Assembly: GCA_032128875.1 (NCBI GenBank)
Contig: JAVLKG010000001.1
Coordinates: 1,081,453-1,145,452 of the forward strand
Direction of reading: 5' to 3'
DNA: 64,000 bases
From: Candidatus Melainabacteria bacterium 17Bon1m
GTDB lineage: Bacteria; Cyanobacteriota; Vampirovibrionia; Obscuribacterales; Obscuribacteraceae
Shown: piece after piece, positions 1-64,000 of the stretch
Layout of the letters: each line of letters opens with the position of its first letter
How positions within the stretch are numbered: position 1 is the first letter of the stretch
The notes under the pieces: generated by a model
The model's database searches: none
What the model was told of the DNA's origin: nothing
What the model saw: only the letters and a program-made list of their open reading frames with translations
Position numbers and translations under genes: made by a program

Positions 1-1
1 A

Positions 2-805
2 CAGGCAAATCAGTCCCTGAAAACCTTTCGTATGCCGGAAGATCGCTCTTGTCTGTCCAAATCAATTTCAGGCGACCCGGTCAATATGTGCCGCGATTGT
101 CGCTGGATACAAGAAGATGCGCATCCTGAGTGCCTTTATAAGCTTTCTGCCGGCGAGAAAACGAGTTCGCGGAAAATTTCTGTCGAGAGTGCCAGAAATA
201 TGTCCGAGACATTGGCACGCACAAGCTCTGCATTTCGCATTGTAATTGTCGAAGATGCATCTCAGGATGTTTTTCATAGACCTTCTGCCAATGCGCTTCT
301 GAAGACTTTAGAAGAGCCACCGGAGCACACGATGTTCTTTCTCTTTGCAGAAAATGCAGAAGCGGTGCTACCGACGGTGGTGAGCCGAAGTCAGGTCGTG
401 CCGGTTCCACAAATTCCATTCTCCGATGGAGAGCCTCCTGAATTGCCGCCAATCTCGTTTCACAAAGCGATTCGAGAGAGTGCATCTAAACGATCGAAAG
501 CTTATTTGTCCGCGCTCGACTTTTCTCAAGTCGTTTTAAAAGCTGCCGATTCACTTGTTGATGACGACGATAACGTTCGGGTTGCTATCTCTAAAGTCGT
601 GGATTACGTGCTTAAAGTTGAGTACGAGAGGCTGAAAGCTCGAGCTATGGACTCGCTAAATGAGAGCAAATATCTGGCTGATCTATTTGAACTCGGCGAA
701 GAAGCAAAGTCTAGAGTAGATCATTACGTCAATCCAAAGGCTGCATTGGAGAGCTTTTCCATAGCCTGGGCTAGACTGGCTCAAGATGCGCACGTCCTAG
801 ACTAG
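2..805 (+). CDS. holB: DNA polymerase III delta' subunit (5'-truncated by window edge)
   Basis: CRDCRWI..HPE Zn-module remnant, SANALLKTLEEPP and LPTVVSRSQ clamp-loader motifs; frame is open back to base 2. Confidence 0.85.
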   Translation, partial: QANQSLKTFRMPEDRSCLSKSISGDPVNMCRDCRWIQEDAHPECLYKLSAGEKTSSRKISVESARNMSETLARTSSAFRIVIVEDASQDVFHRPSANALLKTLEEPPEHTMFFLFAENAEAVLPTVVSRSQVVPVPQIPFSDGEPPELPPISFHKAIRESASKRSKAYLSALDFSQVVLKAADSLVDDDDNVRVAISKVVDYVLKVEYERLKARAMDSLNESKYLADLFELGEEAKSRVDHYVNPKAALESFSIAWARLAQDAHVLD

Positions 806-857
806 TAGGGGAGGCACATGTGCCTTCCTGTCAGGGAGCCGCATGCGGGTCCCATAC
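805..857. repeat. Inverted doublet of GTAG-type REP-like palindromes
   Basis: GTAGGGGAGGCACATGTGCCTTCC-tgtca-GGGAGCCGCATGCGGGTCCCATAC; closely related copy at 58045-58098. Confidence 0.8.
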
Positions 858-866
858 CTGAAACAG

Positions 867-1832
867 TTATTTCTTGTGGTTGCCGTCTTTTTCAATCTTC
901 GCCAGCTCGTTGTAGAGCTCGCGTTCTCTATCCGAAAGTTCAGTCGGAATCATAATCTTCGTGCGCACGAGAATGTCGCCGCGATCTGCTTGTTTTAGTT
1001 TTGGCAAACCACGGCCTCTCAGTCTCAGCATGCGCCCATTTTGAGTGCCTGCTGGAATGCGAATCTTCACCGGACCTTCCAGTGTCGGCACTGATGTTTC
1101 TGTCCCTACGACTGCCTGAGCTGGTGTGATGTTGACATTGCAGACGAGATTGTCGCCTTCCATTGTGAACTCTTCGTGCGGCTTGATTTTGACCTTCAAA
1201 TAGAGGTCTCCCGACTGCTGGTTCATTGGCGATTTCGCGCCTTCTCCAGGCACTCGAATCTTCGAGCCCTGGCGCACACCAGCCGGGATTTTTACCTCAA
1301 TTGTTTTGGTTTTTACCTGAGGACCGCTAATTTGCAGGGTGCGCACCGTGCCCTTCGCTACTTCTTCAAGTGTCAGTTCGATTTCGGCTTCCTGATCGAG
1401 AGGGCTTCGACCCATGGATGGTCCACCTGGGCGCTGTTGCGAGCGTCCGGGACCACCCTGACCGGGACGTGGACCACCTTCTTGCCCAAAGGCTTGACCG
1501 AATATTGCTTCAAAGAAGTCCGAAAACGGTGAGCCCTTGCCCGCCAGATCACCAAAATCGAAATTGAAATTGCTGAAATCCGGCGGCGGACGGAATTGTT
1601 CTCCTGACTTCCAGTTGGATCCGAGCTGGTCGTAACGCTTTCTTTTCTCGGGGTCTTTTAGAACTTCATAAGCTTCGGCAATCTCTTTGAACTTTTCTTC
1701 AGATGCTTTATTGCCGGCATTCGTGTCCGGGTGGTACTGCCTTGCCAGCTTCCGGTAGGAGGCTTTGATCTCCTTATCCGTTGCGCTGCGCGGCACATTG
1801 AGAATCTGGTAGTAATCTTTGTACTTGACCAA
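867..1832 (-). CDS. cbpA: Class B J-domain co-chaperone (CbpA/DnaJ-like, no Zn finger)
   Basis: KDYYQIL..YHPD J-domain, G/F-rich region with FSDFFE, DnaJ C-terminal domains, no CxxCxGxG; TTG start with GGAG upstream. Confidence 0.88.
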
Positions 1833-2020
1833 TCTGTTTGAAACTCCGAGTTATTGCGTTTGTTGAACGCCATTTTAGGGCTTTTCGGCTATCTAAATCT
1901 TAACCGACCCGCCTTTATCCGGTCGGTTGTAAGGCTCCGCCAATGTAACCCGCCTATCCTTTTTGATAACATACCAAACCAAATCTATGAAGATTTAGCC
2001 CGCGGGCTATGGGAGCTTAT

Positions 2021-3151
2021 ATGGTCAAACAACTTCTGAATAAAGCGATTGCCGGCGAGAGGCTGAGTTTTGCTGAGGGCGTACAGCTCTTCAACGAAGC
2101 TTCGCTGATGGACATCGGCTATGCCGCCAATGAAGTGAGAAAACGCTTCCACCCTGATGATCAGCCGATTACGTATGTTATCGACCGCAACGTCAATTAC
2201 ACCAATGTCTGCGATGCATACTGCACGTTCTGCGCTTTCTATGCGCCTCCTGGCTCCGAAAAGGGTTATGTTCTGCCCTATGAGACCATCAAAGAGAAAG
2301 TGACGGAACTTGTCGAATTCGGCGGCACCCAACTGCTTTTGCAGGGCGGTCACAACCCGGAATTGGGCATCGAGTATTACGAAGACCTGCTCAGTCGCCT
2401 GAAAACAGACTTCCCGAACGTGACGCTGCACGCCCTGTCACCTTCTGAAATCGACCACATCACACGCACCAGTAATCTGACCCTGGAAGAGACTTTGAAG
2501 CGTCTCGTGGCTGCCGGCCTGACCTCTATTCCTGGCGGTGGCGCAGAAGTGCTTACTGAGCGCGTCAAGAAAATAATCAGCCCGCTGAAAATCCCTGCAA
2601 GCCGTTGGTTGGAAGTGATGGAAGCTGCTCACAAGATGGGCATTCGCACGACTTCTACAATGATGTATGGTTCTGTCGATACCATTGAAGACCGCATCGA
2701 ACACTTGATTGCCCTGCGTGACTTGCAAGATCGTGCCGAAGGATTTACAGCCTTTATTCCCTGGAGCTTCCAGCCGGGCGGAACACCGCTAGGCAAGAAA
2801 GTGAAGAATCTCACTACTGCCACAGAGTATTTGCGTATGGTTGCCGTATCACGTCTGATGCTGGACAACATCCGCAATATCCAGTCTTCATGGGTAACTC
2901 AGGGCTCTGGTCTTGGTCAGACTGCCTTCGCATTTGGTGCCAACGATTTCGGCGGAACCATGATGGAAGAGAATGTCGTATCCGCTGCGGGCACCAGATG
3001 TGATGTCACGCTCGAAGAGATGATCCGCTGCATTCACCTGGCTGGATTTGATGCAGCCCAACGCGACACTCAATACAATATCCTGAAGCTCCATCCTCGC
3101 AAGACCGCAGGCTTGTACGGCAGCCCCGCTCTGGCAGGCGCAGCGGTATAA
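2021..3151 (+). CDS. mqnC: Cyclic dehypoxanthinyl futalosine synthase (radical SAM, CofH/MqnC family)
   Basis: DRNVNYTNVCDAYCTFCAF, LLQGGHNP, FTAFIPWSFQP, SSWVTQG, GANDFGGTMMEENVVSAAG; ATG 2021 follows GGGAG. Confidence 0.9.
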   Translation: MVKQLLNKAIAGERLSFAEGVQLFNEASLMDIGYAANEVRKRFHPDDQPITYVIDRNVNYTNVCDAYCTFCAFYAPPGSEKGYVLPYETIKEKVTELVEFGGTQLLLQGGHNPELGIEYYEDLLSRLKTDFPNVTLHALSPSEIDHITRTSNLTLEETLKRLVAAGLTSIPGGGAEVLTERVKKIISPLKIPASRWLEVMEAAHKMGIRTTSTMMYGSVDTIEDRIEHLIALRDLQDRAEGFTAFIPWSFQPGGTPLGKKVKNLTTATEYLRMVAVSRLMLDNIRNIQSSWVTQGSGLGQTAFAFGANDFGGTMMEENVVSAAGTRCDVTLEEMIRCIHLAGFDAAQRDTQYNILKLHPRKTAGLYGSPALAGAAV

Positions 3152-3367
3152 ACAAAAACAGCCATCGATGCCTTTCCACTGTGGCGAAGACCGGCTTGGC
3201 TTTATTTAGGCTTGTCGATTAAACCAATTGTGCATTTGTCTTGGTATCACTGCTGGTGCTCAATCAGGCGCTGCCGCTTGCCGTTGTTCTCCTAAAATTG
3301 GACCGTCTCGCTTCACGCTCACTTCACGTAGCTCTAATTTTTCAAGACTCTGCTATACAAGTAATAC

Positions 3368-3395
3368 TGGTTTCGTCATTACCCTTGGCGGGAAT
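3368..3395 (+). promoter_or_regulatory. Putative SigB/SigF-type promoter
   Basis: TGGTTT-N16-GGGAAT, ~50 nt upstream of the TadE-like gene. Confidence 0.6.
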
Positions 3396-3445
3396 AGTTT
3401 GATCACCGGGAAGCTCGTTGATACGGCGTGCGTGAGGATGGAAAA

Positions 3446-3964
3446 GTGAAGGCTTTCAAGAGAAGAGGGCAGTCGATAGTCGAACTGTGCGTCGGACTGA
3501 TGGTTTTGGTCCCGATTGTACTTTTGGTCTTCGACCTCGCCGTCATCGTAATGGCAGTTCAAGTCAACGATTCAACCTGCCGCGAAGCTGCTCGTGTCGC
3601 AGCTTCAGGCAATCTTGGCGACCTGGGTCCACCCAAGAGTTTGCCGCTCAATGGTTCTGACATCTACAAGCGTGCCGACGCAGTTGTAAAGCGAGCGAAT
3701 ACTCAGTCGGCGGGCATTCTTTCCAACTTCAAACTGCAGTCGGTGACGACTACTCCGCCTGAAGCGTCCATCGCAGCGACAATCACATCTCTTGGTGTGA
3801 CTGGTGGACCGGTGAGCGGCACAGTCACTGTCGTGACGACCGTGGAAGTCAGACCATTTCTGGTCAAGTATGCGTATAGCGGTGGCGCACCCTTGGTATT
3901 CCAGTCGGCGCAAAGCTTCCCGTTCACTTTCGTAGTGCCGAATTCAGCCAAGCTGACGCCGTAG
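3446..3964 (+). CDS. TadE/TadG-like pseudopilin
   Basis: KRRG|QSIVE prepilin-like motif, hydrophobic helix, CREAARVAA; GTG 3446 follows GAGGA (ORF track starts at 3428). Confidence 0.8.
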   Translation: MKAFKRRGQSIVELCVGLMVLVPIVLLVFDLAVIVMAVQVNDSTCREAARVAASGNLGDLGPPKSLPLNGSDIYKRADAVVKRANTQSAGILSNFKLQSVTTTPPEASIAATITSLGVTGGPVSGTVTVVTTVEVRPFLVKYAYSGGAPLVFQSAQSFPFTFVVPNSAKLTP

Positions 3965-4077
3965 ATTTTGCAAAAGAGCCTCTGCTTCCTAAAGATCATG
4001 GGCTCCGTCTCAAAACGCGTTGTGCAACTTACAACCTGAAGGCCGAGACTGCAAGAAGCAGCGAAAACAGACATAAC

Positions 4078-4106
4078 AAAAGGGGCGACGCTTATGCATC
4101 GCCCCT
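4078..4106 (-). terminator. Intrinsic terminator after rplA
   Basis: AGGGGCGA/TCGCCCCT stem followed by a short T-run on the minus strand. Confidence 0.7.
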
Positions 4107-4142
4107 AATACTTTGTTTTGTCTGAGTTCTCAGCTACTTAGC

Positions 4143-4865
4143 TTATGCAGCCAGGTATTTGCCGAGTCCTTGCAGTGCAGCAACATCGAGCTTCAGTCCA
4201 GGACCCATTGTCGAGCTGAGGTAAACAGCTTTGATGTAGGTTCCTTTTACCGACGCCGGCTTCACTTTGTTGATAGTGTCAACAACGGCAGCCAAGTTCT
4301 TCAGAAGTTTGCCTTCGTCGAACGAGAGTTTGCCGATTGCCATTTGAACGAGACCGCCGTCTTTCTCAGCGCGGAAGGAAACCTTACCGGCTTTGAGTTC
4401 TTTGATGGTCTTAGCGATATCGAAAGTGACGGTGCCATCTTTCGGGTTCGGCATCAAGCCGCGTGGTCCGAGGATTTTACCCATCTTCGAGAGCATGAGC
4501 ATGGCGTCCGGAGTTGCGACGAGCTTGTCGAAATCCATGAAGCCTTCGCCGATTTTGGCGACGAGGTCATCGGCTCCGACTACGTCGGCACCGGCTTCGG
4601 TCGCTTCGGTCAGCTTCTCACCTTTGGCAACAACAGCGACGCGAACGTCTTTGCCGGTGCCGCCTGGCAGATTTACTGTGGAGCGAATTTGCTGGTCATT
4701 CAGCTTGGGATTGATGCCCAGTCTGAAGTGCACTTCGACCGTGGGATCGAATTTGACAGTTTTTTCGTCCTTGAGAACCTTGAATGCTTCTTCTGCAGTC
4801 AAAGGATTTGGATATTTCTCTTTGATTGCTTTCAAGGTCTTTTGGCGCTTGGTGAGCTTAGCCAT
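4143..4865 (-). CDS. rplA: 50S ribosomal protein L1
   Basis: KFDPTVEVHFRLG, LPGGTGK, ILGPRGLMPNPKDGTVT, SSTMGPG. Confidence 0.98.
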   Translation of the reverse strand: MAKLTKRQKTLKAIKEKYPNPLTAEEAFKVLKDEKTVKFDPTVEVHFRLGINPKLNDQQIRSTVNLPGGTGKDVRVAVVAKGEKLTEATEAGADVVGADDLVAKIGEGFMDFDKLVATPDAMLMLSKMGKILGPRGLMPNPKDGTVTFDIAKTIKELKAGKVSFRAEKDGGLVQMAIGKLSFDEGKLLKNLAAVVDTINKVKPASVKGTYIKAVYLSSTMGPGLKLDVAALQGLGKYLAA

Positions 4866-4903
4866 GATCCGAGTTCCTTACTTCTTCTTCTTGTAATTTG
4901 TGA

Positions 4904-5326
4904 CTACTCTTGGACTGTGATGCCCATGTTGCGGGCGGTGCCTCTGACCATTGCTTCAGCGGCTTCAATGGTTGTTGCATTGAGGTCGGGCATTTTGATC
5001 TTGGCGATTTCGGTGATTTTTTCTTTGGAAACCGAACCAACTTTGGTCTTGTTCGGGTGAGAAGAACCCTTTTCGACATTCGCGGCTTTCTTCAGAAGTT
5101 CTGATGCCGGCGGCGTTTTCAGAACGAAGTCGAAAGAGCGATCTTCGAATACGGTGATTTCTACCGGTACGATCGTCCCTGCCTTGTCCTGTGTCTTGGC
5201 GTTATATTCCTTGCAGAACTGCATGATGTTTACGCCATGTTGACCGAGTGCAGGTCCAATAGGCGGCGCGGGGTTTGCTTTACCCGCTTGGATTTGCAGT
5301 TTGATTTTGCCAACTACCTTTTTCAC
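4904..5326 (-). CDS. rplK: 50S ribosomal protein L11
   Basis: [44 protein letters not shown]. Confidence 0.98.
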
Positions 5327-5394
5327 GGCCCTAGATCCTATATATGTCGAGAATTACTGATTTTATGGCACATTGGACATCCAATGCATCACTT

Positions 5395-5955
5395 TTAGAC
5401 TTTAATAACCTGGTTGAACTCCAGTTCTACTGGGGTCGCGCGACCGAAGATGATGACTGACGCCTTGATTCGCTCGCGTTCGAGGTTGACTTCCGTTACC
5501 TCTCCTGTAAAGTCTGCGAACGGTCCGCCCGTAATACGAACGTAATCGCCCACCTTGACATCGATGACAGCAGGCTTTTTGCCTTTGACACCGGTAACGG
5601 CCATTTGCCGTCTCAAAATCTTTCTGATTTCACCGTCCTGCACTGGGACTGGTTTCTTTCCTGCTCCAACGTATTTCGTTACGCCTGGTGCTTCTCTGAC
5701 TACTCGCCAGGAATCGTCGTCCAGGATCATTTCAACGAATACGTAGCCCGGGTATTCACGCTCTTTCTTTTCAACGCGCTTACCGTCTTTGACCTTGGTC
5801 ACCATTTTTTCCGGAACAATGACGCCGAAGATTCTATCTTGCGCATTCATCGTCATGATGCGCTTTTCGATATGCTCCTTCACTTTATTCTCGTGCCCGG
5901 ATGCAGTTTGCACGGCATACCAACGCCTCTGTCCGTCACTGTTTATGAAAGCCAT
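5395..5955 (-). CDS. nusG: Transcription termination/antitermination factor NusG
   Basis: WYAVQTASGHENKV, YPGYVFVEM, KOW motif GGPFADFTG, IFGRATPVELEF. Confidence 0.97.
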   Translation of the reverse strand: MAFINSDGQRRWYAVQTASGHENKVKEHIEKRIMTMNAQDRIFGVIVPEKMVTKVKDGKRVEKKEREYPGYVFVEMILDDDSWRVVREAPGVTKYVGAGKKPVPVQDGEIRKILRRQMAVTGVKGKKPAVIDVKVGDYVRITGGPFADFTGEVTEVNLERERIKASVIIFGRATPVELEFNQVIKV

Positions 5956-6021
5956 CGTCCCTTACTTTCCTTTTTATTAGTACAAGCGACCTTGCACTTA
6001 GTTCGAGGGTCTACCAATAAC

Positions 6022-6486
6022 CTAGTGGTGTAGCCCGACTCCGCCACCGTGCAATCTTGCCCAGTGTTCGAGCGGACCAAATATCGCGTGAGATAAAAAC
6101 CAGTCAAAACCGAGAACTGCAACGGTGATCAATGCCACCAAGAAGAGCACACTGAGGGTTTCCTGAATAACCTGTTGTCTGCCTGGCCAGGTTATCTTCG
6201 TGAATTCGACAACTACATCTTTGAGGAACTGGCGGATGTCTTTCAGTGACTCACCAAGTTCGATCTCGGTATCGTCGATCGCCGCCTTCTTTTGTTCGCC
6301 CTTTTGATTCTTAGGCTTTTCGTTCTTGTCTTTGCCTTTTGCGTCGTCCTTCACTTTCTTTTCCTTGGGCGCTTCGTCTTTCGCTTTTGCTTCGGCAGCG
6401 TCATGACCCGATGACTCTTTCAGAACATCACCCTCCGTCAATTTTGTTGACGGGGTTGAGCCTTTATCTTTTTTCTCAGTAGACAT
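6022..6486 (-). CDS. secE: Preprotein translocase SecE with long charged N-terminal extension
   Basis: FLKDVVVEFTKITWPGRQQ motif plus one TM helix; located between tRNA-Trp and nusG. Confidence 0.92.
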   Translation of the reverse strand: MSTEKKDKGSTPSTKLTEGDVLKESSGHDAAEAKAKDEAPKEKKVKDDAKGKDKNEKPKNQKGEQKKAAIDDTEIELGESLKDIRQFLKDVVVEFTKITWPGRQQVIQETLSVLFLVALITVAVLGFDWFLSHAIFGPLEHWARLHGGGVGLHH

Positions 6487-6542
6487 CAATATGTTTGGTC
6501 ATCCGAAGTGAAGATGAAACTAAAGGACTGGCCTTAAAAATT

Positions 6543-6613
6543 CGCGCCTCCAAGGAATCGAACCCTGACTAAAGGTTTTGGAGACCTCTGTTCTACCATT
6601 AAACTAGAGGCGC
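6543..6613 (-). tRNA. trnW: tRNA-Trp (CCA), 3' CCA not encoded
   Basis: GCGCCTCTAGTTTAATGGTAGAACAGAGGTCTCCAAAACCTTTAGTCAGGGTTCGATTCCTTGGAGGCGCG: 7-bp acceptor stem, anticodon loop CT-CCA-AA, GGTTCGATTCC T-arm. Confidence 0.96.
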
Positions 6614-6777
6614 ATTTTGCGCATTTACTTTGACCCGACCAGGCAAGGTCGGACAAAGTCAGAAGCCGGTCGGACACGTCAAGTGTCAGTTGTCTTGAAA
6701 TCCGAGAGGTCATCAACCTCTTTGGATCCTGGGCGTCGGGACTTCAAAGTCGAGCCCCTGCGTCCGACCGCTTGCGA

Positions 6778-6945
6778 TTAGCGCTTGGTTTCTTTGTGCT
6801 CGAGGTGCTGACGGCACCATTTGCAATACTTGTTGATGCTGAGTCTGTCCGGATCGTTCTTCTTGTTCTTCATCGACGTGTAGTTGCGGCGTTTGCAAGT
6901 GCCACAAGCAAGCGTGATGATGATCCGGTCGTCCTTCTTGGCCAC
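6778..6945 (-). CDS. rpmG: 50S ribosomal protein L33, zinc-ribbon form (55 aa, absent from the ORF track)
   Basis: Hand translation [58 protein letters not shown] start with GGGAG upstream. Confidence 0.97.
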
Positions 6946-7162
6946 GGCTTTCTACTCCCTTTCTAGCTCCCAACCGGCTAAATACAGCCTAGTGTGCATT
7001 GTCGATTGGTAATTGCGCGTTCAGCCGAAACTGAATCTTGTCTTTAGTGTTGCCGGTCTATGCTGCCAGTCTTAAAGAAACGCTCGAAGTCAAAAATTGA
7101 CTGCTGCGTTGTCTGAAAAAACCGCACAGACCAAAACGGCCTCCGGGGAGGCGTCAATGCAA

Positions 7163-7192
7163 AGTATATCTAACCAAGAAAAAATCTGTCAA
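7163..7192 (-). promoter_or_regulatory. Sigma70-type promoter for the rpmG-trnW-secE-nusG-rplKA unit
   Basis: TTGACA-N18-TATACT on the minus strand, ~220 nt upstream of rpmG. Confidence 0.7.
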
Positions 7193-7306
7193 CAATACTA
7201 GAATTGTGGCGTGTTACAAGCGATTACCCGACCCTCGTCCACCCCAAAACACTCGAAATCAAGCCGAATTCAATCGGTGAACTAAGCGGAAGTTAATACT
7301 CTTTCA

Positions 7307-8932
7307 GTGAGAAATTTTTCGATTTCTTCCAGTTTGTTAAAAATAGTATTTTCAAAGCTGGCTCTGGTAGCGGCTTTTGGGACGGTTGCGCTGACTTCTT
7401 TGACCGGATGTGGAAACACCGGCGCTAGTTACGAGCCTGATACATTCCGCATCAATTTGCAGGCAGAACCCCCGAGTCTCGATTGGCAAACCTCTACCGA
7501 CTCGACTTCTTTCGATGTCGTTTCCAACATCATGACCGGCTTGACTATGTACAACAACGACATGAAGTGCGAGCCGGGCTGTGCTGAGTCTTGGGAAATC
7601 CTGGACGGCGGCAAGCACTATGTTTTCCATTTGAGGAAAAACGCCTTGTGGACTGACGGAAAGCCCGTCACCGCCCACGATTTCGAATACGCGTGGAAAC
7701 GTCTCTTAGATCCTTCAACTGCAGCTTCTTATGCTTTCTTCCTTTATGACATCGAAAACGCTTTTGAATTCAACTCCGGAAAAGTAAAGGATCCTAATTT
7801 GATTGGCGCGAAGGCGCTTGACGACTGGACGTTTTCCGTCAAGCTCAAACGCCCGGCCGCGTATTTCCTTTATTTGACTGCGTTTTGCTCAACATGCCCG
7901 TTGCGAAAAGACATTGTCGACAAATTCGGCGATCGTTGGACGGAGCCTCAAAACATAGTCACCAACGGACCTTTCTCAGTATCGCTCTGGAAGCATGAGT
8001 ACAAAATTGAGTTGACTTCCAATCCGAAATTCTTCGAAGGCGAGCCCCGGCTCAAGAGAATCAAGATGTTCATGATTCCAGAACAAGCCACGGCTTTTGG
8101 ACTCTTCGAGAACAATCAGCTCGATTATGTCGACAATCGAAGCTTCCCGACCGCTGATGTCGAGAGCCTGCGCAGCTCCCCTATGTATCGCAACCTTCCT
8201 TTGCTGCGCTGCAGCTATCTTGGCTTCAACGTCAAAAAGAAGCCCTTTGACGATAAACGTGTTCGCAAAGCGATTTCGATGGCAGTAGATAGAACGCTGT
8301 TTCCAAAAATCCTTCGGCGCGGCGAAGCGCCTGCATTCACTTGGATTCCACCGGCATTGGAAGGATATTCGGAAATTTCCAAAAGCGAATTCAATCCCGA
8401 AGCTGCCAGAAAACTTTTAGCGCAAGCTGGATATCCGAATGGTAAAGGCTTTCCTTTGACCAAAATTCTCTATCCCCAAAGAGAAGACGCCAAGCTGGTT
8501 GTAGAGTCTGTACAAGAACAGATAAAGAAGAATCTAAATGTCAAATTGCAGCTCGAAGTAAACGAGTGGAAGGTCTATCTCGACATTCTGCACCGAGATC
8601 CGCCTCAGATGTTCAGACAGACCTGGGGCGCTGATTATCCAGATCCGGAGACGTTTATGAACGTCTTCACTACTCACAATGGCAACAATTACACGCAATG
8701 GTCGAATGCTCATTATGATGATTTGATCGACAGAGCTGCCGCCGAGCAAGATCAAAAAAAGCGCGCGGCGATGTATGCAGAAGGGGACCAGATGCTCTGT
8801 CAGGACGAGGTTCCTATTGTTCCGCTTTATTGGGCAACGCAAAATACAATGGTCAAACCCTGGGTTAAAGGAATTGGTTTTAACGCAATGGATCTGCAAT
8901 TTTTTAGGAAGGTGTACATAGAAAAGCCGTAG
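7307..8932 (+). CDS. oppA: Oligopeptide ABC transporter substrate-binding lipoprotein
   Basis: Lipobox LTGC, family-5 SBP motifs WTDGKPVTAHDF, VTNGPF, WGADYPDPETFM; exact start uncertain. Confidence 0.92.
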   Translation: MRNFSISSSLLKIVFSKLALVAAFGTVALTSLTGCGNTGASYEPDTFRINLQAEPPSLDWQTSTDSTSFDVVSNIMTGLTMYNNDMKCEPGCAESWEILDGGKHYVFHLRKNALWTDGKPVTAHDFEYAWKRLLDPSTAASYAFFLYDIENAFEFNSGKVKDPNLIGAKALDDWTFSVKLKRPAAYFLYLTAFCSTCPLRKDIVDKFGDRWTEPQNIVTNGPFSVSLWKHEYKIELTSNPKFFEGEPRLKRIKMFMIPEQATAFGLFENNQLDYVDNRSFPTADVESLRSSPMYRNLPLLRCSYLGFNVKKKPFDDKRVRKAISMAVDRTLFPKILRRGEAPAFTWIPPALEGYSEISKSEFNPEAARKLLAQAGYPNGKGFPLTKILYPQREDAKLVVESVQEQIKKNLNVKLQLEVNEWKVYLDILHRDPPQMFRQTWGADYPDPETFMNVFTTHNGNNYTQWSNAHYDDLIDRAAAEQDQKKRAAMYAEGDQMLCQDEVPIVPLYWATQNTMVKPWVKGIGFNAMDLQFFRKVYIEKP

Positions 8933-9031
8933 GGCCGATGGCATTGATCATCGCTGCGAACGCCGGTGGGTCATCCACTTCGAGATATACAAGCCGCCGT
9001 TACAATTAAACCTGGGGAGAGACGACGCCGA

Positions 9032-9952
9032 ATGCTGGCACTGCTAATTAAGAGAATGTTGACTGCCATACCGGTACTGCTGGTAGTGGCGACGCTAACT
9101 TTTTTTCTTATGCGTCTGGTGCCGGGCGGACCTTTTGACGCTGACAAAAACCTGCCACCAGCCATCGTTGCCAACTTGAATGCGAAGTATCAATTGGACA
9201 AACCGGTTGCTCAACAGTACGTTACTTATCTCTCCAGAGTTGTGCGAGGCGATCTAGGTATTAGCTACAAGTATCTAAATAGAACGGTTCGCGACATTCT
9301 CGGTGAAGCGATGCCTGTTTCTATCCAGCTTGGTTTCACAGCCCTTGTCCTTGCTGTTCTCATCGGTGTACCTCTAGGCACAATCGCTGCCGTCAACCGT
9401 GGATCATGGATAGACGTAACAGCCATGTTTCTTTCCACCGCGGGTATTTCTGTTCCGGGCTTTGTCATCGGTGCATTTTTGATCTTCATCTTCGGTGTTT
9501 GGTTGAAAGTCTTGCCCGTTGCGCTTTGGGAAACACCCTGGCACATGGTCTTGCCCTCATTGACTTTGGCCTTCTCCCCGGCAGCATACCTGGCGCGTTT
9601 GACGAGGGCTAGCGTACTTGAAGTTCTGGAAAAAGACTGGGTGCGAACAGCAAGATCGAAAGGACTTTCACGTTGGGCGACGGTGATGAAACATACTTTG
9701 CGCAATGCTTTGGTTCCTGTTGTAACGGTACTTGGTCCTCTGACCGCGATATTGATCACTGGTTCGTTCGTTGTCGAATATCTGTATGCAATCCCTGGCA
9801 TGGGGCGCTTCTTCGTGACGGCGGTTACCAACCGCGACTACGATTTGATTATGGGAACAACTCTGGTTTTTGCAGCGCTTCTGATTGTCACTAATGCGAT
9901 TGTCGATGTCGCTTATCAAATTCTTGATCCACGCATGAAGGTGGAGGGATAA
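9032..9952 (+). CDS. oppB: Oligopeptide ABC permease
   Basis: LVPGGPFD, RTARSKGL (EAA loop), HTLRNAL, ITGSFVVE, LDPR; ORF track start 8966. Confidence 0.92.
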   Translation: MLALLIKRMLTAIPVLLVVATLTFFLMRLVPGGPFDADKNLPPAIVANLNAKYQLDKPVAQQYVTYLSRVVRGDLGISYKYLNRTVRDILGEAMPVSIQLGFTALVLAVLIGVPLGTIAAVNRGSWIDVTAMFLSTAGISVPGFVIGAFLIFIFGVWLKVLPVALWETPWHMVLPSLTLAFSPAAYLARLTRASVLEVLEKDWVRTARSKGLSRWATVMKHTLRNALVPVVTVLGPLTAILITGSFVVEYLYAIPGMGRFFVTAVTNRDYDLIMGTTLVFAALLIVTNAIVDVAYQILDPRMKVEG

Positions 9953-10852
9953 ATGACGGCATCTCTGAATGCACCTGCGCCCGAACCTGTAAAAGCCGTC
10001 TCCCGTGTGGAGTTAGCATTCACCCGTTTAAAGAAAATCCCCAGTGCTTACATTGCATTTTGGGTCGTCTGTCTCATTTGTCTGTTGGCGATTTTGTCAG
10101 CTTTTGGTGTTCCACTTTCACCTTATTCGTTCGATCAAGCTACCGATGATTTGCTAGTCGCTCCGTCGCTAAAACACATCATGGGCACCGATGAATTGGG
10201 GCGCGACCTCTTCGCCAGAGTCATCTACGGTTCTCGACTTTCCATTGCAATTGGTTTTGTGACGGCGGGAGTCGCATTTATTTTGGGAACCACATATGGT
10301 GCTATCTCAGGCTACTGTGGAGGCAAGGTCGACACGCTCTTGATGCGTGGCGTTGACATTGCATATTCACTGCCTGACTTGCTTGTAATGATTTTGGTAG
10401 GTGTTCTAGTCGGCAAAGGAACCTTCGGAATTCTCTTTGCGCTTGGACTCGTAAGTTGGATGGGCACTGCTCGTCTGGTACGCGCGCAACTGCTTCAGCT
10501 TAAGGAGGAAGAATTTGTCGAAGCCGCAAGAGCCGCTGGGCAAGATGGTTTTTCCATAGTTATGAAACATTTGCTGCCCAACGCAATGGGGCCGATTATC
10601 GTCGCTCTCACCTTTACAGTTCCTTCTGCCATTTTGTCCGAGTCCACCTTGAGTTTCATAGGTTTGGGTTTGTCGGCACCCGAATGTAGTTGGGGAACTC
10701 TTGCCAGTGACGGCTGGCGCTCGCTGCGCTCTTATCCGCATCTTCTCGGCTTCCCAAGTTTGTTCATCTTTCTCACGGTTCTATCTTTTAACTGCCTGGG
10801 CGACGGACTGCGTGATGTTCTCGATCCCCGCACAAGACTGTTCAAAGGCTAA
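9953..10852 (+). CDS. oppC: Oligopeptide ABC permease
   Basis: HIMGTDELGRDLFAR, EFVEAARAAG, ESTLSFIGLG, GDGLRDVLDPR. Confidence 0.93.
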   Translation: MTASLNAPAPEPVKAVSRVELAFTRLKKIPSAYIAFWVVCLICLLAILSAFGVPLSPYSFDQATDDLLVAPSLKHIMGTDELGRDLFARVIYGSRLSIAIGFVTAGVAFILGTTYGAISGYCGGKVDTLLMRGVDIAYSLPDLLVMILVGVLVGKGTFGILFALGLVSWMGTARLVRAQLLQLKEEEFVEAARAAGQDGFSIVMKHLLPNAMGPIIVALTFTVPSAILSESTLSFIGLGLSAPECSWGTLASDGWRSLRSYPHLLGFPSLFIFLTVLSFNCLGDGLRDVLDPRTRLFKG

Positions 10853-10976
10853 ATATGGTGGGCTTCGCAAGTGCGAAGAGAGATGACTTGTTGAGGGAGT
10901 GGATTCCTAACTCAACATGCCGTATTGCAGCGGGGGCGCGGCTCCGGGGTGAAACTAAGGACAATGGCTAATAATT

Positions 10977-11004
10977 TGGTTTTTCAGCCATAAATAAAGG
11001 GTAC
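10977..11004 (+). promoter_or_regulatory. Putative SigB/SigF-type promoter
   Basis: TGGTTT-N16-GGGTAC, ~45 nt upstream of ATG 11048. Confidence 0.6.
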
Positions 11005-11047
11005 ATGGAATAACGTGAGTGTGGATTCAGGGGAGGGTGTGCTCGAA

Positions 11048-11896
11048 ATGACGCGCCACGGCAGACTGCCGAGAATTTTTAGCCGAGCAGCTTTATTGAC
11101 TTTGGCTCTGGTACTGCCTTTTATAGCGTCCGTTGCACCGGCGCAGGCTGATGACAAGGGTTGGGTCCTGACCCAGAAGAGTCTGATGATGGGCGACATG
11201 TATTTATATGTCAGTCCCTCGGGCTTCAAGTTCGTCAATCCCAAAGCTGGAGTCAACTTCGTCACCCGTTCTCCGAACTGGGACGTGATTATGTTCAACG
11301 ACCGCACCAAAGTCTGCTATTCGGCAACCCTGGACACTTTTAAAAAACAGGTCACAGCAAATCTGCCCCAGCGCCGATCGGAGCTGGGCGCTGCCAATTG
11401 GCAAAAAGGCTCCGTGTCCAATATCGCAAATCTAAGAGCCACTCAGTATGTGATGTCGGACGCTGCAGGCGTGCAAGCGCGAGTCGCTGCCAGAAAGGGC
11501 CAGCGCGTGCAGCAGCATCTCAAGGGGGCAGATTATTGGGTGTGCGAGGAGATTCAAGTACCTCCACAGTTGGCTGATTTGATTTCCAGCATGTACGGGT
11601 TGCCTAATACATTGAATGTGCCGCTCCGGTTGAGCGTCACGACCGCCGAGCAGGGCACCAAAATGCAACTTGATACTTATCGCTCTCAAGCGTGTCCAAT
11701 TCCGATATCTTATTATTCGATGCCTAGCGGCTATCGTCCGGTGAAGAGCAGCGTTGAAGTGATGGCTGACGAGGATACCAAGCAAATTATTGATGATATG
11801 GCTAAAGACCTCAGCAATGAAGGCGGAGGGAATAACAACAAGCCGATTACGAATGAAGACCTGGACCGCTTCCTGAATAAGTTCAAGAAGCGCTAA
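11048..11896 (+). CDS. Hypothetical secreted protein
   Basis: Signal peptide ending APAQA; GGGAGG upstream; no family recognised. Confidence 0.75.
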   Translation: MTRHGRLPRIFSRAALLTLALVLPFIASVAPAQADDKGWVLTQKSLMMGDMYLYVSPSGFKFVNPKAGVNFVTRSPNWDVIMFNDRTKVCYSATLDTFKKQVTANLPQRRSELGAANWQKGSVSNIANLRATQYVMSDAAGVQARVAARKGQRVQQHLKGADYWVCEEIQVPPQLADLISSMYGLPNTLNVPLRLSVTTAEQGTKMQLDTYRSQACPIPISYYSMPSGYRPVKSSVEVMADEDTKQIIDDMAKDLSNEGGGNNNKPITNEDLDRFLNKFKKR

Positions 11897-11911
11897 ACGA
11901 GGAGAAATTTT

Positions 11912-14164
11912 CTGAACCTGCAGCGAGTAAATCTCAAGCTTTCTCACAAGGGACTGATTCTGGTTTCGGTACCTCTGCTGTTTGAGTTGATCTTCTTGCT
12001 CACTCTGACAATGCTCTTGAGGCAGGCGGAAATTGAGGTTCAGCGCCAGATTCGTTCGAAGGCGATCATCTCCCAGGCTAACACTCTCTCGAAACTTTTC
12101 TACGACGCCGGTGTGGCGATGGGTGGATATTCAATCACCAAATCGCCATTGTTCAGCGACCGCTATGACAAGATTGTGCGCCAGATTCCGCAGGATCTTA
12201 ACGAACTGAAGAGCTTGGTTGGCGACAATCCCAGACAGCAAAAGATTCTGGAAAACCTTGCCGATATCACGGTTACCGGTTTGAAAATCCTTGGTGAAGC
12301 AAAAGCGGCGATTGACGACAACCGCGTCGACGTAGCGCAATTCCGCGCCCGGCATATGTACAAGGAAATCCGTTCGCTGGCTGACCGACTGCAAGACGAA
12401 TTGCGCGGATTGACCGAAGACGAACGGAAAATAGAAAGTGAATCGCCCGAAGTTCAAAACAGAAACAGAGCAACAGTAAAGTTATTCCTTGTAGTCGGCG
12501 TAGTCTTCAACATCTTGCTGGCAGTAGCCCTTGCCCTTTTCTTCAGCCGCGGGATCGGCCGCCGTTTGAATGTTCTTACAGACAACTCAATTCGCTTGGC
12601 TCGTGGCGAACCGCTCAATCCGCCGCTTACAGGCGGCGATGAAATCGCTCACTTGGATGGTGTGTTCCACAGCATGGCCGACGCGCTCACTGAAGCATCG
12701 CGTAAAGAGCGCGCCGTTATCGAAAATTCCGCCGACGTAATCTGCTCGATTGACATCGACGGCAAATTCGTAGCCGTCAGCCCTGCATCTATGACGATGT
12801 TCGGCTTCTCGCCAGACGAGCTGATGGGCAAGCGTTTTATCGATTTGATTATCCCTGAGGACGTACAAGAAACCATCAAAGCTGTTCGCGCCATCCGCGC
12901 AGAGCAAGCAACGATGAATTTCGAAAACCGTATCAAACGGAAGGATTCGTCGACAGTTACGGTGTTGTGGTCAGCTTACTGGTCGGAATCAGAGCGTTCG
13001 ATGTTCTGCGTCGCGCACGACATCACAGAGCGGAAATTGGCTGAAGAAGCCACAAAAGCCTCTGAAAAGAGAATCAGAACAATCATCGAAAACATGCTTG
13101 TCGGTTTGATTATCATCAGTCCGGATGGCATCATCGAATCTGTAAACCCGCGCACAGAGCAAATCTTTGGTTTTACATCCAGCCAGATGGTCGGTCGACA
13201 TTTGATGTCGCTGTTCACAGAAGCAAGGCTTTATTCGATGAACAGCCGCGAGGATCTGCAGAAGTTTATGGACAATATGTTCCATAAAGCGCTTAACAGA
13301 GTAGGTGAATTCGACGCGTTAAAACAGACGGGAGAAGACTTCCCGATCGAGCTTTCGCTCTCTGAGTTCAACATGGCAGATGGTCGTTTTTACTTGGCGA
13401 ACATTCTCGACGTTTCTGAAAGACGAGAAGTAGAGCGCTTGAAGAAAGAATTCGTATCTACAGTTTCTCACGAACTGCGTACTCCGCTCACATCCATCCG
13501 TGGTTCTCTCACCCTCCTCAACGTTGGCGCGTTGGGCGCTTTGCCCGATCAAGCCATGAAGGTAGTGAACATTGCGGAAAGAAACACGATTCGTTTGATC
13601 GGCCTTATCAACGACATTCTCGATATCGAAAAACTCGAATCCGGAAAAATGGACATGGTCTTCCAGGATGTTGAACTCAACTCGGTTCTTGATCGTTCGT
13701 ACGAATCGGTGAAGACTTTCGCCGACAACAATGGCGTTGTCCTTGAAATGGTTCCTTCCACCATTCGTGTAAACGCAGACGGAGACCGACTTGTACAGGT
13801 TATCGTCAACTTGATGTCCAACGCCTGCAAATTCTCACCCAAGGGTGCGACCGTCACAGTGCGGGTGGATGAGATTCCAAACTGGATCGAAGTGAAGGTA
13901 ATCGACCGTGGACGTGGTATCCCGGCGAAATTCAAAAACCTTCTTTTCCAGCGATTCCAACAGGTCGAAGCCTCTGACGCCAAGCGAAAAGGTGGTACCG
14001 GTCTCGGTCTTGCCATTTGCAAAGGTATCATCGAGGCACACGGCGGCACAATCGGTGTAGATTCAGAAGAAGGCAAAGGCTCCGTTTTCTGGTTCCGCAT
14101 TCCGCCCGCTCAAGCAGGGTCCAAAGTCGTTGTCCCGGGCGAGAAGGAAAAGATGGTTTCGTAG
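11912..14164 (+). CDS. Membrane sensor histidine kinase (periplasmic helical sensor, HAMP, 2 PAS, HisKA, HATPase)
   Basis: VSHELRTPLTS H-box, NLMSNACKF, DRGRG, GGTGLGL, GDEIAHL HAMP; start extended to CTG 11912 behind AGGAG (ORF track 11987). Confidence 0.92.
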   Translation: MNLQRVNLKLSHKGLILVSVPLLFELIFLLTLTMLLRQAEIEVQRQIRSKAIISQANTLSKLFYDAGVAMGGYSITKSPLFSDRYDKIVRQIPQDLNELKSLVGDNPRQQKILENLADITVTGLKILGEAKAAIDDNRVDVAQFRARHMYKEIRSLADRLQDELRGLTEDERKIESESPEVQNRNRATVKLFLVVGVVFNILLAVALALFFSRGIGRRLNVLTDNSIRLARGEPLNPPLTGGDEIAHLDGVFHSMADALTEASRKERAVIENSADVICSIDIDGKFVAVSPASMTMFGFSPDELMGKRFIDLIIPEDVQETIKAVRAIRAEQATMNFENRIKRKDSSTVTVLWSAYWSESERSMFCVAHDITERKLAEEATKASEKRIRTIIENMLVGLIIISPDGIIESVNPRTEQIFGFTSSQMVGRHLMSLFTEARLYSMNSREDLQKFMDNMFHKALNRVGEFDALKQTGEDFPIELSLSEFNMADGRFYLANILDVSERREVERLKKEFVSTVSHELRTPLTSIRGSLTLLNVGALGALPDQAMKVVNIAERNTIRLIGLINDILDIEKLESGKMDMVFQDVELNSVLDRSYESVKTFADNNGVVLEMVPSTIRVNADGDRLVQVIVNLMSNACKFSPKGATVTVRVDEIPNWIEVKVIDRGRGIPAKFKNLLFQRFQQVEASDAKRKGGTGLGLAICKGIIEAHGGTIGVDSEEGKGSVFWFRIPPAQAGSKVVVPGEKEKMVS

Positions 14165-14371
14165 AAGCAGGGCTGCGCCAGGGCAGCAGGTCGCTTTTGA
14201 AAGAGCCGGCGAACCGTATGACTTGTCTGCGTTTCCTGAATCTGCATTCTTAAGGACAAAGAGCTCCAAAACCCCGAATCTGTGGGGAATTATGGCGCTC
14301 AAAGTTTTTTGTTAGATCTGCAAAACCGGGTATATGAAAATTGTAGGCACGCGAGCGGGGCTGATATCAGC

Positions 14372-14737
14372 ATGAAAGTTCTCATCATCGATGACGAGGA
14401 AGACACACGCAGTATTGCCGCCATGAGCTTGAACATTCTCGGCGGACTTGATGTTGTGGAAGCGGAAAATGGCAAGGTTGGCGTCGAAAAGGCGGCAGCA
14501 GAGCAGCCTGACTGCATTTTGCTTGATTGCATGATGCCTGTGATGGATGGCGAAAGCACGCTTGCAGAGCTGCTCACCAACGAGCATACCAAAGGCATTC
14601 CGGTGATATTCCTCACCGCGAAAGCTATGACCAGTGAGATTGAGCGCCTAAAACGCTTGGGAGCAATCGGAGTTCTGACTAAGCCGTTTGACCCTACAGC
14701 GCTGGCAGGGCAAGTAAAAGCGCTACTGGGGAGATAA
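14372..14737 (+). CDS. Single-domain response regulator
   Basis: VLIIDDE, ILLDCMMPVMDG, FLTA, KPF. Confidence 0.92.
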   Translation: MKVLIIDDEEDTRSIAAMSLNILGGLDVVEAENGKVGVEKAAAEQPDCILLDCMMPVMDGESTLAELLTNEHTKGIPVIFLTAKAMTSEIERLKRLGAIGVLTKPFDPTALAGQVKALLGR

Positions 14738-14746
14738 GCCGGCTAC

Positions 14747-16405
14747 ATGCAAGAGTGGAAAGAGACATTCGGAGAACTGAAAGAGCAGTATGTCAGGCGC
14801 TCGTCGGAGCGGCTCGGCAAAATTGTCGAGATGGTGAGCCTTCTCATTGAAAACCCCAGCGACATCGAGACCGTCAAACAGTTGACCCGACATTTCCACT
14901 GGCTGGCGGGGTCCGGCACTATGTACGGCTATCCGGCTGTGTCGATGCTCGGCTCTGAAGGTGAATCTCACTGCGAGCAGGTTATACGAGGCACCTTGCC
15001 TCAAGCCGATGTAGACAGATTGAAAGCCCTTCTTCACGAGCTTTCTTTCCAATTCTCAGAACAGGACGCTCCTCCGGATACGGTGACCTTGAGCCCCAGC
15101 GCACCGCCGGAGCAAAAGCGTACTGAAAACGACATTCTTATTGTGGGCGAAGATCAAACCGATCTGCAAAACATGGCGCGCCTTGTCGAGGCGGAAGGCT
15201 ACCCTGTGCGCACAGCGCGCTCGATGTCTACTGCCGTTAACGAAATTCAGGCAGAGCTGCCGATTGGCGTAATCATTGAGATTCCACTGCCGGACGGCGA
15301 TTGCTATGAAATGGTTGAGCAGATTCGCTCCATGAATGGCGGCGACGAGCCGGCGATCATTATATTGTCGAAGCGAACCGGCTTCCTCGATAAAGTCCGC
15401 TCAATTCACTGCGGTGCCGACTCGCACTTTGAAAAGCCTATTGATACAAAGGCAATGTTGCGGCGTCTGCGCTATTTGCTGGATAAGCACAAGAAAGAAG
15501 TCGTCAAAATTTTGTCCGTGGAAGACGATCCAGATCAAGCCGCCTTCATTCGAGCTTTCTTGGAGTCTGCCGGATATCAGGTTCGTACTGTCACTGATCC
15601 AAAACACTTCGAGTCTGCTTTGTCGCAGTTCCAGCCGGATCTCGTCCTCCTTGATGCGATGTTGCCGGGTGTCACCGGTTATGAGTTGGCTCGCTTCATC
15701 AGGCAAGACGAGCGCTATGCCACGTTGCCGGTTCTGTTCCTGACGACGCAGGGACACCTGGAGGCGCGTATCGAATCTGCCAGAGCCGGCGGCGACGACC
15801 ACCTCGTAAAGCCGGTTCCGCCGGCGCTTTTGCTCTCTGCTGTTTCGTCTCGCATCGAACGTTCTCGCTTTCTGAAAACTCTCTTGCACCGCGATGGTTT
15901 GACCAGCATGCTGAATCACTCGGCATTCATGGACCAGGCTCAGCGTGTCATTGCCGAAAGAAAGCGCCGCAACGAACATACAGCACTGATTGTTGTGGAC
16001 GTCGATTATTTCCGGTCGATTAACGAACGCCACGGATACCCAGGCGGAGACAAGGTTCTACAGGCACTTTCGTTGCTCTTGCGCAGGCGTGTCAGGCAGT
16101 CTGACATTCTTGGTCGCATCGGTGGAGATGAGCTAGCTGTCATTGCCGAAGGGCTTGAAGAGACAGAAGCCGTCACTTTGGCGAGCCGATTGATCTCTGA
16201 TTTCCAAGGAATCAGTCACACTACACCATCGCATGTCGGTTTTTATGCCACCTTGAGCGCAGGCGTTTGCATGCTCGATCCGAAAACTATGGATCTCGAA
16301 GGTTGGATGGGCGAGGCGTACAAAGCGCTCAAGCAGGCTAAAGACTCCGGTCGAAATTGCGCCGTAGCTGCACCAAGCAATCGCAATCAGCCCGTAAGCA
16401 AATAG
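14747..16405 (+). CDS. Hpt-REC-REC-GGDEF diguanylate cyclase-type response regulator
   Basis: FHWLAGSG (Hpt), atypical REC (IIEIPLP), canonical REC (LLDAMLP), DGLT, RQSD I-site, GGDEL. Confidence 0.88.
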   Translation: MQEWKETFGELKEQYVRRSSERLGKIVEMVSLLIENPSDIETVKQLTRHFHWLAGSGTMYGYPAVSMLGSEGESHCEQVIRGTLPQADVDRLKALLHELSFQFSEQDAPPDTVTLSPSAPPEQKRTENDILIVGEDQTDLQNMARLVEAEGYPVRTARSMSTAVNEIQAELPIGVIIEIPLPDGDCYEMVEQIRSMNGGDEPAIIILSKRTGFLDKVRSIHCGADSHFEKPIDTKAMLRRLRYLLDKHKKEVVKILSVEDDPDQAAFIRAFLESAGYQVRTVTDPKHFESALSQFQPDLVLLDAMLPGVTGYELARFIRQDERYATLPVLFLTTQGHLEARIESARAGGDDHLVKPVPPALLLSAVSSRIERSRFLKTLLHRDGLTSMLNHSAFMDQAQRVIAERKRRNEHTALIVVDVDYFRSINERHGYPGGDKVLQALSLLLRRRVRQSDILGRIGGDELAVIAEGLEETEAVTLASRLISDFQGISHTTPSHVGFYATLSAGVCMLDPKTMDLEGWMGEAYKALKQAKDSGRNCAVAAPSNRNQPVSK

Positions 16406-16443
16406 TTTAGTAAAGTTTGCAATGCCGCTTGCAACCAATTGTA

Positions 16444-16524
16444 GGCTTTGCAGTCCTTCCGGTTCTTGCGGTTCTTTTGGTCCTTGCAGTCTTTTCAGTG
16501 TTTTCGTACTTTGCAATTCTTCTT
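16444..16524. repeat. Imperfect 9-nt tandem repeat (~9 units)
   Basis: ggctttgca gtccttccg gttcttgcg gttcttttg gtccttgca gtcttttca gtgttttcg tactttgca attcttctt. Confidence 0.6.
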
Positions 16525-16652
16525 CCGTTTGAGTAAAACATTCTGGTACTAAATACGGTGCTGCATATTTGTGTTTCGGACTTGGGTTAAACGTGTGAAA
16601 CTTCTGACAAAACCTCGTAGAATATTGCTTTCACTGGCGAAGACGGCAAACT

Positions 16653-17759
16653 GTGGCTGACAACGCGGCAAATTCCGTTCATAAGAACGCAGGCATCTCG
16701 ATTCTCGGCGCCGGAAGCTGGGGAATGACCCTGGCGTGGCTGCTTGGAAATGCAGGTCATGATGTAATTCTTTATACGCGCAGTCAGGAGAAGGCGAAGC
16801 GTTTGACTGCCGAGCGCACAGTTACCGAGCCTGTGAAAGTCGAATTGCCTGCCTCTCTCAAGGTGACATGTGACCTGGAAGAAGCTGTCAAAGCCGAGCG
16901 GGTAATAATTCTGGCGTGTACGTCTCAGACTGTTCGCGAATTAGCTACCGCTGTGCACCGCGTGCTCGAGGCCTCGCCATCCACGACACCGCCTGTTGTA
17001 GTGAGCGCCGTCAAGGGGTTGGAACTCGAGACTCTTAAGCGAATGTCTGAGGTTATTGCCGAGAGCATTCCGAACGCCAATGTCTGTTCGCTTTCCGGTC
17101 CCAATCTTGCCGACGAGATCTTGATGGGTATGCCTGCCGCGACAGTCGTTGCCTGCGAAGAGGCGGAGGTGGCAGCCTTTGTGCAAAGTGTTTTGACCTC
17201 AAAAAGATTTCGCGTCTATACCAATACTGACATCGTCGGCGTCGAGCTGGGCGGCTCGCTCAAAAACATCATTGCGATTGCCGCCGGTGTGTCTGACGAA
17301 TTGCACTTGGGTGCCAATTCGAAAGCTGCACTTTTAACGCGAGGCTTGGCTGAGATGACAAGATTGTCTGTCACTCTGGGCGGGCAAGGCTCAACGATGG
17401 CTGGGCTGGCGGGTATGGGCGACCTCTTTGCCACGTCTGCTGCCGTGACATCGCGCAACTACCGGCTGGGCACTGCCATCGCCAGGGGCGCTACTGCCAA
17501 GGAGGCGGAAGCCTCACTGGGCGTAGTTGCTGAGGGGGTGGCGACGACGTTTGCCGTTTGTGAACTTGCAAAACGGCTCAATCTGGACCTTCCCATCGCT
17601 TCGGCTGTGGAGTCGATGCTCTTAGGTAAAACTACGCCGGAAGGCGCGATAATGACTCTGATGTCCAGACCGCCGGTTTCTGAAGCCAGATCTTCCAAAG
17701 ATAACGAGAAGACTGGTCGCACCGGCGGACAAAGTGTCAACAGCATCATCGGTGGCTAA
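16653..17759 (+). CDS. gpsA: NAD(P)H-dependent glycerol-3-phosphate dehydrogenase
   Basis: GAGSWG, KGLE, LSGPNLA, GVELGGSLKNIIAIAAG, GLAGMGDL, SRNY, VAEGV. Confidence 0.95.
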   Translation: MADNAANSVHKNAGISILGAGSWGMTLAWLLGNAGHDVILYTRSQEKAKRLTAERTVTEPVKVELPASLKVTCDLEEAVKAERVIILACTSQTVRELATAVHRVLEASPSTTPPVVVSAVKGLELETLKRMSEVIAESIPNANVCSLSGPNLADEILMGMPAATVVACEEAEVAAFVQSVLTSKRFRVYTNTDIVGVELGGSLKNIIAIAAGVSDELHLGANSKAALLTRGLAEMTRLSVTLGGQGSTMAGLAGMGDLFATSAAVTSRNYRLGTAIARGATAKEAEASLGVVAEGVATTFAVCELAKRLNLDLPIASAVESMLLGKTTPEGAIMTLMSRPPVSEARSSKDNEKTGRTGGQSVNSIIGG

Positions 17760-17777
17760 GGAGAACGAAAGTAATCT

Positions 17778-19028
17778 ATGACTGACAAACGCCTGCTCAT
17801 GCTCTCCTGGGAATACCCGCCGCGCATCATTGGCGGTTTGGCTCGTGTGGTTGAGGCTCTGTCTCGCCAGCTGGCTAATGACAAATGGGAAGTGCATGTG
17901 GTCACCGCGGACCACCCAGGCACTCCCGAACACGAAGTTATGGACGGTGTCCATGTGCACCGCGTGAAAAACCAAACAGACATGACCCCAGATTTTCTTA
18001 CCTGGGTGAATCGTTTGAATTTCGGCATGTTGCAGCACGCAATTCAATTGCATCGCAAACATCCGTTTTCAATCGTACACGCACATGACTGGATGGTTAC
18101 TGATGCCGCCTGGACGATCAAGTCAGGATGCGGCATTCCGATGGTTGCCACCATGCACGCTACCGAAGCAGGTCGCATGCATGGAATTCACAACGATCTC
18201 AATCGCTACATTCACCAAATGGAATGGCGTCTCACTTTCGAATCGTGGGAAGTTATCGTCAACAGCCACAGCATGCACGCAGAGCTGCAGCGCCTCTTTG
18301 GCGTTCCTAAAGACAAGATAGTTGTTATTCCGAATGGAACCGATCCGGATACTTTCAATTTCGACTTTGATCCGTATCCGATGCGCAGCCAATACGCAGG
18401 CGAACACGATCAGGTTATTTTGTATGTCGGCAGATTGGTAAATGAAAAGGGTGTGCAAATCCTTTTGGATGCCGCTCCCAAGATTATTTCCGCCTGTCCC
18501 GGGGCGCGCTTCCTGATTGTTGGAACAGGCTATTACATGGATCACTTGAAGAATCAGGCACGTTCTCTCGGTATCGACAATTACGTTCGATTCCTTGGTT
18601 ATGTGGATGATGATTCACTGAAGAAGTTCTTCAAGATCTCGGATGTAGTCTGCATACCAAGTTTATATGAGCCTTTCGGCATTGTTGCGTTAGAAGGTAT
18701 GGCAGCAGGCAAACCGGTCGTGACTTCCGACACCGGTGGTTTGACTGACTTTGTAGAGCACGGTGTAACCGGCCTGACCACCTACACCGGTGACTCCAAC
18801 AGCCTCGCCTGGGGGATCATGGAGGTGCTTCGAAACCCTGAGTTGGCCCAGCGAATGGCGAAGGACGCATATGAGAAAGTTCAGCATATCTACAACTGGA
18901 AGGTGATTGCAAAACGCACTGAAGAGTTGTACGACAAAGTCATAGCTGAGGCCGCAGAAATTGGAACCGAGGGAGTTTCGTCCCGTCCGAAGGTTCCAGT
19001 GAGCGCTAGCAAACCGGCTGTTTCTTAG
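17778..19028 (+). CDS. Glycosyltransferase family 4
   Basis: SWEYPP..GGL, HAHDW, YVGRLVNEKG, PSLYEPFGIVALEGMA. Confidence 0.92.
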   Translation: MTDKRLLMLSWEYPPRIIGGLARVVEALSRQLANDKWEVHVVTADHPGTPEHEVMDGVHVHRVKNQTDMTPDFLTWVNRLNFGMLQHAIQLHRKHPFSIVHAHDWMVTDAAWTIKSGCGIPMVATMHATEAGRMHGIHNDLNRYIHQMEWRLTFESWEVIVNSHSMHAELQRLFGVPKDKIVVIPNGTDPDTFNFDFDPYPMRSQYAGEHDQVILYVGRLVNEKGVQILLDAAPKIISACPGARFLIVGTGYYMDHLKNQARSLGIDNYVRFLGYVDDDSLKKFFKISDVVCIPSLYEPFGIVALEGMAAGKPVVTSDTGGLTDFVEHGVTGLTTYTGDSNSLAWGIMEVLRNPELAQRMAKDAYEKVQHIYNWKVIAKRTEELYDKVIAEAAEIGTEGVSSRPKVPVSASKPAVS

Positions 19029-19091
19029 TGGCTTGCAATTGTTTTTGATTTGAAAAATGTCCCTTAGTTGAAAGATATGGAGGTCACAAAG

Positions 19092-21659
19092 ATGAAAGCG
19101 GTGATCATGGCGGGAGGATCTGGAACCCGGCTGAGACCTCTAACCAGCAACCTTCCGAAGCCAATGGTGCCGGTTTATAACGCGCCGATGGCGGAGCATA
19201 TCGTCAATCTTTTGAAGACGCACGACTTCAAAGACATTATTTTTACCCTCCACTATTTGCCGGATTCGATTCGCGATCACTTTGGTGATGGAACCGATTT
19301 TGGTTGCAAGATTTCGTACTCGGTGGAAGAAGGAAAACCGCTTGGAACTGCGGGTTGCGTCAAGCAAATACAAGATCAGCTCGATTCTACTTTCGTTGTT
19401 ATTTCCGGTGACAGTTTGACCGACATGGACTTGACCAAAGCGGTCAAATTCCATAAAGAGAAGAAATCAAAGGCTACTTTGATCTTGAAACGTGTTGAAA
19501 GTCCGCTCGATTATGGTGTGGTCATTGTCGACGGAGAGCAGCGCATCAAGCGCTTCGTAGAGAAGCCCGGTGCATCTGAGATTTTCTCCGACACCGTCAA
19601 TACCGGTACATATATTCTCGAGCCTGAAGTTATGCTCTATGTCATTCTGGGGCGTGAGCAAGACTTCTCCAACGACCTTTTCCCGCTTCTCCTTTTGAGA
19701 AACGAGCCCATGTACGGTTATGTTGATGATGGCTACTGGTGCGACATCGGTAACCTTGCCGTCTATCGCCAGGCTCACCAAGATGTGCTCGAAGGAAAAG
19801 TAAAACTCAAGAATCGCTCGTCAGAAATTCGTCCTGGTGTTTGGGTCGGAGAAGGCACCGAAATTGATGCTTCAGTGAAGATCGAACCGCCGGTCATCAT
19901 CGGTCGCAACTGCCGTATTGGACGTGATGCAGAGATTGATCAATTCACGGTTTTGGGCGACAACGTTGTTGTTCAAGAGAAGGCCACTCTGAAGCGTCCG
20001 GTGATTTGGTCCAACTCTTATATCGGCAGCAATTCCAATTTAACGGCCTGCGTAATTTGCAACGGTGCGACAATTCATAATTCAGTTGAAATTTTGGAAG
20101 GTGCCATAGTCGGCGCTAACAGCAATATTGGGCAAGAAGCTCAAATCAGCCCAGATGTGCGCATTTGGCCGGATAAACTTATTGATTCCGGCGCACGCGT
20201 AACTTCCTCTGTCATATGGGGAACCAAAGCACCACGCACCTTATTTGGTGCCCACGGTGTTCGTGGTTTGGCCAACATTGATATAACTCCGGAATTCGCA
20301 GTCAACCTGGCGGCTGCATACGGTTCTACCCTGAAGTCGGGACCAGTGCTGGTTAGCCGCGATTACTGGAGAGTCAGTCAAATGATTTCCAGAGCGGTCG
20401 TATCCGGTCTTGTTTCTGTCGGCGTCGAGGTTCAAAACCTTGAGTCTATGTCTTTGCCGATTGCTCGGTATTACGTCAAGACCCAGCGCGCAGCAGGTTT
20501 GATGCACATTCGTGTGTCTCAGAGAGAACCAGACAAACTCTCGATTGAATTCTTCGACAGCGAAGGCATTGCGATTACCAAAGCAATGGAGAGAAAAATC
20601 GAGACCACATTCTTCAAAGAGGACTTCCCTCGCTGCTTGCCTGCAGATGTAGGCAGCATCACCTTCCCGAGCCGCGTACGTGAATACTATGCGGACGAAT
20701 TCTTGAAGCACGTTAAGGGACAAGTTTTTGAAGAAGACAAAGTTCCATTCTGTATCGTGCCTGGAAGCAACTACACGAGAAAAACCAAATCCGGTGCTAT
20801 CGCAACACAAGCGCCCAAAGTTGTAATTGACTACGCGATGGCCGAGACCGGCGTACTGCTGCCGGACTTGCTTGGACAAATAGGTATTGAAACAGTTGTT
20901 CTCAACTCTTCAATCCGCAACATGCCACCACGTCCTGAAGAAAGAATCGGCATGCGTAAGCAACTGGCTGATGTGGTCAAGGCTCTCAATGCGGAGCTTG
21001 GCGTACAGGTTGGACGCAATGGTGAACAAATGACATTGGTCGATGAGACCGGTCAGATTATTCGTGGCGAACTTCTTCTTGCCGTCGTTGCAGACATCAT
21101 TCTGCGCGATAAGCCAGGGCGCTCTATAGTTGTGCCGGTCAACAGCAGTTCTTCAATCGAGCGTATTGCTGCTCGTTATAACTGCCGCGTAGTTCGCTGT
21201 AAAGCGTCGGAAACAGAAATCGGCAGCACCACAGCGAAGTTAGAAGGAGCAGTCCTGGGTGGAAGCGCAAACGGTTGCTTTATCTTCCCAGAATTCCAGA
21301 ATGGCTATGACGCCATGTTCACGGTAGGACAAGTTCTCGAACATTTGACCTACCAGGGACGTACGTTAAGTGAAGCAGTCGCAGACTTGCCGCCGCTCAT
21401 CTATCAAGTCGATTCTGTTCACTGCCCGTGGGAAAGAAAGGGTCGCGTAATGCGTCTCCTGGTGGAAAAACATCAGGATCGACCGATGGAGCTTTTGGAC
21501 GGCGTTAAGATTCAGACTCGCCCAGAGCACTGGATTTTGGTCTTGCCAGATGCGGTAGAGCCGCTTGTGCACGTCTATGCCGACGGCTTGGACTTGCAGC
21601 AGACCTCAGCCGACTTAAATGAATACACTCAACTAGTCCGTTATCTCCAAAACGCCTAG
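19092..21659 (+). CDS. Sugar-1-phosphate nucleotidyltransferase (GMPP-like) + left-handed beta helix + phosphohexomutase-like fusion
   Basis: MAGGSGTRLRPLT..PKPM, PLGTAG, YWCDIG, hexapeptide repeats, LFGAHGVRG, CPWERKGRVMR..DGVKI. Confidence 0.9.
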   Translation: MKAVIMAGGSGTRLRPLTSNLPKPMVPVYNAPMAEHIVNLLKTHDFKDIIFTLHYLPDSIRDHFGDGTDFGCKISYSVEEGKPLGTAGCVKQIQDQLDSTFVVISGDSLTDMDLTKAVKFHKEKKSKATLILKRVESPLDYGVVIVDGEQRIKRFVEKPGASEIFSDTVNTGTYILEPEVMLYVILGREQDFSNDLFPLLLLRNEPMYGYVDDGYWCDIGNLAVYRQAHQDVLEGKVKLKNRSSEIRPGVWVGEGTEIDASVKIEPPVIIGRNCRIGRDAEIDQFTVLGDNVVVQEKATLKRPVIWSNSYIGSNSNLTACVICNGATIHNSVEILEGAIVGANSNIGQEAQISPDVRIWPDKLIDSGARVTSSVIWGTKAPRTLFGAHGVRGLANIDITPEFAVNLAAAYGSTLKSGPVLVSRDYWRVSQMISRAVVSGLVSVGVEVQNLESMSLPIARYYVKTQRAAGLMHIRVSQREPDKLSIEFFDSEGIAITKAMERKIETTFFKEDFPRCLPADVGSITFPSRVREYYADEFLKHVKGQVFEEDKVPFCIVPGSNYTRKTKSGAIATQAPKVVIDYAMAETGVLLPDLLGQIGIETVVLNSSIRNMPPRPEERIGMRKQLADVVKALNAELGVQVGRNGEQMTLVDETGQIIRGELLLAVVADIILRDKPGRSIVVPVNSSSSIERIAARYNCRVVRCKASETEIGSTTAKLEGAVLGGSANGCFIFPEFQNGYDAMFTVGQVLEHLTYQGRTLSEAVADLPPLIYQVDSVHCPWERKGRVMRLLVEKHQDRPMELLDGVKIQTRPEHWILVLPDAVEPLVHVYADGLDLQQTSADLNEYTQLVRYLQNA

Positions 21660-21687
21660 CTATCGTGGGGGCGTTGAGTACCGTGTC

Positions 21688-23685
21688 GTGAGTTCGCAAG
21701 ACGAAATCAAAACCGGCGAAGTCTCTATTAATGACCGGACTTTAGTCAATGTGTCCGACAATCCAGCCTTGGCTGATCCGCTTGTGCAAAATCAGTTGAG
21801 CGAAGGTCAGGTTCTCGCCGGTAAGTACAAGATTGTGCAATACGTCGGCGCTGGCGGAATGAGCGTTGTATATAAAGCTCGCGATCAAGTTTTGTCCCGA
21901 GATGTTGCTATCAAAATGCTTTCCGCTTCGCGTGTTTCAGACGATAAGAGCGTTCGTAGATTTCACCAGGAAGGCACAGCGGTTGGACGGCTCAACCACC
22001 AAAACATTGTTAGTGTTTACGATGTTGGGCTAACGGAGAACGGCGAGCCGTTTCTCGTCATGGATTTTGCAAAAGGAAAAACACTTACTGAGCTAGTCAG
22101 TTTTTCCGGAAGATGTTCACCGCTGCGTGCTTTGCATCTCATCAATAATGTTCTCGATGCACTGGTGCACGCTCATGAAAAGGGCGTTGTACACAGGGAT
22201 TTGAAGCCCGGCAACATAATTGTTTCCAATCCCGGAGAGGCAAATGAGTTTGCCAGAGTTTTCGATTTTGGCATTGCAAAACTCATGCCCGGAGCTGATA
22301 CCACCAGTAGTGAACTGACTCAAACTGGAGAAATCTTTGGAAGTCCGCTCTATATGAGCCCTGAACAGTGTCTTGGTAAGGCTCTCGATGGGCGCTCAGA
22401 TATCTATTCTGTTGGTTGTATTCTCTTTGAATTACTTGTCGGTCATCCGCCACATCAAGCAGAGACTTCTGTTGAAACGATCATCAAACATGTTCAAGAC
22501 CAAGCGAAATCGCTCAAAGAATCTTGCCCAGGAGCAAGATTTGATGAGGGTCTTGAAGATGTAGTTCGCAAAGCATTATGCAAAAATCCTGCAGATAGAT
22601 TTCAAACTTCAAAAGAGATGAAAGATGCAATTGAGCAATTGATTGATGCTTCGAATAGTTCACGTTTGGAAGCGACCCAAAGACAAAAATTGTTTGGTCT
22701 ATTCGAAAAGGATTTACTAACCGTCGGGATCGTTGGTGGACTCTGCGTCTTGGGCATAGTCTTGATCGGCGTACTGGGCTGGTTTACATTTTCTTCTTTC
22801 TCGCAGAAGAACAAACCGCTGCGCACGGATATGAATTCGGGCATGATGCGTTATGCGGTCGATGAAGCTCAAAAAATTACCGAGCGCGAAAACCTTGGTG
22901 CTGACGAACGTGACCAATCGTTCCATTTCCCTGACGGTACTGCTGCTCTCTCCTATCAAGACATTGATGACACCGTTGTCGGCAAACTGACAAATACAGC
23001 TGGCATCAGCAAAATCGACATTAACCACAGCAGAGTGACAGCGTCTAAATTGTTGCTCAGTTACTTTTCGCGCCTGGAAGCAACATCCGTGAACATGGTG
23101 GGAAGCAAGTTTGATTTGGAGTTCTTGCGCGCCTTGTCGCGAATGAAAACGCTTCGTGTCCTGGAGATCTCTGACTTGGAGGAGCCGCTGACTGAGGCGC
23201 AAATGGAGCTTATCTGCGACGTGCCTACCCTGCAAGAACTTTGGTTGAGCCGTTCCATAGAATCAGACGAGGCGCTCAAACCCATTGTTAAGCTCAAAAA
23301 TCTTCTCACGCTCGATTTGTCGAGGTGTAAGGTCACGGACAAAGCGATGGAGTACGTAGGTCAGTGTCAAGCCTTGCTTCGCCTGGATATGAACGGTGCC
23401 AGGGTGAGTGGCACAGGTCTGCGAAGACTCGCCGGTTTAAAGAAGCTGACGTCTCTCGATATAGCCAACAATCGAATGTCCGACCAAGACGTTGACGGGA
23501 TTTGTGCTTTGTCTGGTCTGAGGAATTTAAACCTCGAAGGCAATAACATTACGGACTCAGGACTAATGAATCTCACTAAGCTGAAGAAGCTGGCGGTCCT
23601 GCGACTGGAGCGATGCCCGAAAATTACGCACAGCGGTATTTCGAAGTTTCTCGCGGTGCTGCCCCATTGCTCGGTTAAGCGATAG
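21688..23685 (+). CDS. Ser/Thr protein kinase with TM helix and C-terminal leucine-rich repeats
   Basis: GAGGMSVVY, VAIK, HRDLKPGN, DFG, YMSPEQ; TM near residue 350; LxxLxLxxxxITD repeats. Confidence 0.92.
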   Translation: MSSQDEIKTGEVSINDRTLVNVSDNPALADPLVQNQLSEGQVLAGKYKIVQYVGAGGMSVVYKARDQVLSRDVAIKMLSASRVSDDKSVRRFHQEGTAVGRLNHQNIVSVYDVGLTENGEPFLVMDFAKGKTLTELVSFSGRCSPLRALHLINNVLDALVHAHEKGVVHRDLKPGNIIVSNPGEANEFARVFDFGIAKLMPGADTTSSELTQTGEIFGSPLYMSPEQCLGKALDGRSDIYSVGCILFELLVGHPPHQAETSVETIIKHVQDQAKSLKESCPGARFDEGLEDVVRKALCKNPADRFQTSKEMKDAIEQLIDASNSSRLEATQRQKLFGLFEKDLLTVGIVGGLCVLGIVLIGVLGWFTFSSFSQKNKPLRTDMNSGMMRYAVDEAQKITERENLGADERDQSFHFPDGTAALSYQDIDDTVVGKLTNTAGISKIDINHSRVTASKLLLSYFSRLEATSVNMVGSKFDLEFLRALSRMKTLRVLEISDLEEPLTEAQMELICDVPTLQELWLSRSIESDEALKPIVKLKNLLTLDLSRCKVTDKAMEYVGQCQALLRLDMNGARVSGTGLRRLAGLKKLTSLDIANNRMSDQDVDGICALSGLRNLNLEGNNITDSGLMNLTKLKKLAVLRLERCPKITHSGISKFLAVLPHCSVKR

Positions 23686-23823
23686 GACGACTGGACCGAT
23701 AATATGGTGGAAACGCAGCGGGGCACGAATCCCCGTTTCGAGTGATTTTTGCCGCATTCTCGAGGTGAAACGTCGTCCGCCCCAGCAAATCAGTGTTTCA
23801 GCTTGCTGCATAGAACCATAAAG

Positions 23824-23851
23824 TGGTTTTGACCTTTAAATGTAAGGGTAA
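23824..23851 (+). promoter_or_regulatory. Putative SigB/SigF-type promoter
   Basis: TGGTTT-N16-GGGTAA, ~60 nt upstream of ATG 23910. Confidence 0.6.
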
Positions 23852-23909
23852 AGGATACTTTGAGACTGGTTGCAAAAAATTGGCTTGCAGCCGAAAAGGA
23901 GGCCGTCTG

Positions 23910-24713
23910 ATGTGGGAGAAGAAAGAGAATCCCAAGGGCAAGGGATCTCGAAAGGATGGCGATAAGCGCAAATTCCTGGATGCCCATCCGGCTAAGCCGA
24001 AAGGTCCTTCGGGGCAGGGTGGCGGCGTTACTCCTGAAAGCGTGCAGTTTCACGCCATGCAGCAGTCGGACCAGATTGCCAACGTAGCGCAACAAGTTTT
24101 GGTCTATCACGAGTCATCGGACGGAGCCACAAACAGCGGTACCGATTGGATGAGCCGTCTGAAAGAAGAGTCTATGAACTTCCTGGCAGAGCAGCGGGGT
24201 GTTCAGCTTCAGCAGCTTTACAGAGAAGCGGCTTATAAAAAAGGCGTGGAAGTCCTCGTAGATAAGATTTACGGACTGCTTCAGCGCTATGCCTTTGAGT
24301 TTAACCAGATAGCCGGCGGAACCGAATTGCACGTATCCGGCACCATATCCGGTGACGTGACCGAGGCTACCAAGGTTAACCGGATGAGAGAAATTGAGGA
24401 GACCGAAACCTTCTTCCGTGCCAGATTCTCAACCAAGCTTTTCAGCCTCGTGGTTCGTGGCAAAGACGACCATATAGATTTTTATCTGCTGCCGACCAGT
24501 CGCATGTTGGCGGGCAGCCTGGTCGAAGGTGAATATAAACCAATTTCCACCTTGCAAGTGCGTATCGCGGAGCAGGGCATGATGTGGCGCATGGCTGATG
24601 CCATTCCTCCTGTGGACAATCTCGATAAGCTCTGTATGTGGCTGTTTACCACCCTTATTGAAGAAACCAAGGAAGCCACGAAAGACGAAGAAGATGAAGG
24701 CAAAAAAGCGTAA
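23910..24713 (+). CDS. Hypothetical protein
   Basis: AGGAGG upstream of ATG 23910; coherent globular ORF; no family recognised. Confidence 0.75.
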   Translation: MWEKKENPKGKGSRKDGDKRKFLDAHPAKPKGPSGQGGGVTPESVQFHAMQQSDQIANVAQQVLVYHESSDGATNSGTDWMSRLKEESMNFLAEQRGVQLQQLYREAAYKKGVEVLVDKIYGLLQRYAFEFNQIAGGTELHVSGTISGDVTEATKVNRMREIEETETFFRARFSTKLFSLVVRGKDDHIDFYLLPTSRMLAGSLVEGEYKPISTLQVRIAEQGMMWRMADAIPPVDNLDKLCMWLFTTLIEETKEATKDEEDEGKKA

Positions 24714-24801
24714 AGGTAGATATTTGTTAGTTTGGTGGTAATAATCTCATAGGGACCCCGGGGGTCTAACTGTTTTTGTCCGGAGTTTCTGGAGTCGCTA
24801 T

Positions 24802-25767
24802 ATGTCCATCAATCCTGAAATGCTGAAGCAGCTTCTCGAAGAATTCAACGAGAAGGAAGCTCTTAATGCTGCTGAAATCAATGTTGTCGAGCAGCAGATT
24901 GTGGAAATGGAGCAAAGAATAGTCGAAGTCAAAGCAAAGCTTCAGACTGTGGCGGCTGACAGAGAAAAAGTGACAGCGATGATGACCCGCCATACCGCGG
25001 GGGGCGATTGGACTCTGCCTGCCGACGTTCTGGCTGCATCTCCCGCCGCTGCTGCAGCTGCAGCATCTTCCCAGGCTTCGACGGCAGCACCCGCCCCGAC
25101 GCCTGCCGCCTCAGCACCCGCTGCTGCTGTAGCTCCGACCGCACCTCCGGCAATGCCGGCTCCACCAAAACCTACATCCACTTCACAAGCGCTTGCTGCC
25201 CTGGCAAAGCCTGCCCCGCAAGCTGCCGAGCCTGTGCCCGCTCCTGCCGCAGCACCGGCGCCTGCCGTAAATCCAGCTCTGGCTCCGACCTCAGCAACCT
25301 CCTCCGGGGTTTTCGCGGTTCCCGCTCCGGCTCCAAGTAGCGCCCTGTTCTCATCTCCTCCTCCAGGCGATATTCCGGGCACGGTCTCCGGAACGTTCCA
25401 GCCCGTCACTCAACCTACTGCATCGGGCACTTTCCCTGCGGTTGCTTCTGCTCCTGCTCAACCTGCTCCGTCTCAACCGGCAGTCTCTCCACAACCTTTC
25501 CAACCGGCGCCGCCTACAGGATTTCCGCCGCCGTCCCCCCTGCAGGCAGATACGACTGCCAATCCTTTTGCATCTTCTGCTCCTTCTGCGCCTCCCGCTC
25601 CTCAGCCTTACGCTCAGATGCCGCAGGGGCAGATGCCTCAGGGTTTTGAAACTGCCCCGGGCGTTCCGGCCGCCGACCCTACGACCGCTCAGCCTGCTGC
25701 CGAGGGCGAAGAGGATGAGGAAACCGTCAGAGATATCAACGATGCTCTGCGCGGTCTTTTCCGTTAA
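24802..25767 (+). CDS. Hypothetical protein: N-terminal coiled coil, Pro/Ala-rich linker, short C-terminal helix
   Basis: GGAG upstream; heptad pattern in residues ~5-60; ends EEDEETVRDINDALRGLFR. Confidence 0.75.
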   Translation: MSINPEMLKQLLEEFNEKEALNAAEINVVEQQIVEMEQRIVEVKAKLQTVAADREKVTAMMTRHTAGGDWTLPADVLAASPAAAAAAASSQASTAAPAPTPAASAPAAAVAPTAPPAMPAPPKPTSTSQALAALAKPAPQAAEPVPAPAAAPAPAVNPALAPTSATSSGVFAVPAPAPSSALFSSPPPGDIPGTVSGTFQPVTQPTASGTFPAVASAPAQPAPSQPAVSPQPFQPAPPTGFPPPSPLQADTTANPFASSAPSAPPAPQPYAQMPQGQMPQGFETAPGVPAADPTTAQPAAEGEEDEETVRDINDALRGLFR

Positions 25768-25784
25768 ACCAAATCTTGGAAGTT

Positions 25785-25830
25785 CGCTTACATAGAAATC
25801 ATGATTCCTGCGCTTACACAGAAATCATGA
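25785..25830. repeat. 20-bp direct repeat, possible operator
   Basis: CGCTTACA(T/C)AGAAATCATGA at 25785-25804 and 25811-25830. Confidence 0.7.
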
Positions 25831-25973
25831 GACTTTCGAGCCGCTTTGCTAACATATGCGCCCGCACGTGCATTTGAGCGGCTTCCGACTCCAGTGCCCG
25901 GTGTCGCGTATTTTCGATTGCTTACTTGCAAATCAGTTGCAGTGTCCCAACCCATTTCAAAACGGCAGAACCA

Positions 25974-26186
25974 ATGAAACAAATTCCTTCCATGATGGCC
26001 GGCGTCGTTGTAGAACTCCTCGTTAAGCCCGGAGATTCAGTCTCTGACGGCATGGACGTAGCCATCCTCGAATCGATGAAAATGCAGTTGCCAGTGCAGT
26101 CCAATACTGCAGGCACTGTAAAAGCTGTCAAAGTCGCAGCCGGAGACTTCGTCAATGAAGGCGACGCGCTCATGGAACTTGAATAA
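25974..26186 (+). CDS. Stand-alone biotin carboxyl carrier protein
   Basis: ILESMKM biotinylation motif; 70 aa. Confidence 0.9.
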   Translation: MKQIPSMMAGVVVELLVKPGDSVSDGMDVAILESMKMQLPVQSNTAGTVKAVKVAAGDFVNEGDALMELE

Positions 26187-26221
26187 TAGATATTAGTGAC
26201 ACTCATTGAGGAAGGCACACC

Positions 26222-27178
26222 ATGCTTGAGACTATTCCCAAGCAAGTAAGAATAGTGGAAGTCGGACCCAGAGACGGTTTGCAGAACGAAGCTCGTCATA
26301 TTCCGACTGCCGACAAAGTGCGTCTCATTGAAGCGCTTGCCGCATCTGGCCTGAAAAACATCGAGGTCACATCCTTCGTAAGTCCGAAGTGGATTCCGCA
26401 GCTCGCGGACGGTTTGGATGTTTGCCGCTCGCTCAATTTGCCATCCGATGTGATTAAGACGGCGCTGGTGCCGAACGCGAAGGGCTACGAATCAGCGAAT
26501 GAAGCAGGTTTGTCGCATATCGCGCTCTTCATGTCTGCAACCGAATCGCATAGCAAGAAGAACATCAACAAGTCGGTGGATGAAGCGTTATCGACTTTGG
26601 GAGAGCTTGCTAAGCAAGCCAAATCCGATGGCAAATGGGTGCGTTGCTATTTGTCTGTCGTGTTTGAGTGTCCTTATGAAGGGACTGTGAAACCTGATCA
26701 GGTCGCTAGAATTACCGACAAGCTCGTCGAAATGGGCGTTGACGAGATCTCGCTGGGAGACACCATTGGTGCGGCAACTCCTCGTCAGGTCGAGAATGTC
26801 GTAAAGCTTATTTTGCGCAGCACTGATATTTCCAAACTCGCATTGCACTTCCACGATACTAGAGGAACCGCTCTGGCAAACGTTCTTGCCGGATTGGAAT
26901 TAGGCATCTCAATTTTTGATTCCAGCCTGGGTGGCATGGGCGGCTGCCCGTATGCACCTGGTGCTGCCGGCAATCTTGCTACTGAAGACCTCGTCTACAT
27001 GCTCGACGGCATGGGTGTGAAGACTGGTGTTGATTTGGAAAAACTGGTGGATGCCGGTTGTCTTGCCGAACAGTTATTAGAGAAAAAACTTCCTGGGAGG
27101 TATTTGCGGGCATGCCTGTCGACGAGAGAGAAAGAAAGTTGCAGCAAGGCGAGCACGGCAAGTGCAGTGAAGCAGTAA
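26222..27178 (+). CDS. hmgL: Hydroxymethylglutaryl-CoA lyase
   Basis: EVGPRDGLQNE, LHFHDTRG, GGCPYAPGAAGNLATED. Confidence 0.95.
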   Translation: MLETIPKQVRIVEVGPRDGLQNEARHIPTADKVRLIEALAASGLKNIEVTSFVSPKWIPQLADGLDVCRSLNLPSDVIKTALVPNAKGYESANEAGLSHIALFMSATESHSKKNINKSVDEALSTLGELAKQAKSDGKWVRCYLSVVFECPYEGTVKPDQVARITDKLVEMGVDEISLGDTIGAATPRQVENVVKLILRSTDISKLALHFHDTRGTALANVLAGLELGISIFDSSLGGMGGCPYAPGAAGNLATEDLVYMLDGMGVKTGVDLEKLVDAGCLAEQLLEKKLPGRYLRACLSTREKESCSKASTASAVKQ

Positions 27179-27195
27179 ACAGCGGGGAAAAATCC

Positions 27196-28008
27196 TTGGA
27201 CAGCGAACAGGTCTTGTTAGTAGAACGTGAAGGTGAGATTGCCTGGTTCAAACTGAATCGTGGCAAAGTGATGAACTGCCTCAATCGCCCGCTTTTGAAA
27301 GCCCTGATTGAAGCCTGCCACGAAGTCGCTAAAGACCGTAGCGTTCGTGTCGTTGTTATCATCGGCGCAGGTAAGAAAGCATTTTGCGCAGGCGCAGATT
27401 TGGCAGAGCGCAAAGGTATGACACAAGCTGAAACTCTCGATTATCTCGCTTTGATTCAAAAGACAATGCGCACAATCGAAACGTTGCCTCAACCAGTCAT
27501 CTGCGCCATCAATGGTTCTGCCTATGGTGGAGGAACAGAACTGGCCCTCTCTTGCGACCTCAGAGTCATGGTTGAAGAAGCGCAGTTGCGTCTTACTGAG
27601 GTTAAGCTCGGTATCATACCTGGTGCTGGCGGCACTCAACGCTTGCCTCGTCTCATCGGCAAATCCAAAGCCAAAGAGATGATTCTAACCGGCGCCCCAA
27701 TCAATGCTTTTGAAGGTCAACAATTTGGTCTCATTCACAAAGTCGTGACCGAGAAGGGACCGGACGACGCAGAATTCAACCCCGCGCTCATGGATACAGT
27801 CCGTGAGTGGGTGAAGGAAATTGCCACTGGAGCACCGCTCTCTCTGGCTGCCGCCAAAGAAGCTATCGACAACGGTTATGACCGCGATCTCGAAGCCGGT
27901 TTGGCACTGGAAACCAAGTCTTATTTGACGTTACTCAACACGAAGGACCGTTTGGAAGGTCTCGCCGCTTTTGCAGAAAAGAGAAAGCCTGTTTATGTAG
28001 GAGAATAA
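27196..28008 (+). CDS. Enoyl-CoA hydratase (probable methylglutaconyl-CoA hydratase)
   Basis: KAFCAGADLAER, GGGTELALSCD, EVKLGIIPGAGGTQRLPRLIG; adjacent to HMG-CoA lyase; start uncertain. Confidence 0.9.
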   Translation: MDSEQVLLVEREGEIAWFKLNRGKVMNCLNRPLLKALIEACHEVAKDRSVRVVVIIGAGKKAFCAGADLAERKGMTQAETLDYLALIQKTMRTIETLPQPVICAINGSAYGGGTELALSCDLRVMVEEAQLRLTEVKLGIIPGAGGTQRLPRLIGKSKAKEMILTGAPINAFEGQQFGLIHKVVTEKGPDDAEFNPALMDTVREWVKEIATGAPLSLAAAKEAIDNGYDRDLEAGLALETKSYLTLLNTKDRLEGLAAFAEKRKPVYVGE

Positions 28009-28010
28009 TC

Positions 28011-28670
28011 TTGGATTTCCTCATCGACTCTCCAACGCGCGAACCGTTGCCGCTTCAGGTGACCGGGCTGATTTTGTCCGGCGGCAAGAGCAAGCGCATG
28101 GGCAGACCGAAAGCCTTCCTGCCATTTGAAGGGTCGACTGTAATTGGACACATCGTCCACGAAATAAAAGATCTGTTCAACGAGATATTCATTGTCGCCA
28201 ACGAAGTGGAGAGTTTCGAAGACCTCGGCGTGGACGTCGTGAAGGATATTCTGCCGCACCGCGGACCGTTGGGCGGGATACTTTCCGGCTTGATGACTTC
28301 TAGCAATCACTACGCATTTGTCATGGCCTGTGACATGCCGCTCATCGACAAACGTCTCGTTCGCGAGCTGGTTTCGCGCCGCCAGGACAACGACGTAGTT
28401 GTTCTTTCTCACCCTCAGGGTATTGAACCATTGTTCGGCGTTTATTCTAAAAACTGCATCAAGCCGCTTGAAGAGTCACTCTTTGCGGGTAATCTATCCG
28501 TACAAGACTTCTTGTCAGGTTTGAAAGCCGGTATCTATGAATGGATGCCTGAGCGCTCAGATGCCGATGCGCTGCCGCCGTTTTTCAACATCAATACTCC
28601 GCAGGACTATTCCCGCGTGATTGCAAGAGCGGGGATGGGTGTTTCCATCCTGCCAGAACGCCGCCCGTAA
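28011..28670 (+). CDS. mobA: Molybdenum cofactor guanylyltransferase-like NTP transferase
   Basis: LSGGKSKRMGRPKA, GPLGGI, ACDMP, EPL, FNINTPQD. Confidence 0.88.
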   Translation: MDFLIDSPTREPLPLQVTGLILSGGKSKRMGRPKAFLPFEGSTVIGHIVHEIKDLFNEIFIVANEVESFEDLGVDVVKDILPHRGPLGGILSGLMTSSNHYAFVMACDMPLIDKRLVRELVSRRQDNDVVVLSHPQGIEPLFGVYSKNCIKPLEESLFAGNLSVQDFLSGLKAGIYEWMPERSDADALPPFFNINTPQDYSRVIARAGMGVSILPERRP

Positions 28671-28680
28671 TAGTTGTACT

Positions 28681-28704
28681 GTAGGGGCGGCATTCATGCC
28701 GCCC
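28681..28704 (+). repeat. Single GTAG-type REP-like palindrome
   Basis: GTAGGGGCGGCATTCATGCCGCCC. Confidence 0.7.
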
Positions 28705-28764
28705 GCGTAATTTCTTTGGTTGCTATTTCTTATATAATTTCGCTTCCACTTCAGGGAGTCTGCC

Positions 28765-29994
28765 ATGGCCAAGCCACAAGGAAATCACGTCCAGTTGTTG
28801 ATTGGCACCCGCAAGGGCGCCTTTACGCTCACATCGGATCCGGTGCGTTCAACCTGGAAACTTGAAGGACCACTGTATTTGGGTCACATCGTTTACCACT
28901 ACATGGTCGATCCTCGTGACGCCAGTTCGCAGATTATGGCGATGAAGGCTGGGCACCTTGGACCGACCGTCTTCTTTTCGAAAGATGGTGGCAAAACATG
29001 GAAAGAATCCTCGAAGCCGCCGCAATTTCCGAAGGCAGTTACACACGAAAACGGCAAGCCAGACCCTGACAAGAATATTGCCGAGATGGATGCGGATAAG
29101 AGTGGAGAAACGGGAAAGGAAGGCGGAGCGGACGGAAAGAAAGATGGCAGCGCAGTAAGTGTTGTTTTCTGGCTGTCTCCTGGGCATGAAACCCAACCTG
29201 GTGTTTGGTACGCAGGTTCTGCACCACCCGGTATGTTTATCACCACAGATGGTGGCGATACATGGACGCCGGTCGAGGGTTTTAATAAATACTGCCAGGA
29301 CACAGACGGCTTGCACGGCGAGGGGGAAACACCTGGCGGGCAACTAACACACTCTATTCTCATCGACCCGCGTGATCCGAATCACATGTACGTTTCAATT
29401 TCAGTCGGTGGAACATTCGAATCCCACGACGCCGGCGCGACCTGGAAGCCTTTGAATAAGGGCGTTGAAGCTGAGTGGCTGCCTGACCCGGAAGCCGAAC
29501 ACGGACACGATCCCCACTTTGTTGTAATGCATCCGGCAGATCCGGATCGTCTCTATCAGCAAAATCACTGCGGAATCTATCGCATGGATAGAAAGGACGG
29601 CAAGTGGATTCGAGTTGGAAACAACATGCCGAAAGAAATCGGCGATATCGGCTTTCCTATTGTTACTCATCCGCACGATGTTAATCGGGCCTGGGTTTTT
29701 CCAATGGATGGAACAACCGTGTGGCCACGCACTAGTCCAGGTGGAAGACCTGCAGTGTATGAAACTACTGACGCAGGCGAATCCTGGCACCGTCATGATC
29801 TTGGCTTGCCGACAGAGCACGGCTATTTCACCGTGAAGCGCCAGGCGATGTGTGCAGATGCTCAACTGCCTATGGGGCTTTACTTTGGCACCACTGGTGG
29901 TGAGATCTGGGGAAGTCTGGACGAAGGAAAAAGCTTTGACTGTATTGTCAGGCACTTGCCCGAGATCTACTCAATTACTGCGACTCTGGTTTAG
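28765..29994 (+). CDS. BNR/Asp-box beta-propeller protein (sialidase-like fold), cytoplasmic
   Basis: Asp-boxes SKDGGKTW, TTDGGDTW, SHDAGATW, TTDAGESW, SLDEGKSF; IGTRKGAF, HDPH, YQQNHCGIYR; no signal peptide. Confidence 0.88.
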   Translation: MAKPQGNHVQLLIGTRKGAFTLTSDPVRSTWKLEGPLYLGHIVYHYMVDPRDASSQIMAMKAGHLGPTVFFSKDGGKTWKESSKPPQFPKAVTHENGKPDPDKNIAEMDADKSGETGKEGGADGKKDGSAVSVVFWLSPGHETQPGVWYAGSAPPGMFITTDGGDTWTPVEGFNKYCQDTDGLHGEGETPGGQLTHSILIDPRDPNHMYVSISVGGTFESHDAGATWKPLNKGVEAEWLPDPEAEHGHDPHFVVMHPADPDRLYQQNHCGIYRMDRKDGKWIRVGNNMPKEIGDIGFPIVTHPHDVNRAWVFPMDGTTVWPRTSPGGRPAVYETTDAGESWHRHDLGLPTEHGYFTVKRQAMCADAQLPMGLYFGTTGGEIWGSLDEGKSFDCIVRHLPEIYSITATLV

Positions 29995-30012
29995 CTTTCG
30001 GGAGCGAACATC

Positions 30013-30273
30013 GTGCTAGTACACATTCCCAGCCCGCTGCGTTCCTATACCAATGGGGCTTCAAAAGTCGAAGCGGAAGGCACAAGTGTTGATGAAATGC
30101 TCGATCATTTGGACAAACAATTTCCAGGTATCAAGTTTCGTATGATTGATGAGCAAAGCCGGATGCGTCAGCACATCAGGATCTTCGTTAACAAAGACAC
30201 TGTGGAAACCGTAAAAGCACCGCTCAAATCAGCCGACGAAGTGCGCATCATCTGCGCCCTTTCCGGAGGGTAG
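30013..30273 (+). CDS. MoaD/ThiS-family ubiquitin-like sulfur carrier
   Basis: 86 aa, IPSPLRSYT..IFVN, C-terminal ALSGG. Confidence 0.92.
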   Translation: MLVHIPSPLRSYTNGASKVEAEGTSVDEMLDHLDKQFPGIKFRMIDEQSRMRQHIRIFVNKDTVETVKAPLKSADEVRIICALSGG

Positions 30274-30279
30274 GGCTCG

Positions 30280-31023
30280 ATGTTTCTTTCTCGACTAGTT
30301 GATTGGAAACCCTTATGTGTCTTTTTGACAATTTGTTATTTTGCAAGTTGCTTGCCTTCAATCGCATCGTTCATCACCATAGTCTACGTACTACCGAAGA
30401 CCAAGTTTGAAGAATATTGCAAAATAGCGGAACTAGTACCTAAGTCGCAAGCGCCGGAACGGTCATTAGTCCCGATGATTGCGGTCGCTGGCAGAAGATC
30501 AGAAACGCTCAAAGAGAAGCGGCTGCGTGAACGTGCTGATCGCGCCCAGAAATTTCTTGATGTAAACGGAAAAGAGCCGTACAAATACAATTGGTCTGGA
30601 ATTGTTCTTATGGAAGTTCTAAAGACGCTAAAAGAAGTGAACGGTATAGATCTTATGGAGCGCTCCATTCGAAATCCAGATGATTACTATGATTGGTATG
30701 TCTTCGATGAAGGCATTAAGACCAAATATCTCGATAAGCTGAATCCGAGCAATTTCACTGCAAAGGGACTTGAAGCGTCTTTCATCGCAAACGAAAAACG
30801 AGAGCGCGAAGAGACCAAAAGAGATTTTCAAATTCGCAGCGAAGAACTGTTAACGAAAGGAAAAATTACCAAGGAGCAGCTGAAGCAACTAGTTGGTACT
30901 ATGGAAGTTCAGGAAGCATTTCCGGAAAGGGGTAAAGCCATGATGGATTCCGTTATTTTCCTCCACCGGTATTTGCAATTTGCTGACCGCAATAATATGG
31001 TGATCTTACAGATCGTACAGTAA
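30280..31023 (+). CDS. Hypothetical protein, possible signal peptide
   Basis: 247-aa ORF starting 6 nt after the moaD-like stop; hydrophobic N-terminus. Confidence 0.65.
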   Translation: MFLSRLVDWKPLCVFLTICYFASCLPSIASFITIVYVLPKTKFEEYCKIAELVPKSQAPERSLVPMIAVAGRRSETLKEKRLRERADRAQKFLDVNGKEPYKYNWSGIVLMEVLKTLKEVNGIDLMERSIRNPDDYYDWYVFDEGIKTKYLDKLNPSNFTAKGLEASFIANEKREREETKRDFQIRSEELLTKGKITKEQLKQLVGTMEVQEAFPERGKAMMDSVIFLHRYLQFADRNNMVILQIVQ

Positions 31024-31041
31024 AAAAACGTTGGTTTGCGG

Positions 31042-31953
31042 TTATCTCTCTTTGAGGGAAAAAACAGACTTGGCGTAGCGGTATAGTTCTATGTCGAAAG
31101 AGTTCAATGTTTCGATGAGTTTAATTGCCTCAGGGTCTACTTCTTGCAGGCTTTTTCGATCTGCGTTGATGTTCAATTTTTCTTCTTCTGTATTCCAACC
31201 AAATTGTTTGCTAACGAATGGAAGAAATTCGCTGTACTCGTCAGTGAAGCCAACAAAATCGAAGTGATGCAGCAAATTGTTTTTTGCACTCTCAAGCATT
31301 TCCTGTGTGCAGGCACCCCAAGTTATGCTGTTTGTGTCGCATCCTGTAAGCATTCGCAGCATAGGATTGTCGGTCGTAAGATCGAACCTTGACTGCGCAA
31401 AATCCACCAGCGACATGTTTCTCTCCACTATCTGCTTTCCAATTGGATTTGCGTCGGCGATGCTGCGCAGGTAGTAGTAGAGAGAAACCAGTCGGTCGAC
31501 CGGTTCGCGCAGTATCGTCACGTAACAGCATTCACGCTTTAAGAGCTGATCTATGCGCAGATAAAACGAGCTGTGTCCTGTTACCGCTTGCAGATTCTCC
31601 AACCGCTCGTTCAAGGAACTTTGAAGTGCTTCTCTGTCATGAAGCTGTTCGCTAGGAATCTCATACAGAGCGCCGCCTTTGTAGTTCTTATACAAAGTTC
31701 CAGCAAAGCTGCTTCCTGCTGTCTTTGGAATATGTATGAAGACGATTAGCGGCAGCTCTGAAGTCTTTGAATAGCCTTTGACTGCATCGAGTTGGAAACG
31801 ATTCTGGCGCGCGGTCCACTGCTCATTTAGATTTGCAGTTATTAGTCTGGCAAGGCGCTCTTTGTAATTCTGCTCTCTAAGCGCGGCTTTCAAGCTGTCA
31901 TTGCTGCTCGGCTTGAAATAGAGGCGCTTCAGTGAGTTCAATGATTTCAACAT
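31042..31953 (-). CDS. Sulfotransferase family 2 protein
   Basis: 5'-PSB motif FIHIPKTAGSS, 3'-PB motif LREPVDRLVSLYYY, DIELYRYA. Confidence 0.88.
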   Translation of the reverse strand: MLKSLNSLKRLYFKPSSNDSLKAALREQNYKERLARLITANLNEQWTARQNRFQLDAVKGYSKTSELPLIVFIHIPKTAGSSFAGTLYKNYKGGALYEIPSEQLHDREALQSSLNERLENLQAVTGHSSFYLRIDQLLKRECCYVTILREPVDRLVSLYYYLRSIADANPIGKQIVERNMSLVDFAQSRFDLTTDNPMLRMLTGCDTNSITWGACTQEMLESAKNNLLHHFDFVGFTDEYSEFLPFVSKQFGWNTEEEKLNINADRKSLQEVDPEAIKLIETLNSFDIELYRYAKSVFSLKER

Positions 31954-31965
31954 GGTGCTTTGCGT

Positions 31966-33312
31966 TTAGTATCTTGGCATTGAGCGATCTACATCTAACG
32001 CCCACGCGGTGATTCCACCTGTGAGGTTGCGGACTTTCTTGAAGCCGTTTCTCCTCATGACACTGGCGGCGTGATGGCTGCGAACTCCAGCGTGGCAATA
32101 GACAACGATGTCCTCATTCTTGTCCAGCTCGTTCATCCTGCGTTCTAATTCAGGAAGCGGAATCAAATGTGAGTTGGCGAGATTGCATATCATTGTTTCT
32201 TCGATGCTGCGAACATCCAGCAAATAAGGGCTCTTTCCTGCCTTTATAAGATCGCTAAGTTCGGTTGCGCTGATTGCCGTTGGGAAAGTATCCTCAGCAT
32301 CACGCGATTGATTTTTGCTCGGCACTTCAGTTTTTTCCTTATCGTTTTTCTTAGATTCGGAATTCTTTTCGGAAGAACAAACGAAGTTGGTTTCTTCCAA
32401 AGTCGTGATGCTTGGCTTTTCTCCGCAGAGTGGGCATTTTACATTGCGCTTCAGATTTACAGTGTCGAAGTTTGCTTCCAATGCATCATATAAAAGCAAG
32501 CGACCCAACAGTGTCTGTCCTTTGCCGAGCAATAACTTTATTGCTTCAGCCGCTTGAATAGAGCCGATTACTCCGGCAAGAACACCGAGAACACCGCCTT
32601 CTGCACAGTTTGGAACCGCACCTGTTTCAGGTGGATCGGGGTAGATGCAGCGGTAACAGGGACCGTGCGGTGGATAGAAAACGGTTGCTTGACCTTCGAA
32701 ACGGAAGATCGAGCCGTACACCAGCGGTTTTTTTCCTAAAACACAAGCATCATTGACGAGATATCGCGTTTGGAAATTGTCCGTGCCATCAATAACTACG
32801 TCGTAGTTTGAAATCAACTTGAGAGCGTTGTCTACCGATATACGCTCCTCATGCACTATAACATTGACCTCAGGATTCACTTCCAGCAAGCGAGCTCTTG
32901 CTGACTGCGTTTTTTTCTTGCCTACATTCTCTGTCGAATGCAGAATCTGCCGCTGCAGATTCGAGAGTTCAACCGAGTCGAAATCAACGATTCCGATAGT
33001 TCCAACCCCCGCGGCCGCGAGATACAGGCTAATAGGCGAACCCAAGCCGCCCATGCCGATGACGAGCGCACGCGACTGTTTCAACCTGAGCTGACCTTCT
33101 TTACCGACTTCTTCGAGGAGAAGATGTCGGCTGTATCTGGTCAATTCAGAGGAGGAAAGTGTATCTGCCGCGCACTGGGAGGCTGTTCCACACTTCGAGT
33201 CTGTTTCAGGGTTTGAATTGGACTTTGATTGAGTCATATGCGTGCTAAATAACCGTGGATTCGACTGCTGCAGCTCAGCTGAGGGCGATTTCGTCTTGAG
33301 AAGTGAAATCAT
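31966..33312 (-). CDS. moeB: MoeB/MoeZ E1-like adenylyltransferase with C-terminal rhodanese
   Basis: RYSRH, GMGGLGS, SNLQRQ, DGTDNF, CYRC, NCAEGGVLG, CPLC, rhodanese YCHAGVRS; start may be further downstream. Confidence 0.93.
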   Translation of the reverse strand: MISLLKTKSPSAELQQSNPRLFSTHMTQSKSNSNPETDSKCGTASQCAADTLSSSELTRYSRHLLLEEVGKEGQLRLKQSRALVIGMGGLGSPISLYLAAAGVGTIGIVDFDSVELSNLQRQILHSTENVGKKKTQSARARLLEVNPEVNVIVHEERISVDNALKLISNYDVVIDGTDNFQTRYLVNDACVLGKKPLVYGSIFRFEGQATVFYPPHGPCYRCIYPDPPETGAVPNCAEGGVLGVLAGVIGSIQAAEAIKLLLGKGQTLLGRLLLYDALEANFDTVNLKRNVKCPLCGEKPSITTLEETNFVCSSEKNSESKKNDKEKTEVPSKNQSRDAEDTFPTAISATELSDLIKAGKSPYLLDVRSIEETMICNLANSHLIPLPELERRMNELDKNEDIVVYCHAGVRSHHAASVMRRNGFKKVRNLTGGITAWALDVDRSMPRY

Positions 33313-33446
33313 AGCAGGCGCGACCTGCCAATAGGTTTGTGAACTGTATGGGTGCCACTCTCATGTGTTTCATTGTGCGCTAAAGTGCGTTAAGTGTCTG
33401 GGCGCCAGCGCCCGCCGAAAATCATTAAGATGGGAAATCGCAAGAG

Positions 33447-33833
33447 ATGGAAAAGGCCAATATAATCGCTGCCTGGATTGCCATTCTCGTTGGATTTTTC
33501 GCCGGAGTCATACCAGGGCTGTTTTTCCATGACGAAGAATGGATGGGCGGCTATTCCAGCTGGCCGCGGCGGCTAATGCGCCTGGGCCATGTTTCATTCT
33601 TCGGCATCGCTTTCGTTAACTTCGCATTCGCTTTTACAGTCGGACACCTCCAGTTGACGGGCGATTTGGTTAAGACCTCGTCCATCCTATTTATCGTTGC
33701 GCAGATTGCCATGCCAACAATCTGCTATGGAGCATCACTTAAGAAAGTGTTGCGCAACCTGTTTTTCATCCCTGTGCTCAGCCTTATTATTGGCGCATCA
33801 GCACTTTTGGTTGCCATTTTTCAGGGGCGCTAA
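33447..33833 (+). CDS. Small integral membrane protein (4 TM)
   Basis: Hydrophobic segments around GGYSSWPRRLMRLGH. Confidence 0.75.
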   Translation: MEKANIIAAWIAILVGFFAGVIPGLFFHDEEWMGGYSSWPRRLMRLGHVSFFGIAFVNFAFAFTVGHLQLTGDLVKTSSILFIVAQIAMPTICYGASLKKVLRNLFFIPVLSLIIGASALLVAIFQGR

Positions 33834-33835
33834 GC

Positions 33836-35176
33836 TTGAAAATTGCACTTATATCAATGAATGGGATTCGCGCCAACGACAAGGAATTGTTGCGGCTCGG
33901 TCTGAACTTGCCGGGCTTTGTTGAGCGAAGTCGGGCAATCGCGTCGCTGCCAAGTCTGGGATTACTTACCCTGGGCGCACTTACGCCGTCTGAGCACGAC
34001 CAAACTTACCTTGAAATTCCAGATATTAATGAGATGACAGCTCTGCCAAGCGGGTTTGACCTCGCGGCCATTTCCTGCTTTAGCGCTCAAATCGCTGAAG
34101 CCTATCAACTTGCAGACCGGCTTAGATTGGCAGGGACGAAAGTTGTTATGGGCGGCAATCATGTCTCTAGCGAAACCGAAGAAGCGCTGGAGCACGCGGA
34201 TTGCGTGATGATTGGAGAGGGTGAACTCTTTTGGCAGACGATGCTTTCAGATGCTGAATCTGGCTGTTTGAAGGAAACATACGGCAGCATGTTCGGAAAT
34301 TTCAACCTTTCAGACTCCCCTCTGCCTGCGTATAAGCTTCTGAAACCCGAGAAATATAATCGGGTCACTTTGCAAACGAGTCGGGGCTGTCCAATGCGCT
34401 GCGAGTTCTGCGCAAGCTCTGTTCTCTACACCAGGCGCTACAAGCAAAAGCCGAAAGAGCTTGTGATTGCTGAGATGCAGCAGTTGAAAGCACTTTTTCC
34501 TAGACCATTTATTGAATTTGTTGATGACAATGCTTTTGTTGATCGACGTTACTGGAAAGAACTTTTGCCTGAAATTGCTGAGCAGGATGTGCGGTGGTTT
34601 GCTGAAACGGATGTTTCTGTTGCTGATGATCCGGAAATGCTCGAATCTATGCGTTTGGCGGGCTGCAAGCAGGTCTTGATTGGCTTTGAAAGCCCTATTG
34701 AAGAAGGGTTGAATGGTTTGGAACTCAATTCCAATTGGAAAGCAAAGCGATGGAAAAAGTATAAGCAAGCAATCCAGCGAATCCAATCGCACGGTATTCG
34801 AGTCATTGCGTGTTTTATGGTCGGGCTTGATGGTCAAGGAGAAGAAATCTTTCCCGCAATCCTCGATTTCGTTCGCGAAGCGACTCCGTTTGACGTGCAA
34901 ATTACCGTCCCTACTGCATTTCCGGGAACTCCTTATTACCGTCGGCTGCTCGCAGAAGGTCGTTTGATTGAGCCAAGAGCATGGAGTAAGTGCACTCTTT
35001 TCGATGTCAATTTCAGACCGACAAATATGACAGCAGATGAGCTATCTAGCGGCTTTCGAAGGCTCGGGGTAGAACTCTACGGCGACGATATGATGAAACA
35101 TCGCCGAGAAGGTTTCATGCGCCAATGGAAAGATAATATAATTTGCCGGAGGCGTGCGCACCGAGAGGCAATATGA
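33836..35176 (+). CDS. B12-binding-domain radical SAM protein
   Basis: LPSLGLLTL, VVMGGNH, IGEGE, TSRGCPMRCEFC, FVDDN, IGFES, FPGTP. Confidence 0.92.
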   Translation: MKIALISMNGIRANDKELLRLGLNLPGFVERSRAIASLPSLGLLTLGALTPSEHDQTYLEIPDINEMTALPSGFDLAAISCFSAQIAEAYQLADRLRLAGTKVVMGGNHVSSETEEALEHADCVMIGEGELFWQTMLSDAESGCLKETYGSMFGNFNLSDSPLPAYKLLKPEKYNRVTLQTSRGCPMRCEFCASSVLYTRRYKQKPKELVIAEMQQLKALFPRPFIEFVDDNAFVDRRYWKELLPEIAEQDVRWFAETDVSVADDPEMLESMRLAGCKQVLIGFESPIEEGLNGLELNSNWKAKRWKKYKQAIQRIQSHGIRVIACFMVGLDGQGEEIFPAILDFVREATPFDVQITVPTAFPGTPYYRRLLAEGRLIEPRAWSKCTLFDVNFRPTNMTADELSSGFRRLGVELYGDDMMKHRREGFMRQWKDNIICRRRAHREAI

Positions 35177-35583
35177 GCGAAAAGGAACTGAAAACGATAT
35201 CGGCACTATTTTATTTCAGTTCTGCTTACGACTTTGTACTCGGTGTTGTTTTTTTGCTGGTGGCACCTTGGTTCTTTCGTGTATTTGTTGTCGATCCGCC
35301 CAATCACTGGGGATACATTCAATTTCCCGCATTGCTGCTGATTCTGTTTGGAATTATGTTCTATCAAATTGCTGAAAATCCCAGAGCCAACCGCAATTTA
35401 ATTCCGTACGGATGTCTTCTAAAAGCATCGTACTGCTCTGTTGTTGCATTGCACACTTTTGTTTTTGCCAATATGCCGGACATGTGGAAACCCTTTGCTA
35501 TAGCAGATTTCCTTATGCTTTTAGGCTTTCTTTGGTCGTACACGAAACTCGATCCGAAAAGAATATCTTCGACAGATTTTTGA
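35173..35583 (+). CDS. Small integral membrane protein (4 TM)
   Basis: ATGA overlap with the radical SAM stop, GAGG upstream; four hydrophobic segments. Confidence 0.78.
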   Translation: MSEKELKTISALFYFSSAYDFVLGVVFLLVAPWFFRVFVVDPPNHWGYIQFPALLLILFGIMFYQIAENPRANRNLIPYGCLLKASYCSVVALHTFVFANMPDMWKPFAIADFLMLLGFLWSYTKLDPKRISSTDF

Positions 35584-35610
35584 AATATGTCTGAGCAGTG
35601 ATGCAATGTC

Positions 35611-36018
35611 TTAGATGATGGAAAGCCTTGCTTTGCGCACGATCTCGTCTCGCCACCTTTGGATTTGAGTGGTATCAACACCCAATTCACAACTGATTTG
35701 CTGGTGGCTTAAGCCTTCACCAATGAGCATCAACAAGTCGATGTCACTGTCGCTCAAGACACCTTCGCCTACATTTGCATCAACGATTGTGTGAGCGTAG
35801 CACGGCGAGAGCAGCTGCTCGCCTTGTACGCAATGCGTCGGTTTATAAGCATTCGACCTTTGCGACGCTCTGCAAATCAAATTATTGATTTTGACAATAT
35901 TGTCTATAAGGGCTCCCAGATCTTTATGAGCGTCCGGCTCTTTGACTAAATAACTCATTCTTATTGATCGCTTGCGTGGCTTGCAACACTCCTGTCCCAT
36001 GAGTTTGAATTCACGCAA
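35611..36018 (-). CDS. Hypothetical protein with LuxR-like C-terminal HTH
   Basis: LSDSDIDLLMLIGEGLSHQQISCELGV resembles a LuxR HTH; start uncertain. Confidence 0.55.
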   Translation of the reverse strand: MREFKLMGQECCKPRKRSIRMSYLVKEPDAHKDLGALIDNIVKINNLICRASQRSNAYKPTHCVQGEQLLSPCYAHTIVDANVGEGVLSDSDIDLLMLIGEGLSHQQISCELGVDTTQIQRWRDEIVRKARLSII

Positions 36019-36333
36019 TTGCCCCCCCTAGGGTCAAAATAGCTCACTGGCATTGCGTCCGCCTATTACCAGAAAGAGTGATTTCTCTTCGGTGAAAATC
36101 GAAGTTGGCGAGAAGAATTCAGGCGCACAAAAACGCTGCTAAATTCTTGCTGCTATTACCTTCCATCGATAAGTAACCAATACTTATGGGTGAAGGAACA
36201 ATTCGTACCAATAGGGACTGTGCAAGTTTTCGACCCTCACACTTTTATGCAGAAAAAAGGTAAGTCAACGAGTTTTGAATACGCACATTGACTAGAGTTC
36301 GTTGAAAGCAAAAAGGCGATTGACTTTCTGACT

Positions 36334-36918
36334 CTATGTCATCTGCTTGAGTAGTGCGCGAAGAGCTGCTGTATCAGCGCGTTTCATTGGTTTGTTTGTG
36401 ACGGACGAATAGAGGACTGTGTCTCTCCAACTCCACGGGTAGACTGTAATTTCGACTGGGTATTCTCGCTCGTACCATTTCAAATGCACAAAACGGCCTT
36501 TGCGATTGTCCACCAACTCTACGTCGACATCCTCGTAACCCCAGTCTTCAAGCTGGTTTTGCAGCATGGTGTAGTCATCGCTGTAAGCGTGCAGATCGAT
36601 ATCGGAGCTGTCTCGAATTTGTCCAGATAGTGTACTGCCGATGAGAAAAGGATCTGAGTCTTCTATTACTTGCATTATTTCCAGCGCGATTTCGCGCATC
36701 TCTCGAATGCGACGTTTTACCTCATCGTGTCCTAACTGGCTGGCGGTGAGTAATGCGATACATTCTTTTATTTTTTTGTTGGACGGCAAATGACTATTGC
36801 TGGAAAGACCGAGCATCGATATGGCACGCTCCTTCGCGTGCAGATATTCTGCTTCCGCTCCTTCAACAATAAATCGAGCCGCCTCCTCTGCGACTCTGCG
36901 TCTTTCTTTTTTTGGCAT
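36334..36918 (-). CDS. Pol-beta-superfamily nucleotidyltransferase domain protein
   Basis: LIGSTLSG..SSDIDLH (hGS..DxD) after an N-terminal helical region with LPSN. Confidence 0.8.
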   Translation of the reverse strand: MPKKERRRVAEEAARFIVEGAEAEYLHAKERAISMLGLSSNSHLPSNKKIKECIALLTASQLGHDEVKRRIREMREIALEIMQVIEDSDPFLIGSTLSGQIRDSSDIDLHAYSDDYTMLQNQLEDWGYEDVDVELVDNRKGRFVHLKWYEREYPVEITVYPWSWRDTVLYSSVTNKPMKRADTAALRALLKQMT

Positions 36919-37016
36919 AAATTTGCAAGTCGAATACTTGCTTTCAGGGCGCTACCGGCCATCGCTGCCGGACATCCGAGACTTCCGCAACTTTTAGTCT
37001 ATCACTCTGCCCAGAA

Positions 37017-37919
37017 TTATCGAAGAGAAGAAAGATGCTTAACAGTGCGCTCGCCTTCTTCCTCTAGAGTGACCGACGAAGGCGATACCGCTATGACATT
37101 CAGAAAGTCGACAGTGTCCCCGGGCGACAGTGCAAGGGTTTTCGGCAGCCTGTATGTGCGCCTTAAATTTTGATCTGTGACCGACATGAAAGCTTTGTCA
37201 CCGAGAATACCAACCAGCTTTAGATGTTTTGCTATGGAAGGCTTTTCTGGAGGCGTGGGTAGCTCTGAAAGAGGAAGTGACTCGCCTTGTGCGCCGGAAA
37301 GAATAGGAGGAGGGGGCGGCGGAATTCCGTCTATTGGAGGCGGAGGGATGAGTCCGGTCTTGTGGCTGGAATGCTTCTCTTCCTCAGGTTTGCTCAGCCT
37401 GCGCTCGCCAGAGGTTGGAAATGACCGGTATCCGCTGATTGGCGCCAGGGGATCGATTTTTCCGGCACTTTCTCTAGCCATTGGCGCTGCCTGTTCGCGT
37501 GTAATTGCAGGCAGAGCATAGGCTGATTGAGTGGAGAGAGCTAGTCTTGCCGCAGCAATTTCGGGCGATGTTGTCTTCTCGGTTTCACCCGGCGACATCA
37601 GGTGATTGGGAATGTCTTTGAGAGAATCTTGCAATTTCGCAATATTCGAACCGATCGCATTGGGATCCATTACTTGCGATGCCGTCTTGCTCACGCCGGT
37701 AATGGAATCTGTGATGATGTTTGTAGATGTAGTCGTTGTTACCGTAGTCGTGCTCGTGGCAGCGGCGGCAGCCGGCTTTTGCGCCACACGCTTAGGCGGA
37801 AGCACAGCATTTTGCTCCTCAGCCATTCTGGTTTCATCATTGATGTGATTGATCCACAAGAATGCCCCTCCAATGAGGAGCACACCGGCAGTGACCAGAA
37901 GTATTAATCGGAAAAGCAT
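37017..37919 (-). CDS. PilP/GspC-like membrane-anchored pilus protein
   Basis: N-terminal TM, Pro/Thr-rich linker, C-terminal LKLVGILGDKA..PGDTV..VIAVSPSSVTL beta domain; directly after pilO. Confidence 0.6.
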   Translation of the reverse strand: MLFRLILLVTAGVLLIGGAFLWINHINDETRMAEEQNAVLPPKRVAQKPAAAAATSTTTVTTTTSTNIITDSITGVSKTASQVMDPNAIGSNIAKLQDSLKDIPNHLMSPGETEKTTSPEIAAARLALSTQSAYALPAITREQAAPMARESAGKIDPLAPISGYRSFPTSGERRLSKPEEEKHSSHKTGLIPPPPIDGIPPPPPPILSGAQGESLPLSELPTPPEKPSIAKHLKLVGILGDKAFMSVTDQNLRRTYRLPKTLALSPGDTVDFLNVIAVSPSSVTLEEEGERTVKHLSSLR

Positions 37920-38624
37920 CTAAGGTAAATAATAAACCGAAAGGAGAAAACACATCACAGGTTGGCTAAGCTTCAGCTTTTTCGCCCGATCGGAGGCTTT
38001 GTCTGTTTCAGCTTTGGCCTCTTCTTTAGGAACAGCGATAACTACGTGCGAGACGCCCATGACTCGCTCGTAAGCTTCGATATTGCGGACAAATTGCACC
38101 ATTGAAGCGTAATTGCCTGTCACATAGACTTCTTTGTCAATTTGCTTGAGCCCTAATTCGCTGCCTACATCTGCCGGTTTTGAGGCGAGCGGCGCGGGGG
38201 CGGCTGGTTTTGTTTCTTTAGGCTTCGGTTTTGCTTGCTTGCCTTTCAGATCTTCAAGCATCTCAACCATTTCTTTGCGAGACTCTTTTACATCTTCCGT
38301 GCCCGGTGTTTCAAATCCGATCAAGTCAACGTTGGCTTGTTTAGCCAATCTTTCTAAATCAATCAAAAGCAAATCAACGTTTGCTTCTTTAGGAACTGCG
38401 TTGCGCAATGAAGCAATATCCGCGACAAGAGCTTGTTTTTCTCTATCTATTCGAAGCTTCTCTTTTAGCTTCAAATCGAGCTGCTCTTTTTGCTGCCTGT
38501 GCTGTGTGAGGTCAACCATTTTTGCAGACTCTTCATTTATGCACGGGTAAACGAGCATAGCAAAAACCAGGATGGCAAGCCCATAAATGACAGCGAGAGC
38601 ACCGTACTGAAATCTAGTGAGCAT
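37920..38624 (-). CDS. pilO: Type IV pilus assembly protein PilO
   Basis: TM, coiled coil, VPKEANVDLLLIDLERLA, VTGNYASMVQFVRNIEAYER. Confidence 0.85.
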   Translation of the reverse strand: MLTRFQYGALAVIYGLAILVFAMLVYPCINEESAKMVDLTQHRQQKEQLDLKLKEKLRIDREKQALVADIASLRNAVPKEANVDLLLIDLERLAKQANVDLIGFETPGTEDVKESRKEMVEMLEDLKGKQAKPKPKETKPAAPAPLASKPADVGSELGLKQIDKEVYVTGNYASMVQFVRNIEAYERVMGVSHVVIAVPKEEAKAETDKASDRAKKLKLSQPVMCFLLSVYYLP

Positions 38625-40428
38625 TGTTTTCACCGCCCGCTAGTTCAGCAATTTTTTGACTTTTGATTGATTGACTGCCGGTTTTTACCGGTTGTGACAT
38701 CGTATTTGATTGTGGTTGGTTCGGTGTAGTCGAAGTAGATGCAGGTGCTTCAGAAAGTTTTGCTGATATTGAAAAATCCAAACGTTCTGGAGTCTTTTCC
38801 TGCCGTGTCACCCAGTCCACCTGAGAATCTTGGAGAAAGACAGAACCACCCATATTGATCGCGAGATTTGAAACACTATTGAAGTCGATGGCAATACCTT
38901 CGACCTTCATTTCTTTTCCGCGTAAAGTAATTCTGTCAATTTGAACGCCTTTCGGAGTGTCGATTGTCAATTCAGAAAGCAGAGCAGACCAGCGATTATG
39001 TTTTTTCAAAAGAGCGTCCAGCACTCGTTTTCTGGCGCTTAAAATCGTATTCTCCTGGCGCGTGTTCGCCATCGATTTTATTTGCTGATTGCCCAACATA
39101 ATTTCATTAGAGAGCGTTTCGATCTCTTGCTCTTTTTGAGGCAAATCGACATAGCGCATGATTCCATATGCAGCTAGCCCGAGAGCCAGCAAGGCAATTC
39201 CTGCAATCAATACTGGTTTTTGCCAAGCAGGAGGACCTATTGAGAGATCCTTCGTCATTGTCTGTGTGGCACGCTCATCAAAGAGCAGTGGCACGCGACC
39301 TTCTTTATTTAAATCGAGGTCGACCGTGTATGAAGGATTCCACGTTGGTTCAATGGACGAACCAATAAGGGCGGCAAGAATTGGGCGCATGCGATCGACG
39401 ATTTCTGTTTCGTCATGCCTGATGTCTCGCATCGGATCGCTAATTACCGTGCGCACATTCAATTTATTCGAGAAGAATTGATCAAGCCCGGGCACCATGC
39501 AACCCGGACCGGCAAGGATAATCTGGTCCATCTTCACGTCGCCGACTTGCGAGCGATAAAATTCCAGTGACTTGGAAAGCTCGTCGGATATGTCACTAAA
39601 TATGGTGCGAGCTACTTGAGCCGCTTGTCCCATTTTGGGATCGGTTGGATTCGGATTGAAGATCGAAATCTCCGGCAACATGTCGAGTGCTTGATCGAAT
39701 GGCATGTCCAGGCTTCGTGAGACAGCCTCGGTCATGGCTTCGACACCTAGCATTACGGAGCGCCCAAAGAGAGGCATGCAACTGCGGACGATGTTGATGT
39801 CGGTTGCGTCTTGCCGCATGTTTACTATCATCGAAAGATGCCCGGATGACCCGAGATATCCGGACAACGCCATGCTTCGAATGACCGCAAGAGATGATAC
39901 TTCGACCCGACCGAGTTTTGCTCCGGCAGCGTCAGCCATACGCCAATAAGCTTCGACGATGCTGCGCTGGATTGCTGCAAGAATGACATCGACTCGTCTG
40001 ACGCCATCGAAGTCTGTTCGCTCCGTCGCCGGCATTACAGCCCAGTCCAGGTTGGCGTCGGCAATTGGAAATGGAACGTGATTGGTCGCTTCCTGGGTGA
40101 CGACGTCTGCCAGCTCGTCCTCCGGCATACCTACAGGAACCGGCATCAGACGAATTACCACAGCTTGAGCCGGAACGACGATGTTAAGAACCGGCGTTTG
40201 CCCGGATGGAGGCACACCGGCTTCATTCATCAGGTCGATGACGACTTCGCCGATTAATTCAGGTTCGGCAACTACACCTTCCCTTACCGAGTTAGCCGGC
40301 GTAGGCTGGCAAGCAAAACGAGCCACTTCGATTCCGGCGCGGGTTTTTTCCAGCTGCAAAAGAGTAATGCTGTCGCTGTTTATGTCCAGCCCCAGCGTCG
40401 GTCCTTTGCGTTTTCCAAAACCGAACAT
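38614..40428 (-). CDS. pilM: Fused PilM-PilN type IV pilus assembly protein
   Basis: LGLDI actin-like PilM, SLEFYRSQ, then DLNK, a TM helix, coiled coil and WSALLSEL..TPKGVQI PilN domain in one frame. Confidence 0.88.
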   Translation of the reverse strand: MFGFGKRKGPTLGLDINSDSITLLQLEKTRAGIEVARFACQPTPANSVREGVVAEPELIGEVVIDLMNEAGVPPSGQTPVLNIVVPAQAVVIRLMPVPVGMPEDELADVVTQEATNHVPFPIADANLDWAVMPATERTDFDGVRRVDVILAAIQRSIVEAYWRMADAAGAKLGRVEVSSLAVIRSMALSGYLGSSGHLSMIVNMRQDATDINIVRSCMPLFGRSVMLGVEAMTEAVSRSLDMPFDQALDMLPEISIFNPNPTDPKMGQAAQVARTIFSDISDELSKSLEFYRSQVGDVKMDQIILAGPGCMVPGLDQFFSNKLNVRTVISDPMRDIRHDETEIVDRMRPILAALIGSSIEPTWNPSYTVDLDLNKEGRVPLLFDERATQTMTKDLSIGPPAWQKPVLIAGIALLALGLAAYGIMRYVDLPQKEQEIETLSNEIMLGNQQIKSMANTRQENTILSARKRVLDALLKKHNRWSALLSELTIDTPKGVQIDRITLRGKEMKVEGIAIDFNSVSNLAINMGGSVFLQDSQVDWVTRQEKTPERLDFSISAKLSEAPASTSTTPNQPQSNTMSQPVKTGSQSIKSQKIAELAGGENNAH

Positions 40429-40531
40429 TATTCAAATCCGCATTCAGATTTACAGGTCCACATGTTCAAGTTTAGTCCAAAATCGGCCTTATATAGATGC
40501 TTTAATGAGATCTGGCTGACTTGCCCCTGGC

Positions 40532-41605
40532 TCACATTCTTTCGGCCGGGAAAATCGAGTGTGGCATTATGAACATCGAGACTCCAGCGGCCATCGCCAA
40601 TGCTGGACCGAACGGGAAGGGTTTGGAAACTCTTTTGCCGGTCCAGATATAAGCGAAAACACCGGATGCGATGGCAAATATTGCTATTGATACGCCCCAC
40701 TGAACTTCCCAAATAGACTGGCTGCTTACCTGCGCCAAAACGGAGAACATAGCGGTGCCGACAACGGCCGCGACACCAAACCAAATGAGCCCCCACTTGA
40801 GGCAATGTCTAAATATGCCTGCCTTCTTCATCTCTCGGGTCAGATAAACTCCACCCAGGAGTGCACCAAGGATGAAACCAAGCATAACCGCAACTATTAA
40901 GCGCTCCCAGCCAAGCCAAGCAGAAACCAGAGCAGCCAGCACGGCATCGCCGCCGCCCATCACTTCGAATTCTTCTTCCTCTTTTGCTGGCCCTACTTCA
41001 AACACTGCGTCGATTTCTTCATCGCCCTCTTCTTCCTCCGGCGTCTCTTTTGATTCGGGGTGCAGATACGGATAAAGTACGAGTCCATAGAAAGCAATGA
41101 AGTCAAAGAGGATATAGCTGCCGCCGATACCGGCCATGGTGCCAACTAGATCGTTGCGAACCAAACCGCTGAACATAATTCCAAGAAGAATGGAAGGATA
41201 AGTAATCTCGTGCGGGATGAGCTTCTCGCGGAAGTCCGTGACGGTTACAGCAATCAGCACCGAGGAGAAATAGAGCATGCCGAAGCCTTCAGGCGTCAGG
41301 CCAAACCGCCAGATAACAACCATGAACCAGAGGGCAGTAAATAGTTCAACAACCGGATATTGCCATGAGATTTTTTTCTTGCAGTGCTTGCATCTTCCGC
41401 CGATCAAAAAATAAGAAGCGATCGGAATGAGCTCGAAGGGTCCCAATCTCTTGTCGCAATCGGGACACGAAGACGGCGGCCAGAACACGTTTTTCTCAGC
41501 CAACGATCGAATTGCCAGTACATTGAGAAAGCTGCCGACACACGCACCCACAACAAATGTGAGCGAGTAGAGCGCTGCCGGTGAATCTGCGATAGATATG
41601 CTCAT
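40532..41605 (-). CDS. pilD: Prepilin peptidase/N-methyltransferase
   Basis: GSFLNV, CPDC..CKHC, ISWQYPVVE, TDF, MGGGDA, PFGPAL. Confidence 0.93.
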   Translation of the reverse strand: MSISIADSPAALYSLTFVVGACVGSFLNVLAIRSLAEKNVFWPPSSCPDCDKRLGPFELIPIASYFLIGGRCKHCKKKISWQYPVVELFTALWFMVVIWRFGLTPEGFGMLYFSSVLIAVTVTDFREKLIPHEITYPSILLGIMFSGLVRNDLVGTMAGIGGSYILFDFIAFYGLVLYPYLHPESKETPEEEEGDEEIDAVFEVGPAKEEEEFEVMGGGDAVLAALVSAWLGWERLIVAVMLGFILGALLGGVYLTREMKKAGIFRHCLKWGLIWFGVAAVVGTAMFSVLAQVSSQSIWEVQWGVSIAIFAIASGVFAYIWTGKRVSKPFPFGPALAMAAGVSMFIMPHSIFPAERM

Positions 41606-42423
41606 GTGAATTCTTTTCTTTCTGTCACTATAGCTGCTAAAACCAGCAGCATGAGGACATAGGCAAGCACATAAGTGATGAGGTAGGTCAGTACCTCAGT
41701 CCCTGGAACTGTCCCATACAAAAGATGCCCGCGAATTCTGGTCAAGCCGGCAAAATCGGGAAGACAATAAAAAACTATGCTGAGGCATTGCGCAAGAAAT
41801 GGATTTTGAGAAAGTTTGCCCAATTCCAAAAGAGACTCTCCCAGATGTCCTGCAAGCCAGATTGCCAGGGTGAAAAGCACGCTCATGACCGGGGTTGAGA
41901 ACGTCGAAAAAAACGTAGCCAGGGCGGTTACGAATAATAGTTCTAGGTAAATAAGCGACAGTTCTTGAGTAATTTCTCTAAGCTGATCAAAGAAAGAAGC
42001 GCCTCCAAAACCGCTGCCAACCGAAGCAACAATTATGGAGAGAAACGCTCCCATCGCCGCTACCATGACCAGAACGCAGAGGCAAAGACCGATATATTTC
42101 CCCAGCACAAACTGCCATCCGCTCACAGGCTTCGTGAAAATGATGTAGATGGTGCGTCTCTCGAGTTCTTTATAAACAAGATTGGTGCCTGCAAAAACTG
42201 CGATGATGCCACCAATTAGAGAAATTGCCGCAAGCCCGATGTCCTTAAGGATGCGAATATCCTGACCTACGGATAGCGAACCGAGAATTATGCCGAGTAC
42301 GGTGACAATCGCGGCGAAAAGAATCAACGCGTAAATAATGCGGTCGCGAACTGTCTCACGAAAAGTGTTCAGCGCTATCGCTATGACCGCATCGACGGAA
42401 TTGTTGCGGCTGTTCTCGCTCAT
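41602..42423 (-). CDS. ABC transporter permease (PilI-like)
   Basis: IALNTFRETVRDR, KELERRTIY..TKPVS..FVLGKY; within the pil locus. Confidence 0.85.
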   Translation of the reverse strand: MSENSRNNSVDAVIAIALNTFRETVRDRIIYALILFAAIVTVLGIILGSLSVGQDIRILKDIGLAAISLIGGIIAVFAGTNLVYKELERRTIYIIFTKPVSGWQFVLGKYIGLCLCVLVMVAAMGAFLSIIVASVGSGFGGASFFDQLREITQELSLIYLELLFVTALATFFSTFSTPVMSVLFTLAIWLAGHLGESLLELGKLSQNPFLAQCLSIVFYCLPDFAGLTRIRGHLLYGTVPGTEVLTYLITYVLAYVLMLLVLAAIVTERKEFT

Positions 42424-43220
42424 GAGACAGCCTCCTTCGATTGAGTTCCGGCAGCTGCCGCCGCGCCGCTGTCCGCTTCGGCTTTTGCAATTACCTCGAG
42501 GAAGAAATCTTCCAGGTCTTTGTAATTACCCTGCCCCGAAATGTTCTTCACTTTCTCCTGCACCACCATGCGCCCCTTGAACATGACGCCGACCCGGTCG
42601 CAGACCTCGTTGACGTCCGGCAGCAGATGGGAGTTGAAAAATATAGTGGTGCCTTTTTCTTTTAGAGAAAGAAGAATTTGGCGTACATCTCGGCGCCCGA
42701 TCGGATCGAGACCGGACATAGGCTCGTCCCAGAAGACCAGTTCCGGGTTATTGATCAAAGACTGCGCGATGCCCAGCCTTTGCAGCATTCCTTTGGAATA
42801 CTTACGCATCTGCATGTCTGCCGCTTCACTCAGTCCGACTGTCTTTATCAGTTCGCCGGCGCGCTCTCGCCTTTGTTTTGATTCGATACCGAACAATTGA
42901 CCGGCAAAATCGAGAAATTCCCTGCCGGTCAAATGTGAGTAGAAGTATGGGTTTTCAGGCAAATAGCCGAGTTTTGCCAGTGCGCGTTTGTCGCCTGCGG
43001 GCATGCCAAGAATCTCTGCTTTCCCTTCCGTGGGCCGCATCAGTCCTAGCATCAGTTTTATGGATGTAGTTTTGCCCGCCCCGTTCGGTCCGATCAGACC
43101 AAACGTTTCGCCTCTGGTTACGCTCAAATCCAGCCCGCTTAGAATACGGACTTTGCGGCGTAAAAGACTGCTGGTTAGCTCTTTAGATAAGTTGGTCGTT
43201 TGGATGACAACATCCGACAT
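42420..43220 (-). CDS. ABC transporter ATP-binding protein (PilH-like)
   Basis: GPNGAGKTT, GYLPENPYFY, YSKGMLQR, DEPMSGLDP. Confidence 0.92.
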   Translation of the reverse strand: MSDVVIQTTNLSKELTSSLLRRKVRILSGLDLSVTRGETFGLIGPNGAGKTTSIKLMLGLMRPTEGKAEILGMPAGDKRALAKLGYLPENPYFYSHLTGREFLDFAGQLFGIESKQRRERAGELIKTVGLSEAADMQMRKYSKGMLQRLGIAQSLINNPELVFWDEPMSGLDPIGRRDVRQILLSLKEKGTTIFFNSHLLPDVNEVCDRVGVMFKGRMVVQEKVKNISGQGNYKDLEDFFLEVIAKAEADSGAAAAAGTQSKEAVS

Positions 43221-43223
43221 CGA

Positions 43224-44105
43224 CTAACTGCCTTTCTGACCACCAGTCTTTCTGTTCTGCGTGATGATCTTATGGAGTTCGGCAGTTGCTGCTCTCAGTC
43301 GGCGAGAGACTTGCATCTGCGAAATTCCCAAGCGGCGCGCTACTTCTGTTTGGCTCAAATCTTCGTAGAAAGTCAGCTGCACGACTTCGCGCAGACCATC
43401 TCTCAACTGTTTGATTGCCTCAGCCAACATGAAGCGGTCTTCTTTCGCCATCTGATTTGTTTGGTATTTGCCATCCACCAGAGTGTCGATGAGCGACTGC
43501 TCGGAGCCTGCATCGTTGGACAGCGCTTGGTCCAGAGAGATCAAAGTGCGTCTGCGATCGACTTCGTATGCTTCATTGACGCGGCTGACTGGAATTTCCA
43601 GTTCATGCGCGATTTCAACGTCTGAAGGCTCGCGGCCAAGACGTGCAGTAAGACTTTGCACCAGTCTATTGATGCGGAAGGACAACTCCTGCAATTCGCG
43701 CGGTGCACGAATCATGGCAGTCTTGTCTCTCAGATAATGTCGAATTTCGCCAGTAATCAAGTGTGTGGCGTAAGTTTGGAACTTGGCGCCGGCATCGGGC
43801 TTGAACTGGTCGACTGCCTTGATGAGCCCGATAGAGCCCACCTGGATCAGATCTTCGACAGGGTCGGTCGAGCGTCGCGCCAGACCGTAGGCAATTCTTT
43901 TCACAAGCGGTAAGGACGCTTGGATGATCGAGTCACGCATGGCCGGATCGCGAGATTCAGAATACACAGATAGCCAGTGGTGAATCTGGTCTGTACCTTT
44001 TCCTGTTGCGTCCATTTTGGCCGTTGTGCCGCTCGATATAGATGATGACTTTGATACGTACAAGCTTTTGCTCACTTGATATATTTTCACAGACCCGCCA
44101 GACAT
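43224..44105 (-). CDS. sigF: SigB/SigF/SigG-family RNA polymerase sigma factor
   Basis: EDLIQVGSIGLIKAVDQF, GEIRHYLRD, LGREPS, ISLD, DLSQTEVARRLGISQMQVSRRL; start may be downstream. Confidence 0.9.
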   Translation of the reverse strand: MSGGSVKIYQVSKSLYVSKSSSISSGTTAKMDATGKGTDQIHHWLSVYSESRDPAMRDSIIQASLPLVKRIAYGLARRSTDPVEDLIQVGSIGLIKAVDQFKPDAGAKFQTYATHLITGEIRHYLRDKTAMIRAPRELQELSFRINRLVQSLTARLGREPSDVEIAHELEIPVSRVNEAYEVDRRRTLISLDQALSNDAGSEQSLIDTLVDGKYQTNQMAKEDRFMLAEAIKQLRDGLREVVQLTFYEDLSQTEVARRLGISQMQVSRRLRAATAELHKIITQNRKTGGQKGS

Positions 44106-44172
44106 ATTGTAGAACCCTAAGGCAGATTAGCAAACAAAAAGATTAATCGCCAGTGCTTGGAAATATGAATTG

Positions 44173-45405
44173 CTATCTAAGTTGTTCGATTACGGTGAAA
44201 ATCGGCAGATACATACCCACGACAACTGACCCGACAATTCCCCCAATCCCAACAACCATGATGGGTTCGAGCAACGAGGTCAGTGACTCGACAGAGTTGT
44301 CCACTTCCATATCGTAAAATTCGGCGACTTTGGTCAACATCTCGTCCAAATTCCCAGTTTCTTCTCCAACCGCCACCATTTGAGTGACCATGGCCGGAAA
44401 GAGGGAAATTCTTGCCATCGGTTTGGAGATGGACCCGCCCTGTCTTACCTCGTTGTAGATTTTCTCCACCGAACGGGCAATGCTGGCGTTTCCGGCGGTG
44501 TCTTTGACCACGTCAAGAGCAGATAGCATTGGTACCCCGGCTTTGATTAGCGTGCCGAAGGTGCGGCAAAAGCGGGCTATTGCAACCTTTCTTGATAAAT
44601 CGCCGAAGAGTGGAAGCGATAGAAAGATGCCGTCTATGTGCTCGCGCCCCTTTTCCGTCCGGTAATAACGCCGGACAAAATAGAGAGAGACAAGGACGCA
44701 TACAACGAAAAGCGCCATCCAAATAGAGCGCATGTATTCCGACAGGCTCATCAAAAATCTTGTGTAAGCCGGCAGTTCTGACCCTATGTTTTTGAAGAGT
44801 CCTTCAAAAATAGGCAAAATAAAGGTCAGCATCACCCAGAAAACAAGAACGGCAATTGCCAACACTACCGAAGGGTAAACCATTGCTGAGCGCACTTTTT
44901 GGTTGAGCTTCTGGCGAGCCTCCAGAAAGTCGGCAAGACGGGTCAAGACCTCCGCCAGAAATCCGCCTGCTTCTCCTGCTCGGACCATAGACACATATAG
45001 CTTGTCGAAAACCCCGTGCTGCCGCACCAGTGCGTCCGAAAGCGACAGCCCCGACTCTACCGAGCGCCGCACTTCTTCCAGGCAAGACTTCAATTTCCTG
45101 TTCTTGCACTGCTCGACAATAATAGAAAGAGTCCTCAAAAGAGGCACCCCGGCGCTAATCATGGCGGCAAATTGGCGGCTGAAGACAACCATGTCCTTAA
45201 GCCCGATTGGCTCCAGCTTTGCCACTGCAGCATCAAGCTCGGCAATCATAGGAATTTGCATGAGCGAAAAGCCGCGCTCTTTTATTTCGATCACTTCATA
45301 GCCGCGTGCTGAAAGGCGGGCTTGAAGCAGTTGAGCGTTTTCAGCCTTAGCTGAAGACTCCCGGATCGCTCCGCTCATATCTTTTACTTTATAGACAAAG
45401 TCCAT
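44173..45405 (-). CDS. pilC: Type IV pilus platform protein
   Basis: FSRQFAAMISAGVPL, AGEAGG, SAMVYP, VGEETGNLD, LLEP..MYLPIF. Confidence 0.95.
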   Translation of the reverse strand: MDFVYKVKDMSGAIRESSAKAENAQLLQARLSARGYEVIEIKERGFSLMQIPMIAELDAAVAKLEPIGLKDMVVFSRQFAAMISAGVPLLRTLSIIVEQCKNRKLKSCLEEVRRSVESGLSLSDALVRQHGVFDKLYVSMVRAGEAGGFLAEVLTRLADFLEARQKLNQKVRSAMVYPSVVLAIAVLVFWVMLTFILPIFEGLFKNIGSELPAYTRFLMSLSEYMRSIWMALFVVCVLVSLYFVRRYYRTEKGREHIDGIFLSLPLFGDLSRKVAIARFCRTFGTLIKAGVPMLSALDVVKDTAGNASIARSVEKIYNEVRQGGSISKPMARISLFPAMVTQMVAVGEETGNLDEMLTKVAEFYDMEVDNSVESLTSLLEPIMVVGIGGIVGSVVVGMYLPIFTVIEQLR

Positions 45406-45430
45406 TTCGCCCTTCAGCCAAATTCATGAC

Positions 45431-46582
45431 CTAACCGAAACTACCATAGCCGAATCCCTGGCTTCCGCCGGCTCCGGTTCTTGTCGGGGCTTTCGACGCG
45501 GACGCCAGCAACTGTTCCAATTCGTCGGGTCTGGATGTTTTGGCCAGAGCATCTGCCGCGCTGATTGCATTCTGTTTCACCAGTGCTGCCAGGGCTGCTT
45601 CCAAAGTTTGCATCCCGAGATTGCCGCCCATTTGAATGGATGAGTAAATTTGAGCTGTTTTCGATTCTCGAATCAGGTTGGAGATAGCTGCAGTATTGAT
45701 AAGTACTTCTGCTGCAAGCACCCGGCCTTTTGTGACTGGGCTGCCGCCCGCTGATTCCTGCATACGTGGCAATAAGGTTTGGCTGACAATTGCCACCAAG
45801 CCGTTCGATAACATGATGCGAATCTGTTGTTGTTGGCCCGGGGGAAACGCGTCGATAATGCGATCGATGGTTTGTGGTGCAGAGCTCGTGTGCACTGTGC
45901 CAAACACAAGGTGACCGGTTTCTGCTGCCGTAAGCGCCAGGTGGATAGTTTCCAAATCCCGCATTTCACCCACTAAGATGACGTCAGGATCTTCTCTAAG
46001 CGCAGAGCGAAGTGCGTTGGAAAAACTTCTTGTGTCCGCTCCCAGTTCTCTTTGAGAAACAACCGATTTCTTGCTCGAGTGCAAGAACTCAATCGGATCT
46101 TCAATCGTGAGAATGTGTTCGGAACGATTTTCATTTATATAGTCGATCATCGAGGCAAGTGTCGTCGACTTGCCGGAGCCGGTCGGACCAGTGATAAGAA
46201 TCAGTCCGCGTGGCTTTTGCGTAATTTCCTTGCAGATATTCGGCAGGCACAGGTCGGCAAGCGACGGTATTGAGGATGGTACTACGCGAAATGCTGCCGC
46301 ATAATTGCCACGTTCTTTAAATACATTGATACGAAATCGCCCAACTCCATCAATCCCAAAACTCGCATCCAATTCCAGATTGGTTTCCAAAAGGTGTCGC
46401 TGCTCAGGCGTCAAAACCTCAAAGACCAGTCTCTCTACATCGGACTGCGAAAGGGTGGGAAGTTGGCTGCGCAAGAGCTTTCCAGACACACGTATGACAG
46501 GGGGCTGCCCGACTTTCAAATGCAAATCCGATGCCGACCGGTCCTGAACCAGTTGGAGAATTTCCTGCATCTCAATTTGCAT
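45431..46582 (-). CDS. pilT: Twitching motility retraction ATPase
   Basis: ASDLHL, TGPTGSGKSTT, ALREDPD, AAETGHLV, AISNLIRE (AIRNLIRE variant), GMQT. Confidence 0.95.
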   Translation of the reverse strand: MQIEMQEILQLVQDRSASDLHLKVGQPPVIRVSGKLLRSQLPTLSQSDVERLVFEVLTPEQRHLLETNLELDASFGIDGVGRFRINVFKERGNYAAAFRVVPSSIPSLADLCLPNICKEITQKPRGLILITGPTGSGKSTTLASMIDYINENRSEHILTIEDPIEFLHSSKKSVVSQRELGADTRSFSNALRSALREDPDVILVGEMRDLETIHLALTAAETGHLVFGTVHTSSAPQTIDRIIDAFPPGQQQQIRIMLSNGLVAIVSQTLLPRMQESAGGSPVTKGRVLAAEVLINTAAISNLIRESKTAQIYSSIQMGGNLGMQTLEAALAALVKQNAISAADALAKTSRPDELEQLLASASKAPTRTGAGGSQGFGYGSFG

Positions 46583-46596
46583 ATCTGCCCCCTACG

Positions 46597-48660
46597 CTAC
46601 ATCTTCTTCGGCTGCTTCCTTGGCTCCTGGCAATACGGGCAACGCGACCATTCGCCTAGAATTTCAGCATTGCATCCAGTACATTCTGTCTCTCTTTGTG
46701 CTTCCTCTTCTGTCAGTCCGCACTTCGGGCAACTTGTCCATCCTTCTTGCTGCAGTGTTCCGCAACGCTGGCAAGTTGTCTTCAGATCGTGCTGGCAGAA
46801 TGGGCATTTTATAAAATCGTCGCTTATAGGTGTTCGGCATTTAGGGCAAAGCTTGTCATCACCTTCGGTATCAGCCAGGGTCACTCTCACTACTTCATCA
46901 GCCGTCGTCAAGCCCTGACCAACCAGGCGAATACTGTAGTCTTTGAGTGTGATCATGCCTGATTGCTTGCCTGCAAAACGAATCATCGCCGTACTTGAGC
47001 CTTTGGAAATGAGGTCTCGCAGTTCATCATTCATGCGCATGACTTCGAAAACACCGATACGATTTTTGTAGCCGGTTTGATTGCAGCCATCGCATCCAAT
47101 ACCACGCTGAAAGATCGGCCAGCCATTTTCGTCAGTTCTAAAACGGAAATACTGAATAGTTGATTCAGCTGGTTTTTCTTGGAGACGGTCGAGAACACCG
47201 AGATATTCGAGTGCTGACCTCTCCGGTTTATACTCTTGTATGCAGTCAGGGCAAATGCGTCTCACTAATCTTTGGGCGACAACTCCAATGGTCGCCGATG
47301 CCACCAAATACGGGTCCACTTCCATTTCTGCAAGACGAGTAATTGCGCCGGGAGCGTCATTCGTGTGCAATGTGGTGAAAACCAAGTGACCAGTGAGAGC
47401 CGCTTCTACAGCGATTTTTGCTGTTTCACGGTCGCGGGTTTCTCCAACGAGCATGATGTCCGGATCTTGACGCAAGAATGAACGCAATATTCTGGCAAAG
47501 TCCAGTCCTTTTTCACGCAAAACCTGAACCTGCGTAATTCCTGCCATCTCGTATTCAATCGGGTCTTCGGCAGTGACGATATTCACTTCGGGCGAATTGC
47601 GCTCGGCAAGCGCAGAATAGAGGGTCGTTGTTTTTCCTGAACCAGTTGGTCCGGTGACGAAGATAATGCCGTAAGGCTTGCTGACCATCTCGCGAATGAC
47701 ATCAAGGGTGCTCTCATCGCTGACGAGTTTATCCAATCCAAGCATGGTGCCGGACTTGTCGAGCATTCTCATCACAATCTTTTCGCCGTGCTTGGAGGGC
47801 AACGAAGATACCCGGAAGTCAATGTCTCTGCCGGAAAACCGCACTCTAATTCGTCCATCTTGTGGCAAGCGTCTTTCTGCTATGTCCATGTCTGCCATGA
47901 TTTTGTAGCGCGAAACGAGCGCTGCCAAAATCGCACGCGGCAACTTGCGATCGACGAACAGAACACCATCCAGGCGATAACGAATTACAACGGAATTTAC
48001 CGTCGGCTCGATATGGATATCAGAGCAATGTCTTTTGATGGCTTTGGCAAGTACCTGGTTGGCGAGGTGAACGATCGGGGCATCCTGCGCTTGTTTTGCA
48101 AGGTCAAGATCGTTGATGTGATCTTCGGCACTGCTGATTAAGTCGAGCGTTGAGAGATCGACTTCTGCTTCGATGAATGTTTGATCCGCTTCCTCATACG
48201 ACTCTTCTTGCAGCAAATCTTGGCGCGATGCATAGATGTTTTCCATGAAATGCTGGAAGTCGTCTTCTGTGCAAACCATGGTCTTAATCTGCATGCTTTT
48301 CAGGCGATATTTGATATCGTCCAGTGCCAGCAGGTTATTGGGATTGACCATTGCCACCATCAGGCAATTGCCTTCGCTACTTACCGGAACGACCTGGTGC
48401 TGGCGCATCAAAGTCTCCGGTAATAGTTCTAATGCTCCGAGCTCTGGCTGTGATTTTGCCAGTGAAATATATTTGACGCCGAACTGCATTTCCAGAGCGT
48501 TCTGCAGATGGGTTTCATTGGCCAAACCAAGCCGAGACAGAATCAAACTAATCGGCTCGCCGGTGCGAAGCCTCTCTTGCTGAACGAGCTTCAACTCCTC
48601 GGCAGTAATCAGCCCGTTGTCTACGAGCAGTTCTCCAAAATCTTTCTTGATTAGTGCCAT
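46597..48660 (-). CDS. pilB: Type IV pilus extension ATPase with C-terminal Cys-rich zinc ribbons
   Basis: MshEN-like N-terminus, SDIHIEP, RLPQDGR, TGPTGSGKTTT, LRQDPD, ALTGHLV, six C-terminal CxxC. Confidence 0.95.
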   Translation of the reverse strand: MALIKKDFGELLVDNGLITAEELKLVQQERLRTGEPISLILSRLGLANETHLQNALEMQFGVKYISLAKSQPELGALELLPETLMRQHQVVPVSSEGNCLMVAMVNPNNLLALDDIKYRLKSMQIKTMVCTEDDFQHFMENIYASRQDLLQEESYEEADQTFIEAEVDLSTLDLISSAEDHINDLDLAKQAQDAPIVHLANQVLAKAIKRHCSDIHIEPTVNSVVIRYRLDGVLFVDRKLPRAILAALVSRYKIMADMDIAERRLPQDGRIRVRFSGRDIDFRVSSLPSKHGEKIVMRMLDKSGTMLGLDKLVSDESTLDVIREMVSKPYGIIFVTGPTGSGKTTTLYSALAERNSPEVNIVTAEDPIEYEMAGITQVQVLREKGLDFARILRSFLRQDPDIMLVGETRDRETAKIAVEAALTGHLVFTTLHTNDAPGAITRLAEMEVDPYLVASATIGVVAQRLVRRICPDCIQEYKPERSALEYLGVLDRLQEKPAESTIQYFRFRTDENGWPIFQRGIGCDGCNQTGYKNRIGVFEVMRMNDELRDLISKGSSTAMIRFAGKQSGMITLKDYSIRLVGQGLTTADEVVRVTLADTEGDDKLCPKCRTPISDDFIKCPFCQHDLKTTCQRCGTLQQEGWTSCPKCGLTEEEAQRETECTGCNAEILGEWSRCPYCQEPRKQPKKM

Positions 48661-48807
48661 GGTCTTGAGTCTCCAGAAGTGGAAAACAACCGACCTGCGG
48701 TTGATTTTCGACTTAGATTACAAAGCTAACTTTCCACTTTCTTTCTTATAAATACCGGTTGGGCCCAAATCAGAACAATTCGATGTAAAACCGTCGATGC
48801 TCGAAGA

Positions 48808-51054
48808 CTACTCAATCCAGACGAGAATGTGCTCACCGCCTGCGGTATGGGGAACAACGGTCAATCGCAGGTTAAAGTCTTTGCCGGACATTCTGACTTT
48901 GACCCGGCCATCCTGGGGCAAGCGCCTGTCTTGCTGATCGACGCGACCCATTTTACGAAAACGCTGAGTGAGCGCCGGCATCAGCATTTTTGGCAGCTTG
49001 CGCACTATCATCAACTGACCTTGAATGCGGTAGTGCACCAAAACCTGCTTGTCCATTGCCTCTACGTGAATGGTTGAAGCACCTTTGGCAATGCCGTTGG
49101 CTAAGATTTGATTGCAGAGCATGATTACAGCGGCGTCATCACTTTCTTTCTCGAGAGCATCAGGTTGTTTCTGCTCGGTAGAAGTGCGAGCGATCGACTC
49201 GCTTGCAACCGGTTCGCATTCGCCAAGACCTGCTTCTCCAGTGGATTTCGGTGTGATTGCTTTGAATTCTTCGCTGGCCTGCTCCAATTTGACTTCGGTT
49301 GTTTTATCTTGTAAAACCTGCTTTGTCTCTTCCTTCGTCGCAGCCGCGGAATCAGCCTCTGGCTCAGGCTTTTTCTCTTCCTTCGGCTCAGGCTTGGATT
49401 CTTGCGCGGGCGGTTTTTTCTCGACAGTCGGACTGACTAGTGCGTCGAATTCACCTGTGGCCTCATCATCTTTGAGCCCCGCTTTGCCTGGTTCTTCTGC
49501 CAGCTCTTTGGCCAATTCTCTGGCGACATCTCTGGCATCCGGACGTTCTTTTTTTGTTTCCGACTTGGATTCTGATTTCGTTTCTGATTTTGTCTCAGCC
49601 TTTGTCTCAGCCTTGGTCTCCGTATCTGAGCCCTTGTCCTCGGTTTTCTTTTGAGGCTCGGCTTCTGCCTTGGGCTCTTCTTTCTTTTCTTCTACTGACT
49701 CAGCCTTCTTCTCGTCTTCGGACTCCGGTTTTTTCTCGTCTACCGGTGCAGCTTTTTTCTCAGCCTCCGGCTCTGATTTCTTCGCTTCAGAGTCTTTGTT
49801 GTCCTCTCTGGCTGGTTCAACCTTTGTTTCAGGCGCCTCGACCTCTTTCTTTTCTTCAGCCTGTTTTTCTTTTGGTTCTTTATCTTCAGTTTTTGCCGCA
49901 GGTTCGGACCCTGCCGACTTTGAAGTATTATCAGCCGGCTTCTTGCCAGCCTTATTGCGGGTTTCTTCAATATGCTTTTGCAGCATGTTTAAGTCGAATT
50001 TGCCGGTTTCGTCGTTTGTCGGTATTTCCGGCTCAGTCCTGAACATATTGTCGAGTTCGGACTTATAGGCGCTGTCTAAATCTGCTTTGACTACAATTTC
50101 TGGCTCTGTTTTGCCAAGAGATGCTGATTCTGCCTTCGCTTTCGCTTCAGCCTCGGCTTTTTGCGCTTCTACTTTCGCTGCTTCCGCTTTCTCTGCTTCC
50201 GCTTTCTCTGCTTCTGCTTTCTGTGCAGCTTCTTTGTCCGCCGCGGCCTTATCGGCAGCTGCTTTCTCGCTTTCAGCCTTCTCTTTTTCTGCCTTTTCTC
50301 TCGCTTCAGTTTCTGCCTTGAGCGCTGCCTCAGCGTCTGCTTTGGCTTTTGCCGCGGCTTCTGCTTCAGCCTTGGCGGCTGCTTCTGACTCTGCTTTGCC
50401 CTTAGCTGCAGCCTCAGCCTCAGCTTTTGCCGCAGCTTCTGCTTCCGCCTGGGCTGCTGCTTCTTGTTCGGCCTTGCCCTTAGCGAGGAATGCGGCTAGA
50501 GGCGAAAGTGTCGGCTTCTCCTCTGCTTTTGCTTCAGCAGCAGGAGCAGCTTCTTTCTTGCTTGAGTTCTCATCCTTGGCGCCATTATTGCCTTTGTCCG
50601 TTGGCTTGGCGTCTAAATTCTCCTGATAAAGATTGCTCATGAACAGCATGAAGTCGTCTTCAGTACAGACGACGGGCGTGAATTGCCTGTCTCCGAAATA
50701 TTGTTTGAGCGCCGCCAAGCCCGTTGAATGCTCAGGATTGACCATGACAACGGTTATGCGTGAGCCTTTCTCATTGACTGGAACCATCATGTGTTCGCGG
50801 ATCTTCGCTTCCGGCACGATCTTCAAAATTTCCGGTTGAATTTCTGTGCGCGCCAGGCTGACGTATGTGACCCCGTATTTGAGCTCCAGGGCGTTCTTAA
50901 AATGGTGTTCGTAAGCTAGTCCAAGTCTCGACAAAATGATGCTGAGCGGCTCTCCGGTGCTTTTTGCCTCTCTCTCGGCAAGCCGCAATTCATCGGCGCT
51001 TATTTGACCGTTGTCGACCAAAAGTTCGCCGATGGATTTTTCCACTACTGACAT
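48808..51054 (-). CDS. PilB N-terminal-domain paralogue lacking the ATPase domain, with long A/E/K-rich linker
   Basis: KSIGELLVDNG..TGEPLSIILSRLGLA matches the PilB N-terminus; ends with IHVE..RRLPQDGRV..GGEHILVWIE*; no Walker A; ATG 51054 (ORF track 51306). Confidence 0.85.
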   Translation of the reverse strand: MSVVEKSIGELLVDNGQISADELRLAEREAKSTGEPLSIILSRLGLAYEHHFKNALELKYGVTYVSLARTEIQPEILKIVPEAKIREHMMVPVNEKGSRITVVMVNPEHSTGLAALKQYFGDRQFTPVVCTEDDFMLFMSNLYQENLDAKPTDKGNNGAKDENSSKKEAAPAAEAKAEEKPTLSPLAAFLAKGKAEQEAAAQAEAEAAAKAEAEAAAKGKAESEAAAKAEAEAAAKAKADAEAALKAETEAREKAEKEKAESEKAAADKAAADKEAAQKAEAEKAEAEKAEAAKVEAQKAEAEAKAKAESASLGKTEPEIVVKADLDSAYKSELDNMFRTEPEIPTNDETGKFDLNMLQKHIEETRNKAGKKPADNTSKSAGSEPAAKTEDKEPKEKQAEEKKEVEAPETKVEPAREDNKDSEAKKSEPEAEKKAAPVDEKKPESEDEKKAESVEEKKEEPKAEAEPQKKTEDKGSDTETKAETKAETKSETKSESKSETKKERPDARDVARELAKELAEEPGKAGLKDDEATGEFDALVSPTVEKKPPAQESKPEPKEEKKPEPEADSAAATKEETKQVLQDKTTEVKLEQASEEFKAITPKSTGEAGLGECEPVASESIARTSTEQKQPDALEKESDDAAVIMLCNQILANGIAKGASTIHVEAMDKQVLVHYRIQGQLMIVRKLPKMLMPALTQRFRKMGRVDQQDRRLPQDGRVKVRMSGKDFNLRLTVVPHTAGGEHILVWIE
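49553..50460 (-). repeat. Coding low-complexity repeats (AEAEAAAK, AEKAE, ETKA/ETKS)
   Basis: Visible 12-30 nt periodicities inside the PilB-paralogue linker. Confidence 0.7.
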
Positions 51055-51311
51055 TAAGACCGCCTTTTCATTAATTTCGCCGTCTTGGTGACAGCTTGGA
51101 AGGCTCGGACTCCGGCATGTCTGGTCGCCAAGAGATGCTGCTGTAAAGCCTTCCCAAATTTTGTGCCCGCTGCTTTTTTCTATTAAACAGACTGTATACA
51201 GATCAGAATATGAGACTTTAATTTGCCGTGTGCAAGAATAGCTAGCAAGGGTTTTGCGATAGCGCCTTTGAATTTCAGGGCTTTTCCAGCGATTTATTAT
51301 CTGCACAAATC

Positions 51312-52721
51312 ATGACTGAAAGAGCCGAAGAAACCAAAGAGGAAGCCACAAAGGATACGCTTTTGAATTCAGAGCCATCGAATTCCCCTAAAGGCAATGC
51401 GGCAAATAAAATGGACAAACCAATTCCCACGGCTTGGGGATACCGCGGGTTTGTTTTGGTAAGTTGCACCTTCGTCATTTTCGAGCTTATTTTTGTCACG
51501 CTATATTCGACCACATCATGGTTTTCCACCGATATCCGGTACCTAGGAATACCAGTGGTAATCGTTTTGCTTCCCATTGCCCATCAAATTCTCCTCTCTT
51601 TCGAAAGGAAAATCCTTCTGAAAATCGCCTCGCCTCTGCGCGATGGTTTGCCACTAATTTTGTATTGGAATTGGATAAAACTCGACGAAACCGCGCTTTC
51701 AATCGGGCTGAGAAAGGTTGCGTATTCTGCAATCGATGAACTGAAACTGACTATTTGGGGAAATTTGCACATCCGTACTCGCGCGTTGCGTACCGGCTTC
51801 GAGAATACGAGCGATGCTCGAATTTCGGCTGGTGATGGGAATGTTTCGACCGGAGACGCCCGTGTTTTAGCAGATGATGCCAGTGTTTCGGCTGCTTCTT
51901 CTAAGGGCGAACCCACTGATCTGATTTTCAAGCTGCCACTGGGAGTGGTATCGCCTCAATTTCAAAAGATGTTGATTGAAACTGTGAAAAAGGCAAATCC
52001 GCATGTGGAGATCAATAAGCGTTTGAGAAAGCGCCTTTCGCAGCAGGATGTTTCAACCACTCAAATGGTAGGCGTGATGGGCGCAGCTTTTCTGCTCATA
52101 GTACTTCTCGACTTAGGCCAGGCTTCTTACACGTCCCTGGATGTTTTGAAAAACTATTACCTTGCCGATTTGAATGCCCGGAAGCACGAGATGGCTGTTG
52201 CCGAAAGCTATCTAGAAACTGGCGATAAGCTCATAACCGGTGCACTGCCGATGTCCTGGATCAAGACGAAATTCTTTGACGAAGGTAATGGTGCTGCAGG
52301 TGTCAAAGTTGCGCGCGCTGAAGCGCTTTGGCAGCTTGGACGTCGAGAGGAGGCGGTCGCCGAATGCCGTAACGCCTTAAAGCTTTCACCGAAGGGCTTT
52401 CGTATCAACTTGCGAATGGCACGCATGCTGACCGCAATGGGGTCTCCGAAAGAGGCGAAAGCCGAAATTGAGCAGGCTATGGAGGCAAATAAAGACTCTT
52501 TCGTGCCAAACGAATACATGATGGCGTTGGCGTTAGAGACATCCGGCAAGCTGGAAGCCCAAAAGCTCTACGAAACATATCTTAAGGAGCTGGATGAAGA
52601 GGTCTTCGGCGAAGAGCCTGTGTGGCCTCCGGGCGGCGAGCGAATGATACACAACGTCTGGTTTAGGGAGGACTTGACATTCCTGTTTCAGCGCCTTTTC
52701 AAACAGCTTGGGCGCTCTTGA
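51312..52721 (+). CDS. Membrane protein with C-terminal TPR repeats
   Basis: Two N-terminal TMs, one central TM, ARAEALWQLGRREEAVAECRNALKLSP. Confidence 0.78.
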   Translation: MTERAEETKEEATKDTLLNSEPSNSPKGNAANKMDKPIPTAWGYRGFVLVSCTFVIFELIFVTLYSTTSWFSTDIRYLGIPVVIVLLPIAHQILLSFERKILLKIASPLRDGLPLILYWNWIKLDETALSIGLRKVAYSAIDELKLTIWGNLHIRTRALRTGFENTSDARISAGDGNVSTGDARVLADDASVSAASSKGEPTDLIFKLPLGVVSPQFQKMLIETVKKANPHVEINKRLRKRLSQQDVSTTQMVGVMGAAFLLIVLLDLGQASYTSLDVLKNYYLADLNARKHEMAVAESYLETGDKLITGALPMSWIKTKFFDEGNGAAGVKVARAEALWQLGRREEAVAECRNALKLSPKGFRINLRMARMLTAMGSPKEAKAEIEQAMEANKDSFVPNEYMMALALETSGKLEAQKLYETYLKELDEEVFGEEPVWPPGGERMIHNVWFREDLTFLFQRLFKQLGRS

Positions 52722-52803
52722 TTTCTTAGACCTAGTCAATTTATTGAAGACCTCGAAAGAGGTATCATCGTTAGCCAAATAGTAAGGCTTTTCGAGTTTT
52801 TTG

Positions 52804-54039
52804 ATGACGTTGGCTAAGGGATCAGTTGGAGTCGTTGTGGCCGCCCTCTGTTTCTGCATTGCAGTAGAGGGCTGGATAGCCTTTGCACACCCTTTTGCGC
52901 GTTTGCCAGTCGCTACTATCGAGCAAGGCGAGCTGTTCAACTCGATGAGAGACATCGCCAAACAAACCTCGGGCAAAAACCCTCAACCGTACATGGTGCT
53001 GCTCGGCAGCTCTCTCGTGGTGGCGCCTGTGGTGCAAGCTGAGTCACAGCATCGCAAGCGAGCAATCAAACGCTTTTACGAACGGCGCGCAACAGCCTGC
53101 GAAGAGCAATTGCAACAGTGCATTTCATTGCCTTCGAGCCAACCTGTCCAGATATTCAATGCCGCTGTCGGCGGTGGCATGGCATCTGATGATTATTTTG
53201 TTGCCAGAGAATTGCTTGAATCGAAACACAAACCAGTTGCTTTGGTTTGCGGTGTGGCTCCTCGTGATTTCCAGGATAACCTGGTGCCGGGAATGTACTC
53301 AACGAGCGCGTTCCAGATACTCTCGAATCTGTCCGACGTGAAAAGCGTTTTCTGCGACGAATCACTGACGCTAGACAAAAAGTTCGACATTGCTATGGGT
53401 CGCGTCAGCAATCTTTGGCGCAATCGGGCTGAAGTGAAATCATTTTTCGGCTTGCTTTCGAAAAAACTGATTGAGAAGACTTGCCCTTTCATTCTTTTTG
53501 AGAAATACGGCGGGACAAGTATGGCGCTTGCACCTCAGAAGGACGGCATCTTTCCCGAAGAGGTCAAAGGAACGCCTTTTGCTTATCCGGGCTATGCAAT
53601 CGATCACTACGAGCCGAAGAAGACCTGTGAGCAGTATATGCGCAGCTACAATCCTGTGGACAAGCGTATGGTCGACGAACAGTTTGACTATTTCGATCGC
53701 ACCCTGGAATTAGCTCAAAAGCATGGCGTCGAGGTTCTCGTTGTGAATATGCCGCTTAGCGGAACCAACAAGACGCTTCTCGCACCTGGATTTTATGAGT
53801 CGTACCTGACGAAGCTGAAGAGCATCTGTGCAACTCGAAATGTTCAACTGACCGACTTCAACAATTCGTCGTGGGACAAGGAAGGCAATTTTATCGACAC
53901 GGTCCACATCTCTGCCGAGAGGAGTAATGCTTTCATTCGCGCATTGATGGAGTCTGTCGCTCAATCGCCTCTTTCTGTGGCTTTGTCTGGCGAGCACAAG
54001 CAGCAGATCGGCGCTAAGTCGATTTCAATTCCTCAATAA
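52804..54039 (+). CDS. SGNH-like (DUF1574/DltD-like) membrane-anchored protein
   Basis: N-terminal anchor, VLLGSS, FNAAVGG, VVNMP, FIDTVH. Confidence 0.7.
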   Translation: MTLAKGSVGVVVAALCFCIAVEGWIAFAHPFARLPVATIEQGELFNSMRDIAKQTSGKNPQPYMVLLGSSLVVAPVVQAESQHRKRAIKRFYERRATACEEQLQQCISLPSSQPVQIFNAAVGGGMASDDYFVARELLESKHKPVALVCGVAPRDFQDNLVPGMYSTSAFQILSNLSDVKSVFCDESLTLDKKFDIAMGRVSNLWRNRAEVKSFFGLLSKKLIEKTCPFILFEKYGGTSMALAPQKDGIFPEEVKGTPFAYPGYAIDHYEPKKTCEQYMRSYNPVDKRMVDEQFDYFDRTLELAQKHGVEVLVVNMPLSGTNKTLLAPGFYESYLTKLKSICATRNVQLTDFNNSSWDKEGNFIDTVHISAERSNAFIRALMESVAQSPLSVALSGEHKQQIGAKSISIPQ

Positions 54040-54124
54040 AAATACCTTTTATAAGTGCTAAACATCTTCACCCGGGGAATACTTCCAGTGGAGTCCGGTT
54101 TGTTGTTTCACGAGGTGAAATGCC

Positions 54125-55519
54125 GTGTTGCCTGCCAGACTGTACTTTGCGGCGCTACTTTCTGTTTTCGCCGCTCTTTCGCCCCTTTGTTCGGCTGTAG
54201 CTGACACTGTTCAAGCTCCGACCGAGCAGACCAAAGCAGTGGACACAGTTCTGGACTCCAAGCGTCCAATTAGAGACAAATGGGCTCTCGTTGTAGGCAT
54301 CAGCAATTTTGAAAATCCCAAAGTCCCTACGCTCAAATACTCGACAAAAGACGCACGCGACTTTTACAACTATTTGATCAAAGACGCAAACTTCCAGCCC
54401 TCACATGTGCGTCTGTTGCTTGATGAGAAAGCAACGCGCAGGCGCATTATCTCTGAGCTTGGCAATAAGTTTTTGGCTCGCTTAGCACGCCCAGGGGACT
54501 TGATTGTCCTATTTTTTTCTACTCACGGTAGTCCGTCTCAGATGGATTTGCGAGGTAAGAGTTATTTGGTCACTTACGACGCGGATCCGGAAGACCTTGA
54601 TGCTACGGGCATTGGGATGCAGGAAGTGAACGATAAGATTCACAGCCGCGTGCTTTCCGACCGTGTTGTGTTGGTTCTTGACGCATGCCATTCCGGCAGC
54701 AGCGATCCGAATGCCAAAGGTATGTATCGCGTCGGCAATATGAATGCCCAAGAACTGGCTGAAGGTTCTGGTCAGTTGGTAATTTGCAGCAGCCGCCCTG
54801 ACGAGCAATCTTGGGAGTCTAAGCGCTATGAGAATGGTGTTTTCACAAGAAATTTGCTGGAGGCTTTGCGGGGCTCAAGCGGAAAGTTGCCGCTCGGCGC
54901 AGCTTTCGAGAAAGCTCAGCAATTAGTGGAGACTGAAGTGCGTGAAGACCGGCCTGGAGCGCGTCAATCTCCAATGCTCAATGCAAAATGGGCGGGCAAT
55001 GACATCGTACTCTCGGTTCCAGCGTCCGAACCGCAAAAGTTGGCTCCGACTGTAGTTGCAGATCTCGAGCCAGACAGCACAGCACCCAATACGGGACAAT
55101 CTAGACTGTCCAGCAAAAACGTTTCAGAAGTGCAGACAATAGCAATGGCTCAAACAGTAAAAACAGCTTCTATGTTTCCTACTGCGAATCAAAAATTGGT
55201 TTTGACAGCCAGCTATTTTTCCAATGTGCCAAATCCGAAAGAAGCTCTGACTGGCGCCTATGAGGCATCCGCCGCTAATTTCAACAACGTCGAATTTTAC
55301 TGGCGTAAAGCAAAACTTCTGATTCAATTAGGTAAATGGACATCAGCAATGGAGTGCCTTAAAGGATGTATCGTGGACGATCCGAATCAATCGGACTTTT
55401 ATTTGGCGCGCGCTCTTTGCTATCACCACATGAAAATGCATGGACTGGCAACACGCGATATAGAGACCGCTCAGTTCAAAAACCCTTTAGTCTCGAGAAA
55501 TATAGAATTTGGAGAATGA
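54125..55519 (+). CDS. Secreted caspase-family (C14) peptidase with C-terminal TPR
   Basis: Signal peptide, KWALVVGIS, FSTHGS, LDACHSG, NGVFT; TPR-like DFYLARALCY. Confidence 0.88.
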   Translation: MLPARLYFAALLSVFAALSPLCSAVADTVQAPTEQTKAVDTVLDSKRPIRDKWALVVGISNFENPKVPTLKYSTKDARDFYNYLIKDANFQPSHVRLLLDEKATRRRIISELGNKFLARLARPGDLIVLFFSTHGSPSQMDLRGKSYLVTYDADPEDLDATGIGMQEVNDKIHSRVLSDRVVLVLDACHSGSSDPNAKGMYRVGNMNAQELAEGSGQLVICSSRPDEQSWESKRYENGVFTRNLLEALRGSSGKLPLGAAFEKAQQLVETEVREDRPGARQSPMLNAKWAGNDIVLSVPASEPQKLAPTVVADLEPDSTAPNTGQSRLSSKNVSEVQTIAMAQTVKTASMFPTANQKLVLTASYFSNVPNPKEALTGAYEASAANFNNVEFYWRKAKLLIQLGKWTSAMECLKGCIVDDPNQSDFYLARALCYHHMKMHGLATRDIETAQFKNPLVSRNIEFGE

Positions 55520-56388
55520 GACTCCATCCAGCTTTTCTTTTGAAATTCATAGGGTTTGTGCTGATTCAGACCTCTTGCACGCAGACCCTGTTTGCAGCAG
55601 AGCTGGCTCCTTCGGATTCTCTTGCGAGGGGCATTACTCTATACAACCAAAAAAATTATGTTGCCGCGCAAGAATTTTTGGCAAAGGCAGTAAGCGGTGA
55701 ACATCGTAATGCAGCGGTTGCGCATTACTATTATGCCAACGCGCTTATGCAGACAAATAAGATAAATGCTGCTTTGGAAGAATACGAGCGTTGTTACAAT
55801 CTGGCTCCATTCAGTTCATTTTCCGGCTACTGCCGAATGGTGCTATTGAGGTATGGAAGAAGTCCTGATTCCAAATTAGAAACAAGAGCCGCTGGAAAAA
55901 ACTCCGCGGAGCAAGGTGGCAGTATTCCTGGAACGGCAGCTGAAAAATTTGCCCGCGAAACGCCAGCAGTAGCCGAGAAGCCGCGCGATGAAGCTGAAGT
56001 CCAGGCATTAAAAGCTCGTCTGCCACGTCTTGTAGCAATAGTGAAAGAAACTCCCCTTGCATTGGATGTAATGGCTGACAATATTTCCTTTCGCTCTGCA
56101 TTCGTCGGCGAAGCGGAGCAACGAAAGACTCGCGCTTTTGAGCGACTTGAGCAGTCGCGCCAAACTTTGAAGCATGCCGAAGCAGTAACGCATTCTTTTG
56201 TTCCGTCTGTCAAATCATTTGGCGAAACCGATGAAGAGTTCCGCGCCAGAAGAGTGAAGGCTGAGGAGACCGTTCAATCTTTACTTACATCTTTTCGTGA
56301 GAATGTAAACGAGGCGGAAAAGAATTTCCAAACGGAATCTTCACTTCTGGACAATTGCATCAATGCCAGAAATGGCTATCAGTATTGA
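55516..56388 (+). CDS. Secreted TPR protein with coiled-coil C-terminus
   Basis: ATGA overlap with the caspase stop, GGAG upstream; AHYYYANALMQ..ALEEY TPR. Confidence 0.8.
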   Translation: MRLHPAFLLKFIGFVLIQTSCTQTLFAAELAPSDSLARGITLYNQKNYVAAQEFLAKAVSGEHRNAAVAHYYYANALMQTNKINAALEEYERCYNLAPFSSFSGYCRMVLLRYGRSPDSKLETRAAGKNSAEQGGSIPGTAAEKFARETPAVAEKPRDEAEVQALKARLPRLVAIVKETPLALDVMADNISFRSAFVGEAEQRKTRAFERLEQSRQTLKHAEAVTHSFVPSVKSFGETDEEFRARRVKAEETVQSLLTSFRENVNEAEKNFQTESSLLDNCINARNGYQY

Positions 56389-56448
56389 AAGCGAAGCACC
56401 ATTGCTGGTGCCCCGCTCTAATTTGAGTCAGCTACTTAACTTGTCCTG

Positions 56449-57009
56449 TTATTCACTCGTGGTGCTGGTGGGCGTCACCACAGGTTTCTGACCCTTTTGC
56501 CAATCTATTGTGTAGTCCCCTTTGTTTTGGGTGTCTATGGTTGTGGTGGCACCCTGACCCTTTGCATAGTTTGTCGTGCCATCATATCCATAGGATTGCC
56601 CTTGAGGGTTTGTATATGAGGCTCCGCTATTTCGTGTTCCGGTGCCTGTTTGCGCATTGTATGCGTTGTTCATGTATCCGCTGGCATTGCCACCATTGGC
56701 CCCGGTGGCTTGAAATTGTTTCGCACGAAATGCGCCCACGCCTTTTTTGTAGGCTCCGCCTTGAGCCGTTTGTAGAGTGCTTCCATTTGGACCTTGATAC
56801 GATCCGCCTCTAAAACCAAAGCCTTGATTCGCACCGAGGGCGCGTGCGCCTGCTCGTTGTCCATATTGCCCTTGATGCGCAAACGCACCGATCGAGCCAT
56901 TTGCACCGCGCGCAAAGGCTCGGCGAGCTTCCGCCGGCGGTGTGACCGCCATTGAAAAGACAGCCAGTAACGCCGCTGTAAACGCAAGTGGGGCTGCGTA
57001 GTTTCTCAT
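56449..57009 (-). CDS. Secreted Gly/Asn/Thr-rich protein
   Basis: AGGAG upstream of ATG 57009; signal peptide ending AEA; G(A/P)NG turns. Confidence 0.78.
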   Translation of the reverse strand: MRNYAAPLAFTAALLAVFSMAVTPPAEARRAFARGANGSIGAFAHQGQYGQRAGARALGANQGFGFRGGSYQGPNGSTLQTAQGGAYKKGVGAFRAKQFQATGANGGNASGYMNNAYNAQTGTGTRNSGASYTNPQGQSYGYDGTTNYAKGQGATTTIDTQNKGDYTIDWQKGQKPVVTPTSTTSE

Positions 57010-57231
57010 TCTCTTTCTCCTGCACGTATGTATGAGTCGGTTGCGCGCACTTCCGAATGCAAATACACAGACTGGCAAGAAAAGTTTCGCCAGAGCGCCC
57101 TGCGCCAGGATTAAATCCCAAAACAATTACTCCGACTGAGATTAGGGATGTTTAAGAATTCTGCATGCAAGACGGGCGCCAGAAAAAGCCTGTGAGATTA
57201 TGGTTGCAATGTTCTTGACAGGTCCTCCACC

Positions 57232-58008
57232 ATGAAAAAACTGAAGCAACTTACCAAAAATGGAACCTCAGGATTCTTTAAAGCACTGATGATTCTTTCC
57301 GTCGTGCTGATCGGGCTTTGTGTTGTAGTGCCATTACTAAATGTGTTTCTTTCGACACCTCCGGCGCAGCACGGAAAATTGGTATTCAGTCTTGTTCTTT
57401 TCTGCTTATTGTTTCTGTCGATGCAGCTTCTTGCACAAAGCGCAGTCTATAGAGAGAACAAAAAGAAGTTAGAAACGATGGAAGAGAATCAGTCGACTGC
57501 GTATACAGATGATGTGATCAAACTCTCTCAACAGGCTATTGATATGCCGGTGTCTTTGGCGCTTGCATGGGATTGCTTGAAGGAAGCAACCAATGGATTG
57601 GATATCAAAGCGCTGGATAAACGTCGTGCATCGTGGCTTGTAGATTCTGTTGATGACGACAGAAGAACCGTGAAGTGCTCGCTTCAATATATACAAGATC
57701 CGTTGGGCCGAAAGCTGAGTCAGATTTATCCGCGCACCATCGAGATGGTCGCAACTGTTGACGGATCTGGTATCAACACCAAGTTGCGCACACGATACAG
57801 TTTTGCGACCCCTATGGACTTGGAAGCAGTGTCTGAAATCATCAGTAAGACGAATTCGCGGCTCAATGAAATGATTGTAGTTGCAGACAAATCATACAAA
57901 GAACAAAGAGAACGCCGAAGCGCATCTGCTGTTGCTCAATTAGAACAACCGGCAACGTTGAATTTGGACGAACTCGGTTGTATCAACTTTCCAATCAGTT
58001 TGAACTAG
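57232..58008 (+). CDS. Hypothetical membrane protein (2 TM + soluble domain)
   Basis: Two hydrophobic helices; 258-aa ORF. Confidence 0.7.
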   Translation: MKKLKQLTKNGTSGFFKALMILSVVLIGLCVVVPLLNVFLSTPPAQHGKLVFSLVLFCLLFLSMQLLAQSAVYRENKKKLETMEENQSTAYTDDVIKLSQQAIDMPVSLALAWDCLKEATNGLDIKALDKRRASWLVDSVDDDRRTVKCSLQYIQDPLGRKLSQIYPRTIEMVATVDGSGINTKLRTRYSFATPMDLEAVSEIISKTNSRLNEMIVVADKSYKEQRERRSASAVAQLEQPATLNLDELGCINFPISLN

Positions 58009-58044
58009 CGGCGCTCGATATTTTGTAGGCGTGCTCATTATCTT

Positions 58045-58098
58045 GTAGGGGCGGCGCATGCGCCGCCCTGAGCAGGGAGCCGCATGCGGCTCCCCTAC
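58045..58098. repeat. Inverted doublet of GTAG-type REP-like palindromes
   Basis: GTAGGGGCGGCGCATGCGCCGCCC-tgagca-GGGAGCCGCATGCGGCTCCCCTAC. Confidence 0.85.
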
Positions 58099-58104
58099 GG
58101 GAAT

Positions 58105-60498
58105 TTATTTCCCTGACGCTTCCAGTCCCACGCGAATTACCGGCAGTTTTTCTCCCAGATTCGACATTGTCTGATAGGTGAGAGCGGCGACATCGGCTCT
58201 CGTTGCTAACTCATTTGGTTTTATCGATTCAGAATCGGGATAGCTGACAATGATGTTTGCATTAGCAGCCTTCGCAACGCTCGGCAGAGCCCATGTCGGC
58301 ACGCTGCCACCGTCTTTGTATCGGCTCAATGCAGAGGTGTCCGCATTGGGATTTTGCAGAGCTTTGGCGAGAATCACAAGCGCTTGAGCACGCGTGATTT
58401 TGTCTTCCGGGCGGAAACTGCCATCTGGAAATCCTGTTACCAGCCCCGCATCGCTGACCTGGCTGATCGCATTTGCTGCCCAATACTTTGCAGGGACATC
58501 TCTAAAGTTAGCTGGTCTGCCTGCTGGCGGCAGTTTCAGAGCACGCGTGGCAATCGCAGCAAATTGGGCCCTTGTGATGTAATCATTCGGCTTGAAAGAA
58601 CCATCAGGAAATCCTCCGATGGTGCCGCGTTTTTGCAACAGCCCTATGTATTGCTCTGCCCAATGTCCGCGAGTGTCTGACGCTGCTCCGGAAGTATCGA
58701 CTTTGATTGGTTTTGTCAACGTGCGAGCTATCTCCGAATCGAGACGGTCAAGGTCACGCGCGACAGTCATGACTTCCCAATCGGAGAGTTGGTTGTCTGA
58801 GCTTCTGAACGCACCTTCTACATCTTTTATGCGATCGAATTCGTGATTGAAGTCGCGGCGATTGTCTTCAGTAATTGCTCCGATTTTTGCGGCTTCTTCG
58901 ATGCGATTTTGAATGGCAGTTTCTTTTGCTGCAATGTCTGGAAGTGGTGGCAGTGCTTTGTCAATGCGTGAAGAAACAGCATCGTACTCTTTGGAAAGTG
59001 CGATGATTGCTTGATCGCTCAAGCCACCTTCGGACCCTTTGAAAGTGGTTTCTAGTCCATTGATGCGAACAAGATCAGCCTTCAAAGCACTCGCATCGTC
59101 TGGTCTTAAACGTCCAGAGGCAATCGCTTCGTTGATTTTGCGATCGAGATCGGCACGCCTGGTGCTGATCTCTGGAAGTGGTGCCACGGCTTTGTCTGCA
59201 GAGATTCTGAAATTGTCGAAGTCTGATGCTAACGTCGCTGATTCCGTGCTGTCTAAACGACCGTCTTGCATGAAATATCTGTATCGCGCATCAATGCGGT
59301 CAAGTTGCGTGCGCAGATCTTGTGCTGCTGCTGTGCTCACGCGTCCTGTACTTTCGCTGGCTAAGAGACGCCTTTTGGCTTCAGTAACTCTTTGACTGAC
59401 ATTTTGTAAAGATGGGGTGCCACCGTATGTTTCAATCTTTGCTTTCAGGCTGTCTAAGTCGCGCGCCAGTGTCAGCGTTTCTGTATCCGAAAGACTTCCG
59501 TCAATGCGGAACGTCGCTTCTAGTGATGCGATACGATCGAACTCCTGTTTTAAATCAACAACTTGTTGCGAACTCAGTCTCCCGGAATAAAGCGCATCAG
59601 TAATCAATTTTTCAACTTCTTGCTGGCGTTGATCGATGCCGGGCGGATTGGTTGCTAGCGGCTGATAGCGGTCGAGCGCGGTGGAGAGTTTTTCCAATTC
59701 AATCGCCAGTGTCAGCGATTCGTTTGTATCTAACTTTCCATCGTTGCTCTTGAACGCAGTCTCTTGCGCTTCGATTCTGCTTAGCTCTTGTCCATAAATG
59801 TTTGCTTCGGCAAGTGTGATTTTTCCGCTCGCCAGCAGATCTTTGACGCGTCGATTGATCTCGATTTTCTTGGACTCGGTATTGGTGTCATTGACGGTGA
59901 CCGGCTTGATTTTCGCGTGAACGTTTTGTTGCAACTTGTCCAAGTCCACTGAGAGAGTGAGCAGCTCGTTGTTGTTCAAGTTTCCATCAGCTCTAAAAGA
60001 ACTTTCCTGCAACTTTATGCGGTCCAGTTCAGCAAGAAAAACTTCCCCGTCCTGTCTGTTCAAGCGTCCACTGAATAGTGCGTCTGAAATCTCACGCGTG
60101 ATTTCTGCCGAGCGCCCTGGAAGGTCGGCTGTTGCTGTGGTTCTAGGCGCCAACTGAGAGTCGATTTGCCTTTGTAGATTGTCAAGCTCGAATGCGAGCC
60201 GCATCTTTTCCCATACGCTGAGCTTACCGTCCGCCATGTACTGGGTTTCACTCTGTTTTATGCGCTCCAAAGATGCCTTAAAAGAAGCAGCATTTTCGCT
60301 GGAAAGTCGTCCCTGCGTCTGTGCTTCAGCGATGCTTTGAGTCATTTTCGCCAGTCTGGTGCTCACATCCACCATTTGCGGCATCTGCCCAAACGTCTGT
60401 GCCCAGTTGGTTTGTGCCAGAGTCGGTTGAACCGCTATAGAACAGGTAGCCAAGGAAACCAGGGACAGTGACACAGCAAGAACAGCGGCACGTTTCAT
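58105..60498 (-). CDS. Secreted SLH-domain protein with seven tandem helical repeats
   Basis: Signal peptide; three SLH units (HWA..GFPDGSFKPN..ITRAQFA; ITRAQA; ATRADVA); repeated SGRL..LDRI..DG.L..E...L..DLD units. Confidence 0.88.
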   Translation of the reverse strand: MKRAAVLAVSLSLVSLATCSIAVQPTLAQTNWAQTFGQMPQMVDVSTRLAKMTQSIAEAQTQGRLSSENAASFKASLERIKQSETQYMADGKLSVWEKMRLAFELDNLQRQIDSQLAPRTTATADLPGRSAEITREISDALFSGRLNRQDGEVFLAELDRIKLQESSFRADGNLNNNELLTLSVDLDKLQQNVHAKIKPVTVNDTNTESKKIEINRRVKDLLASGKITLAEANIYGQELSRIEAQETAFKSNDGKLDTNESLTLAIELEKLSTALDRYQPLATNPPGIDQRQQEVEKLITDALYSGRLSSQQVVDLKQEFDRIASLEATFRIDGSLSDTETLTLARDLDSLKAKIETYGGTPSLQNVSQRVTEAKRRLLASESTGRVSTAAAQDLRTQLDRIDARYRYFMQDGRLDSTESATLASDFDNFRISADKAVAPLPEISTRRADLDRKINEAIASGRLRPDDASALKADLVRINGLETTFKGSEGGLSDQAIIALSKEYDAVSSRIDKALPPLPDIAAKETAIQNRIEEAAKIGAITEDNRRDFNHEFDRIKDVEGAFRSSDNQLSDWEVMTVARDLDRLDSEIARTLTKPIKVDTSGAASDTRGHWAEQYIGLLQKRGTIGGFPDGSFKPNDYITRAQFAAIATRALKLPPAGRPANFRDVPAKYWAANAISQVSDAGLVTGFPDGSFRPEDKITRAQALVILAKALQNPNADTSALSRYKDGGSVPTWALPSVAKAANANIIVSYPDSESIKPNELATRADVAALTYQTMSNLGEKLPVIRVGLEASGK

Positions 60499-60635
60499 CT
60501 AAACCTCCTGGCAAGTTGCGGCAAATTTTGGCGCGATTTCTCTGCGCTGGGCTCGGTCGAACCCGCTTGTGGCGGCAAATTTAGCATATTGACGACGCTT
60601 CAGCCAACGACCGAAGTGATGGTCTATGCCCCAGT

Positions 60636-62297
60636 TTATTTGCTGTACAAGCCTTTTAAGTCGTTCCAGGCATCATGTTTTTTACCTGGAGAATTAACTG
60701 CAGGTTTGGGTGGCGATGAGCGTTTTACGATATTTTGTGGACGAACTTTAGGTTGCGTTCGAATTCTTGGTGATGCTTGAACTCGCACTGGGGCTACTTT
60801 TGGTGCGTCGTTTACAGCAGGCTTAGTAGATTCGCGTGTACCTTTTTCCACAGTTTCTGTGCTGGATGTCGTAGAAGAACTTGGCGTCTCGCTTGTGGAT
60901 GATGTGGTGGTTGAGTTCGGCGAAATGGTGTTCCCTTTGGGCTCATTAGGGTTTGCATTCGACGCATCAACGTTTGCATTCGGCGCGTTGGTTTGCGTTG
61001 TGGCTGTTTCTGTTTTTCCATTGCGCATCGAAACTGCGGCAAATAGACCCAGAGCGCAGAGTACTACAACAATGAAACCGACAATGACCATCTTTCCTGC
61101 GTTAGATTTTTTTTGCTGATCTTCTGCATCTAAACTGCTGAATCTGTCCCGCGCTAATTGCCGAGTCGACGAACCTTTTCCTGAGTCATCGGTCTCTGCT
61201 GCTTTGCTTCCTCTGTCTAAGAAGGCATCTTCAACGCTCATGCCAGCCATCGGATCGAGTGCCAGATTGAAATTGTTTGCGAAATTTACTTGTGATACCG
61301 CATTTTGTTGCGCGCCAGAAACACCCATGCCTGCCATAATTTTGAGATTGCCAGATTCACGCGAAGCTGCTTCTGAGCACGCTTTTACAAGTGCAGTGCT
61401 CAACTCTCCAGCCGTTTGATAGCGGTCTTTAGGATCTTTCGCCATTGCTTTGAAGATCACGCGCTCAAGTTCATCCGGCAAATTCAGCATCGGATTGATG
61501 GAACGCATCGAAGGAGGTGGGGTGTTGACGTGATATTGAATCAATTCGTAAATTGTGGTGCCGTTGTGGAAGGGATCTTTTCCAGTTAGCATCTCGTACA
61601 TAACGCAGCCGAATGAATAGATATCGGAGCGCGCGTCTTCAGGTTTCCCAACGCATTGCTCGGGACTGAGGTATGGAGGACTTCCCCATAGTTCGCCGGA
61701 TTGAGTGAGCTTTCTACTTTCCTCACTTAGTTTTGCCAGACCGAAATCCACCACTTTGACGAAATCCATTTCGTCATCCATCAAGACAAGATTGCCTGGT
61801 TTTAAATCACGGTGAACGACGCCATTTTTGTGCGCGTAATCGAGCGCACTGCACACCTGTACAGCAATGCGGGCAAAACGATCGATATCTAGCGGGCCTT
61901 CCTCTTTGATAAGCGCTTCAAGGCTGCGTCCGCGTAAATAGTCCATGACGACATAGGGCTGCTGCTCGTCGTCGAAAATGCAGTCGTAAACCGTGACAAT
62001 ATGCGGATGATTGAGCGCGCACAACAGATTAATTTCGCGCTGAAATCTGTCGCGGTACACCTGTTTTGTGTCCAGCTGCAATTTCAAGGTTTTGATGGCG
62101 ACCTGGCGATTGACGCGAATCTGAGTGGCGAGATAAACGACGCTCATTCCACCGGAGCCGAGCACATCATCAATGTGGAAGCGACCGTCTAGAACCGTAC
62201 CTACGAGAGGATCGCGAGCTTTTCCCCTTTCGTTAGCGTTTTGGAGTTTTTCGCCGGAACTCAAATGGTTCACACCTTTCTGCGGTAGTGGGCACAC
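60636..62297 (-). CDS. Ser/Thr protein kinase with TM and low-complexity C-terminal tail
   Basis: GSGGMSVVY, VAIK, HRDLKPGN, DFGLAK, YLSPEQ; TM near residue 410. Confidence 0.92.
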   Translation of the reverse strand: MCPLPQKGVNHLSSGEKLQNANERGKARDPLVGTVLDGRFHIDDVLGSGGMSVVYLATQIRVNRQVAIKTLKLQLDTKQVYRDRFQREINLLCALNHPHIVTVYDCIFDDEQQPYVVMDYLRGRSLEALIKEEGPLDIDRFARIAVQVCSALDYAHKNGVVHRDLKPGNLVLMDDEMDFVKVVDFGLAKLSEESRKLTQSGELWGSPPYLSPEQCVGKPEDARSDIYSFGCVMYEMLTGKDPFHNGTTIYELIQYHVNTPPPSMRSINPMLNLPDELERVIFKAMAKDPKDRYQTAGELSTALVKACSEAASRESGNLKIMAGMGVSGAQQNAVSQVNFANNFNLALDPMAGMSVEDAFLDRGSKAAETDDSGKGSSTRQLARDRFSSLDAEDQQKKSNAGKMVIVGFIVVVLCALGLFAAVSMRNGKTETATTQTNAPNANVDASNANPNEPKGNTISPNSTTTSSTSETPSSSTTSSTETVEKGTRESTKPAVNDAPKVAPVRVQASPRIRTQPKVRPQNIVKRSSPPKPAVNSPGKKHDAWNDLKGLYSK

Positions 62298-62362
62298 CCG
62301 GCGCCCGCTACCTATATTCCACGTAAGATTGAACCTATCATGTGCGCAGAGTTTTCAGACGC

Positions 62363-63550
62363 TTAGAAGGGTGGACCACCGCCGCCCGGACCCATACCAC
62401 CGCCGCCTTGAGGTCCCATGCCTCCACCTCCTTGCGGGCCCATTCCACCGCCGCCACCTTGGGGACCCATTCCGCCACCCTGACCGCCAGGGCCAAATGC
62501 GGAGGATCCCAATACTTTGGTCGCTGCGAGGTCGAAGCTGTGCATAAGCTCAAAAGCTTTGGCATCTTGATGGCTGGAAAAAGCCTTTTCGATTTCGGTT
62601 TTCAAATCCCGTAATCTGTAGCCTTCCGAGCTGTTCTTTCGTGTGACCTGGCTGATAATCTCGTTGCTCTGTGCATTGAAGGTCGCTTTAAGATGCTCTG
62701 CTTCGGGCGGAATGTACCCGCTGGCTGCGCTTTGAGCGGGGGGCGAACCATGCCCACTCGGTGACGTTCCTGCTCCAGCACCTGCTCCTGCGCCGGCCGA
62801 TGAGGCTGTTTTGATAGCAGGAACTCCTCTGCCGCGCAAAGAATCCTTTGCTTGCTTGACCTGCTCTTCTTGTCCGGTCAATTTCGATTCGAGATAGGTC
62901 AGTTTTTGTGAGACCTTTTCGGCATCGTTCGCCTTGGCGAGCCCCTGAATCTCCTTGAAGATCGCCTCAAATGGCGAAACGCCAGTGCCCTGTGCTCGCA
63001 GTTTATCAATACGCTTCCATGCTAGCAAACGTCGCTCAACCTCTGGTCCATCATTGATTTCCGGCATATTGTCTGCCTGAACCGAGACGAGAGCCAGCGA
63101 TTGCAACAGAGTGGCAGCCGAAATGCGTCCTGCACTGAAGTCATTGATCTCTGCACGCGAGATGGTGACGTGTCGTGCCGGCTTGCCTGTTTGGCTGAAG
63201 AGCACCTTCACCTTTTCAATTTGACCGGGCGCTCCTTCGATTAATGTTCTTGCGAGAAACATCGAATCAATCTTCAAATCTTTGTCTTGCGCGACTTCTC
63301 TCTCTTCTGCCAAAACCGTGACCAGCGGTCCGGTGCCAACTACAGTGACGCTCATGGCGCGAGCGCCTACGGAAGGATCACGCACCAGTGCCGTTAGTTG
63401 TGCGTTGGACAGGTTGGATTTGCCGCTTGCAACCTCAGCAAAAGCTGGAGACGGGCACGCTGAAAAAGCGACAAAACTGCCAATTGCCACGCTCATCGCG
63501 GTTCGACGGGCGTTTGATATGGACATGAATCTGGTCATGAAGACTCTCAC
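62363..63550 (-). CDS. Hypothetical secreted protein with C-terminal GGGGMGPQ repeats
   Basis: Signal peptide ending AFA; start uncertain; Gly-rich tail. Confidence 0.75.
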   Translation of the reverse strand: MRVFMTRFMSISNARRTAMSVAIGSFVAFSACPSPAFAEVASGKSNLSNAQLTALVRDPSVGARAMSVTVVGTGPLVTVLAEEREVAQDKDLKIDSMFLARTLIEGAPGQIEKVKVLFSQTGKPARHVTISRAEINDFSAGRISAATLLQSLALVSVQADNMPEINDGPEVERRLLAWKRIDKLRAQGTGVSPFEAIFKEIQGLAKANDAEKVSQKLTYLESKLTGQEEQVKQAKDSLRGRGVPAIKTASSAGAGAGAGAGTSPSGHGSPPAQSAASGYIPPEAEHLKATFNAQSNEIISQVTRKNSSEGYRLRDLKTEIEKAFSSHQDAKAFELMHSFDLAATKVLGSSAFGPGGQGGGMGPQGGGGGMGPQGGGGMGPQGGGGMGPGGGGPPF

Positions 63551-63633
63551 CGTGAGGGGGCGCTAGATGATTCCAATGTAGGAATTTTACCCGGCGGGCG
63601 GTCTTTCTAAGAAAGTTATGCGGACGTGGCGAT

Positions 63634-63999
63634 CTAGGGCAGGATTGTCCAGTTGACCGAGACGTAAGTATTTCCATCCGCGCGACCAACGATGCTCACG
63701 GATATTCTTTCTTTTGCACGTGTTCCTTGCATCATGAATGCTGAGCCAGGTGGACCAATTTTGGCAAGCATTTCTTCTTTTGGTATCTGCAACGCAAAAC
63801 TTCGTGACCGCAGTGCGGATTGGTAAAACGAGTTGACCGTGCTTGCCGAGTCTTTCGTAACGATGGACAAAGTTGCTGTAGGCGCACCTGCAGTGGTGTT
63901 TACAAAATTAGTAGACACAATGTTGCTGCGATAAACATCCACTGGAAAGTTTGTAGGAGCAGTTTGGGACATATGAAGATTCGGAATCTTCAGGTAAGC
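63634..63999 (-). CDS. Hypothetical protein (5'-truncated by window edge)
   Basis: Frame stays open upstream of 63972 to the window end. Confidence 0.55.
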   Translation of the reverse strand, partial: AYLKIPNLHMSQTAPTNFPVDVYRSNIVSTNFVNTTAGAPTATLSIVTKDSASTVNSFYQSALRSRSFALQIPKEEMLAKIGPPGSAFMMQGTRAKERISVSIVGRADGNTYVSVNWTILP

Positions 64000-64000
64000 A

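Follow-up and report, generated by a model that had tools for sequence, protein, structure and literature searches.

Three occurrences of a single motif, TGGTTT and GGG(A/T)A separated by exactly 16 nt, are very probably real promoters for an alternative sigma factor of the stress/motility type in a non-photosynthetic relative of the cyanobacteria. They lie in the 64,000-nt stretch of DNA that was analysed as a whole (the window), and their presence there is not due to chance. The promoter type is familiar; the lineage is one where it had not been described, a literature search having found no description of sigma-factor promoters in Melainabacteria/Vampirovibrionia. The explanation that fits best as a whole, to which we assign a probability of roughly 0.55, is that these are promoters of the SigB/SigF/SigJ kind, with the sigma factor encoded in the pil operon as their likeliest reader and a paralogous sigma factor as target and probable co-reader. 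A group-3 sigma would contact GGTTT near -35 and, across the fixed 16-nt gap, GGG(A/T)A near -10, and RNA synthesis would begin a few bases beyond the latter. The sites and the genes that surround them are as follows.

3368..3395, plus strand: candidate promoter P1, -35 box TGGTTT (3368-3373), 16-nt gap, -10 box GGGAAT (3390-3395); the match ending in GGGWA is 3368-3394; predicted transcription start about 3401-3404
3446..3964, plus strand: TadE-like pseudopilin gene, 172 aa (PF07811, 24 bits; N-terminal KRRGQSIVE and a hydrophobic helix)
4143-4865, minus strand: rplA
4904-5326, minus strand: rplK
10977..11004, plus strand: candidate promoter P2, TGGTTT-N16-GGGTAC; the match ending in GGGWA is 10977-11003; predicted transcription start about 11010-11013
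11048..16405, plus strand: probable operon behind P2 (genes assigned with Pfam; start codon and signal peptide identified in the DNA sequence itself)
11048-11896, plus strand: first gene of this probable operon, coding for a protein with a signal peptide and without a known family
11987-14164, plus strand: CHASE3-PAS-PAS histidine kinase (same probable operon; Pfam)
14372-14737, plus strand: receiver protein (MKVLIIDD...; same probable operon), for which GGGTATA at 14328 may be a separate box
14747-16405, plus strand: Hpt-REC-REC-GGDEF diguanylate cyclase (same probable operon; Pfam)
23824..23851, plus strand: candidate promoter P3, TGGTTT-N16-GGGTAA; the match ending in GGGWA is 23824-23850; predicted transcription start about 23857-23860
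23910..25767, plus strand: two proteins downstream of P3, neither with a Pfam or NCBIfam family
23910-24713, plus strand: the first of these, 267 aa
24802-25767, plus strand: the second, a 321-aa coiled-coil and Pro/Ala-rich protein

The three sites had been predicted to stand 45-60 nt before probable starts in the correct orientation. They are present exactly as predicted, on the same strand and with the same spacing, and the likeliest start lies beyond the -10 hexamer by ~50 nt for P1 (GTG 3446), ~43 nt for P2 (ATG 11048) and ~58 nt for P3 (ATG 23910), each start being preceded by a purine-rich ribosome-binding site. They are the only exact matches to TGGTTT-N16-GGGWA in the window (n = 3, all on the plus strand), whereas shuffled versions of the window gave 0.04 on average and none of 100 shuffles reached three or more. 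None of the three intergenic regions yielded a sigma-70-like promoter. The TadE-like gene is monocistronic and convergent with rplA. The 267-aa protein encoded from 23910 has matches in 58 of 61 genomes of the family; in a protein atlas it matched only clusters labelled 'hypothetical', with scores of 0.84-0.87 (below 0.9). The -10 box of P1, read as GGGAATA, also agrees with the cyanobacterial J-Box heptamer.

Placement of the motif was then analysed over the organism's own genome (7.55 Mb, Obscuribacterales) with a crude longest-ORF set of 6190 ORFs. The exact motif TGGTTT-N16-GGGWA occurs eight times and a uniform base model gives ~7, so the total is near chance and the signal lies in placement only: three of the eight matches fall inside 20.5 kb (the window sites), a fourth immediately precedes the gene of another SigF-like sigma and only one is clearly within a gene (P3 itself was scored as 'inside' because the crude ORF caller over-extends that start). 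The genome-wide scan envisaged in the original prediction showed GGTTT-N-GGGWA to be enriched at N = 16 in intergenic, gene-facing positions only: 13 such sites were counted at N = 16 versus 1-7 (mean 3.0) at the other spacings over N = 10-23, while only two N = 16 sites faced away from a gene. The counts behind this peak are small; for the excess, Poisson P = 1.6e-5 (P = 1.1e-3 without the three discovery sites). Within genes, only 2 + 2 sites occur at N = 16 versus a mean of 13.3 at other spacings (P = 0.003 for depletion in coding sequence). A scan with a position weight matrix (PWM) at 14 bits or more returned 26 gene-facing and 4 non-facing sites. The peak is confined to the 5-mer GGTTT; looser 4-mer classes (GATT or GTTT with GGGHAT or GGGHAV) gave no clear peak at N = 16 in this genome.

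The motif is also conserved. G(A/T)TT-N16-GGGNA precedes orthologues of all three window genes in sets of about 30 related, and thus not independent, genomes per gene: it was found in 15 of 30 genomes for the TadE-like gene (P1), in 22 of 30 for the site-2 gene (P2), where it takes the form GTTTyy-N14-GGGTA(C/A), and in 23 of 30 for the 23910 gene (P3), mostly as GATTnAA-N13-GGGCATA. Upstream of the paralogous sigma gene the figure is 29 of 30. The same boxes at spacings other than N16 gave 0-5 matches, and the opposite strand gave none. Given 60 regions that precede TadE-like and 23910 orthologues, an unseeded Gibbs sampler returned GaTTnaA-N13-GGGaATA, with GGGNA in register in 45 of the 60. 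The spacers diverge while the motif stays at orthologous positions.

The resemblance to a SigB/SigF-like consensus that had been pointed out originally thus gains the standing of a genuine conserved promoter class, by the N = 16 peak, the orthologues and the published consensus. In the portions of the literature that bear on promoter sequence, Bacillus subtilis SigB promoters are given as GTTTAA-N12-14-GGG[A/T]A[A/T], with Pctc as GTTTAA-N14-GGGTAT, and Streptomyces coelicolor is described as having nine cross-recognising SigB homologues (PMC8346170). GGTTT-N16-GGGWA can be rewritten as GTTTNN-N14-GGGWAN and so has the boxes and geometry of that consensus, with GTTT at -35 and, at -10, an invariant GGG and an A at position 5; the promoter of the paralogue, GTTTAAA-N13-GGGAAA, fits it letter for letter, and here too several paralogous sigmas may share promoters. 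Differences are that the spacing is fixed at 14 (in hexamer notation) rather than 12-14 as in the consensus quoted, that both sigmas score below the TIGR02980 cut-off and have no rsbV/rsbW-type neighbours, and that in the predicted regulon pilus, c-di-GMP and signalling functions take the place of general stress genes.

Within the same phylum, the J-Box of Nostoc punctiforme SigJ is presented, in the part of that study concerned, as an extended -10 (GGGaAtacT) with a weak AT-rich -35, found at ~100 promoters that include type IV pilus genes (PMC6495340). The GGG, A and T core and the link to pili are shared; GGGCATA/GGGAATA precedes orthologues of two of the three window genes in most genera, and, among the 64 NNN[ACT]ATA words, GGG[ACT]ATA shows the strongest orientation bias in the genome (228 gene-facing versus 66). 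Unlike the J-Box as there described, the present -35 (GGTTT/GATT) is strong, well conserved and at a fixed distance; the ATA tail is absent from two of the three window sites, only P1 having GGGAATA, and no J-Box or motif was found before pilB in the window. For the pilA1 promoter of Synechocystis PCC 6803, the source gives a -32 TAGGC and a -12 GGTAA, read by an autoregulated SigF (PMC2532724). Likenesses to what it reports are a group-3 sigma driving a pilin gene in the same phylum, a -12 GGTAA contained in the GGGTAA of P3 and a sigma gene that has a promoter of its own type upstream; on the other hand, TAGGC differs from GGTTT, the AG-rich tract has no counterpart here and both sigmas score below the NF005644 cut-off. 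A further sigF system, as far as its description extends, shares a GGGTA-type -10, a T-rich -35 and an autoregulated sigma operon, but its spacing is variable and its anti-sigma gene is co-transcribed with sigF, none being seen here.

Two group-3 sigma factors are encoded in the genome, one in the window and one on another contig (C3).

43224..44105, minus strand: group-3 (SigB/F/G-like) sigma, between pilC and ABC transporter/pilD; its true start is probably downstream of 44105
44106..44134, minus strand: sigma-70-like promoter of this gene, TTTGCT (44134-44129), 17 nt, TACAAT (44111-44106)
C3:434780-435670: second group-3 sigma (the paralogue), with an exact TGGTTT-N16-GGGAA in its own upstream region

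The pil-operon sigma has regions r2, r3 and r4 above cut-off and is without region 1.2, and at least 80% identity to it was found in 80 Obscuribacterales loci. Its paralogue has r2 and r4 above cut-off (r3 reaches only 20 bits, below 25.3) and is confined to the family, being present in 12 of 13 family genomes and in none of 67 other Vampirovibrionia genomes. With NF005644 (cut-off 261) the two score 223.8 and 198.3 bits, respectively; TIGR02980 (cut-off 234.35) is the second-best family for both, with 205.7-206.2 and 173.9-174.4 bits, whereas the group 1/2 sigmas reach at most 141 bits. By comparison, 19 group-3 sigma genes from ten genomes that we take to be oxygenic cyanobacteria score 335-422 bits with NF005644; among the remaining 21 sampled genes, 20 have no score above 227 (G076, although listed as an oxygenic candidate, reaches only 226.9). 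NF005644 was rejected as a means of telling SigF from SigJ: both cyanobacterial paralogues pass its cut-off, so that it gives no label and orthology has to be read from the tree. In that tree (a quick maximum-likelihood one with SH-aLRT support only, drawn from the midpoint and with weakly supported deep forks [80]), both sigmas fall outside the clade of presumed cyanobacterial sequences (SH-aLRT 98); since the cyanobacterial group-3 pair forms its own clade, neither sigma is a one-to-one SigJ orthologue. No anti-sigma, anti-anti-sigma or rsbV/rsbW-type gene adjoins either sigma gene. A stressosome-like RsbR/RsbS/HATPase_c_2/PP2C cluster on another contig (C2) ends in a histidine kinase and a receiver protein.

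The pil-operon sigma had been proposed as the regulator, and this proposal gains only partial support: SigB/F/G-like group-3 sigmas are indeed encoded, but the second of them has the exact motif upstream of its own gene. In the explanation that we favour, the class-wide pil-operon sigma would be the ancestral and most likely reader and would itself be made from a housekeeping-type promoter; its paralogue would be one target and, as a second reader whose specificity overlaps, would probably act in a feed-forward or auto-amplifying way. Lineages that lack the paralogue argue for the pil-type sigma as reader because they retain the motif: three of them keep it before homologues of two of the three window genes. 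In one genus (g5), the sites of the 23910 orthologues score 20.4 and 21.1 bits, compared with 13.6 for the 99.9th percentile of the null distribution; in a sister family, site-2 homologues are preceded by GGTTA-16-GGGTAA and GATT-16-GGGTAT, and in G023 by GTTA-16-GGGAAC. No motif was found before the site-2 gene of g5, which abuts an upstream permease gene. TadE-like homologues in three genomes without the sigma paralogue (G023, G039 and G055) had a best PWM score of 7.9 or less; being only 37-47% identical they are probably paralogues, and the missing motif counts for little. In a count of GWTT-N12-20-GGGHATA that ignored gene orientation, and was set aside for that reason, G004 and G039 (likewise without the sigma paralogue) had 85 and 129 matches versus 79 and 132 for a reversed control; a hand tally of the 85 in G004, also blind to orientation, placed 11 at N = 16 versus 6-12 at other spacings. 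We counted against the favoured explanation that no motif precedes pilB or the pil-operon sigma gene. At 78 loci related to the latter, the group-3 PWM exceeded 8 bits in only seven, at scattered positions, and TTGATA-N16-TACAAT recurs in many.

It is possible, if in our judgement short of probable, that the promoter class is the same but that the paralogue is its reader, autoregulated and controlling a small regulon with the three window genes, and that the pil-operon sigma would read only related J-Box-type promoters (GATT...GGGNATA). The paralogue's promoter is the best-conserved instance of the motif (GTTTAAA-N13-GGGAA in 29 of 30 family genomes) and looks as is usual for SigB/SigF-type sigmas under autoregulation, which points to this reader; autoregulation has been reported for Synechocystis and mycobacterial SigF. 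GGTTT is present at every window site and GGGTA(C/A) at two of the three, the J-Box heptamer occurs in only one of the 13 strict sites, and across 89 orthologous sites a GTTT -35 pairs with GGGNA(not T) and GATT with GGGNAT (the four cells being 52, 12, 1 and 24). This association is, however, confounded by gene identity and shared ancestry, and could also reflect the way in which, for one and the same sigma, a strong -35 and an extended -10 usually trade off against each other; SigB homologues, moreover, cross-recognise promoters in the account already cited (PMC8346170). Genus g5, which has no paralogue, also has no site-2 promoter, but that loss coincides with loss of the entire intergenic region, and two other paralogue-less lineages keep GTTA/GATT-N16-GGG(T/A)A(A/C/T) before their site-2 homologues.

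In a further reading, which we regard as rather doubtful, Obscuribacteraceae would have a two-tier cascade of group-3 sigmas, each with a promoter dialect of its own. J-Box-like GATT-N16-GGGNATA would be the dialect of the ancient pil-linked sigma, which would switch on a family-specific daughter sigma; the daughter would read GTTT-N16-GGGWA(not T) and amplify itself. Promoter turnover within the genus would have transferred the 23910 gene, and in part the TadE-like pilin gene, from the first dialect to the second. If true, this would be a case of regulon rewiring visible in sequence alone, and an independent parallel to the hierarchy in which SigJ stands above SigC/SigF in cyanobacteria that form hormogonia.

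It is improbable that the motif is instead bound by a transcription factor, as two asymmetric half-sites spaced by two turns of the helix. A promoter and an activator site at fixed distance look alike if judged by conservation and orientation alone, and a conserved TTGTCA/TTGACA within the spacer of the paralogue's promoter suggests that other factors may act there. Nevertheless, both boxes and their spacing are those of the published SigB/SigF -35/-10 consensus as quoted above (PMC8346170), the three intergenic regions offer no other promoter-like element, depletion within genes at exactly N = 16 is as expected where spurious transcripts would fire, and cognate sigmas are present in the genome. 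Chance resemblance, with a short degenerate pattern turning up three times independently, would suit the near-random genome total, but is most improbable in view of the window shuffles, of a genome-wide peak restricted to one spacing and one orientation, and of the retention of the motif at orthologous positions despite spacer divergence.

With group-3 promoters as the preferred reading, the predicted regulon is small, with about 13 strict sites and perhaps 20-30 in total. Its predicted targets are weighted to pilus, c-di-GMP and signalling genes and include the TadE-like pilin, several diguanylate cyclases, a giant protein with MshEN domains (a family that binds c-di-GMP) and Ser/Thr kinases; others encode a peptidase, an esterase, lineage-specific proteins without known family and the second group-3 sigma. 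The single surface-motility module put forward in the original prediction remains an inference; kinases, a peptidase, an esterase and many family-less proteins are also in the predicted regulon. The promoter class predicts which genes for pili, c-di-GMP, kinases and unknown functions would be activated jointly. Melainabacteria/Vampirovibrionia are uncultured, so a promoter class defined by sequence offers a route to regulons straight from metagenome-assembled genomes. The motif links the SigB/SigF consensus known from Firmicutes and Actinobacteria with the J-Box/SigF boxes that oxygenic cyanobacteria have, which suggests that GGG-N-A specificity at -10 is older than the cyanobacterial phylum; for specialists this will be expected rather than surprising.

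Four runs labelled RNA-Seq that cover the window were discarded as expression evidence: each is a single contig of 60-72 kb with flat depth, which indicates DNA, and they are possibly the source of the same assembly. Weaker boxes had also been listed. GGGTAA near 63590 is there, without a -35 match. GTTT-N17-GGGTAA on the minus strand (7224-7250) is likewise present, but its spacing is wrong, and what comes next on that strand is at least ~250 nt away: an 86-aa ORF (6713-6973) with no Pfam family, then tRNA-Trp and secE. The box at 14328 has no GGTTT at 16 nt; it is a GGGTATA that lies 37 nt before the in-frame ATG 14372.

The original prediction placed three exact, equally spaced and correctly oriented TGGTTT-N16-GGGWA sites upstream of probable gene starts, and the window does contain exactly three, at 3368, 10977 and 23824, all on the plus strand and all intergenic. 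In dinucleotide-preserving shuffles of the window 0.04 sites were expected, and 0/100 shuffles reached three. A purine-rich ribosome-binding site precedes each of the three starts, and no sigma-70-like promoter was found in any of the three site-bearing intergenic regions. The features concerned are:

Site 1, 50 nt 5' of GTG 3446, plus strand: TadE-like protein, N-terminus KRRGQSIVE and a hydrophobic helix
Site 2, 43 nt 5' of ATG 11048, plus strand: signal-peptide protein
Downstream of the site-2 gene, in order: CHASE3-PAS histidine kinase, receiver protein, Hpt-REC-REC-GGDEF protein
Site 3, 58 nt 5' of ATG 23910, plus strand: first of two proteins without a Pfam/NCBIfam family
4143-4865, minus strand: rplA, the real gene where a spurious 315-aa ORF (4113-5060, plus strand) was called
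4904-5326, minus strand: rplK, a real gene

Since rplA and rplK are the real genes on the minus strand, the TadE-like gene is monocistronic and convergent with rplA. The gene row here is the classical tRNA-Trp (6542-6614)-secE-nusG-rplK-rplA.

Only 8 exact TGGTTT-N16-GGGWA matches occur in the whole genome, about 7 being predicted by a uniform model (our arithmetic); the evidence for the motif is therefore its placement and not its number. GGTTT-N-GGGWA was tallied for N = 10-23 in four compartments defined by crude ORF calls (greedy choice of the longest reading frames, at least 90 aa; 6190 ORFs, 88% of the genome). This genome-wide scan, of the kind proposed with the original prediction, returned an enrichment in gene-facing intergenic DNA, with 13 matches at N = 16 versus 1-7 (mean 3.0) at other spacings (Poisson P = 1.6e-5; 1.1e-3 without the three discovery sites). 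At N = 16, 2 intergenic matches point away from a gene, and 2 sense plus 2 antisense matches are intragenic, versus a mean of 13.3 at other spacings (P = 0.003 for the depletion). A functional promoter class would be expected to show just such an excess at one spacing and in one orientation, together with scarcity in coding sequence. One of the 8 exact sites, a TGGTTT-N16-GGGAA (contig C11:17025-17050, plus strand), is intergenic, and the 300 nt downstream of it contain no ORF of at least 90 aa; its product may be a small protein or a non-coding RNA.

Sixty further genomes in the family supplied orthologues of the three first genes, 30 loci being kept per gene. G[AT]TT-N16-GGGNA was found within 230 nt upstream of 15/30 TadE-like, 22/30 site-2 and 23/30 23910 orthologues, counts that come from related genomes and are hence non-independent; for the 23910 gene the motif was present in 15 of the 19 genera sampled (our own tally). 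At control spacings (11-21 except 16) the pattern occurred in 0-3 of these upstream regions, and on the opposite strand in none. A Gibbs sampler, whose sole input was the upstream sequence (-160 to +5) of 60 TadE-like and 23910 orthologues, reached GaTTnaA-N13-GGGaATA in 5 of 12 restarts, with GGGNA in register in 45/60 (our own count). As the boxes are kept while the spacers vary freely among genera, they constitute a phylogenetic footprint.

Written as hexamers, the motif reads GTTTNN-N14-GGGWAN, and its claimed resemblance to SigB/SigF promoters is apparent: the B. subtilis SigB consensus is given as GTTTAA-N12-14-GGG(A/T)A(A/T), with Pctc as GTTTAA-N14-GGGTAT, and nine Streptomyces SigB homologues are described as cross-recognising SigB-type promoters (PMC8346170). 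Mycobacterial SigF is reported to use NGNTTG-N14-18-GGGTAT, sigF being transcribed from its own promoter type (bioRxiv 10.1101/2020.01.15.907535), and, inside the phylum, Synechocystis SigF a -32 TAGGC plus a -12 GGTAA at pilA1 and its own gene (PMC2532724). For SigJ of N. punctiforme, likewise of this phylum, an extended -10 'J-Box', GGGaAtacT, is described at about 100 promoters, pilus genes among them (PMC6495340); the GGGAATA or GGGCATA boxes of the TadE-like and 23910 orthologues in most genera are J-Box-like. Moreover, GGG[ACT]ATA is the most orientation-biased of the 64 NNN[ACT]ATA words in the genome (228 gene-facing vs 66 non-facing; binomial P = 3e-14). These resemblances and this bias indicate a kind of element that is already known. 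Overall, the reading of the three sites as promoters is well supported. Further J-Box-like boxes in the window are singly not above chance (10 GGGHATA vs 8.8 expected): GGGAATACT (54075-54083, plus strand), the published consensus letter for letter, ends 41 nt before a caspase-domain ORF at 54125; GGGCATA (60625-60631, minus strand) lies 127 nt 5' of a gene for a 797-aa SLH-domain protein; and GGGTATA (14328-14334, plus strand) lies 37 nt 5' of the receiver-protein ATG at 14372.

Two group-3 sigma genes, with a mutual identity of about 38%, are present in the source genome:

43224-44105, minus strand: pil-operon sigma; r2, r3, r4; TIGR02980 206 bits, NF005644 223.8, both sub-cut-off
Contig C3:434780-435670: paralogue sigma; TIGR02980 174 bits, NF005644 198.3; r3 sub-threshold
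44134-44106, minus strand: sigma-70-like promoter of the pil-operon sigma, TTTGCT-N17-TACAAT, in the pilC-sigma gap

This -10 box runs straight into the annotated ATG at 44105, so that the true start of the pil-operon sigma is probably further downstream. Both sigmas occur in most family genomes (the paralogue in 55/61, our own count); the paralogue was found in 12/13 family genomes versus 0/67 genomes from ten further families of Vampirovibrionia. A quick 58-row ML tree (40 phylum-wide group-3 sigmas, both sigmas with their relatives and two group-2 outgroups) unites the paired group-3 sigmas of presumed oxygenic cyanobacteria, so labelled from NF005644 scores of 335-422, genome size and completeness, in one clade (SH-aLRT 98). 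The pil-type sigma groups with the one group-3 sigma that other Vampirovibrionia have (91) and the paralogue occupies a long separate branch (100); support comes from the quick search only, the deep forks are weakly supported (80) and the position of the root is provisional. By this placement neither sigma corresponds one-to-one to SigF or SigJ, and the pil-type sigma looks as if it had descended vertically from the group-3 sigma of the phylum.

We favour the pil-type sigma as the ancestral reader of the motif, with the paralogue gene as a target that would likely also be a co-reader, because the motif persists where only the pil-type sigma was found. In one such genus (g5) the 23910 orthologue keeps GATTTA-N13-GGGCATA, scoring 20.4 and 21.1 bits in two genomes versus a null 99.9th percentile of 13.6; in the sister family, site-2 homologues carry GGTTA-N16-GGGTAA and GATT-N16-GGGTAT; and in another genome (G023) the site-2 homologue has GTTA-N16-GGGAAC in a short intergenic gap, the sole match of a relaxed pattern in 640 nt. 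The motif is absent from the g5 site-2 gene, which abuts an upstream permease gene with no intergenic DNA between them. In two g5 genomes (G004, G039) this homologue starts 1-10 nt past the stop of the oligopeptide permease gene, and there is no counterpart of the intergenic stretch in which other genera have the promoter.

A serious rival is that the paralogue alone would read the sites in this genus. Its upstream region has an exact TGGTTT-N16-GGGAA in the source genome, and GTTTAAA-N13-GGGAA precedes it in 29/30 genomes, the best-conserved instance of the motif and the usual mark of autoregulation, whereas the pil-operon sigma gene is without such a site (group-3 PWM above 8 bits in 7/78 loci, at scattered positions) and is preceded by a conserved element of sigma-70 type, TTGATA-N16-TACAAT. 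In a set of 89 orthologous sites, a -35 GTTT pairs with GGGNA(not T) at -10, and GATT pairs with GGGNAT (52/12/1/24, our own tally), which hints at two promoter dialects but could equally be the ordinary trade-off, for one sigma, of a strong -35 against an extended -10. The original assignment to the pil-operon sigma is partly supported: the lineages where only the pil-type sigma was found speak for it, and the paralogue's own promoter speaks against it. At the paralogue locus (C3:434769-435670) a TTGTCA/TTGACA conserved in family genomes immediately 5' of the promoter GGG may be an overlapping -35 or an operator.

The pilus locus with the sigma (38614-51306, minus strand) is of unusual make-up: an MshEN protein of 832 aa that has just the N-terminal portion of a T2SSE ATPase; PilB with a double zinc ribbon at its C-terminus, then PilT, PilC and the sigma; an ABC ATPase and ABC-2 permease, PilD, a 604-aa PilM-PilN fusion, then a PilO-like protein. 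Elsewhere, a stressosome-like cluster (contig C2:55632-60529, minus strand), with no linkage to either group-3 sigma, encodes RsbRD_N+STAS, STAS, two small HATPase_c_2, HATPase_c_2+SpoIIE (PP2C) and receiver proteins and a HATPase_c_2+HisKA+HATPase histidine kinase; its output looks like a two-component pair.

The strict set of 13 gene-facing GGTTT-N16-GGGWA sites precedes (i) the three window units, (ii) the paralogue sigma gene, (iii) a 232-aa GGDEF protein, then secDF, (iv) a gene for an 1823-aa protein that carries two MshEN domains (the whole genome has just three MshEN genes), (v) an MBOAT acyltransferase, a BD-FAE esterase and a family-less 1812-aa protein and (vi) a 251-aa protein (then flotillin), a cluster with a VWA protein at its end and two more family-less units. 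A PWM from the informative columns of the orthologue alignment, whose training sequences include two window sites, gave, at a threshold of 14 bits, 26 gene-facing vs 4 non-facing sites, and 26+26 in the roughly five-fold larger coding space; some of the genes so found are surely false positives. The first genes of 20 of the 23 new sites were annotated (left out: C17:270-1055, C10:13286-13582, C8:150547-152814). Among them are three Ser/Thr kinases, another two GGDEF proteins, a giant RHS protein, an S41 peptidase, a glutaminase, RNase III and six family-less proteins. GGDEF proteins account for 3 first genes among 36 sites vs 37 matches in the 6190 crude ORFs (hypergeometric P about 0.001, rough because three first genes are unscanned and one weak GGDEF lies outside the background count). 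This enrichment makes a pilus, c-di-GMP and signalling theme plausible for the predicted regulon; the theme is not exclusive, other genes being included, and the single surface-motility module originally proposed remains a tentative reading.

The source assembly (7.55 Mb, 35 contigs; window at C1:1081453-1145452) has no photosynthetic reaction-centre gene, and the pil-operon sigma matches 80 loci, most titled Candidatus Obscuribacterales, Obscuribacter or Melainabacteria, at an identity of at least 80%; the organism belongs to the non-photosynthetic relatives of cyanobacteria. In four runs listed as transcriptomic RNA-Seq, window positions 3000-22999 lie on near-identical 60-72 kb contigs with flat depth; in effect these runs are DNA, possibly that from which the assembly was made.

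Follow-up and report, generated by a model that had tools for sequence, protein, structure and literature searches.

The window, a 64,000-nucleotide stretch of DNA from a non-photosynthetic, Obscuribacterales-type relative of cyanobacteria, probably holds the main type IV pilus locus of its genome, with an embedded sigma factor that regulates the pilus and derives from a SigB-like sigma whose tie to pil genes goes back to the last common ancestor of Cyanobacteriota. This reading builds on gene content, conserved linkage, tree position and conserved motifs, from which we infer the mechanism. Below, G000 denotes the genome under study, C2 and C3 its contigs, and f1 the host family.

The pilus run and its embedded sigma gene

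The run comprises the following features, listed in the direction of transcription:

48808..51054, minus strand: truncated PilB paralogue (748 aa; MshEN domain, N-terminal part of T2SSE and a long charged linker; lacks Walker A)
46597..48660, minus strand: PilB extension ATPase (MshEN plus C-terminal double zinc ribbon)
45431..46582, minus strand: PilT retraction ATPase (TIGR01420, 482.5 bits, above the cut-off of 319.1)
44173..45405, minus strand: PilC platform protein (two T2SSF domains; single copy found in G000)
43224..44105, minus strand: group 3 sigma factor; belongs to the SigF/SigJ-related clade of Cyanobacteriota and has a region 4.2 helix like that of SigB
42420..43220, minus strand: ABC ATPase, PilH-like by family and position (ABC_tran)
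41602..42423, minus strand: ABC-2 permease, PilI-like by family and position (ABC2_membrane_2/4)
40532..41605, minus strand: PilD prepilin peptidase (A24_N_bact plus Peptidase_A24)
38614..40428, minus strand: PilM-PilN fusion (PilM_2 plus PilN; TIGR01175 above cut-off)
37920..38633, minus strand: PilO (PF04350, 26 bits; cut-off 22)
37017..37919, minus strand: PilP-like protein, by position only (no Pfam match; weak Atlas leads)
36334..36918, minus strand: putative nucleotidyltransferase-fold protein (Pfam matches below cut-off)

All twelve open reading frames lie on the minus strand, and their coordinates and families agree with an earlier, sequence-only reading that described a co-oriented pilus run with an embedded sigma gene. 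The order is truncated pilB paralogue, pilB, pilT, pilC, sigma, ABC pair, pilD, pilMN, pilO and pilP-like, and the sigma stop (43224) and the ABC ATPase start codon (ATG, 43220) are separated by the 3 nt reported there. Three labels from that reading hold in part. The PilB paralogue does carry MshEN and a T2SSE part, but it is truncated, and with only the N-terminal T2SSE part and no Walker A motif it is not an ATPase; its occurrence among relatives is patchy, and the gene at 46597..48660 is the sole full-length pilB copy found in G000. The pilP-like gene keeps its name by position, following pilO in 10 of 12 same-family loci. Only the nearest relatives have the nucleotidyltransferase, a weak call, after the run (0/12 same-family loci, 3/80 named loci), and it is probably a bystander.

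Neither pilin N-methyl nor secretin families match any of the 17 open reading frames scanned in and beside the run, as the same reading had noted, and both components are encoded elsewhere in the genome. The pilin gene is unlinked (C3:968771-969304), minor pilins lie at C2:1.121 Mb, and three secretins are also found elsewhere in G000. The gene after pilA, PilG-like by position, has no family match and no informative name. The genome has the type IVa pilus components PilB, PilT, PilC, PilD, PilM/N/O, pilin and secretin, with PilP assigned by position only. RpoN was not found in G000.

Ancestry and linkage of the sigma factor

The proposal that the sigma is of SigF/SigB type agrees with its phylogeny, which groups it with SigF/SigJ and apart from SigB and the sporulation sigmas. 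PRK07408 is its best-scoring model, at 223.8 bits below the curated cut-off of 261; oxygenic cyanobacterial copies score about 278-428, indicating that this model covers the oxygenic clade. Cut-offs are likewise missed with TIGR02980 (205.7 against 234.35), the SigB model TIGR02941 (159.1 against 315 bits) and the FliA/WhiG sigma28 model TIGR02479 (126.4 against 189.6 bits). The best PDB match is chain H of 8x6g (256 aa), which we take to be Staphylococcus aureus SigB. The pil-linked sigmas have a SigB-like region 4.2, and an altered one occurs in cyanobacteria and in a second G000 paralogue.

In the careful tree, the sigma falls within a clade of Sericytochromatia and Vampirovibrionia sequences (99/96) that is sister to cyanobacterial SigF/SigJ (94/89, slightly under the starred level), and it is not nested within the oxygenic SigF/SigJ clade. 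A 219-row tree recovers the grouping of the sigma with SigF/SigJ at 97 SH-aLRT. Firmicutes SigB and actinobacterial sigmas stay outside the Cyanobacteriota sigma grouping in the careful tree, and the AU test rejects a grouping of the sigma with Firmicutes SigB (p-AU 0.0018). Within the clade sister to the Cyanobacteriota sigmas, one cluster carries a label, Actinomycetota. Pil-linked Sericytochromatia sigmas also have a linker motif in common with the widespread cyanobacterial clade.

The second SigF-like paralogue (C3:434780) lies nearer to cyanobacterial SigF/SigJ (99/93), which allows for an unlikely alternative: an early duplication could have given rise to the pil-linked copy of the non-photosynthetic classes and to another copy that became both cyanobacterial SigF/SigJ and the C3 paralogue, so that the pil-linked sigma may regulate pili without being a SigF orthologue. 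The union of Vampirovibrionia with Sericytochromatia sigmas also favors such hidden paralogy; species trees usually put Vampirovibrionia closer to oxygenic cyanobacteria. However, the C3 paralogue has a long branch (0.93), was found only in f1 (20/23; 0/97 others) and has no pil neighbour. Constraining the pil-linked and cyanobacterial sigmas to one group gives a tree that the AU test does not reject (p-AU 0.079), and Gloeobacterales SigF itself adjoins pilB. The position of this paralogue tempers the earlier suggestion that the locus may preserve an ancestral SigF-pilus connection, which linkage in three classes and the pilin promoter motif otherwise favor.

A synteny survey confirms that the physical link between sigma and pilus genes is conserved, with pilus neighbours in all three Cyanobacteriota classes, although the locus counts come from kin and are not independent. 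The pilC gene lies immediately upstream of the sigma in 10/12 same-family loci and in 27/46 Sericytochromatia loci, the latter drawn from six of seven families. Across the class, 38 of 60 loci have pilD downstream of the sigma. In 13 of 14 Gloeobacterales genomes SigF and pilB stand head-to-head, an arrangement seen in 0/32 other cyanobacterial loci; pilT-pilC then follow pilB in the single Gloeobacterales locus examined in full. No pil neighbour of the sigma was found in f4 (0/8), f7 (0/5), f8 (0/7), f10 (0/1) or Sericytochromatia f12, and the sigma is retained where the pilC query found no pilC (f2 0/2, f7 0/9 and G045).

The description of the locus as a mosaic is not supported by these data: GC is flat across the window, the order pilB-pilT-pilC-regulator...ABC-pilD-pilMNOP recurs in the myxobacterial clusters examined, and the sigma-pil link looks inherited. 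A recent lateral acquisition of the pil cluster or the sigma, for instance from Myxococcota or Firmicutes, with a chance joining in the host family, is very improbable. Such an origin could account for the complete gene order, ABC pair and pilMNOP included, being seen only in f1, for the ABC pair following the sigma in 12/60 class loci, and for its Atlas neighbours being mostly Acidobacteriota and Armatimonadota clusters. It fits poorly with linkage in all three classes, with a sigma tree that broadly matches family groupings, with the rejected Firmicutes SigB origin and with the even base composition. The 120 listed of 581 ABC homologues are close relatives, none named PilH/PilI, and the ABC pair has no plasmid match.

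Candidate promoters and a proposed circuit

The tie between SigF and pilin genes has a counterpart in a SigB/SigF-like promoter motif. An exact GTTA-N16-GGGCA precedes the unlinked pilA in 32 of 35 orthologous loci (shuffle mean 0.035), and pilA is the top PWM match in G000, with a matrix built from pilA sites. The word GGGAATAT upstream of pilA was considered as a J-box and set aside when the orthologue alignment pointed instead to GTTA-N16-GGGCA. In Sericytochromatia, GTTTR-N15-GGGHA lies no more than about 130 bp from a pilin in 5/5 genomes; the pattern was chosen after inspecting G255 and G243, so the independent tests are G211, G217 and G219 only. The motif precedes 8 of the 26 Sericytochromatia pilin-like matches listed, G219 being represented by part of its matches. 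It occurs in G211, which yielded one such sigma, though not before the best pilin match there, and also in G001, which yielded no copy of the second paralogue. In 4/5 genomes of other families it is missing before the best pilin match. Two candidate sites belong to the run itself:

51164..51188, minus strand: SigB/SigF-type promoter-like motif GTTT-N16-GGGCA, 134 bp upstream of the run's first gene
44106..44133, minus strand: sigma70-type promoter-like site TTGCTA-16-TACAAT before the sigma gene, conserved in relatives

Four matches in the window, where shuffles average 1.83, put the first site by itself within what chance would give; what speaks for it is the recurrence of the motif ahead of the first pil gene in relatives (5/12 same-family loci) and ahead of pilA. 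A consensus promoter and terminator scan did not rise above shuffles (promoters: 8 against 13.3), and of its promoter sites only 44106-44133 is retained, because relatives conserve it: a similar sigma70-like site precedes the sigma in 11/12 same-family loci, where shuffles average 1.2. The first ATG of the sigma frame (44105) lies 1 nt past the conserved TACAAT box, so the true start is probably GTG 44075 or ATG 44015. A SigB-type site stands directly before the sigma in 0/12 f1 loci and in 4/31 Sericytochromatia loci. The sequence-only reading had counted independent transcription of the sigma against its own proposal, and this conserved sigma70-like promoter bears that reservation out in part. 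Four RNA-labelled runs were discarded as evidence of transcription; they represent one sample, possibly the source of the analysed DNA, and hold only 60-72 kb contigs with flat depth on both strands and all flanks.

The sigma's own promoter would also suit a general SigB-like stress or cell-surface sigma, for which the pilin is one target among others or the linkage a gene-order relic with no special regulatory meaning. This is quite unlikely. It is in keeping with retention of the sigma in lineages where no pilC was found, with candidate motif sites before non-pilus genes, and with an RsbR/S/T-like cluster in G000 (C2:56-60.5 kb, on a different contig from the sigma), named by eye from N-termini and HATPase_c_2 matches. 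Yet the strict motif at spacer 16 shows no genome-wide excess (21 matches against 18-31 at other spacers), and the loose motif upstream of genes shows a modest one (44/145 against 15-22%); the regulon looks small. The loose motif precedes 4 of 12 chosen G000 genes, with 0.014 expected for each. The sigma has pilC and the ABC ATPase as neighbours and no adjacent rsbV/rsbW or anti-sigma gene, unlike the rsbW-sigB pairs of the Firmicutes outgroups.

In the preferred reading, a dedicated pilus regulator, the housekeeping sigma would give basal expression of sigma-ABC-pilD, possibly extending to pilMNOP, from 44106-44133. The pil-linked sigma would then read GTT(T/A)-N16-GGG(C/A/T)A promoters of the unlinked pilin gene and of the pilus run (51164-51188), as well as those of a few other genes, including the second SigF-like sigma. 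Read-through from 51188 over pilB-pilT-pilC would create positive feedback. Oxygenic cyanobacteria would have kept the function, with Gloeobacterales retaining the linkage in inverted, head-to-head form and later lineages losing it.

In cyanobacteria, SigF/SigJ pilus control underlies phototaxis, hormogonia, biofilms and competence. No account of the origin of this wiring was found in the literature searched, most subscription papers lying outside the search. Linkage in three classes and the conserved pilin promoter motif together suggest that the sigma-pilus control circuit predates oxygenic photosynthesis, and the motif ties it to SigB-type promoter recognition. Tentatively, with chances slightly below even, the pre-oxygenic ancestor of Cyanobacteriota had a pilB-pilT-pilC-sigma(-ABC-pilD-pilMNOP) locus under autoregulation. 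Its sigma, derived from SigB, would have taken the slot and role that belong to PilS/PilR-sigma54 in myxobacteria and would have read a SigB-like bipartite promoter. In the oxygenic lineage the gene would have been turned round (Gloeobacterales), region 4.2 would have changed and the -35 element would have loosened, yielding SigF promoters and J-boxes; later the gene would have become unlinked and duplicated. Obscuribacterales may have built a two-sigma cascade of their own in parallel. Uncultured Vampirovibrionia and Sericytochromatia thereby gain a concrete, testable sigma-promoter pair, and the region 4.2 changes offer a natural test of how -35 specificity shifted.

Comparison with known systems

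Type IVa pilus clusters of Anaeromyxobacter and Archangium, with pilB-pilT-pilC, regulators, an ABC ATPase/ABC2 permease near pilD, and pilMNOP(Q) (PMC6060248), resemble the host run in order. The slot after pilC holds pilS-pilR, with a sigma54 activator domain, in those clusters and a sigma70-family sigma in the host, where pilA and pilQ are unlinked. The ABC_tran and ABC2_membrane_2 pair beside pilD recalls myxobacterial PilH/PilI by family and position, an ABC2 membrane family being given for PilI (PMC6060248).

The SigB promoter of Bacillus, Staphylococcus and Listeria, GTTTAA-N15(+/-2)-GGGTAT (PMC9847131), closely resembles the host motif, which is also similar to the B. subtilis SigB consensus of that paper, and the region 4.2 helix of SigB is nearly identical to that of the host sigma. 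SigB nevertheless falls outside the clade and commands a general stress regulon, whereas the host sigma is without adjacent rsbV/rsbW and its regulon looks small and pilus-centred.

Synechocystis PCC 6803 SigF (Slr1564) drives the pilA1 promoter, with autoregulation reported (PMC2532724, PMC2758279) that for the host is only proposed. Both are group 3 sigmas with regions 2, 3 and 4, have PRK07408 as best specific NCBIfam model, and are associated with a GGG-n-A pilin promoter core. Cyanobacterial copies are about 31-38% identical to the host sigma. The upstream element is TAGGC in Synechocystis and GTT(T/A) in the host, and the SigB-like region 4.2 and the gene's position within the pil locus are host features.

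In Nostoc punctiforme, SigJ drives pilB-C and pilM-Q while SigF drives pilA; the paper describes the sigma genes as monocistronic or accompanied by hypothetical genes, and J-boxes precede pilB in many cyanobacteria (PMC6495340). Between the genes, J-box-like words faced pilB in 6/11 Gloeobacterales regions and none pointed the opposite way; they are kept out of the main evidence because the word is short and several regions have poorly placed gene starts. The GGG-n-A core is common to Nostoc SigJ promoters, Synechocystis SigF promoters and the host motif, but the J-box has a weak -35 region and the host motif a strict one. Unlike the Nostoc cascade, the host has a single motif before pilA, the pilB run and the second SigF-like sigma, and one host sigma may cover both the SigJ and the SigF roles.

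The pil run and its sigma gene

The locus described by a sequence-only reading is real, comprising 12 co-oriented ORFs with pil, sigma and ABC families:

36334-51054, minus strand: pil run, 12 ORFs
43224-44105, minus strand: SigF/SigB-type sigma gene, hereafter the sigma
46597-46850, minus strand: double zinc ribbon at the PilB C-terminus
48808-51054, minus strand: truncated PilB paralogue, 748 aa
51312-54039: divergent TPR protein and DUF1574/DltD-like protein, adjoining the run throughout the window's family (f1)

The run encodes the truncated PilB paralogue, which lacks a Walker A motif, PilB, PilT, PilC, a protein with sigma70 regions 2-3-4, an ABC ATPase, an ABC-2 permease, PilD, a PilM-PilN fusion, PilO, a protein without assigned family and a weak nucleotidyltransferase match. 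The sigma stop lies 3 nt before the ABC ATG, as first reported; the ABC ATPase, permease and pilD genes overlap successively by 4 nt, while pilMN, pilO and the pilP-like gene adjoin one another. Genome BLAST finds PilT, PilC, PilD, PilMN and full-length PilB in single copy in the genome holding the window (G000; contigs are C-codes). Its pilin lies away from the run, at C3:968771-969304, and minor pilins and three secretins are likewise elsewhere. The genome is 93% complete, and neither RpoN nor a photosynthetic reaction-centre protein was found in it. The PilB zinc ribbon presumably resembles the Cys-rich extension at the C-terminus of cyanobacterial PilB. The gene directly after pilA (G000:C3:969334-970104; L293:1135-1905) encodes a conserved protein of 256 aa that has a weak TPR match and is PilG-like by position only.

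Ancestry of the sigma and of its pil linkage

Among NCBIfam models, cyanobacterial SigF scores the sigma best, at 223.8 bits (cut-off 261, not reached); SigBFG (205.7/234.35), SigB (159.1/315) and FliA (126.4/189.6 bits) are also below cut-off. A match occurs in 186 of 201 class genomes, almost always one per genome, with 82-100% identity inside the family, second copies excepted. A careful 78-row tree places the sigma in a Vampirovibrionia and Sericytochromatia clade (branch supports 99/96), where it groups with an Obscuribacter sequence (100/96); from this tree position the host is probably a member of Obscuribacterales, class Vampirovibrionia. Sister to this clade is cyanobacterial SigF/SigJ (94/89), and Firmicutes SigB, sporulation sigmas and actinobacterial sigmas lie outside. 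A quick 219-row tree, which took in 144 of the 150 best profile matches, gives the same sister relation (97 SH-aLRT). Group names follow named loci whose tree positions fall with those of coded families. The sigma falls short of a typical cyanobacterial SigF. A topology uniting it with Firmicutes SigB is rejected (p-AU 0.0018). One linker motif recurs in a widespread cyanobacterial clade, in the Gloeobacterales copy and in pil-linked Sericytochromatia sigmas, and the window's sigma retains part of it. Additional unlinked paralogues with altered region 4.2 (L134-L138, L140, L145-L148) occur in Sericytochromatia families f12, f24 and f26 and branch beside Vampirovibrionia sigmas.

A second SigF-like sigma of G000, the C3 paralogue (C3:434770-435670; L273:9781-10671; also cited as C3:434780), was found in 20/23 f1 genomes versus 0/97 others. 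It joins the cyanobacterial SigF/SigJ clade (99/93) on a long branch, which puts simple orthology of the window's sigma with cyanobacterial SigF in doubt; forcing it out of that clade is not rejected (p-AU 0.079).

Of the 186 class matches, 60 were picked to cover families, and about 9.5 kb of flank was fetched on either side. Ten of 12 same-family loci keep the entire order pilB-pilT-pilC-sigma-ABC-permease-pilD-pilMN-pilO-pilP, in some cases interrupted by a short insertion behind pilC; the other two retain PilB fragment-sigma-pilD. Whether or not the ABC pair intervenes, 38/60 class loci have sigma-pilD (among them f2 2/2; f3 2/2, with the ABC pair; f5 3/4; f6 6/6; f9 9/9; f11 4/4). It was not seen in f4 (0/8), f7 (0/5), f8 (0/7) or f10 (0/1), and in unlinked families the sigma's neighbours are housekeeping genes.

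In Sericytochromatia, pilC lies immediately upstream of the sigma in 15/28 and 12/18 loci, covering six of seven families, and abuts or overlaps it in several. Loci without upstream pilC include a separate paralogue clade (0/10, in the 28-locus set), family f12 and contig ends. At one locus (L278/L206) an extended sigma frame of 543 aa runs into the pilC frame, probably just a case of overlapping open frames. Gloeobacterales have pilB and SigF head-to-head in 13 of 14 genomes, with pilT and pilC after pilB in the single locus examined in full. Other cyanobacteria have pilB, pilT or pilC within about 9.5 kb of the sigma in 0/32 loci (22 genomes); one locus has a pilD-like ORF 9.8 kb away on the opposite strand. 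Eighty named loci agree with this pattern and are left out of the counts since they may overlap coded genomes. Because the linkage is present in both non-photosynthetic classes and in Gloeobacterales, given as the basal, earliest oxygenic order (PMC7690421), it is most simply ancestral.

A promoter motif and its probable reader

The pilA set comprised G000 and 36 metagenome loci in which a relative of its pilin occurs; dropping one without a gene start and one with under 240 nt upstream left 35. Exact GTTA-N16-GGGCA precedes pilA in 32 of these 35 loci, which are kin rather than independent (27 distinct sites), and a near form in 34; shuffles average 0.035, with a maximum of 1. The loose motif occurs in 4 of 12 tested G000 upstream regions (expectation 0.014 per region), before pilA, the first run gene (51164-51188), a 1823-aa MshEN-repeat protein and the C3 paralogue, where it lies just 5' of the gene. 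It was not found there before pilB itself, pilD, pilM, the minor pilin or the three secretins. The motif precedes the first pil gene in 5/12 family loci. In Sericytochromatia, 5/5 genomes have GTTTR-N15-GGGAA 38-122 bp upstream of one or more pilin matches, in total before 8/26 pilin matches among those listed; the chance rate, estimated by hand, is roughly 0.0004-0.002 for each 200-bp window, and two of the five genomes had been seen before the pattern was fixed. Five Vampirovibrionia genomes from other families were also scanned, and the motif was present in G001 only, before 1/5 of its pilins. Phylum-wide gene order, tree position and this conserved pilin motif form three independent lines supporting the ancestral SigF-pilus tie proposed earlier.

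The regulon looks small, since the strict motif has no genome-wide excess in G000 and the loose one is modestly enriched upstream of genes (44/145 versus 15-22% at other spacers). Two sites (G000:C3:472111 and C10:149830) precede small proteins with N-termini TadE/pseudopilin-like by eye. The truncated paralogue and the 1823-aa protein (G000:C4:677741-683212), both ATPase-less with MshEN and N-terminal T2SSE parts and both preceded by the SigB-type motif, are possible c-di-GMP-sensing adaptors or PilB inhibitors, with a c-di-GMP model score below cut-off. In some Sericytochromatia the motif directly precedes pilC or the sigma itself (L275-L277, L292 in f24; L141, L142, L144, L283 in f26), suggesting that autoregulation may have shifted position within the locus.

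Pil-linked sigmas have a region 4.2 nearly like that of SigB, whereas the C3 paralogue and the copies in cyanobacteria differ there. In G211, one such sigma was found alongside the motif; G001 has the motif, and no C3-type paralogue was found there. Together, these observations point to the pil-linked sigma as the putative reader. A sigma70-like site directly precedes the sigma gene in 11/12 family loci (shuffles 1.2); in other families it is at chance level (8/48 versus 8.8).

Gene content, order, tree placement and motifs are direct results; each transcription step that follows is inferred. Most likely, the housekeeping sigma would drive basal transcription of sigma-ABC-pilD-pilMNOP. The sigma would activate pilA, the pilB-pilT-pilC run and the second sigma, and read-through from pilB-pilT-pilC into the sigma would provide feedback. 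RNA-labelled runs yielded DNA-like contigs only. An RsbR/RsbS/RsbT-like and anti-sigma-kinase-like cluster at G000:C2:55632-60529, named by eye and from HATPase_c_2 matches, could act, though unlinked, as a partner-switch input to a SigB-type sigma.

With the query used, pilC was not found in several lineages where the sigma persists (f2 0/2, f7 0/9, G045), and one f6 genus (G087) has pilC and no sigma match at the threshold used. Pili are therefore not the sigma's sole role, and the sigma is dispensable somewhere. L035 and L041 (genus g5), like f2 and f7, keep the sigma with no pilC found; g5 and f2 also keep pilD. Such lineages are a natural place to seek non-pilus targets.

Comparison with known systems

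No literature account of the linkage or motif was found; subscription papers and bioRxiv supplements were outside the search, and prior mention is possible. The main text of a 2024 cyanobacterial sigma survey includes neither Melainabacteria nor synteny (PMC11119718), and a Melainabacteria genome paper lists pil genes and not sigma factors (PMC5877343). The pilin motif is similar to the consensus of B. subtilis SigB promoters, GTTTAA-N15(+/-2)-GGGTAT (PMC9847131), and has its GGG-n-A core in common with the SigF promoter of Synechocystis (PMC2532724, PMC2758279) and the Nostoc J-box (PMC6495340). By analogy with Nostoc SigJ-SigF, the C3 paralogue could be the downstream sigma of a two-step cascade.

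The window's ABC pair, by its layout near pilD, is a candidate PilH/PilI counterpart. PilR is taken to require sigma54, in line with the Sigma54_activat domain listed for it in myxobacteria (PMC6060248). The Anaeromyxobacter and Archangium clusters compared have pilC followed by pilS-pilR, and an ABC_tran/ABC2_membrane_2 pair near pilD, upstream of pilMNOPQ (PMC6060248). The earlier description of a "mosaic" locus is not borne out, because the run shares this layout with the sigma in the pilS-pilR slot; it is better described as an old layout common to both groups in which the regulator differs.

What the first reader, a model, noticed from the sequence alone, without database searches (positions are those of the whole stretch)
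48808..51054. ATPase-less PilB paralogue with a ~490-aa charged linker heading the pilus locus
Seen: this 748-aa ORF lies directly upstream of pilB. Its first ~145 aa align by eye with the PilB N-terminal domain (GELLVDNG..TGEP...ILSRLGLA, VCTEDDF). After ~490 aa of A/E/K/P-rich repeats comes a diverged second PilB domain (IHVE, RRLPQDGR), and the protein stops before the RecA-like ATPase domain; no Walker A remnant is apparent in the ~150 nt before pilB. Established: PilB N-terminal domains mediate partner contacts and hexamer packing. Inference: an intact frame cut at a domain boundary looks like a retained non-catalytic adaptor, spacer or inhibitor of the pilus motor rather than decay. I know of no described component with this layout.
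Basis: partly seen in the sequence, partly recalled or inferred. Interest (0 to 1): 0.85.

Follow-up and report, generated by a model that had tools for sequence, protein, structure and literature searches.

The report
Motor-less copy of pilus ATPase PilB
This gene is a conserved copy of the pilus motor protein PilB that keeps the motor's two front domains, joined by a long floppy linker, but has no engine, and relatives keep it even after losing the pilus motor, so it probably acts as a binding or regulatory protein of a kind not yet described.

Summary
Window 48808..51054 (minus strand) encodes a 748-aa protein. It has a PilB N1/MshEN domain (50% identical to the adjacent PilB), a 487-aa A/E/K-rich linker and a PilB N2 domain (42% identical). 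It stops two residues after the last N2 strand, 147 nt upstream of pilB-pilT-pilC.

It is neither decay nor an artefact. Orthologues in 11 of 12 same-genus genomes, and in at least 6 of 12 genomes from other genera of the family (record titles: Candidatus Melainabacteria / Obscuribacteraceae), stop at the same residue (conserved ...W-I/L-E end). dN/dS is about 0.05 (N1) and 0.03 (N2). All 22 sampled paralogues form one clade apart from PilB (SH-aLRT 99). Linker length runs from about 27 to 530 aa.

Five relatives whose locus reads paralogue then sigma factor gave no PilB ATPase-domain match. PilM was not found in the four of them tested, and PilC-type genes in neither of the two tested. The canonical c-di-GMP motif is degenerate.

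A second ATPase-less PilB paralogue (1823 aa) lies elsewhere in the genome. I found no description of this layout in print. Mechanism: a non-catalytic two-headed scaffold or regulator; this is inferred, not shown.

The parts
48808..51054 (-). Whole gene: 748-aa ATPase-less PilB paralogue (N1/MshEN, linker, N2), stop codon included
50611..51054 (-). N1 domain (aa 1-148), MshEN/GSPII fold, 50% identical to PilB N1
   Evidence: Pfam; BLASTP; AF2 pLDDT about 95; for the short orthologue, Foldseek to MshE 5htl and PilF GSPII domains; dN/dS 0.047
49150..50610 (-). Linker (aa 149-635): A/E/K/P-rich, mostly disordered, tandem-repeat DNA, length-variable between orthologues
50128..50472 (-). Predicted single long alpha-helix (aa 195-309; A/E/K repeats), aligned only in G000, G011, G007, G003 and G008
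   Evidence: AF2 helix 195-309, pLDDT 62-91; alignment gaps in the other orthologues
49957..50022 (-). Conserved linker island 1 (aa 345-366), holds the first 'TGxF' motif and a short helix
   Evidence: alignment of 10 same-genus orthologues; positions; AF2 helix 355-368
49429..49545 (-). Conserved linker island 2 (aa 504-542): short helix plus second 'TGxF' motif
49195..49272 (-). Conserved linker island 3 (aa 595-620): third F-containing motif and a 'GECEP' stretch just before N2
48811..49149 (-). N2 domain (aa 636-748), PilB N2D fold; the protein ends two residues after a Trp that is invariant in the 39-sequence alignment A2 (the G013 orthologue, not in A2, lacks this ending)
   Evidence: Pfam T2SSE profile 2-108/370; 42% identity to PilB N2; Foldseek of the short orthologue to PilB 5zfr/5tsg, rmsd about 2.5 A over about 106 residues; invariant W746; dN/dS 0.026
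48661..48807 (-). 147-nt spacer to pilB; no ATPase remnant; stops in all three frames; no terminator-like site by the scan
46597..48660 (-). pilB (687 aa): full N1-N2-ATPase plus a C-terminal double zinc ribbon
45431..46582 (-). pilT
44173..45405 (-). pilC (two T2SSF domains)
43224..44105 (-). SigF-like group-3 sigma factor. In relatives that lack pilBTC it lies directly downstream of the paralogue
51312..52721 (+). Divergently transcribed membrane protein (three hydrophobic segments) with C-terminal TPR repeats; a conserved neighbour in 20 of 22 loci

Best explanation
SHOWN: The gene encodes a real, selection-maintained, non-catalytic paralogue of the type IVa pilus extension ATPase PilB. It groups with the family's own PilBs in the tree and sits between the TPR gene and pilB, where paralogue-less genera have the TPR gene directly upstream of pilB. 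I read this as a tandem duplication of the 5' part of pilB near the base of one family of non-photosynthetic Cyanobacteriota (record titles: Candidatus Melainabacteria / Obscuribacteraceae). It kept the two N-terminal PilB domains (N1/MshEN and N2) and ends at the N2/ATPase boundary. The two domains are joined by a tether of freely varying length.

INFERRED mechanism: It acts as a two-headed binding scaffold or regulator rather than as an enzyme. The N1 head would engage whatever PilB-type N1 domains dock on at the cytoplasmic face of a pilus or secretion platform. The N2 head would engage a partner such as a RecA-type ATPase lobe. The tether carries short acidic 'TGxF'-type motifs that resemble a motif in PilB's own N1-N2 linker. 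In the window's organism the gene is co-oriented with pilB-pilT-pilC and probably co-transcribed with them. However, relatives without PilB, and without PilC and PilM where these were tested, keep it. So at least one essential partner lies outside the type IVa motor. Candidates are the Tad-type ATPases, the conserved neighbouring TPR membrane protein, or the SigF-like sigma factor's pathway.
For: Architecture.

Conserved stop: in 16 of 17 orthologous frames the N2 match ends within one residue of the frame's end. 19 of 20 C-terminally complete loci end in W-(I/L)-x. W746 is invariant in a 39-sequence alignment.

Purifying selection: N1 median dN/dS 0.047 (38 of 45 pairs usable); N2 0.026 (21 of 45 usable, the rest saturated in dS).

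Distribution: 11 of 12 same-genus genomes; at least 6 of 12 genomes of other genera in the family; 0 of 16 genomes of other families of the class. About 42 clusters (at 90% identity) of 274-411-aa members in the large protein collection.

One origin: 22 paralogues form one clade (SH-aLRT 99), apart from 23 PilBs and next to the family's own PilBs. In two genera without the paralogue (G014, G017) the TPR gene lies directly upstream of pilB.

Independence from the type IVa motor: the locus reads TPR gene, paralogue, sigma in 5 loci. A PilB query finds only N1-N2 matches in 5 of 5 such genomes at E<=1e-10. PilM was found in 0 of 4 tested. Only Tad-size T2SSF genes were found in G016 and G013. In G016 (96% complete) the only longer T2SSE ATPase frames are 543 and 555 aa.

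Tether variability and motifs.
Against: No binding partner is shown. No expression data could be obtained: the libraries labelled RNA-Seq held 60-72 kb contigs, which means genomic DNA. The short orthologues in motor-less genomes have lost the arginines of the PilB-like 'RRLPQDGR' stretch that the window's protein keeps. The long and short forms may therefore not do the same job, and the window's protein could still be motor-dedicated. The paralogue was not found with this query in several genera of the family (G014, G017, G022, G024), so it is dispensable for some relatives that have PilB.
Confidence: 0.5

Rival explanations
1. Dedicated accessory of the type IVa pilus motor. The orphan N2 head docks on the ATPase lobe of PilB (or PilT), where a neighbouring protomer's N2 normally sits, and the N1 head competes for PilB's docking site. 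The protein would thereby cap, tether or inhibit the hexameric motor.
For: It lies directly upstream of pilB-pilT-pilC on the same strand in the window and in 14 of 20 loci with a complete 3' end, with no terminator-like site in the 147-nt spacer. The window's N2 keeps PilB-like residues, including RRLPQDGR. Passages of the PilB review PMC11656802 state that in PilB rings the N2D of one protomer rests on the CTD of the next.
Against: Orthologues are conserved in 5 genomes that gave no PilB ATPase-domain match. PilM was not found in the 4 of them tested, and PilC-type genes in neither of the 2 tested. Several genera with PilB do not have the paralogue.
Confidence: 0.25
2. Stand-alone c-di-GMP receptor. 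The MshEN head senses c-di-GMP and relays the signal, for instance to the SigF-like sigma factor or to polysaccharide or pilus gene expression. This would parallel the signalling role reported for Myxococcus PilB.
For: MshEN fold. Weak match to the NCBIfam c-di-GMP motif model (26.1 bits). A large c-di-GMP network: 39 GGDEF matches in this genome and 19 in G016. Conserved adjacency to a SigF-like sigma factor. The abstract of PMC2532724 says Synechocystis SigF drives pilA1. The abstract of PMC5544727 reports a signalling role for PilB in Myxococcus.
Against: The 26.1 bits fall below the model's 38-bit cut-off. Against the relaxed 24-residue motif of PMC5013675, the window protein matches 7 of 11 constrained positions in motif I and 9 of 11 in motif II, and has no full motif match. 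It lacks the first Arg. All 38 paralogues that could be scored have Gln where a hydrophobic residue is required. By contrast, two PilBs from another order of the class match 11 of 11 in both motifs.
Confidence: 0.15
3. Pseudogene, frameshift or assembly artefact of a second full-length pilB.
For: None beyond the truncation itself.
Against: The stop falls at the same position across genera and independent assemblies. dN/dS is 0.03-0.05. The 147-nt spacer holds no ATPase remnant. Four public runs, which may include the source sample, carry the identical sequence with no differing letters or indels.
Confidence: 0.01

Closest known systems
PilB, type IVa pilus extension ATPase (TIGR02538; structures 5tsg/5tsh, 5zfr, 5it5)
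   Same: The N1 (MshEN/GSPII) and N2 domains are homologous: 50% and 42% identity to the adjacent PilB. The short orthologue's N2 model superposes on PilB N2D at about 2.5 A. Same operon.
   Different: No RecA-like ATPase domain, no Walker A/B and no zinc motif. TIGR02538 scores 138.8 bits against a 675.65 cut-off. The N1-N2 linker is expanded from about 40 aa to 487 aa. An Arg that is invariant in PilB in the last N2 strand is replaced by an invariant Trp (my positional mapping of the invariant columns listed).
MshE / PilF-GSPII type MshEN c-di-GMP receptors (PDB 5htl, 8pdk)
   Same: Same fold for N1.
   Different: The two 24-residue c-di-GMP motifs are degenerate. Binding was not tested.
Known trans-acting PilB cofactors (PilZ, FimX, phage Tip/Aqs1), from passages of the review PMC11656802
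   Same: Possibly the same logic: a non-enzymatic protein acting on a pilus motor.
   Different: These are unrelated folds. None is derived from PilB itself, and none was seen there with an N1-linker-N2 layout.
Second ATPase-less PilB paralogue of the same genome (G000:C4; L036:3742..9213, 1823 aa)
   Same: Same design: MshEN domain(s), long low-complexity linkers and an N2 domain, ending just after the last N2 strand. About 11 related cluster representatives carry the same kind of ending.
   Different: Two MshEN domains, acidic and Pro/Ala-rich linkers, only 23-38% identity to this protein, and not next to pilus genes.
   Same: An MshEN+N2 module without the ATPase (AI note, not checked here).
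   Different: Fused to FHA domains, described there as a one-off gene, in a different phylum.

Membership tests
PilB / GspE-type secretion ATPase (TIGR02538, PF00437) | N-terminal GSPII/MshEN (N1) domain | tested here: met
   PF05157 E 4.1e-15; 50% identity to PilB N1; fold match for the short orthologue
PilB / GspE-type secretion ATPase (TIGR02538, PF00437) | N2 domain preceding the ATPase core | tested here: met
   PF00437 profile positions 2-108; Foldseek of the short orthologue to PilB N2D, rmsd about 2.5 A
PilB / GspE-type secretion ATPase (TIGR02538, PF00437) | RecA-like C-terminal ATPase domain with Walker A and B | tested here: not met
   PF00437 positions 109-370 are absent; no Walker A pattern; TIGR02538 scores 138.8 bits against a 675.65 cut-off; the protein ends two residues after the N2 strand
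PilB / GspE-type secretion ATPase (TIGR02538, PF00437) | Tetracysteine zinc motif in the C-terminal domain | tested here: not met
   The region is absent from the protein; it is present in the adjacent PilB (invariant Cys columns)
MshEN c-di-GMP receptors (PMC5013675) | MshEN fold | tested here: met
MshEN c-di-GMP receptors (PMC5013675) | Two tandem 24-residue motifs RLGxx(L/V/I)(L/V/I)xxG(L/V/I)(L/V/I)xxxxLxxxLxxQ | tested here: not met
   7/11 and 9/11 constrained positions of the paper's relaxed motif, no full match; NF053729 scores 26.1 bits against a 38-bit cut-off
MshEN c-di-GMP receptors (PMC5013675) | Measured c-di-GMP binding | not testable with these tools
   Needs ITC or DSF on purified N1
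Pseudogene / truncation artefact | Stop position varies or the frame is broken among relatives; neutral dN/dS | tested here: not met
   The stop is conserved; dN/dS is 0.026-0.047

The most novel reading that the evidence does not exclude
N1-tether-N2 proteins are endogenous 'pseudo-protomers' of secretion-superfamily ATPases. The orphan N2 head would insert at the N2-binding face of a RecA lobe of PilB or PilT, and of Tad-type ATPases in motor-less lineages. This would set ring assembly or stoichiometry, while the N1 head and the linker motifs anchor the complex to a platform or to the neighbouring TPR membrane protein. That would be a new, self-derived class of regulator for pilus and secretion motors, which would explain why two such families coexist in one genome and survive loss of the type IVa pilus.
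Probability: 0.15. Interest if true: 0.8.

Novelty: new variant of a known kind. Interest (0 to 1): 0.6.

Why it matters
Passages of the 2024 PilB review (PMC11656802) say the contribution of the N1 domain to PilB function is poorly understood. Here evolution has isolated the N1 and N2 domains of PilB as a free-standing protein under strong selection, in two paralogous families, and kept them even where the type IVa motor is gone. That implies these domains have a function of their own, in binding or signalling, that does not need the ATPase. It also offers a natural minimal construct for finding what N1 and N2 bind. For the little-studied, uncultured Obscuribacteraceae it marks a conserved locus (TPR membrane protein, paralogue, SigF-like sigma factor) that probably controls surface behaviour.

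Tried and rejected
1. Complex prediction of the N2 head (aa 630-748) with PilB N2+ATPase (aa 185-600), both given as alignments, gave no verdict: score 0.22 and 0.16 against a mark of 0.32, and the controls were not run. This counts neither for nor against binding.

2. Expression. Three runs labelled RNA-Seq hold the stretch, but as single 60-72 kb contigs from the same sample as a likely source DNA run. They show DNA in the library, not transcription.

3. Distribution outside the family. In a sample of 150 other genomes of the phylum, the listed N1-N2 matches lay in frames of 449-760 aa, apart from one 252-aa frame at a contig start. The 449- and 470-aa frames lie near contig ends and are ambiguous, and 63 matches were not listed. 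The ESM Atlas lists clusters of 286-294 aa carrying T2SSE+MshEN whose few taxon labels include Planctomycetota. Two such short representatives that I checked were fragments: one on a 1.1-kb contig, one named 'partial'. Two others (365 and 416 aa, on 44- and 23-kb contigs, taxon unknown) may be independent ATPase-less forms. Not resolved.

4. A single-protein locus scan found only 3 close loci; the alignment-based scan was needed.

5. A promoter and terminator scan gave nothing above shuffled expectation.

6. Literature searches for a described ATPase-less PilB paralogue found none. The supplementary tables of PMC5013675, which list MshEN domain architectures, could not be seen and might include this layout.
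Full report
OBSERVATION

The minus-strand ORF 48808..51054 encodes 748 aa. Pfam finds an MshEN domain (PF05157, aa 60-145). It finds only the first 108 of 370 positions of the T2SSE model, at aa 637-744. The PilB equivalog TIGR02538 scores 138.8 bits against a cut-off of 675.65.

Against the adjacent full-length PilB (46597..48660, 687 aa), aa 1-143 are 50% identical and aa 634-739 are 42% identical to PilB 187-292. The 487-aa linker is 20.9% Ala, 20.5% Glu and 17.0% Lys, and its DNA carries tandem repeats. The protein has no Walker A pattern. The 147-nt spacer before pilB has stops in all three frames.

The real start is the ATG at 51054. Conservation among orthologues begins there, and in one orthologue a stop lies directly before it.

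IS IT A REAL GENE?

I searched 41 genomes: G000, 12 of the same genus, 12 of other genera of the family, and 16 of other families of the class.
- An orthologue upstream of pilB appears in 11 of 12 same-genus genomes. The twelfth is 64% complete.
- It appears in at least 6 of 12 genomes of other genera in the family (G013, G015, G016, G018, G019, G021). Two more hits are cut at contig ends.
- It was not found with this query in G014, G017, G022 or G024.
- None of the 16 genomes from other families showed an ATPase-less frame.

In 16 of 17 orthologous frames the N2 match ends within one residue of the frame's end; the G013 copy has a deviant tail. The alignment shows the shared ending ...H-I/L-V/L-V/I-W-I/L-E/D. 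Trp746 is invariant in a 39-sequence alignment.

Nei-Gojobori dN/dS among 10 same-genus orthologues:
- N1: median 0.047, with 38 of 45 pairs usable.
- N2: median 0.026, with 21 of 45 usable and the rest saturated at synonymous sites.
- Linker: only 2 of 45 pairs were usable, giving 0.13-0.21.

So this is neither decay nor an artefact.

ORIGIN

A maximum-likelihood tree of concatenated N1+N2 (45 rows, IQ-TREE quick search) puts all 22 paralogues on one side of a branch with SH-aLRT 99. They sit next to the family's own PilBs, and away from PilBs of other families of the class. The base of this grouping is unresolved (support 54). Paralogue branches are longer than PilB branches.

In two genera without the paralogue (G014, G017), the TPR gene that flanks it lies directly upstream of pilB. 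This fits a tandem duplication of the 5' part of pilB between the TPR gene and pilB. Record titles of the related loci read Candidatus Melainabacteria, Obscuribacterales or Obscuribacteraceae; a few bear other labels.

In a sample of 150 other genomes of the phylum, I saw no ATPase-less frame among the 150 listed matches. The exceptions were frames at contig ends, and 63 matches were not listed.

STRUCTURE

AlphaFold2 of the 288-aa orthologue (41-row alignment) gives mean pLDDT 85.5: two confident domains and a disordered linker. Foldseek matches N1 to MshE (5htl) and to Thermus PilF GSPII domains. It matches N2 to the N2D of PilB (5zfr, 5tsg, 5it5) at about 2.5 A over about 106 residues with 30-34% identity.

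AlphaFold2 of the window protein (39 rows, mean pLDDT 67.9) gives N1 and N2 at pLDDT above 90. It predicts one uninterrupted helix at 195-309 and short helices at 328-337, 355-368 and 507-519. The rest of the linker has pLDDT below 50.

The long helix is aligned only in G000, G011, G007, G003 and G008. Linker length across orthologues ranges from about 27 to 530 aa. Three short islands are conserved within the genus, each with a 'TGxF'-type acidic motif. By eye they resemble a motif in the consensus of PilB's own N1-N2 linker; that resemblance is inference.

CONTEXT, AND THE KEY RESULT AGAINST A PURE MOTOR-ACCESSORY ROLE

On the minus strand the window reads: paralogue, pilB, pilT, pilC, SigF-like sigma factor, two ABC transporter genes, prepilin peptidase, a PilM-PilN fusion, PilO.

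I examined 22 related loci, several of which are the same genomes as.
- The paralogue is present in all 22; three copies are cut by contig ends.
- The TPR membrane protein gene lies divergently upstream in 20 of 22.
- 20 of the 22 loci have a complete paralogue 3' end. Of these, 19 end in W-(I/L)-x (the exception is L043 = G013). The next gene is pilB in 14 and the sigma factor directly in 5 (L039, L041-L044). In one the contig ends.

In five genomes of the paralogue-then-sigma type, a PilB query finds only N1-N2 matches (query residues up to about 308) at E<=1e-10. PilM is found in 0 of the 4 tested, but is found in G000. G016 (96% complete) and G013 have only Tad-size T2SSF genes, in frames of 129-320 aa. 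G016's only longer T2SSE ATPase frames are 543 and 555 aa with partial profile coverage.

The orthologues in these genomes are well conserved. In a 41-sequence alignment with 41-66% identity to its first sequence, 20 columns are invariant and about 65 are nearly invariant. The protein therefore has a function that does not need PilB, nor, where tested, PilC or PilM.

One caveat applies. These short forms have lost the arginines of the PilB-like RRLPQDGR stretch, which the window's long form keeps. The two forms may have diverged in function.

c-di-GMP

I used the relaxed motif printed in PMC5013675 (passages read).
- The window protein matches 7 of 11 constrained positions in motif I and 9 of 11 in motif II, with no full match.
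- All 38 paralogues that could be scored have Gln at a position that should be hydrophobic.
- The family's PilBs score 9/11 and 9/11.
- Two PilBs from another order of the class (L034, L035) score 11/11 in both motifs.
- The NCBIfam c-di-GMP motif model scores 26.1 bits against a cut-off of 38.

The genome has 39 GGDEF matches. Canonical c-di-GMP binding is therefore doubtful, but it is not excluded.

A SECOND FAMILY

The same genome encodes an 1823-aa protein (G000:C4; L036:3742..9213). Its layout is MshEN, acidic linker, MshEN, Pro/Ala-rich linker, N2, and it too ends just after the last N2 strand.

I examined 149 proteins: the best hits of a profile search of 1.84 billion representatives, plus four cluster representatives from the earlier search. 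By a simple pattern, 66 lack a Walker A. By my reading of their C-termini, about 21 belong to the W-ended family of this finding and about 11 to the second family. Most of the remaining 34 look like fragments or unclassified proteins.

MECHANISM

Shown: a non-catalytic, two-domain PilB derivative under purifying selection, with a dispensable-length tether. It is linked to the pilus operon in this organism and is retained without that operon in relatives.

Inferred: it works by binding, as a two-headed scaffold or regulator. At least one of its partners lies outside the type IVa motor. I put this at about 0.5, a dedicated motor accessory at about 0.25, a c-di-GMP receptor at about 0.15 and an artefact at about 0.01.

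NOVELTY

Five full-text searches turned up no ATPase-less N1-linker-N2 PilB paralogue. Neither did passages of the 2024 review of PilB cofactors or the MshEN paper's architecture section. The MshEN paper's supplementary tables could not be seen.

That suggests the ATPase-less module recurs.

I rate this a new variant of a known kind, with interest 0.6.

Noticed in passing
G000:C4, locus L036:3742..9213 (+): A second ATPase-less PilB paralogue of 1823 aa. Layout: MshEN, acidic low-complexity region of about 750 aa, second MshEN, Pro/Ala-rich region of about 750 aa, N2 domain, ending right after the last N2 strand. Frames of 1633-1933 aa occur in same-genus genomes.
   Followed up: partly
L036:536..2011 (-): A 491-aa protein with several MshEN-like 'hGxxhhxxGhh' helix-pair motifs and a C-terminal hydrophobic segment, next to the giant paralogue. 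It may be another c-di-GMP-motif protein.
   Followed up: no
window 46597..46860 (C-terminal about 85 aa of PilB): PilB carries a C-terminal double zinc-ribbon extension (PF12773, aa 605-648, plus further Cys pairs). It is conserved in the family's PilBs, which are 75-99% identical over their full length.
   Followed up: partly
window 43224..44105 (-): A SigF-like group-3 sigma factor sits inside the pilus cluster. It is 82-100% identical across genera, which makes it more conserved than the pilus genes around it. It stays next to the paralogue when pilBTC are absent.
   Followed up: partly
window 38614..40428 (-): PilM and PilN are fused in one 604-aa protein (PF11104 at aa 13-341, PF05137 at aa 483-558).
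   Followed up: no
window 41602..43220 (-): An ABC ATPase and an ABC-2 permease are inserted between the sigma factor and the prepilin peptidase inside the pilus cluster. They are absent from the G016 locus, where the sigma factor abuts the peptidase gene.
   Followed up: no
window 54125..55519 (+) and L036:10415..12187 (-): Two secreted proteins share a caspase-like stretch (by eye '...VLVLDACHSG...' / '...VLVLESKYSG...') followed by TPR-like repeats. They may be paralogous peptidase-C14-type proteins. No domain search was run.
   Followed up: no
window 42500..53000 in runs X2-X4: Three libraries labelled transcriptomic RNA-Seq assemble this region into single 60-72 kb contigs identical to the window, so they contain genomic DNA.
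   Followed up: yes
loci L045, L052, L060: The record titles name Actinobacteria or Drouetiella, but their PilB and paralogue genes group with the other family members, whose records are mostly titled Melainabacteria or Obscuribacterales. The bins are probably mislabelled.
   Followed up: partly
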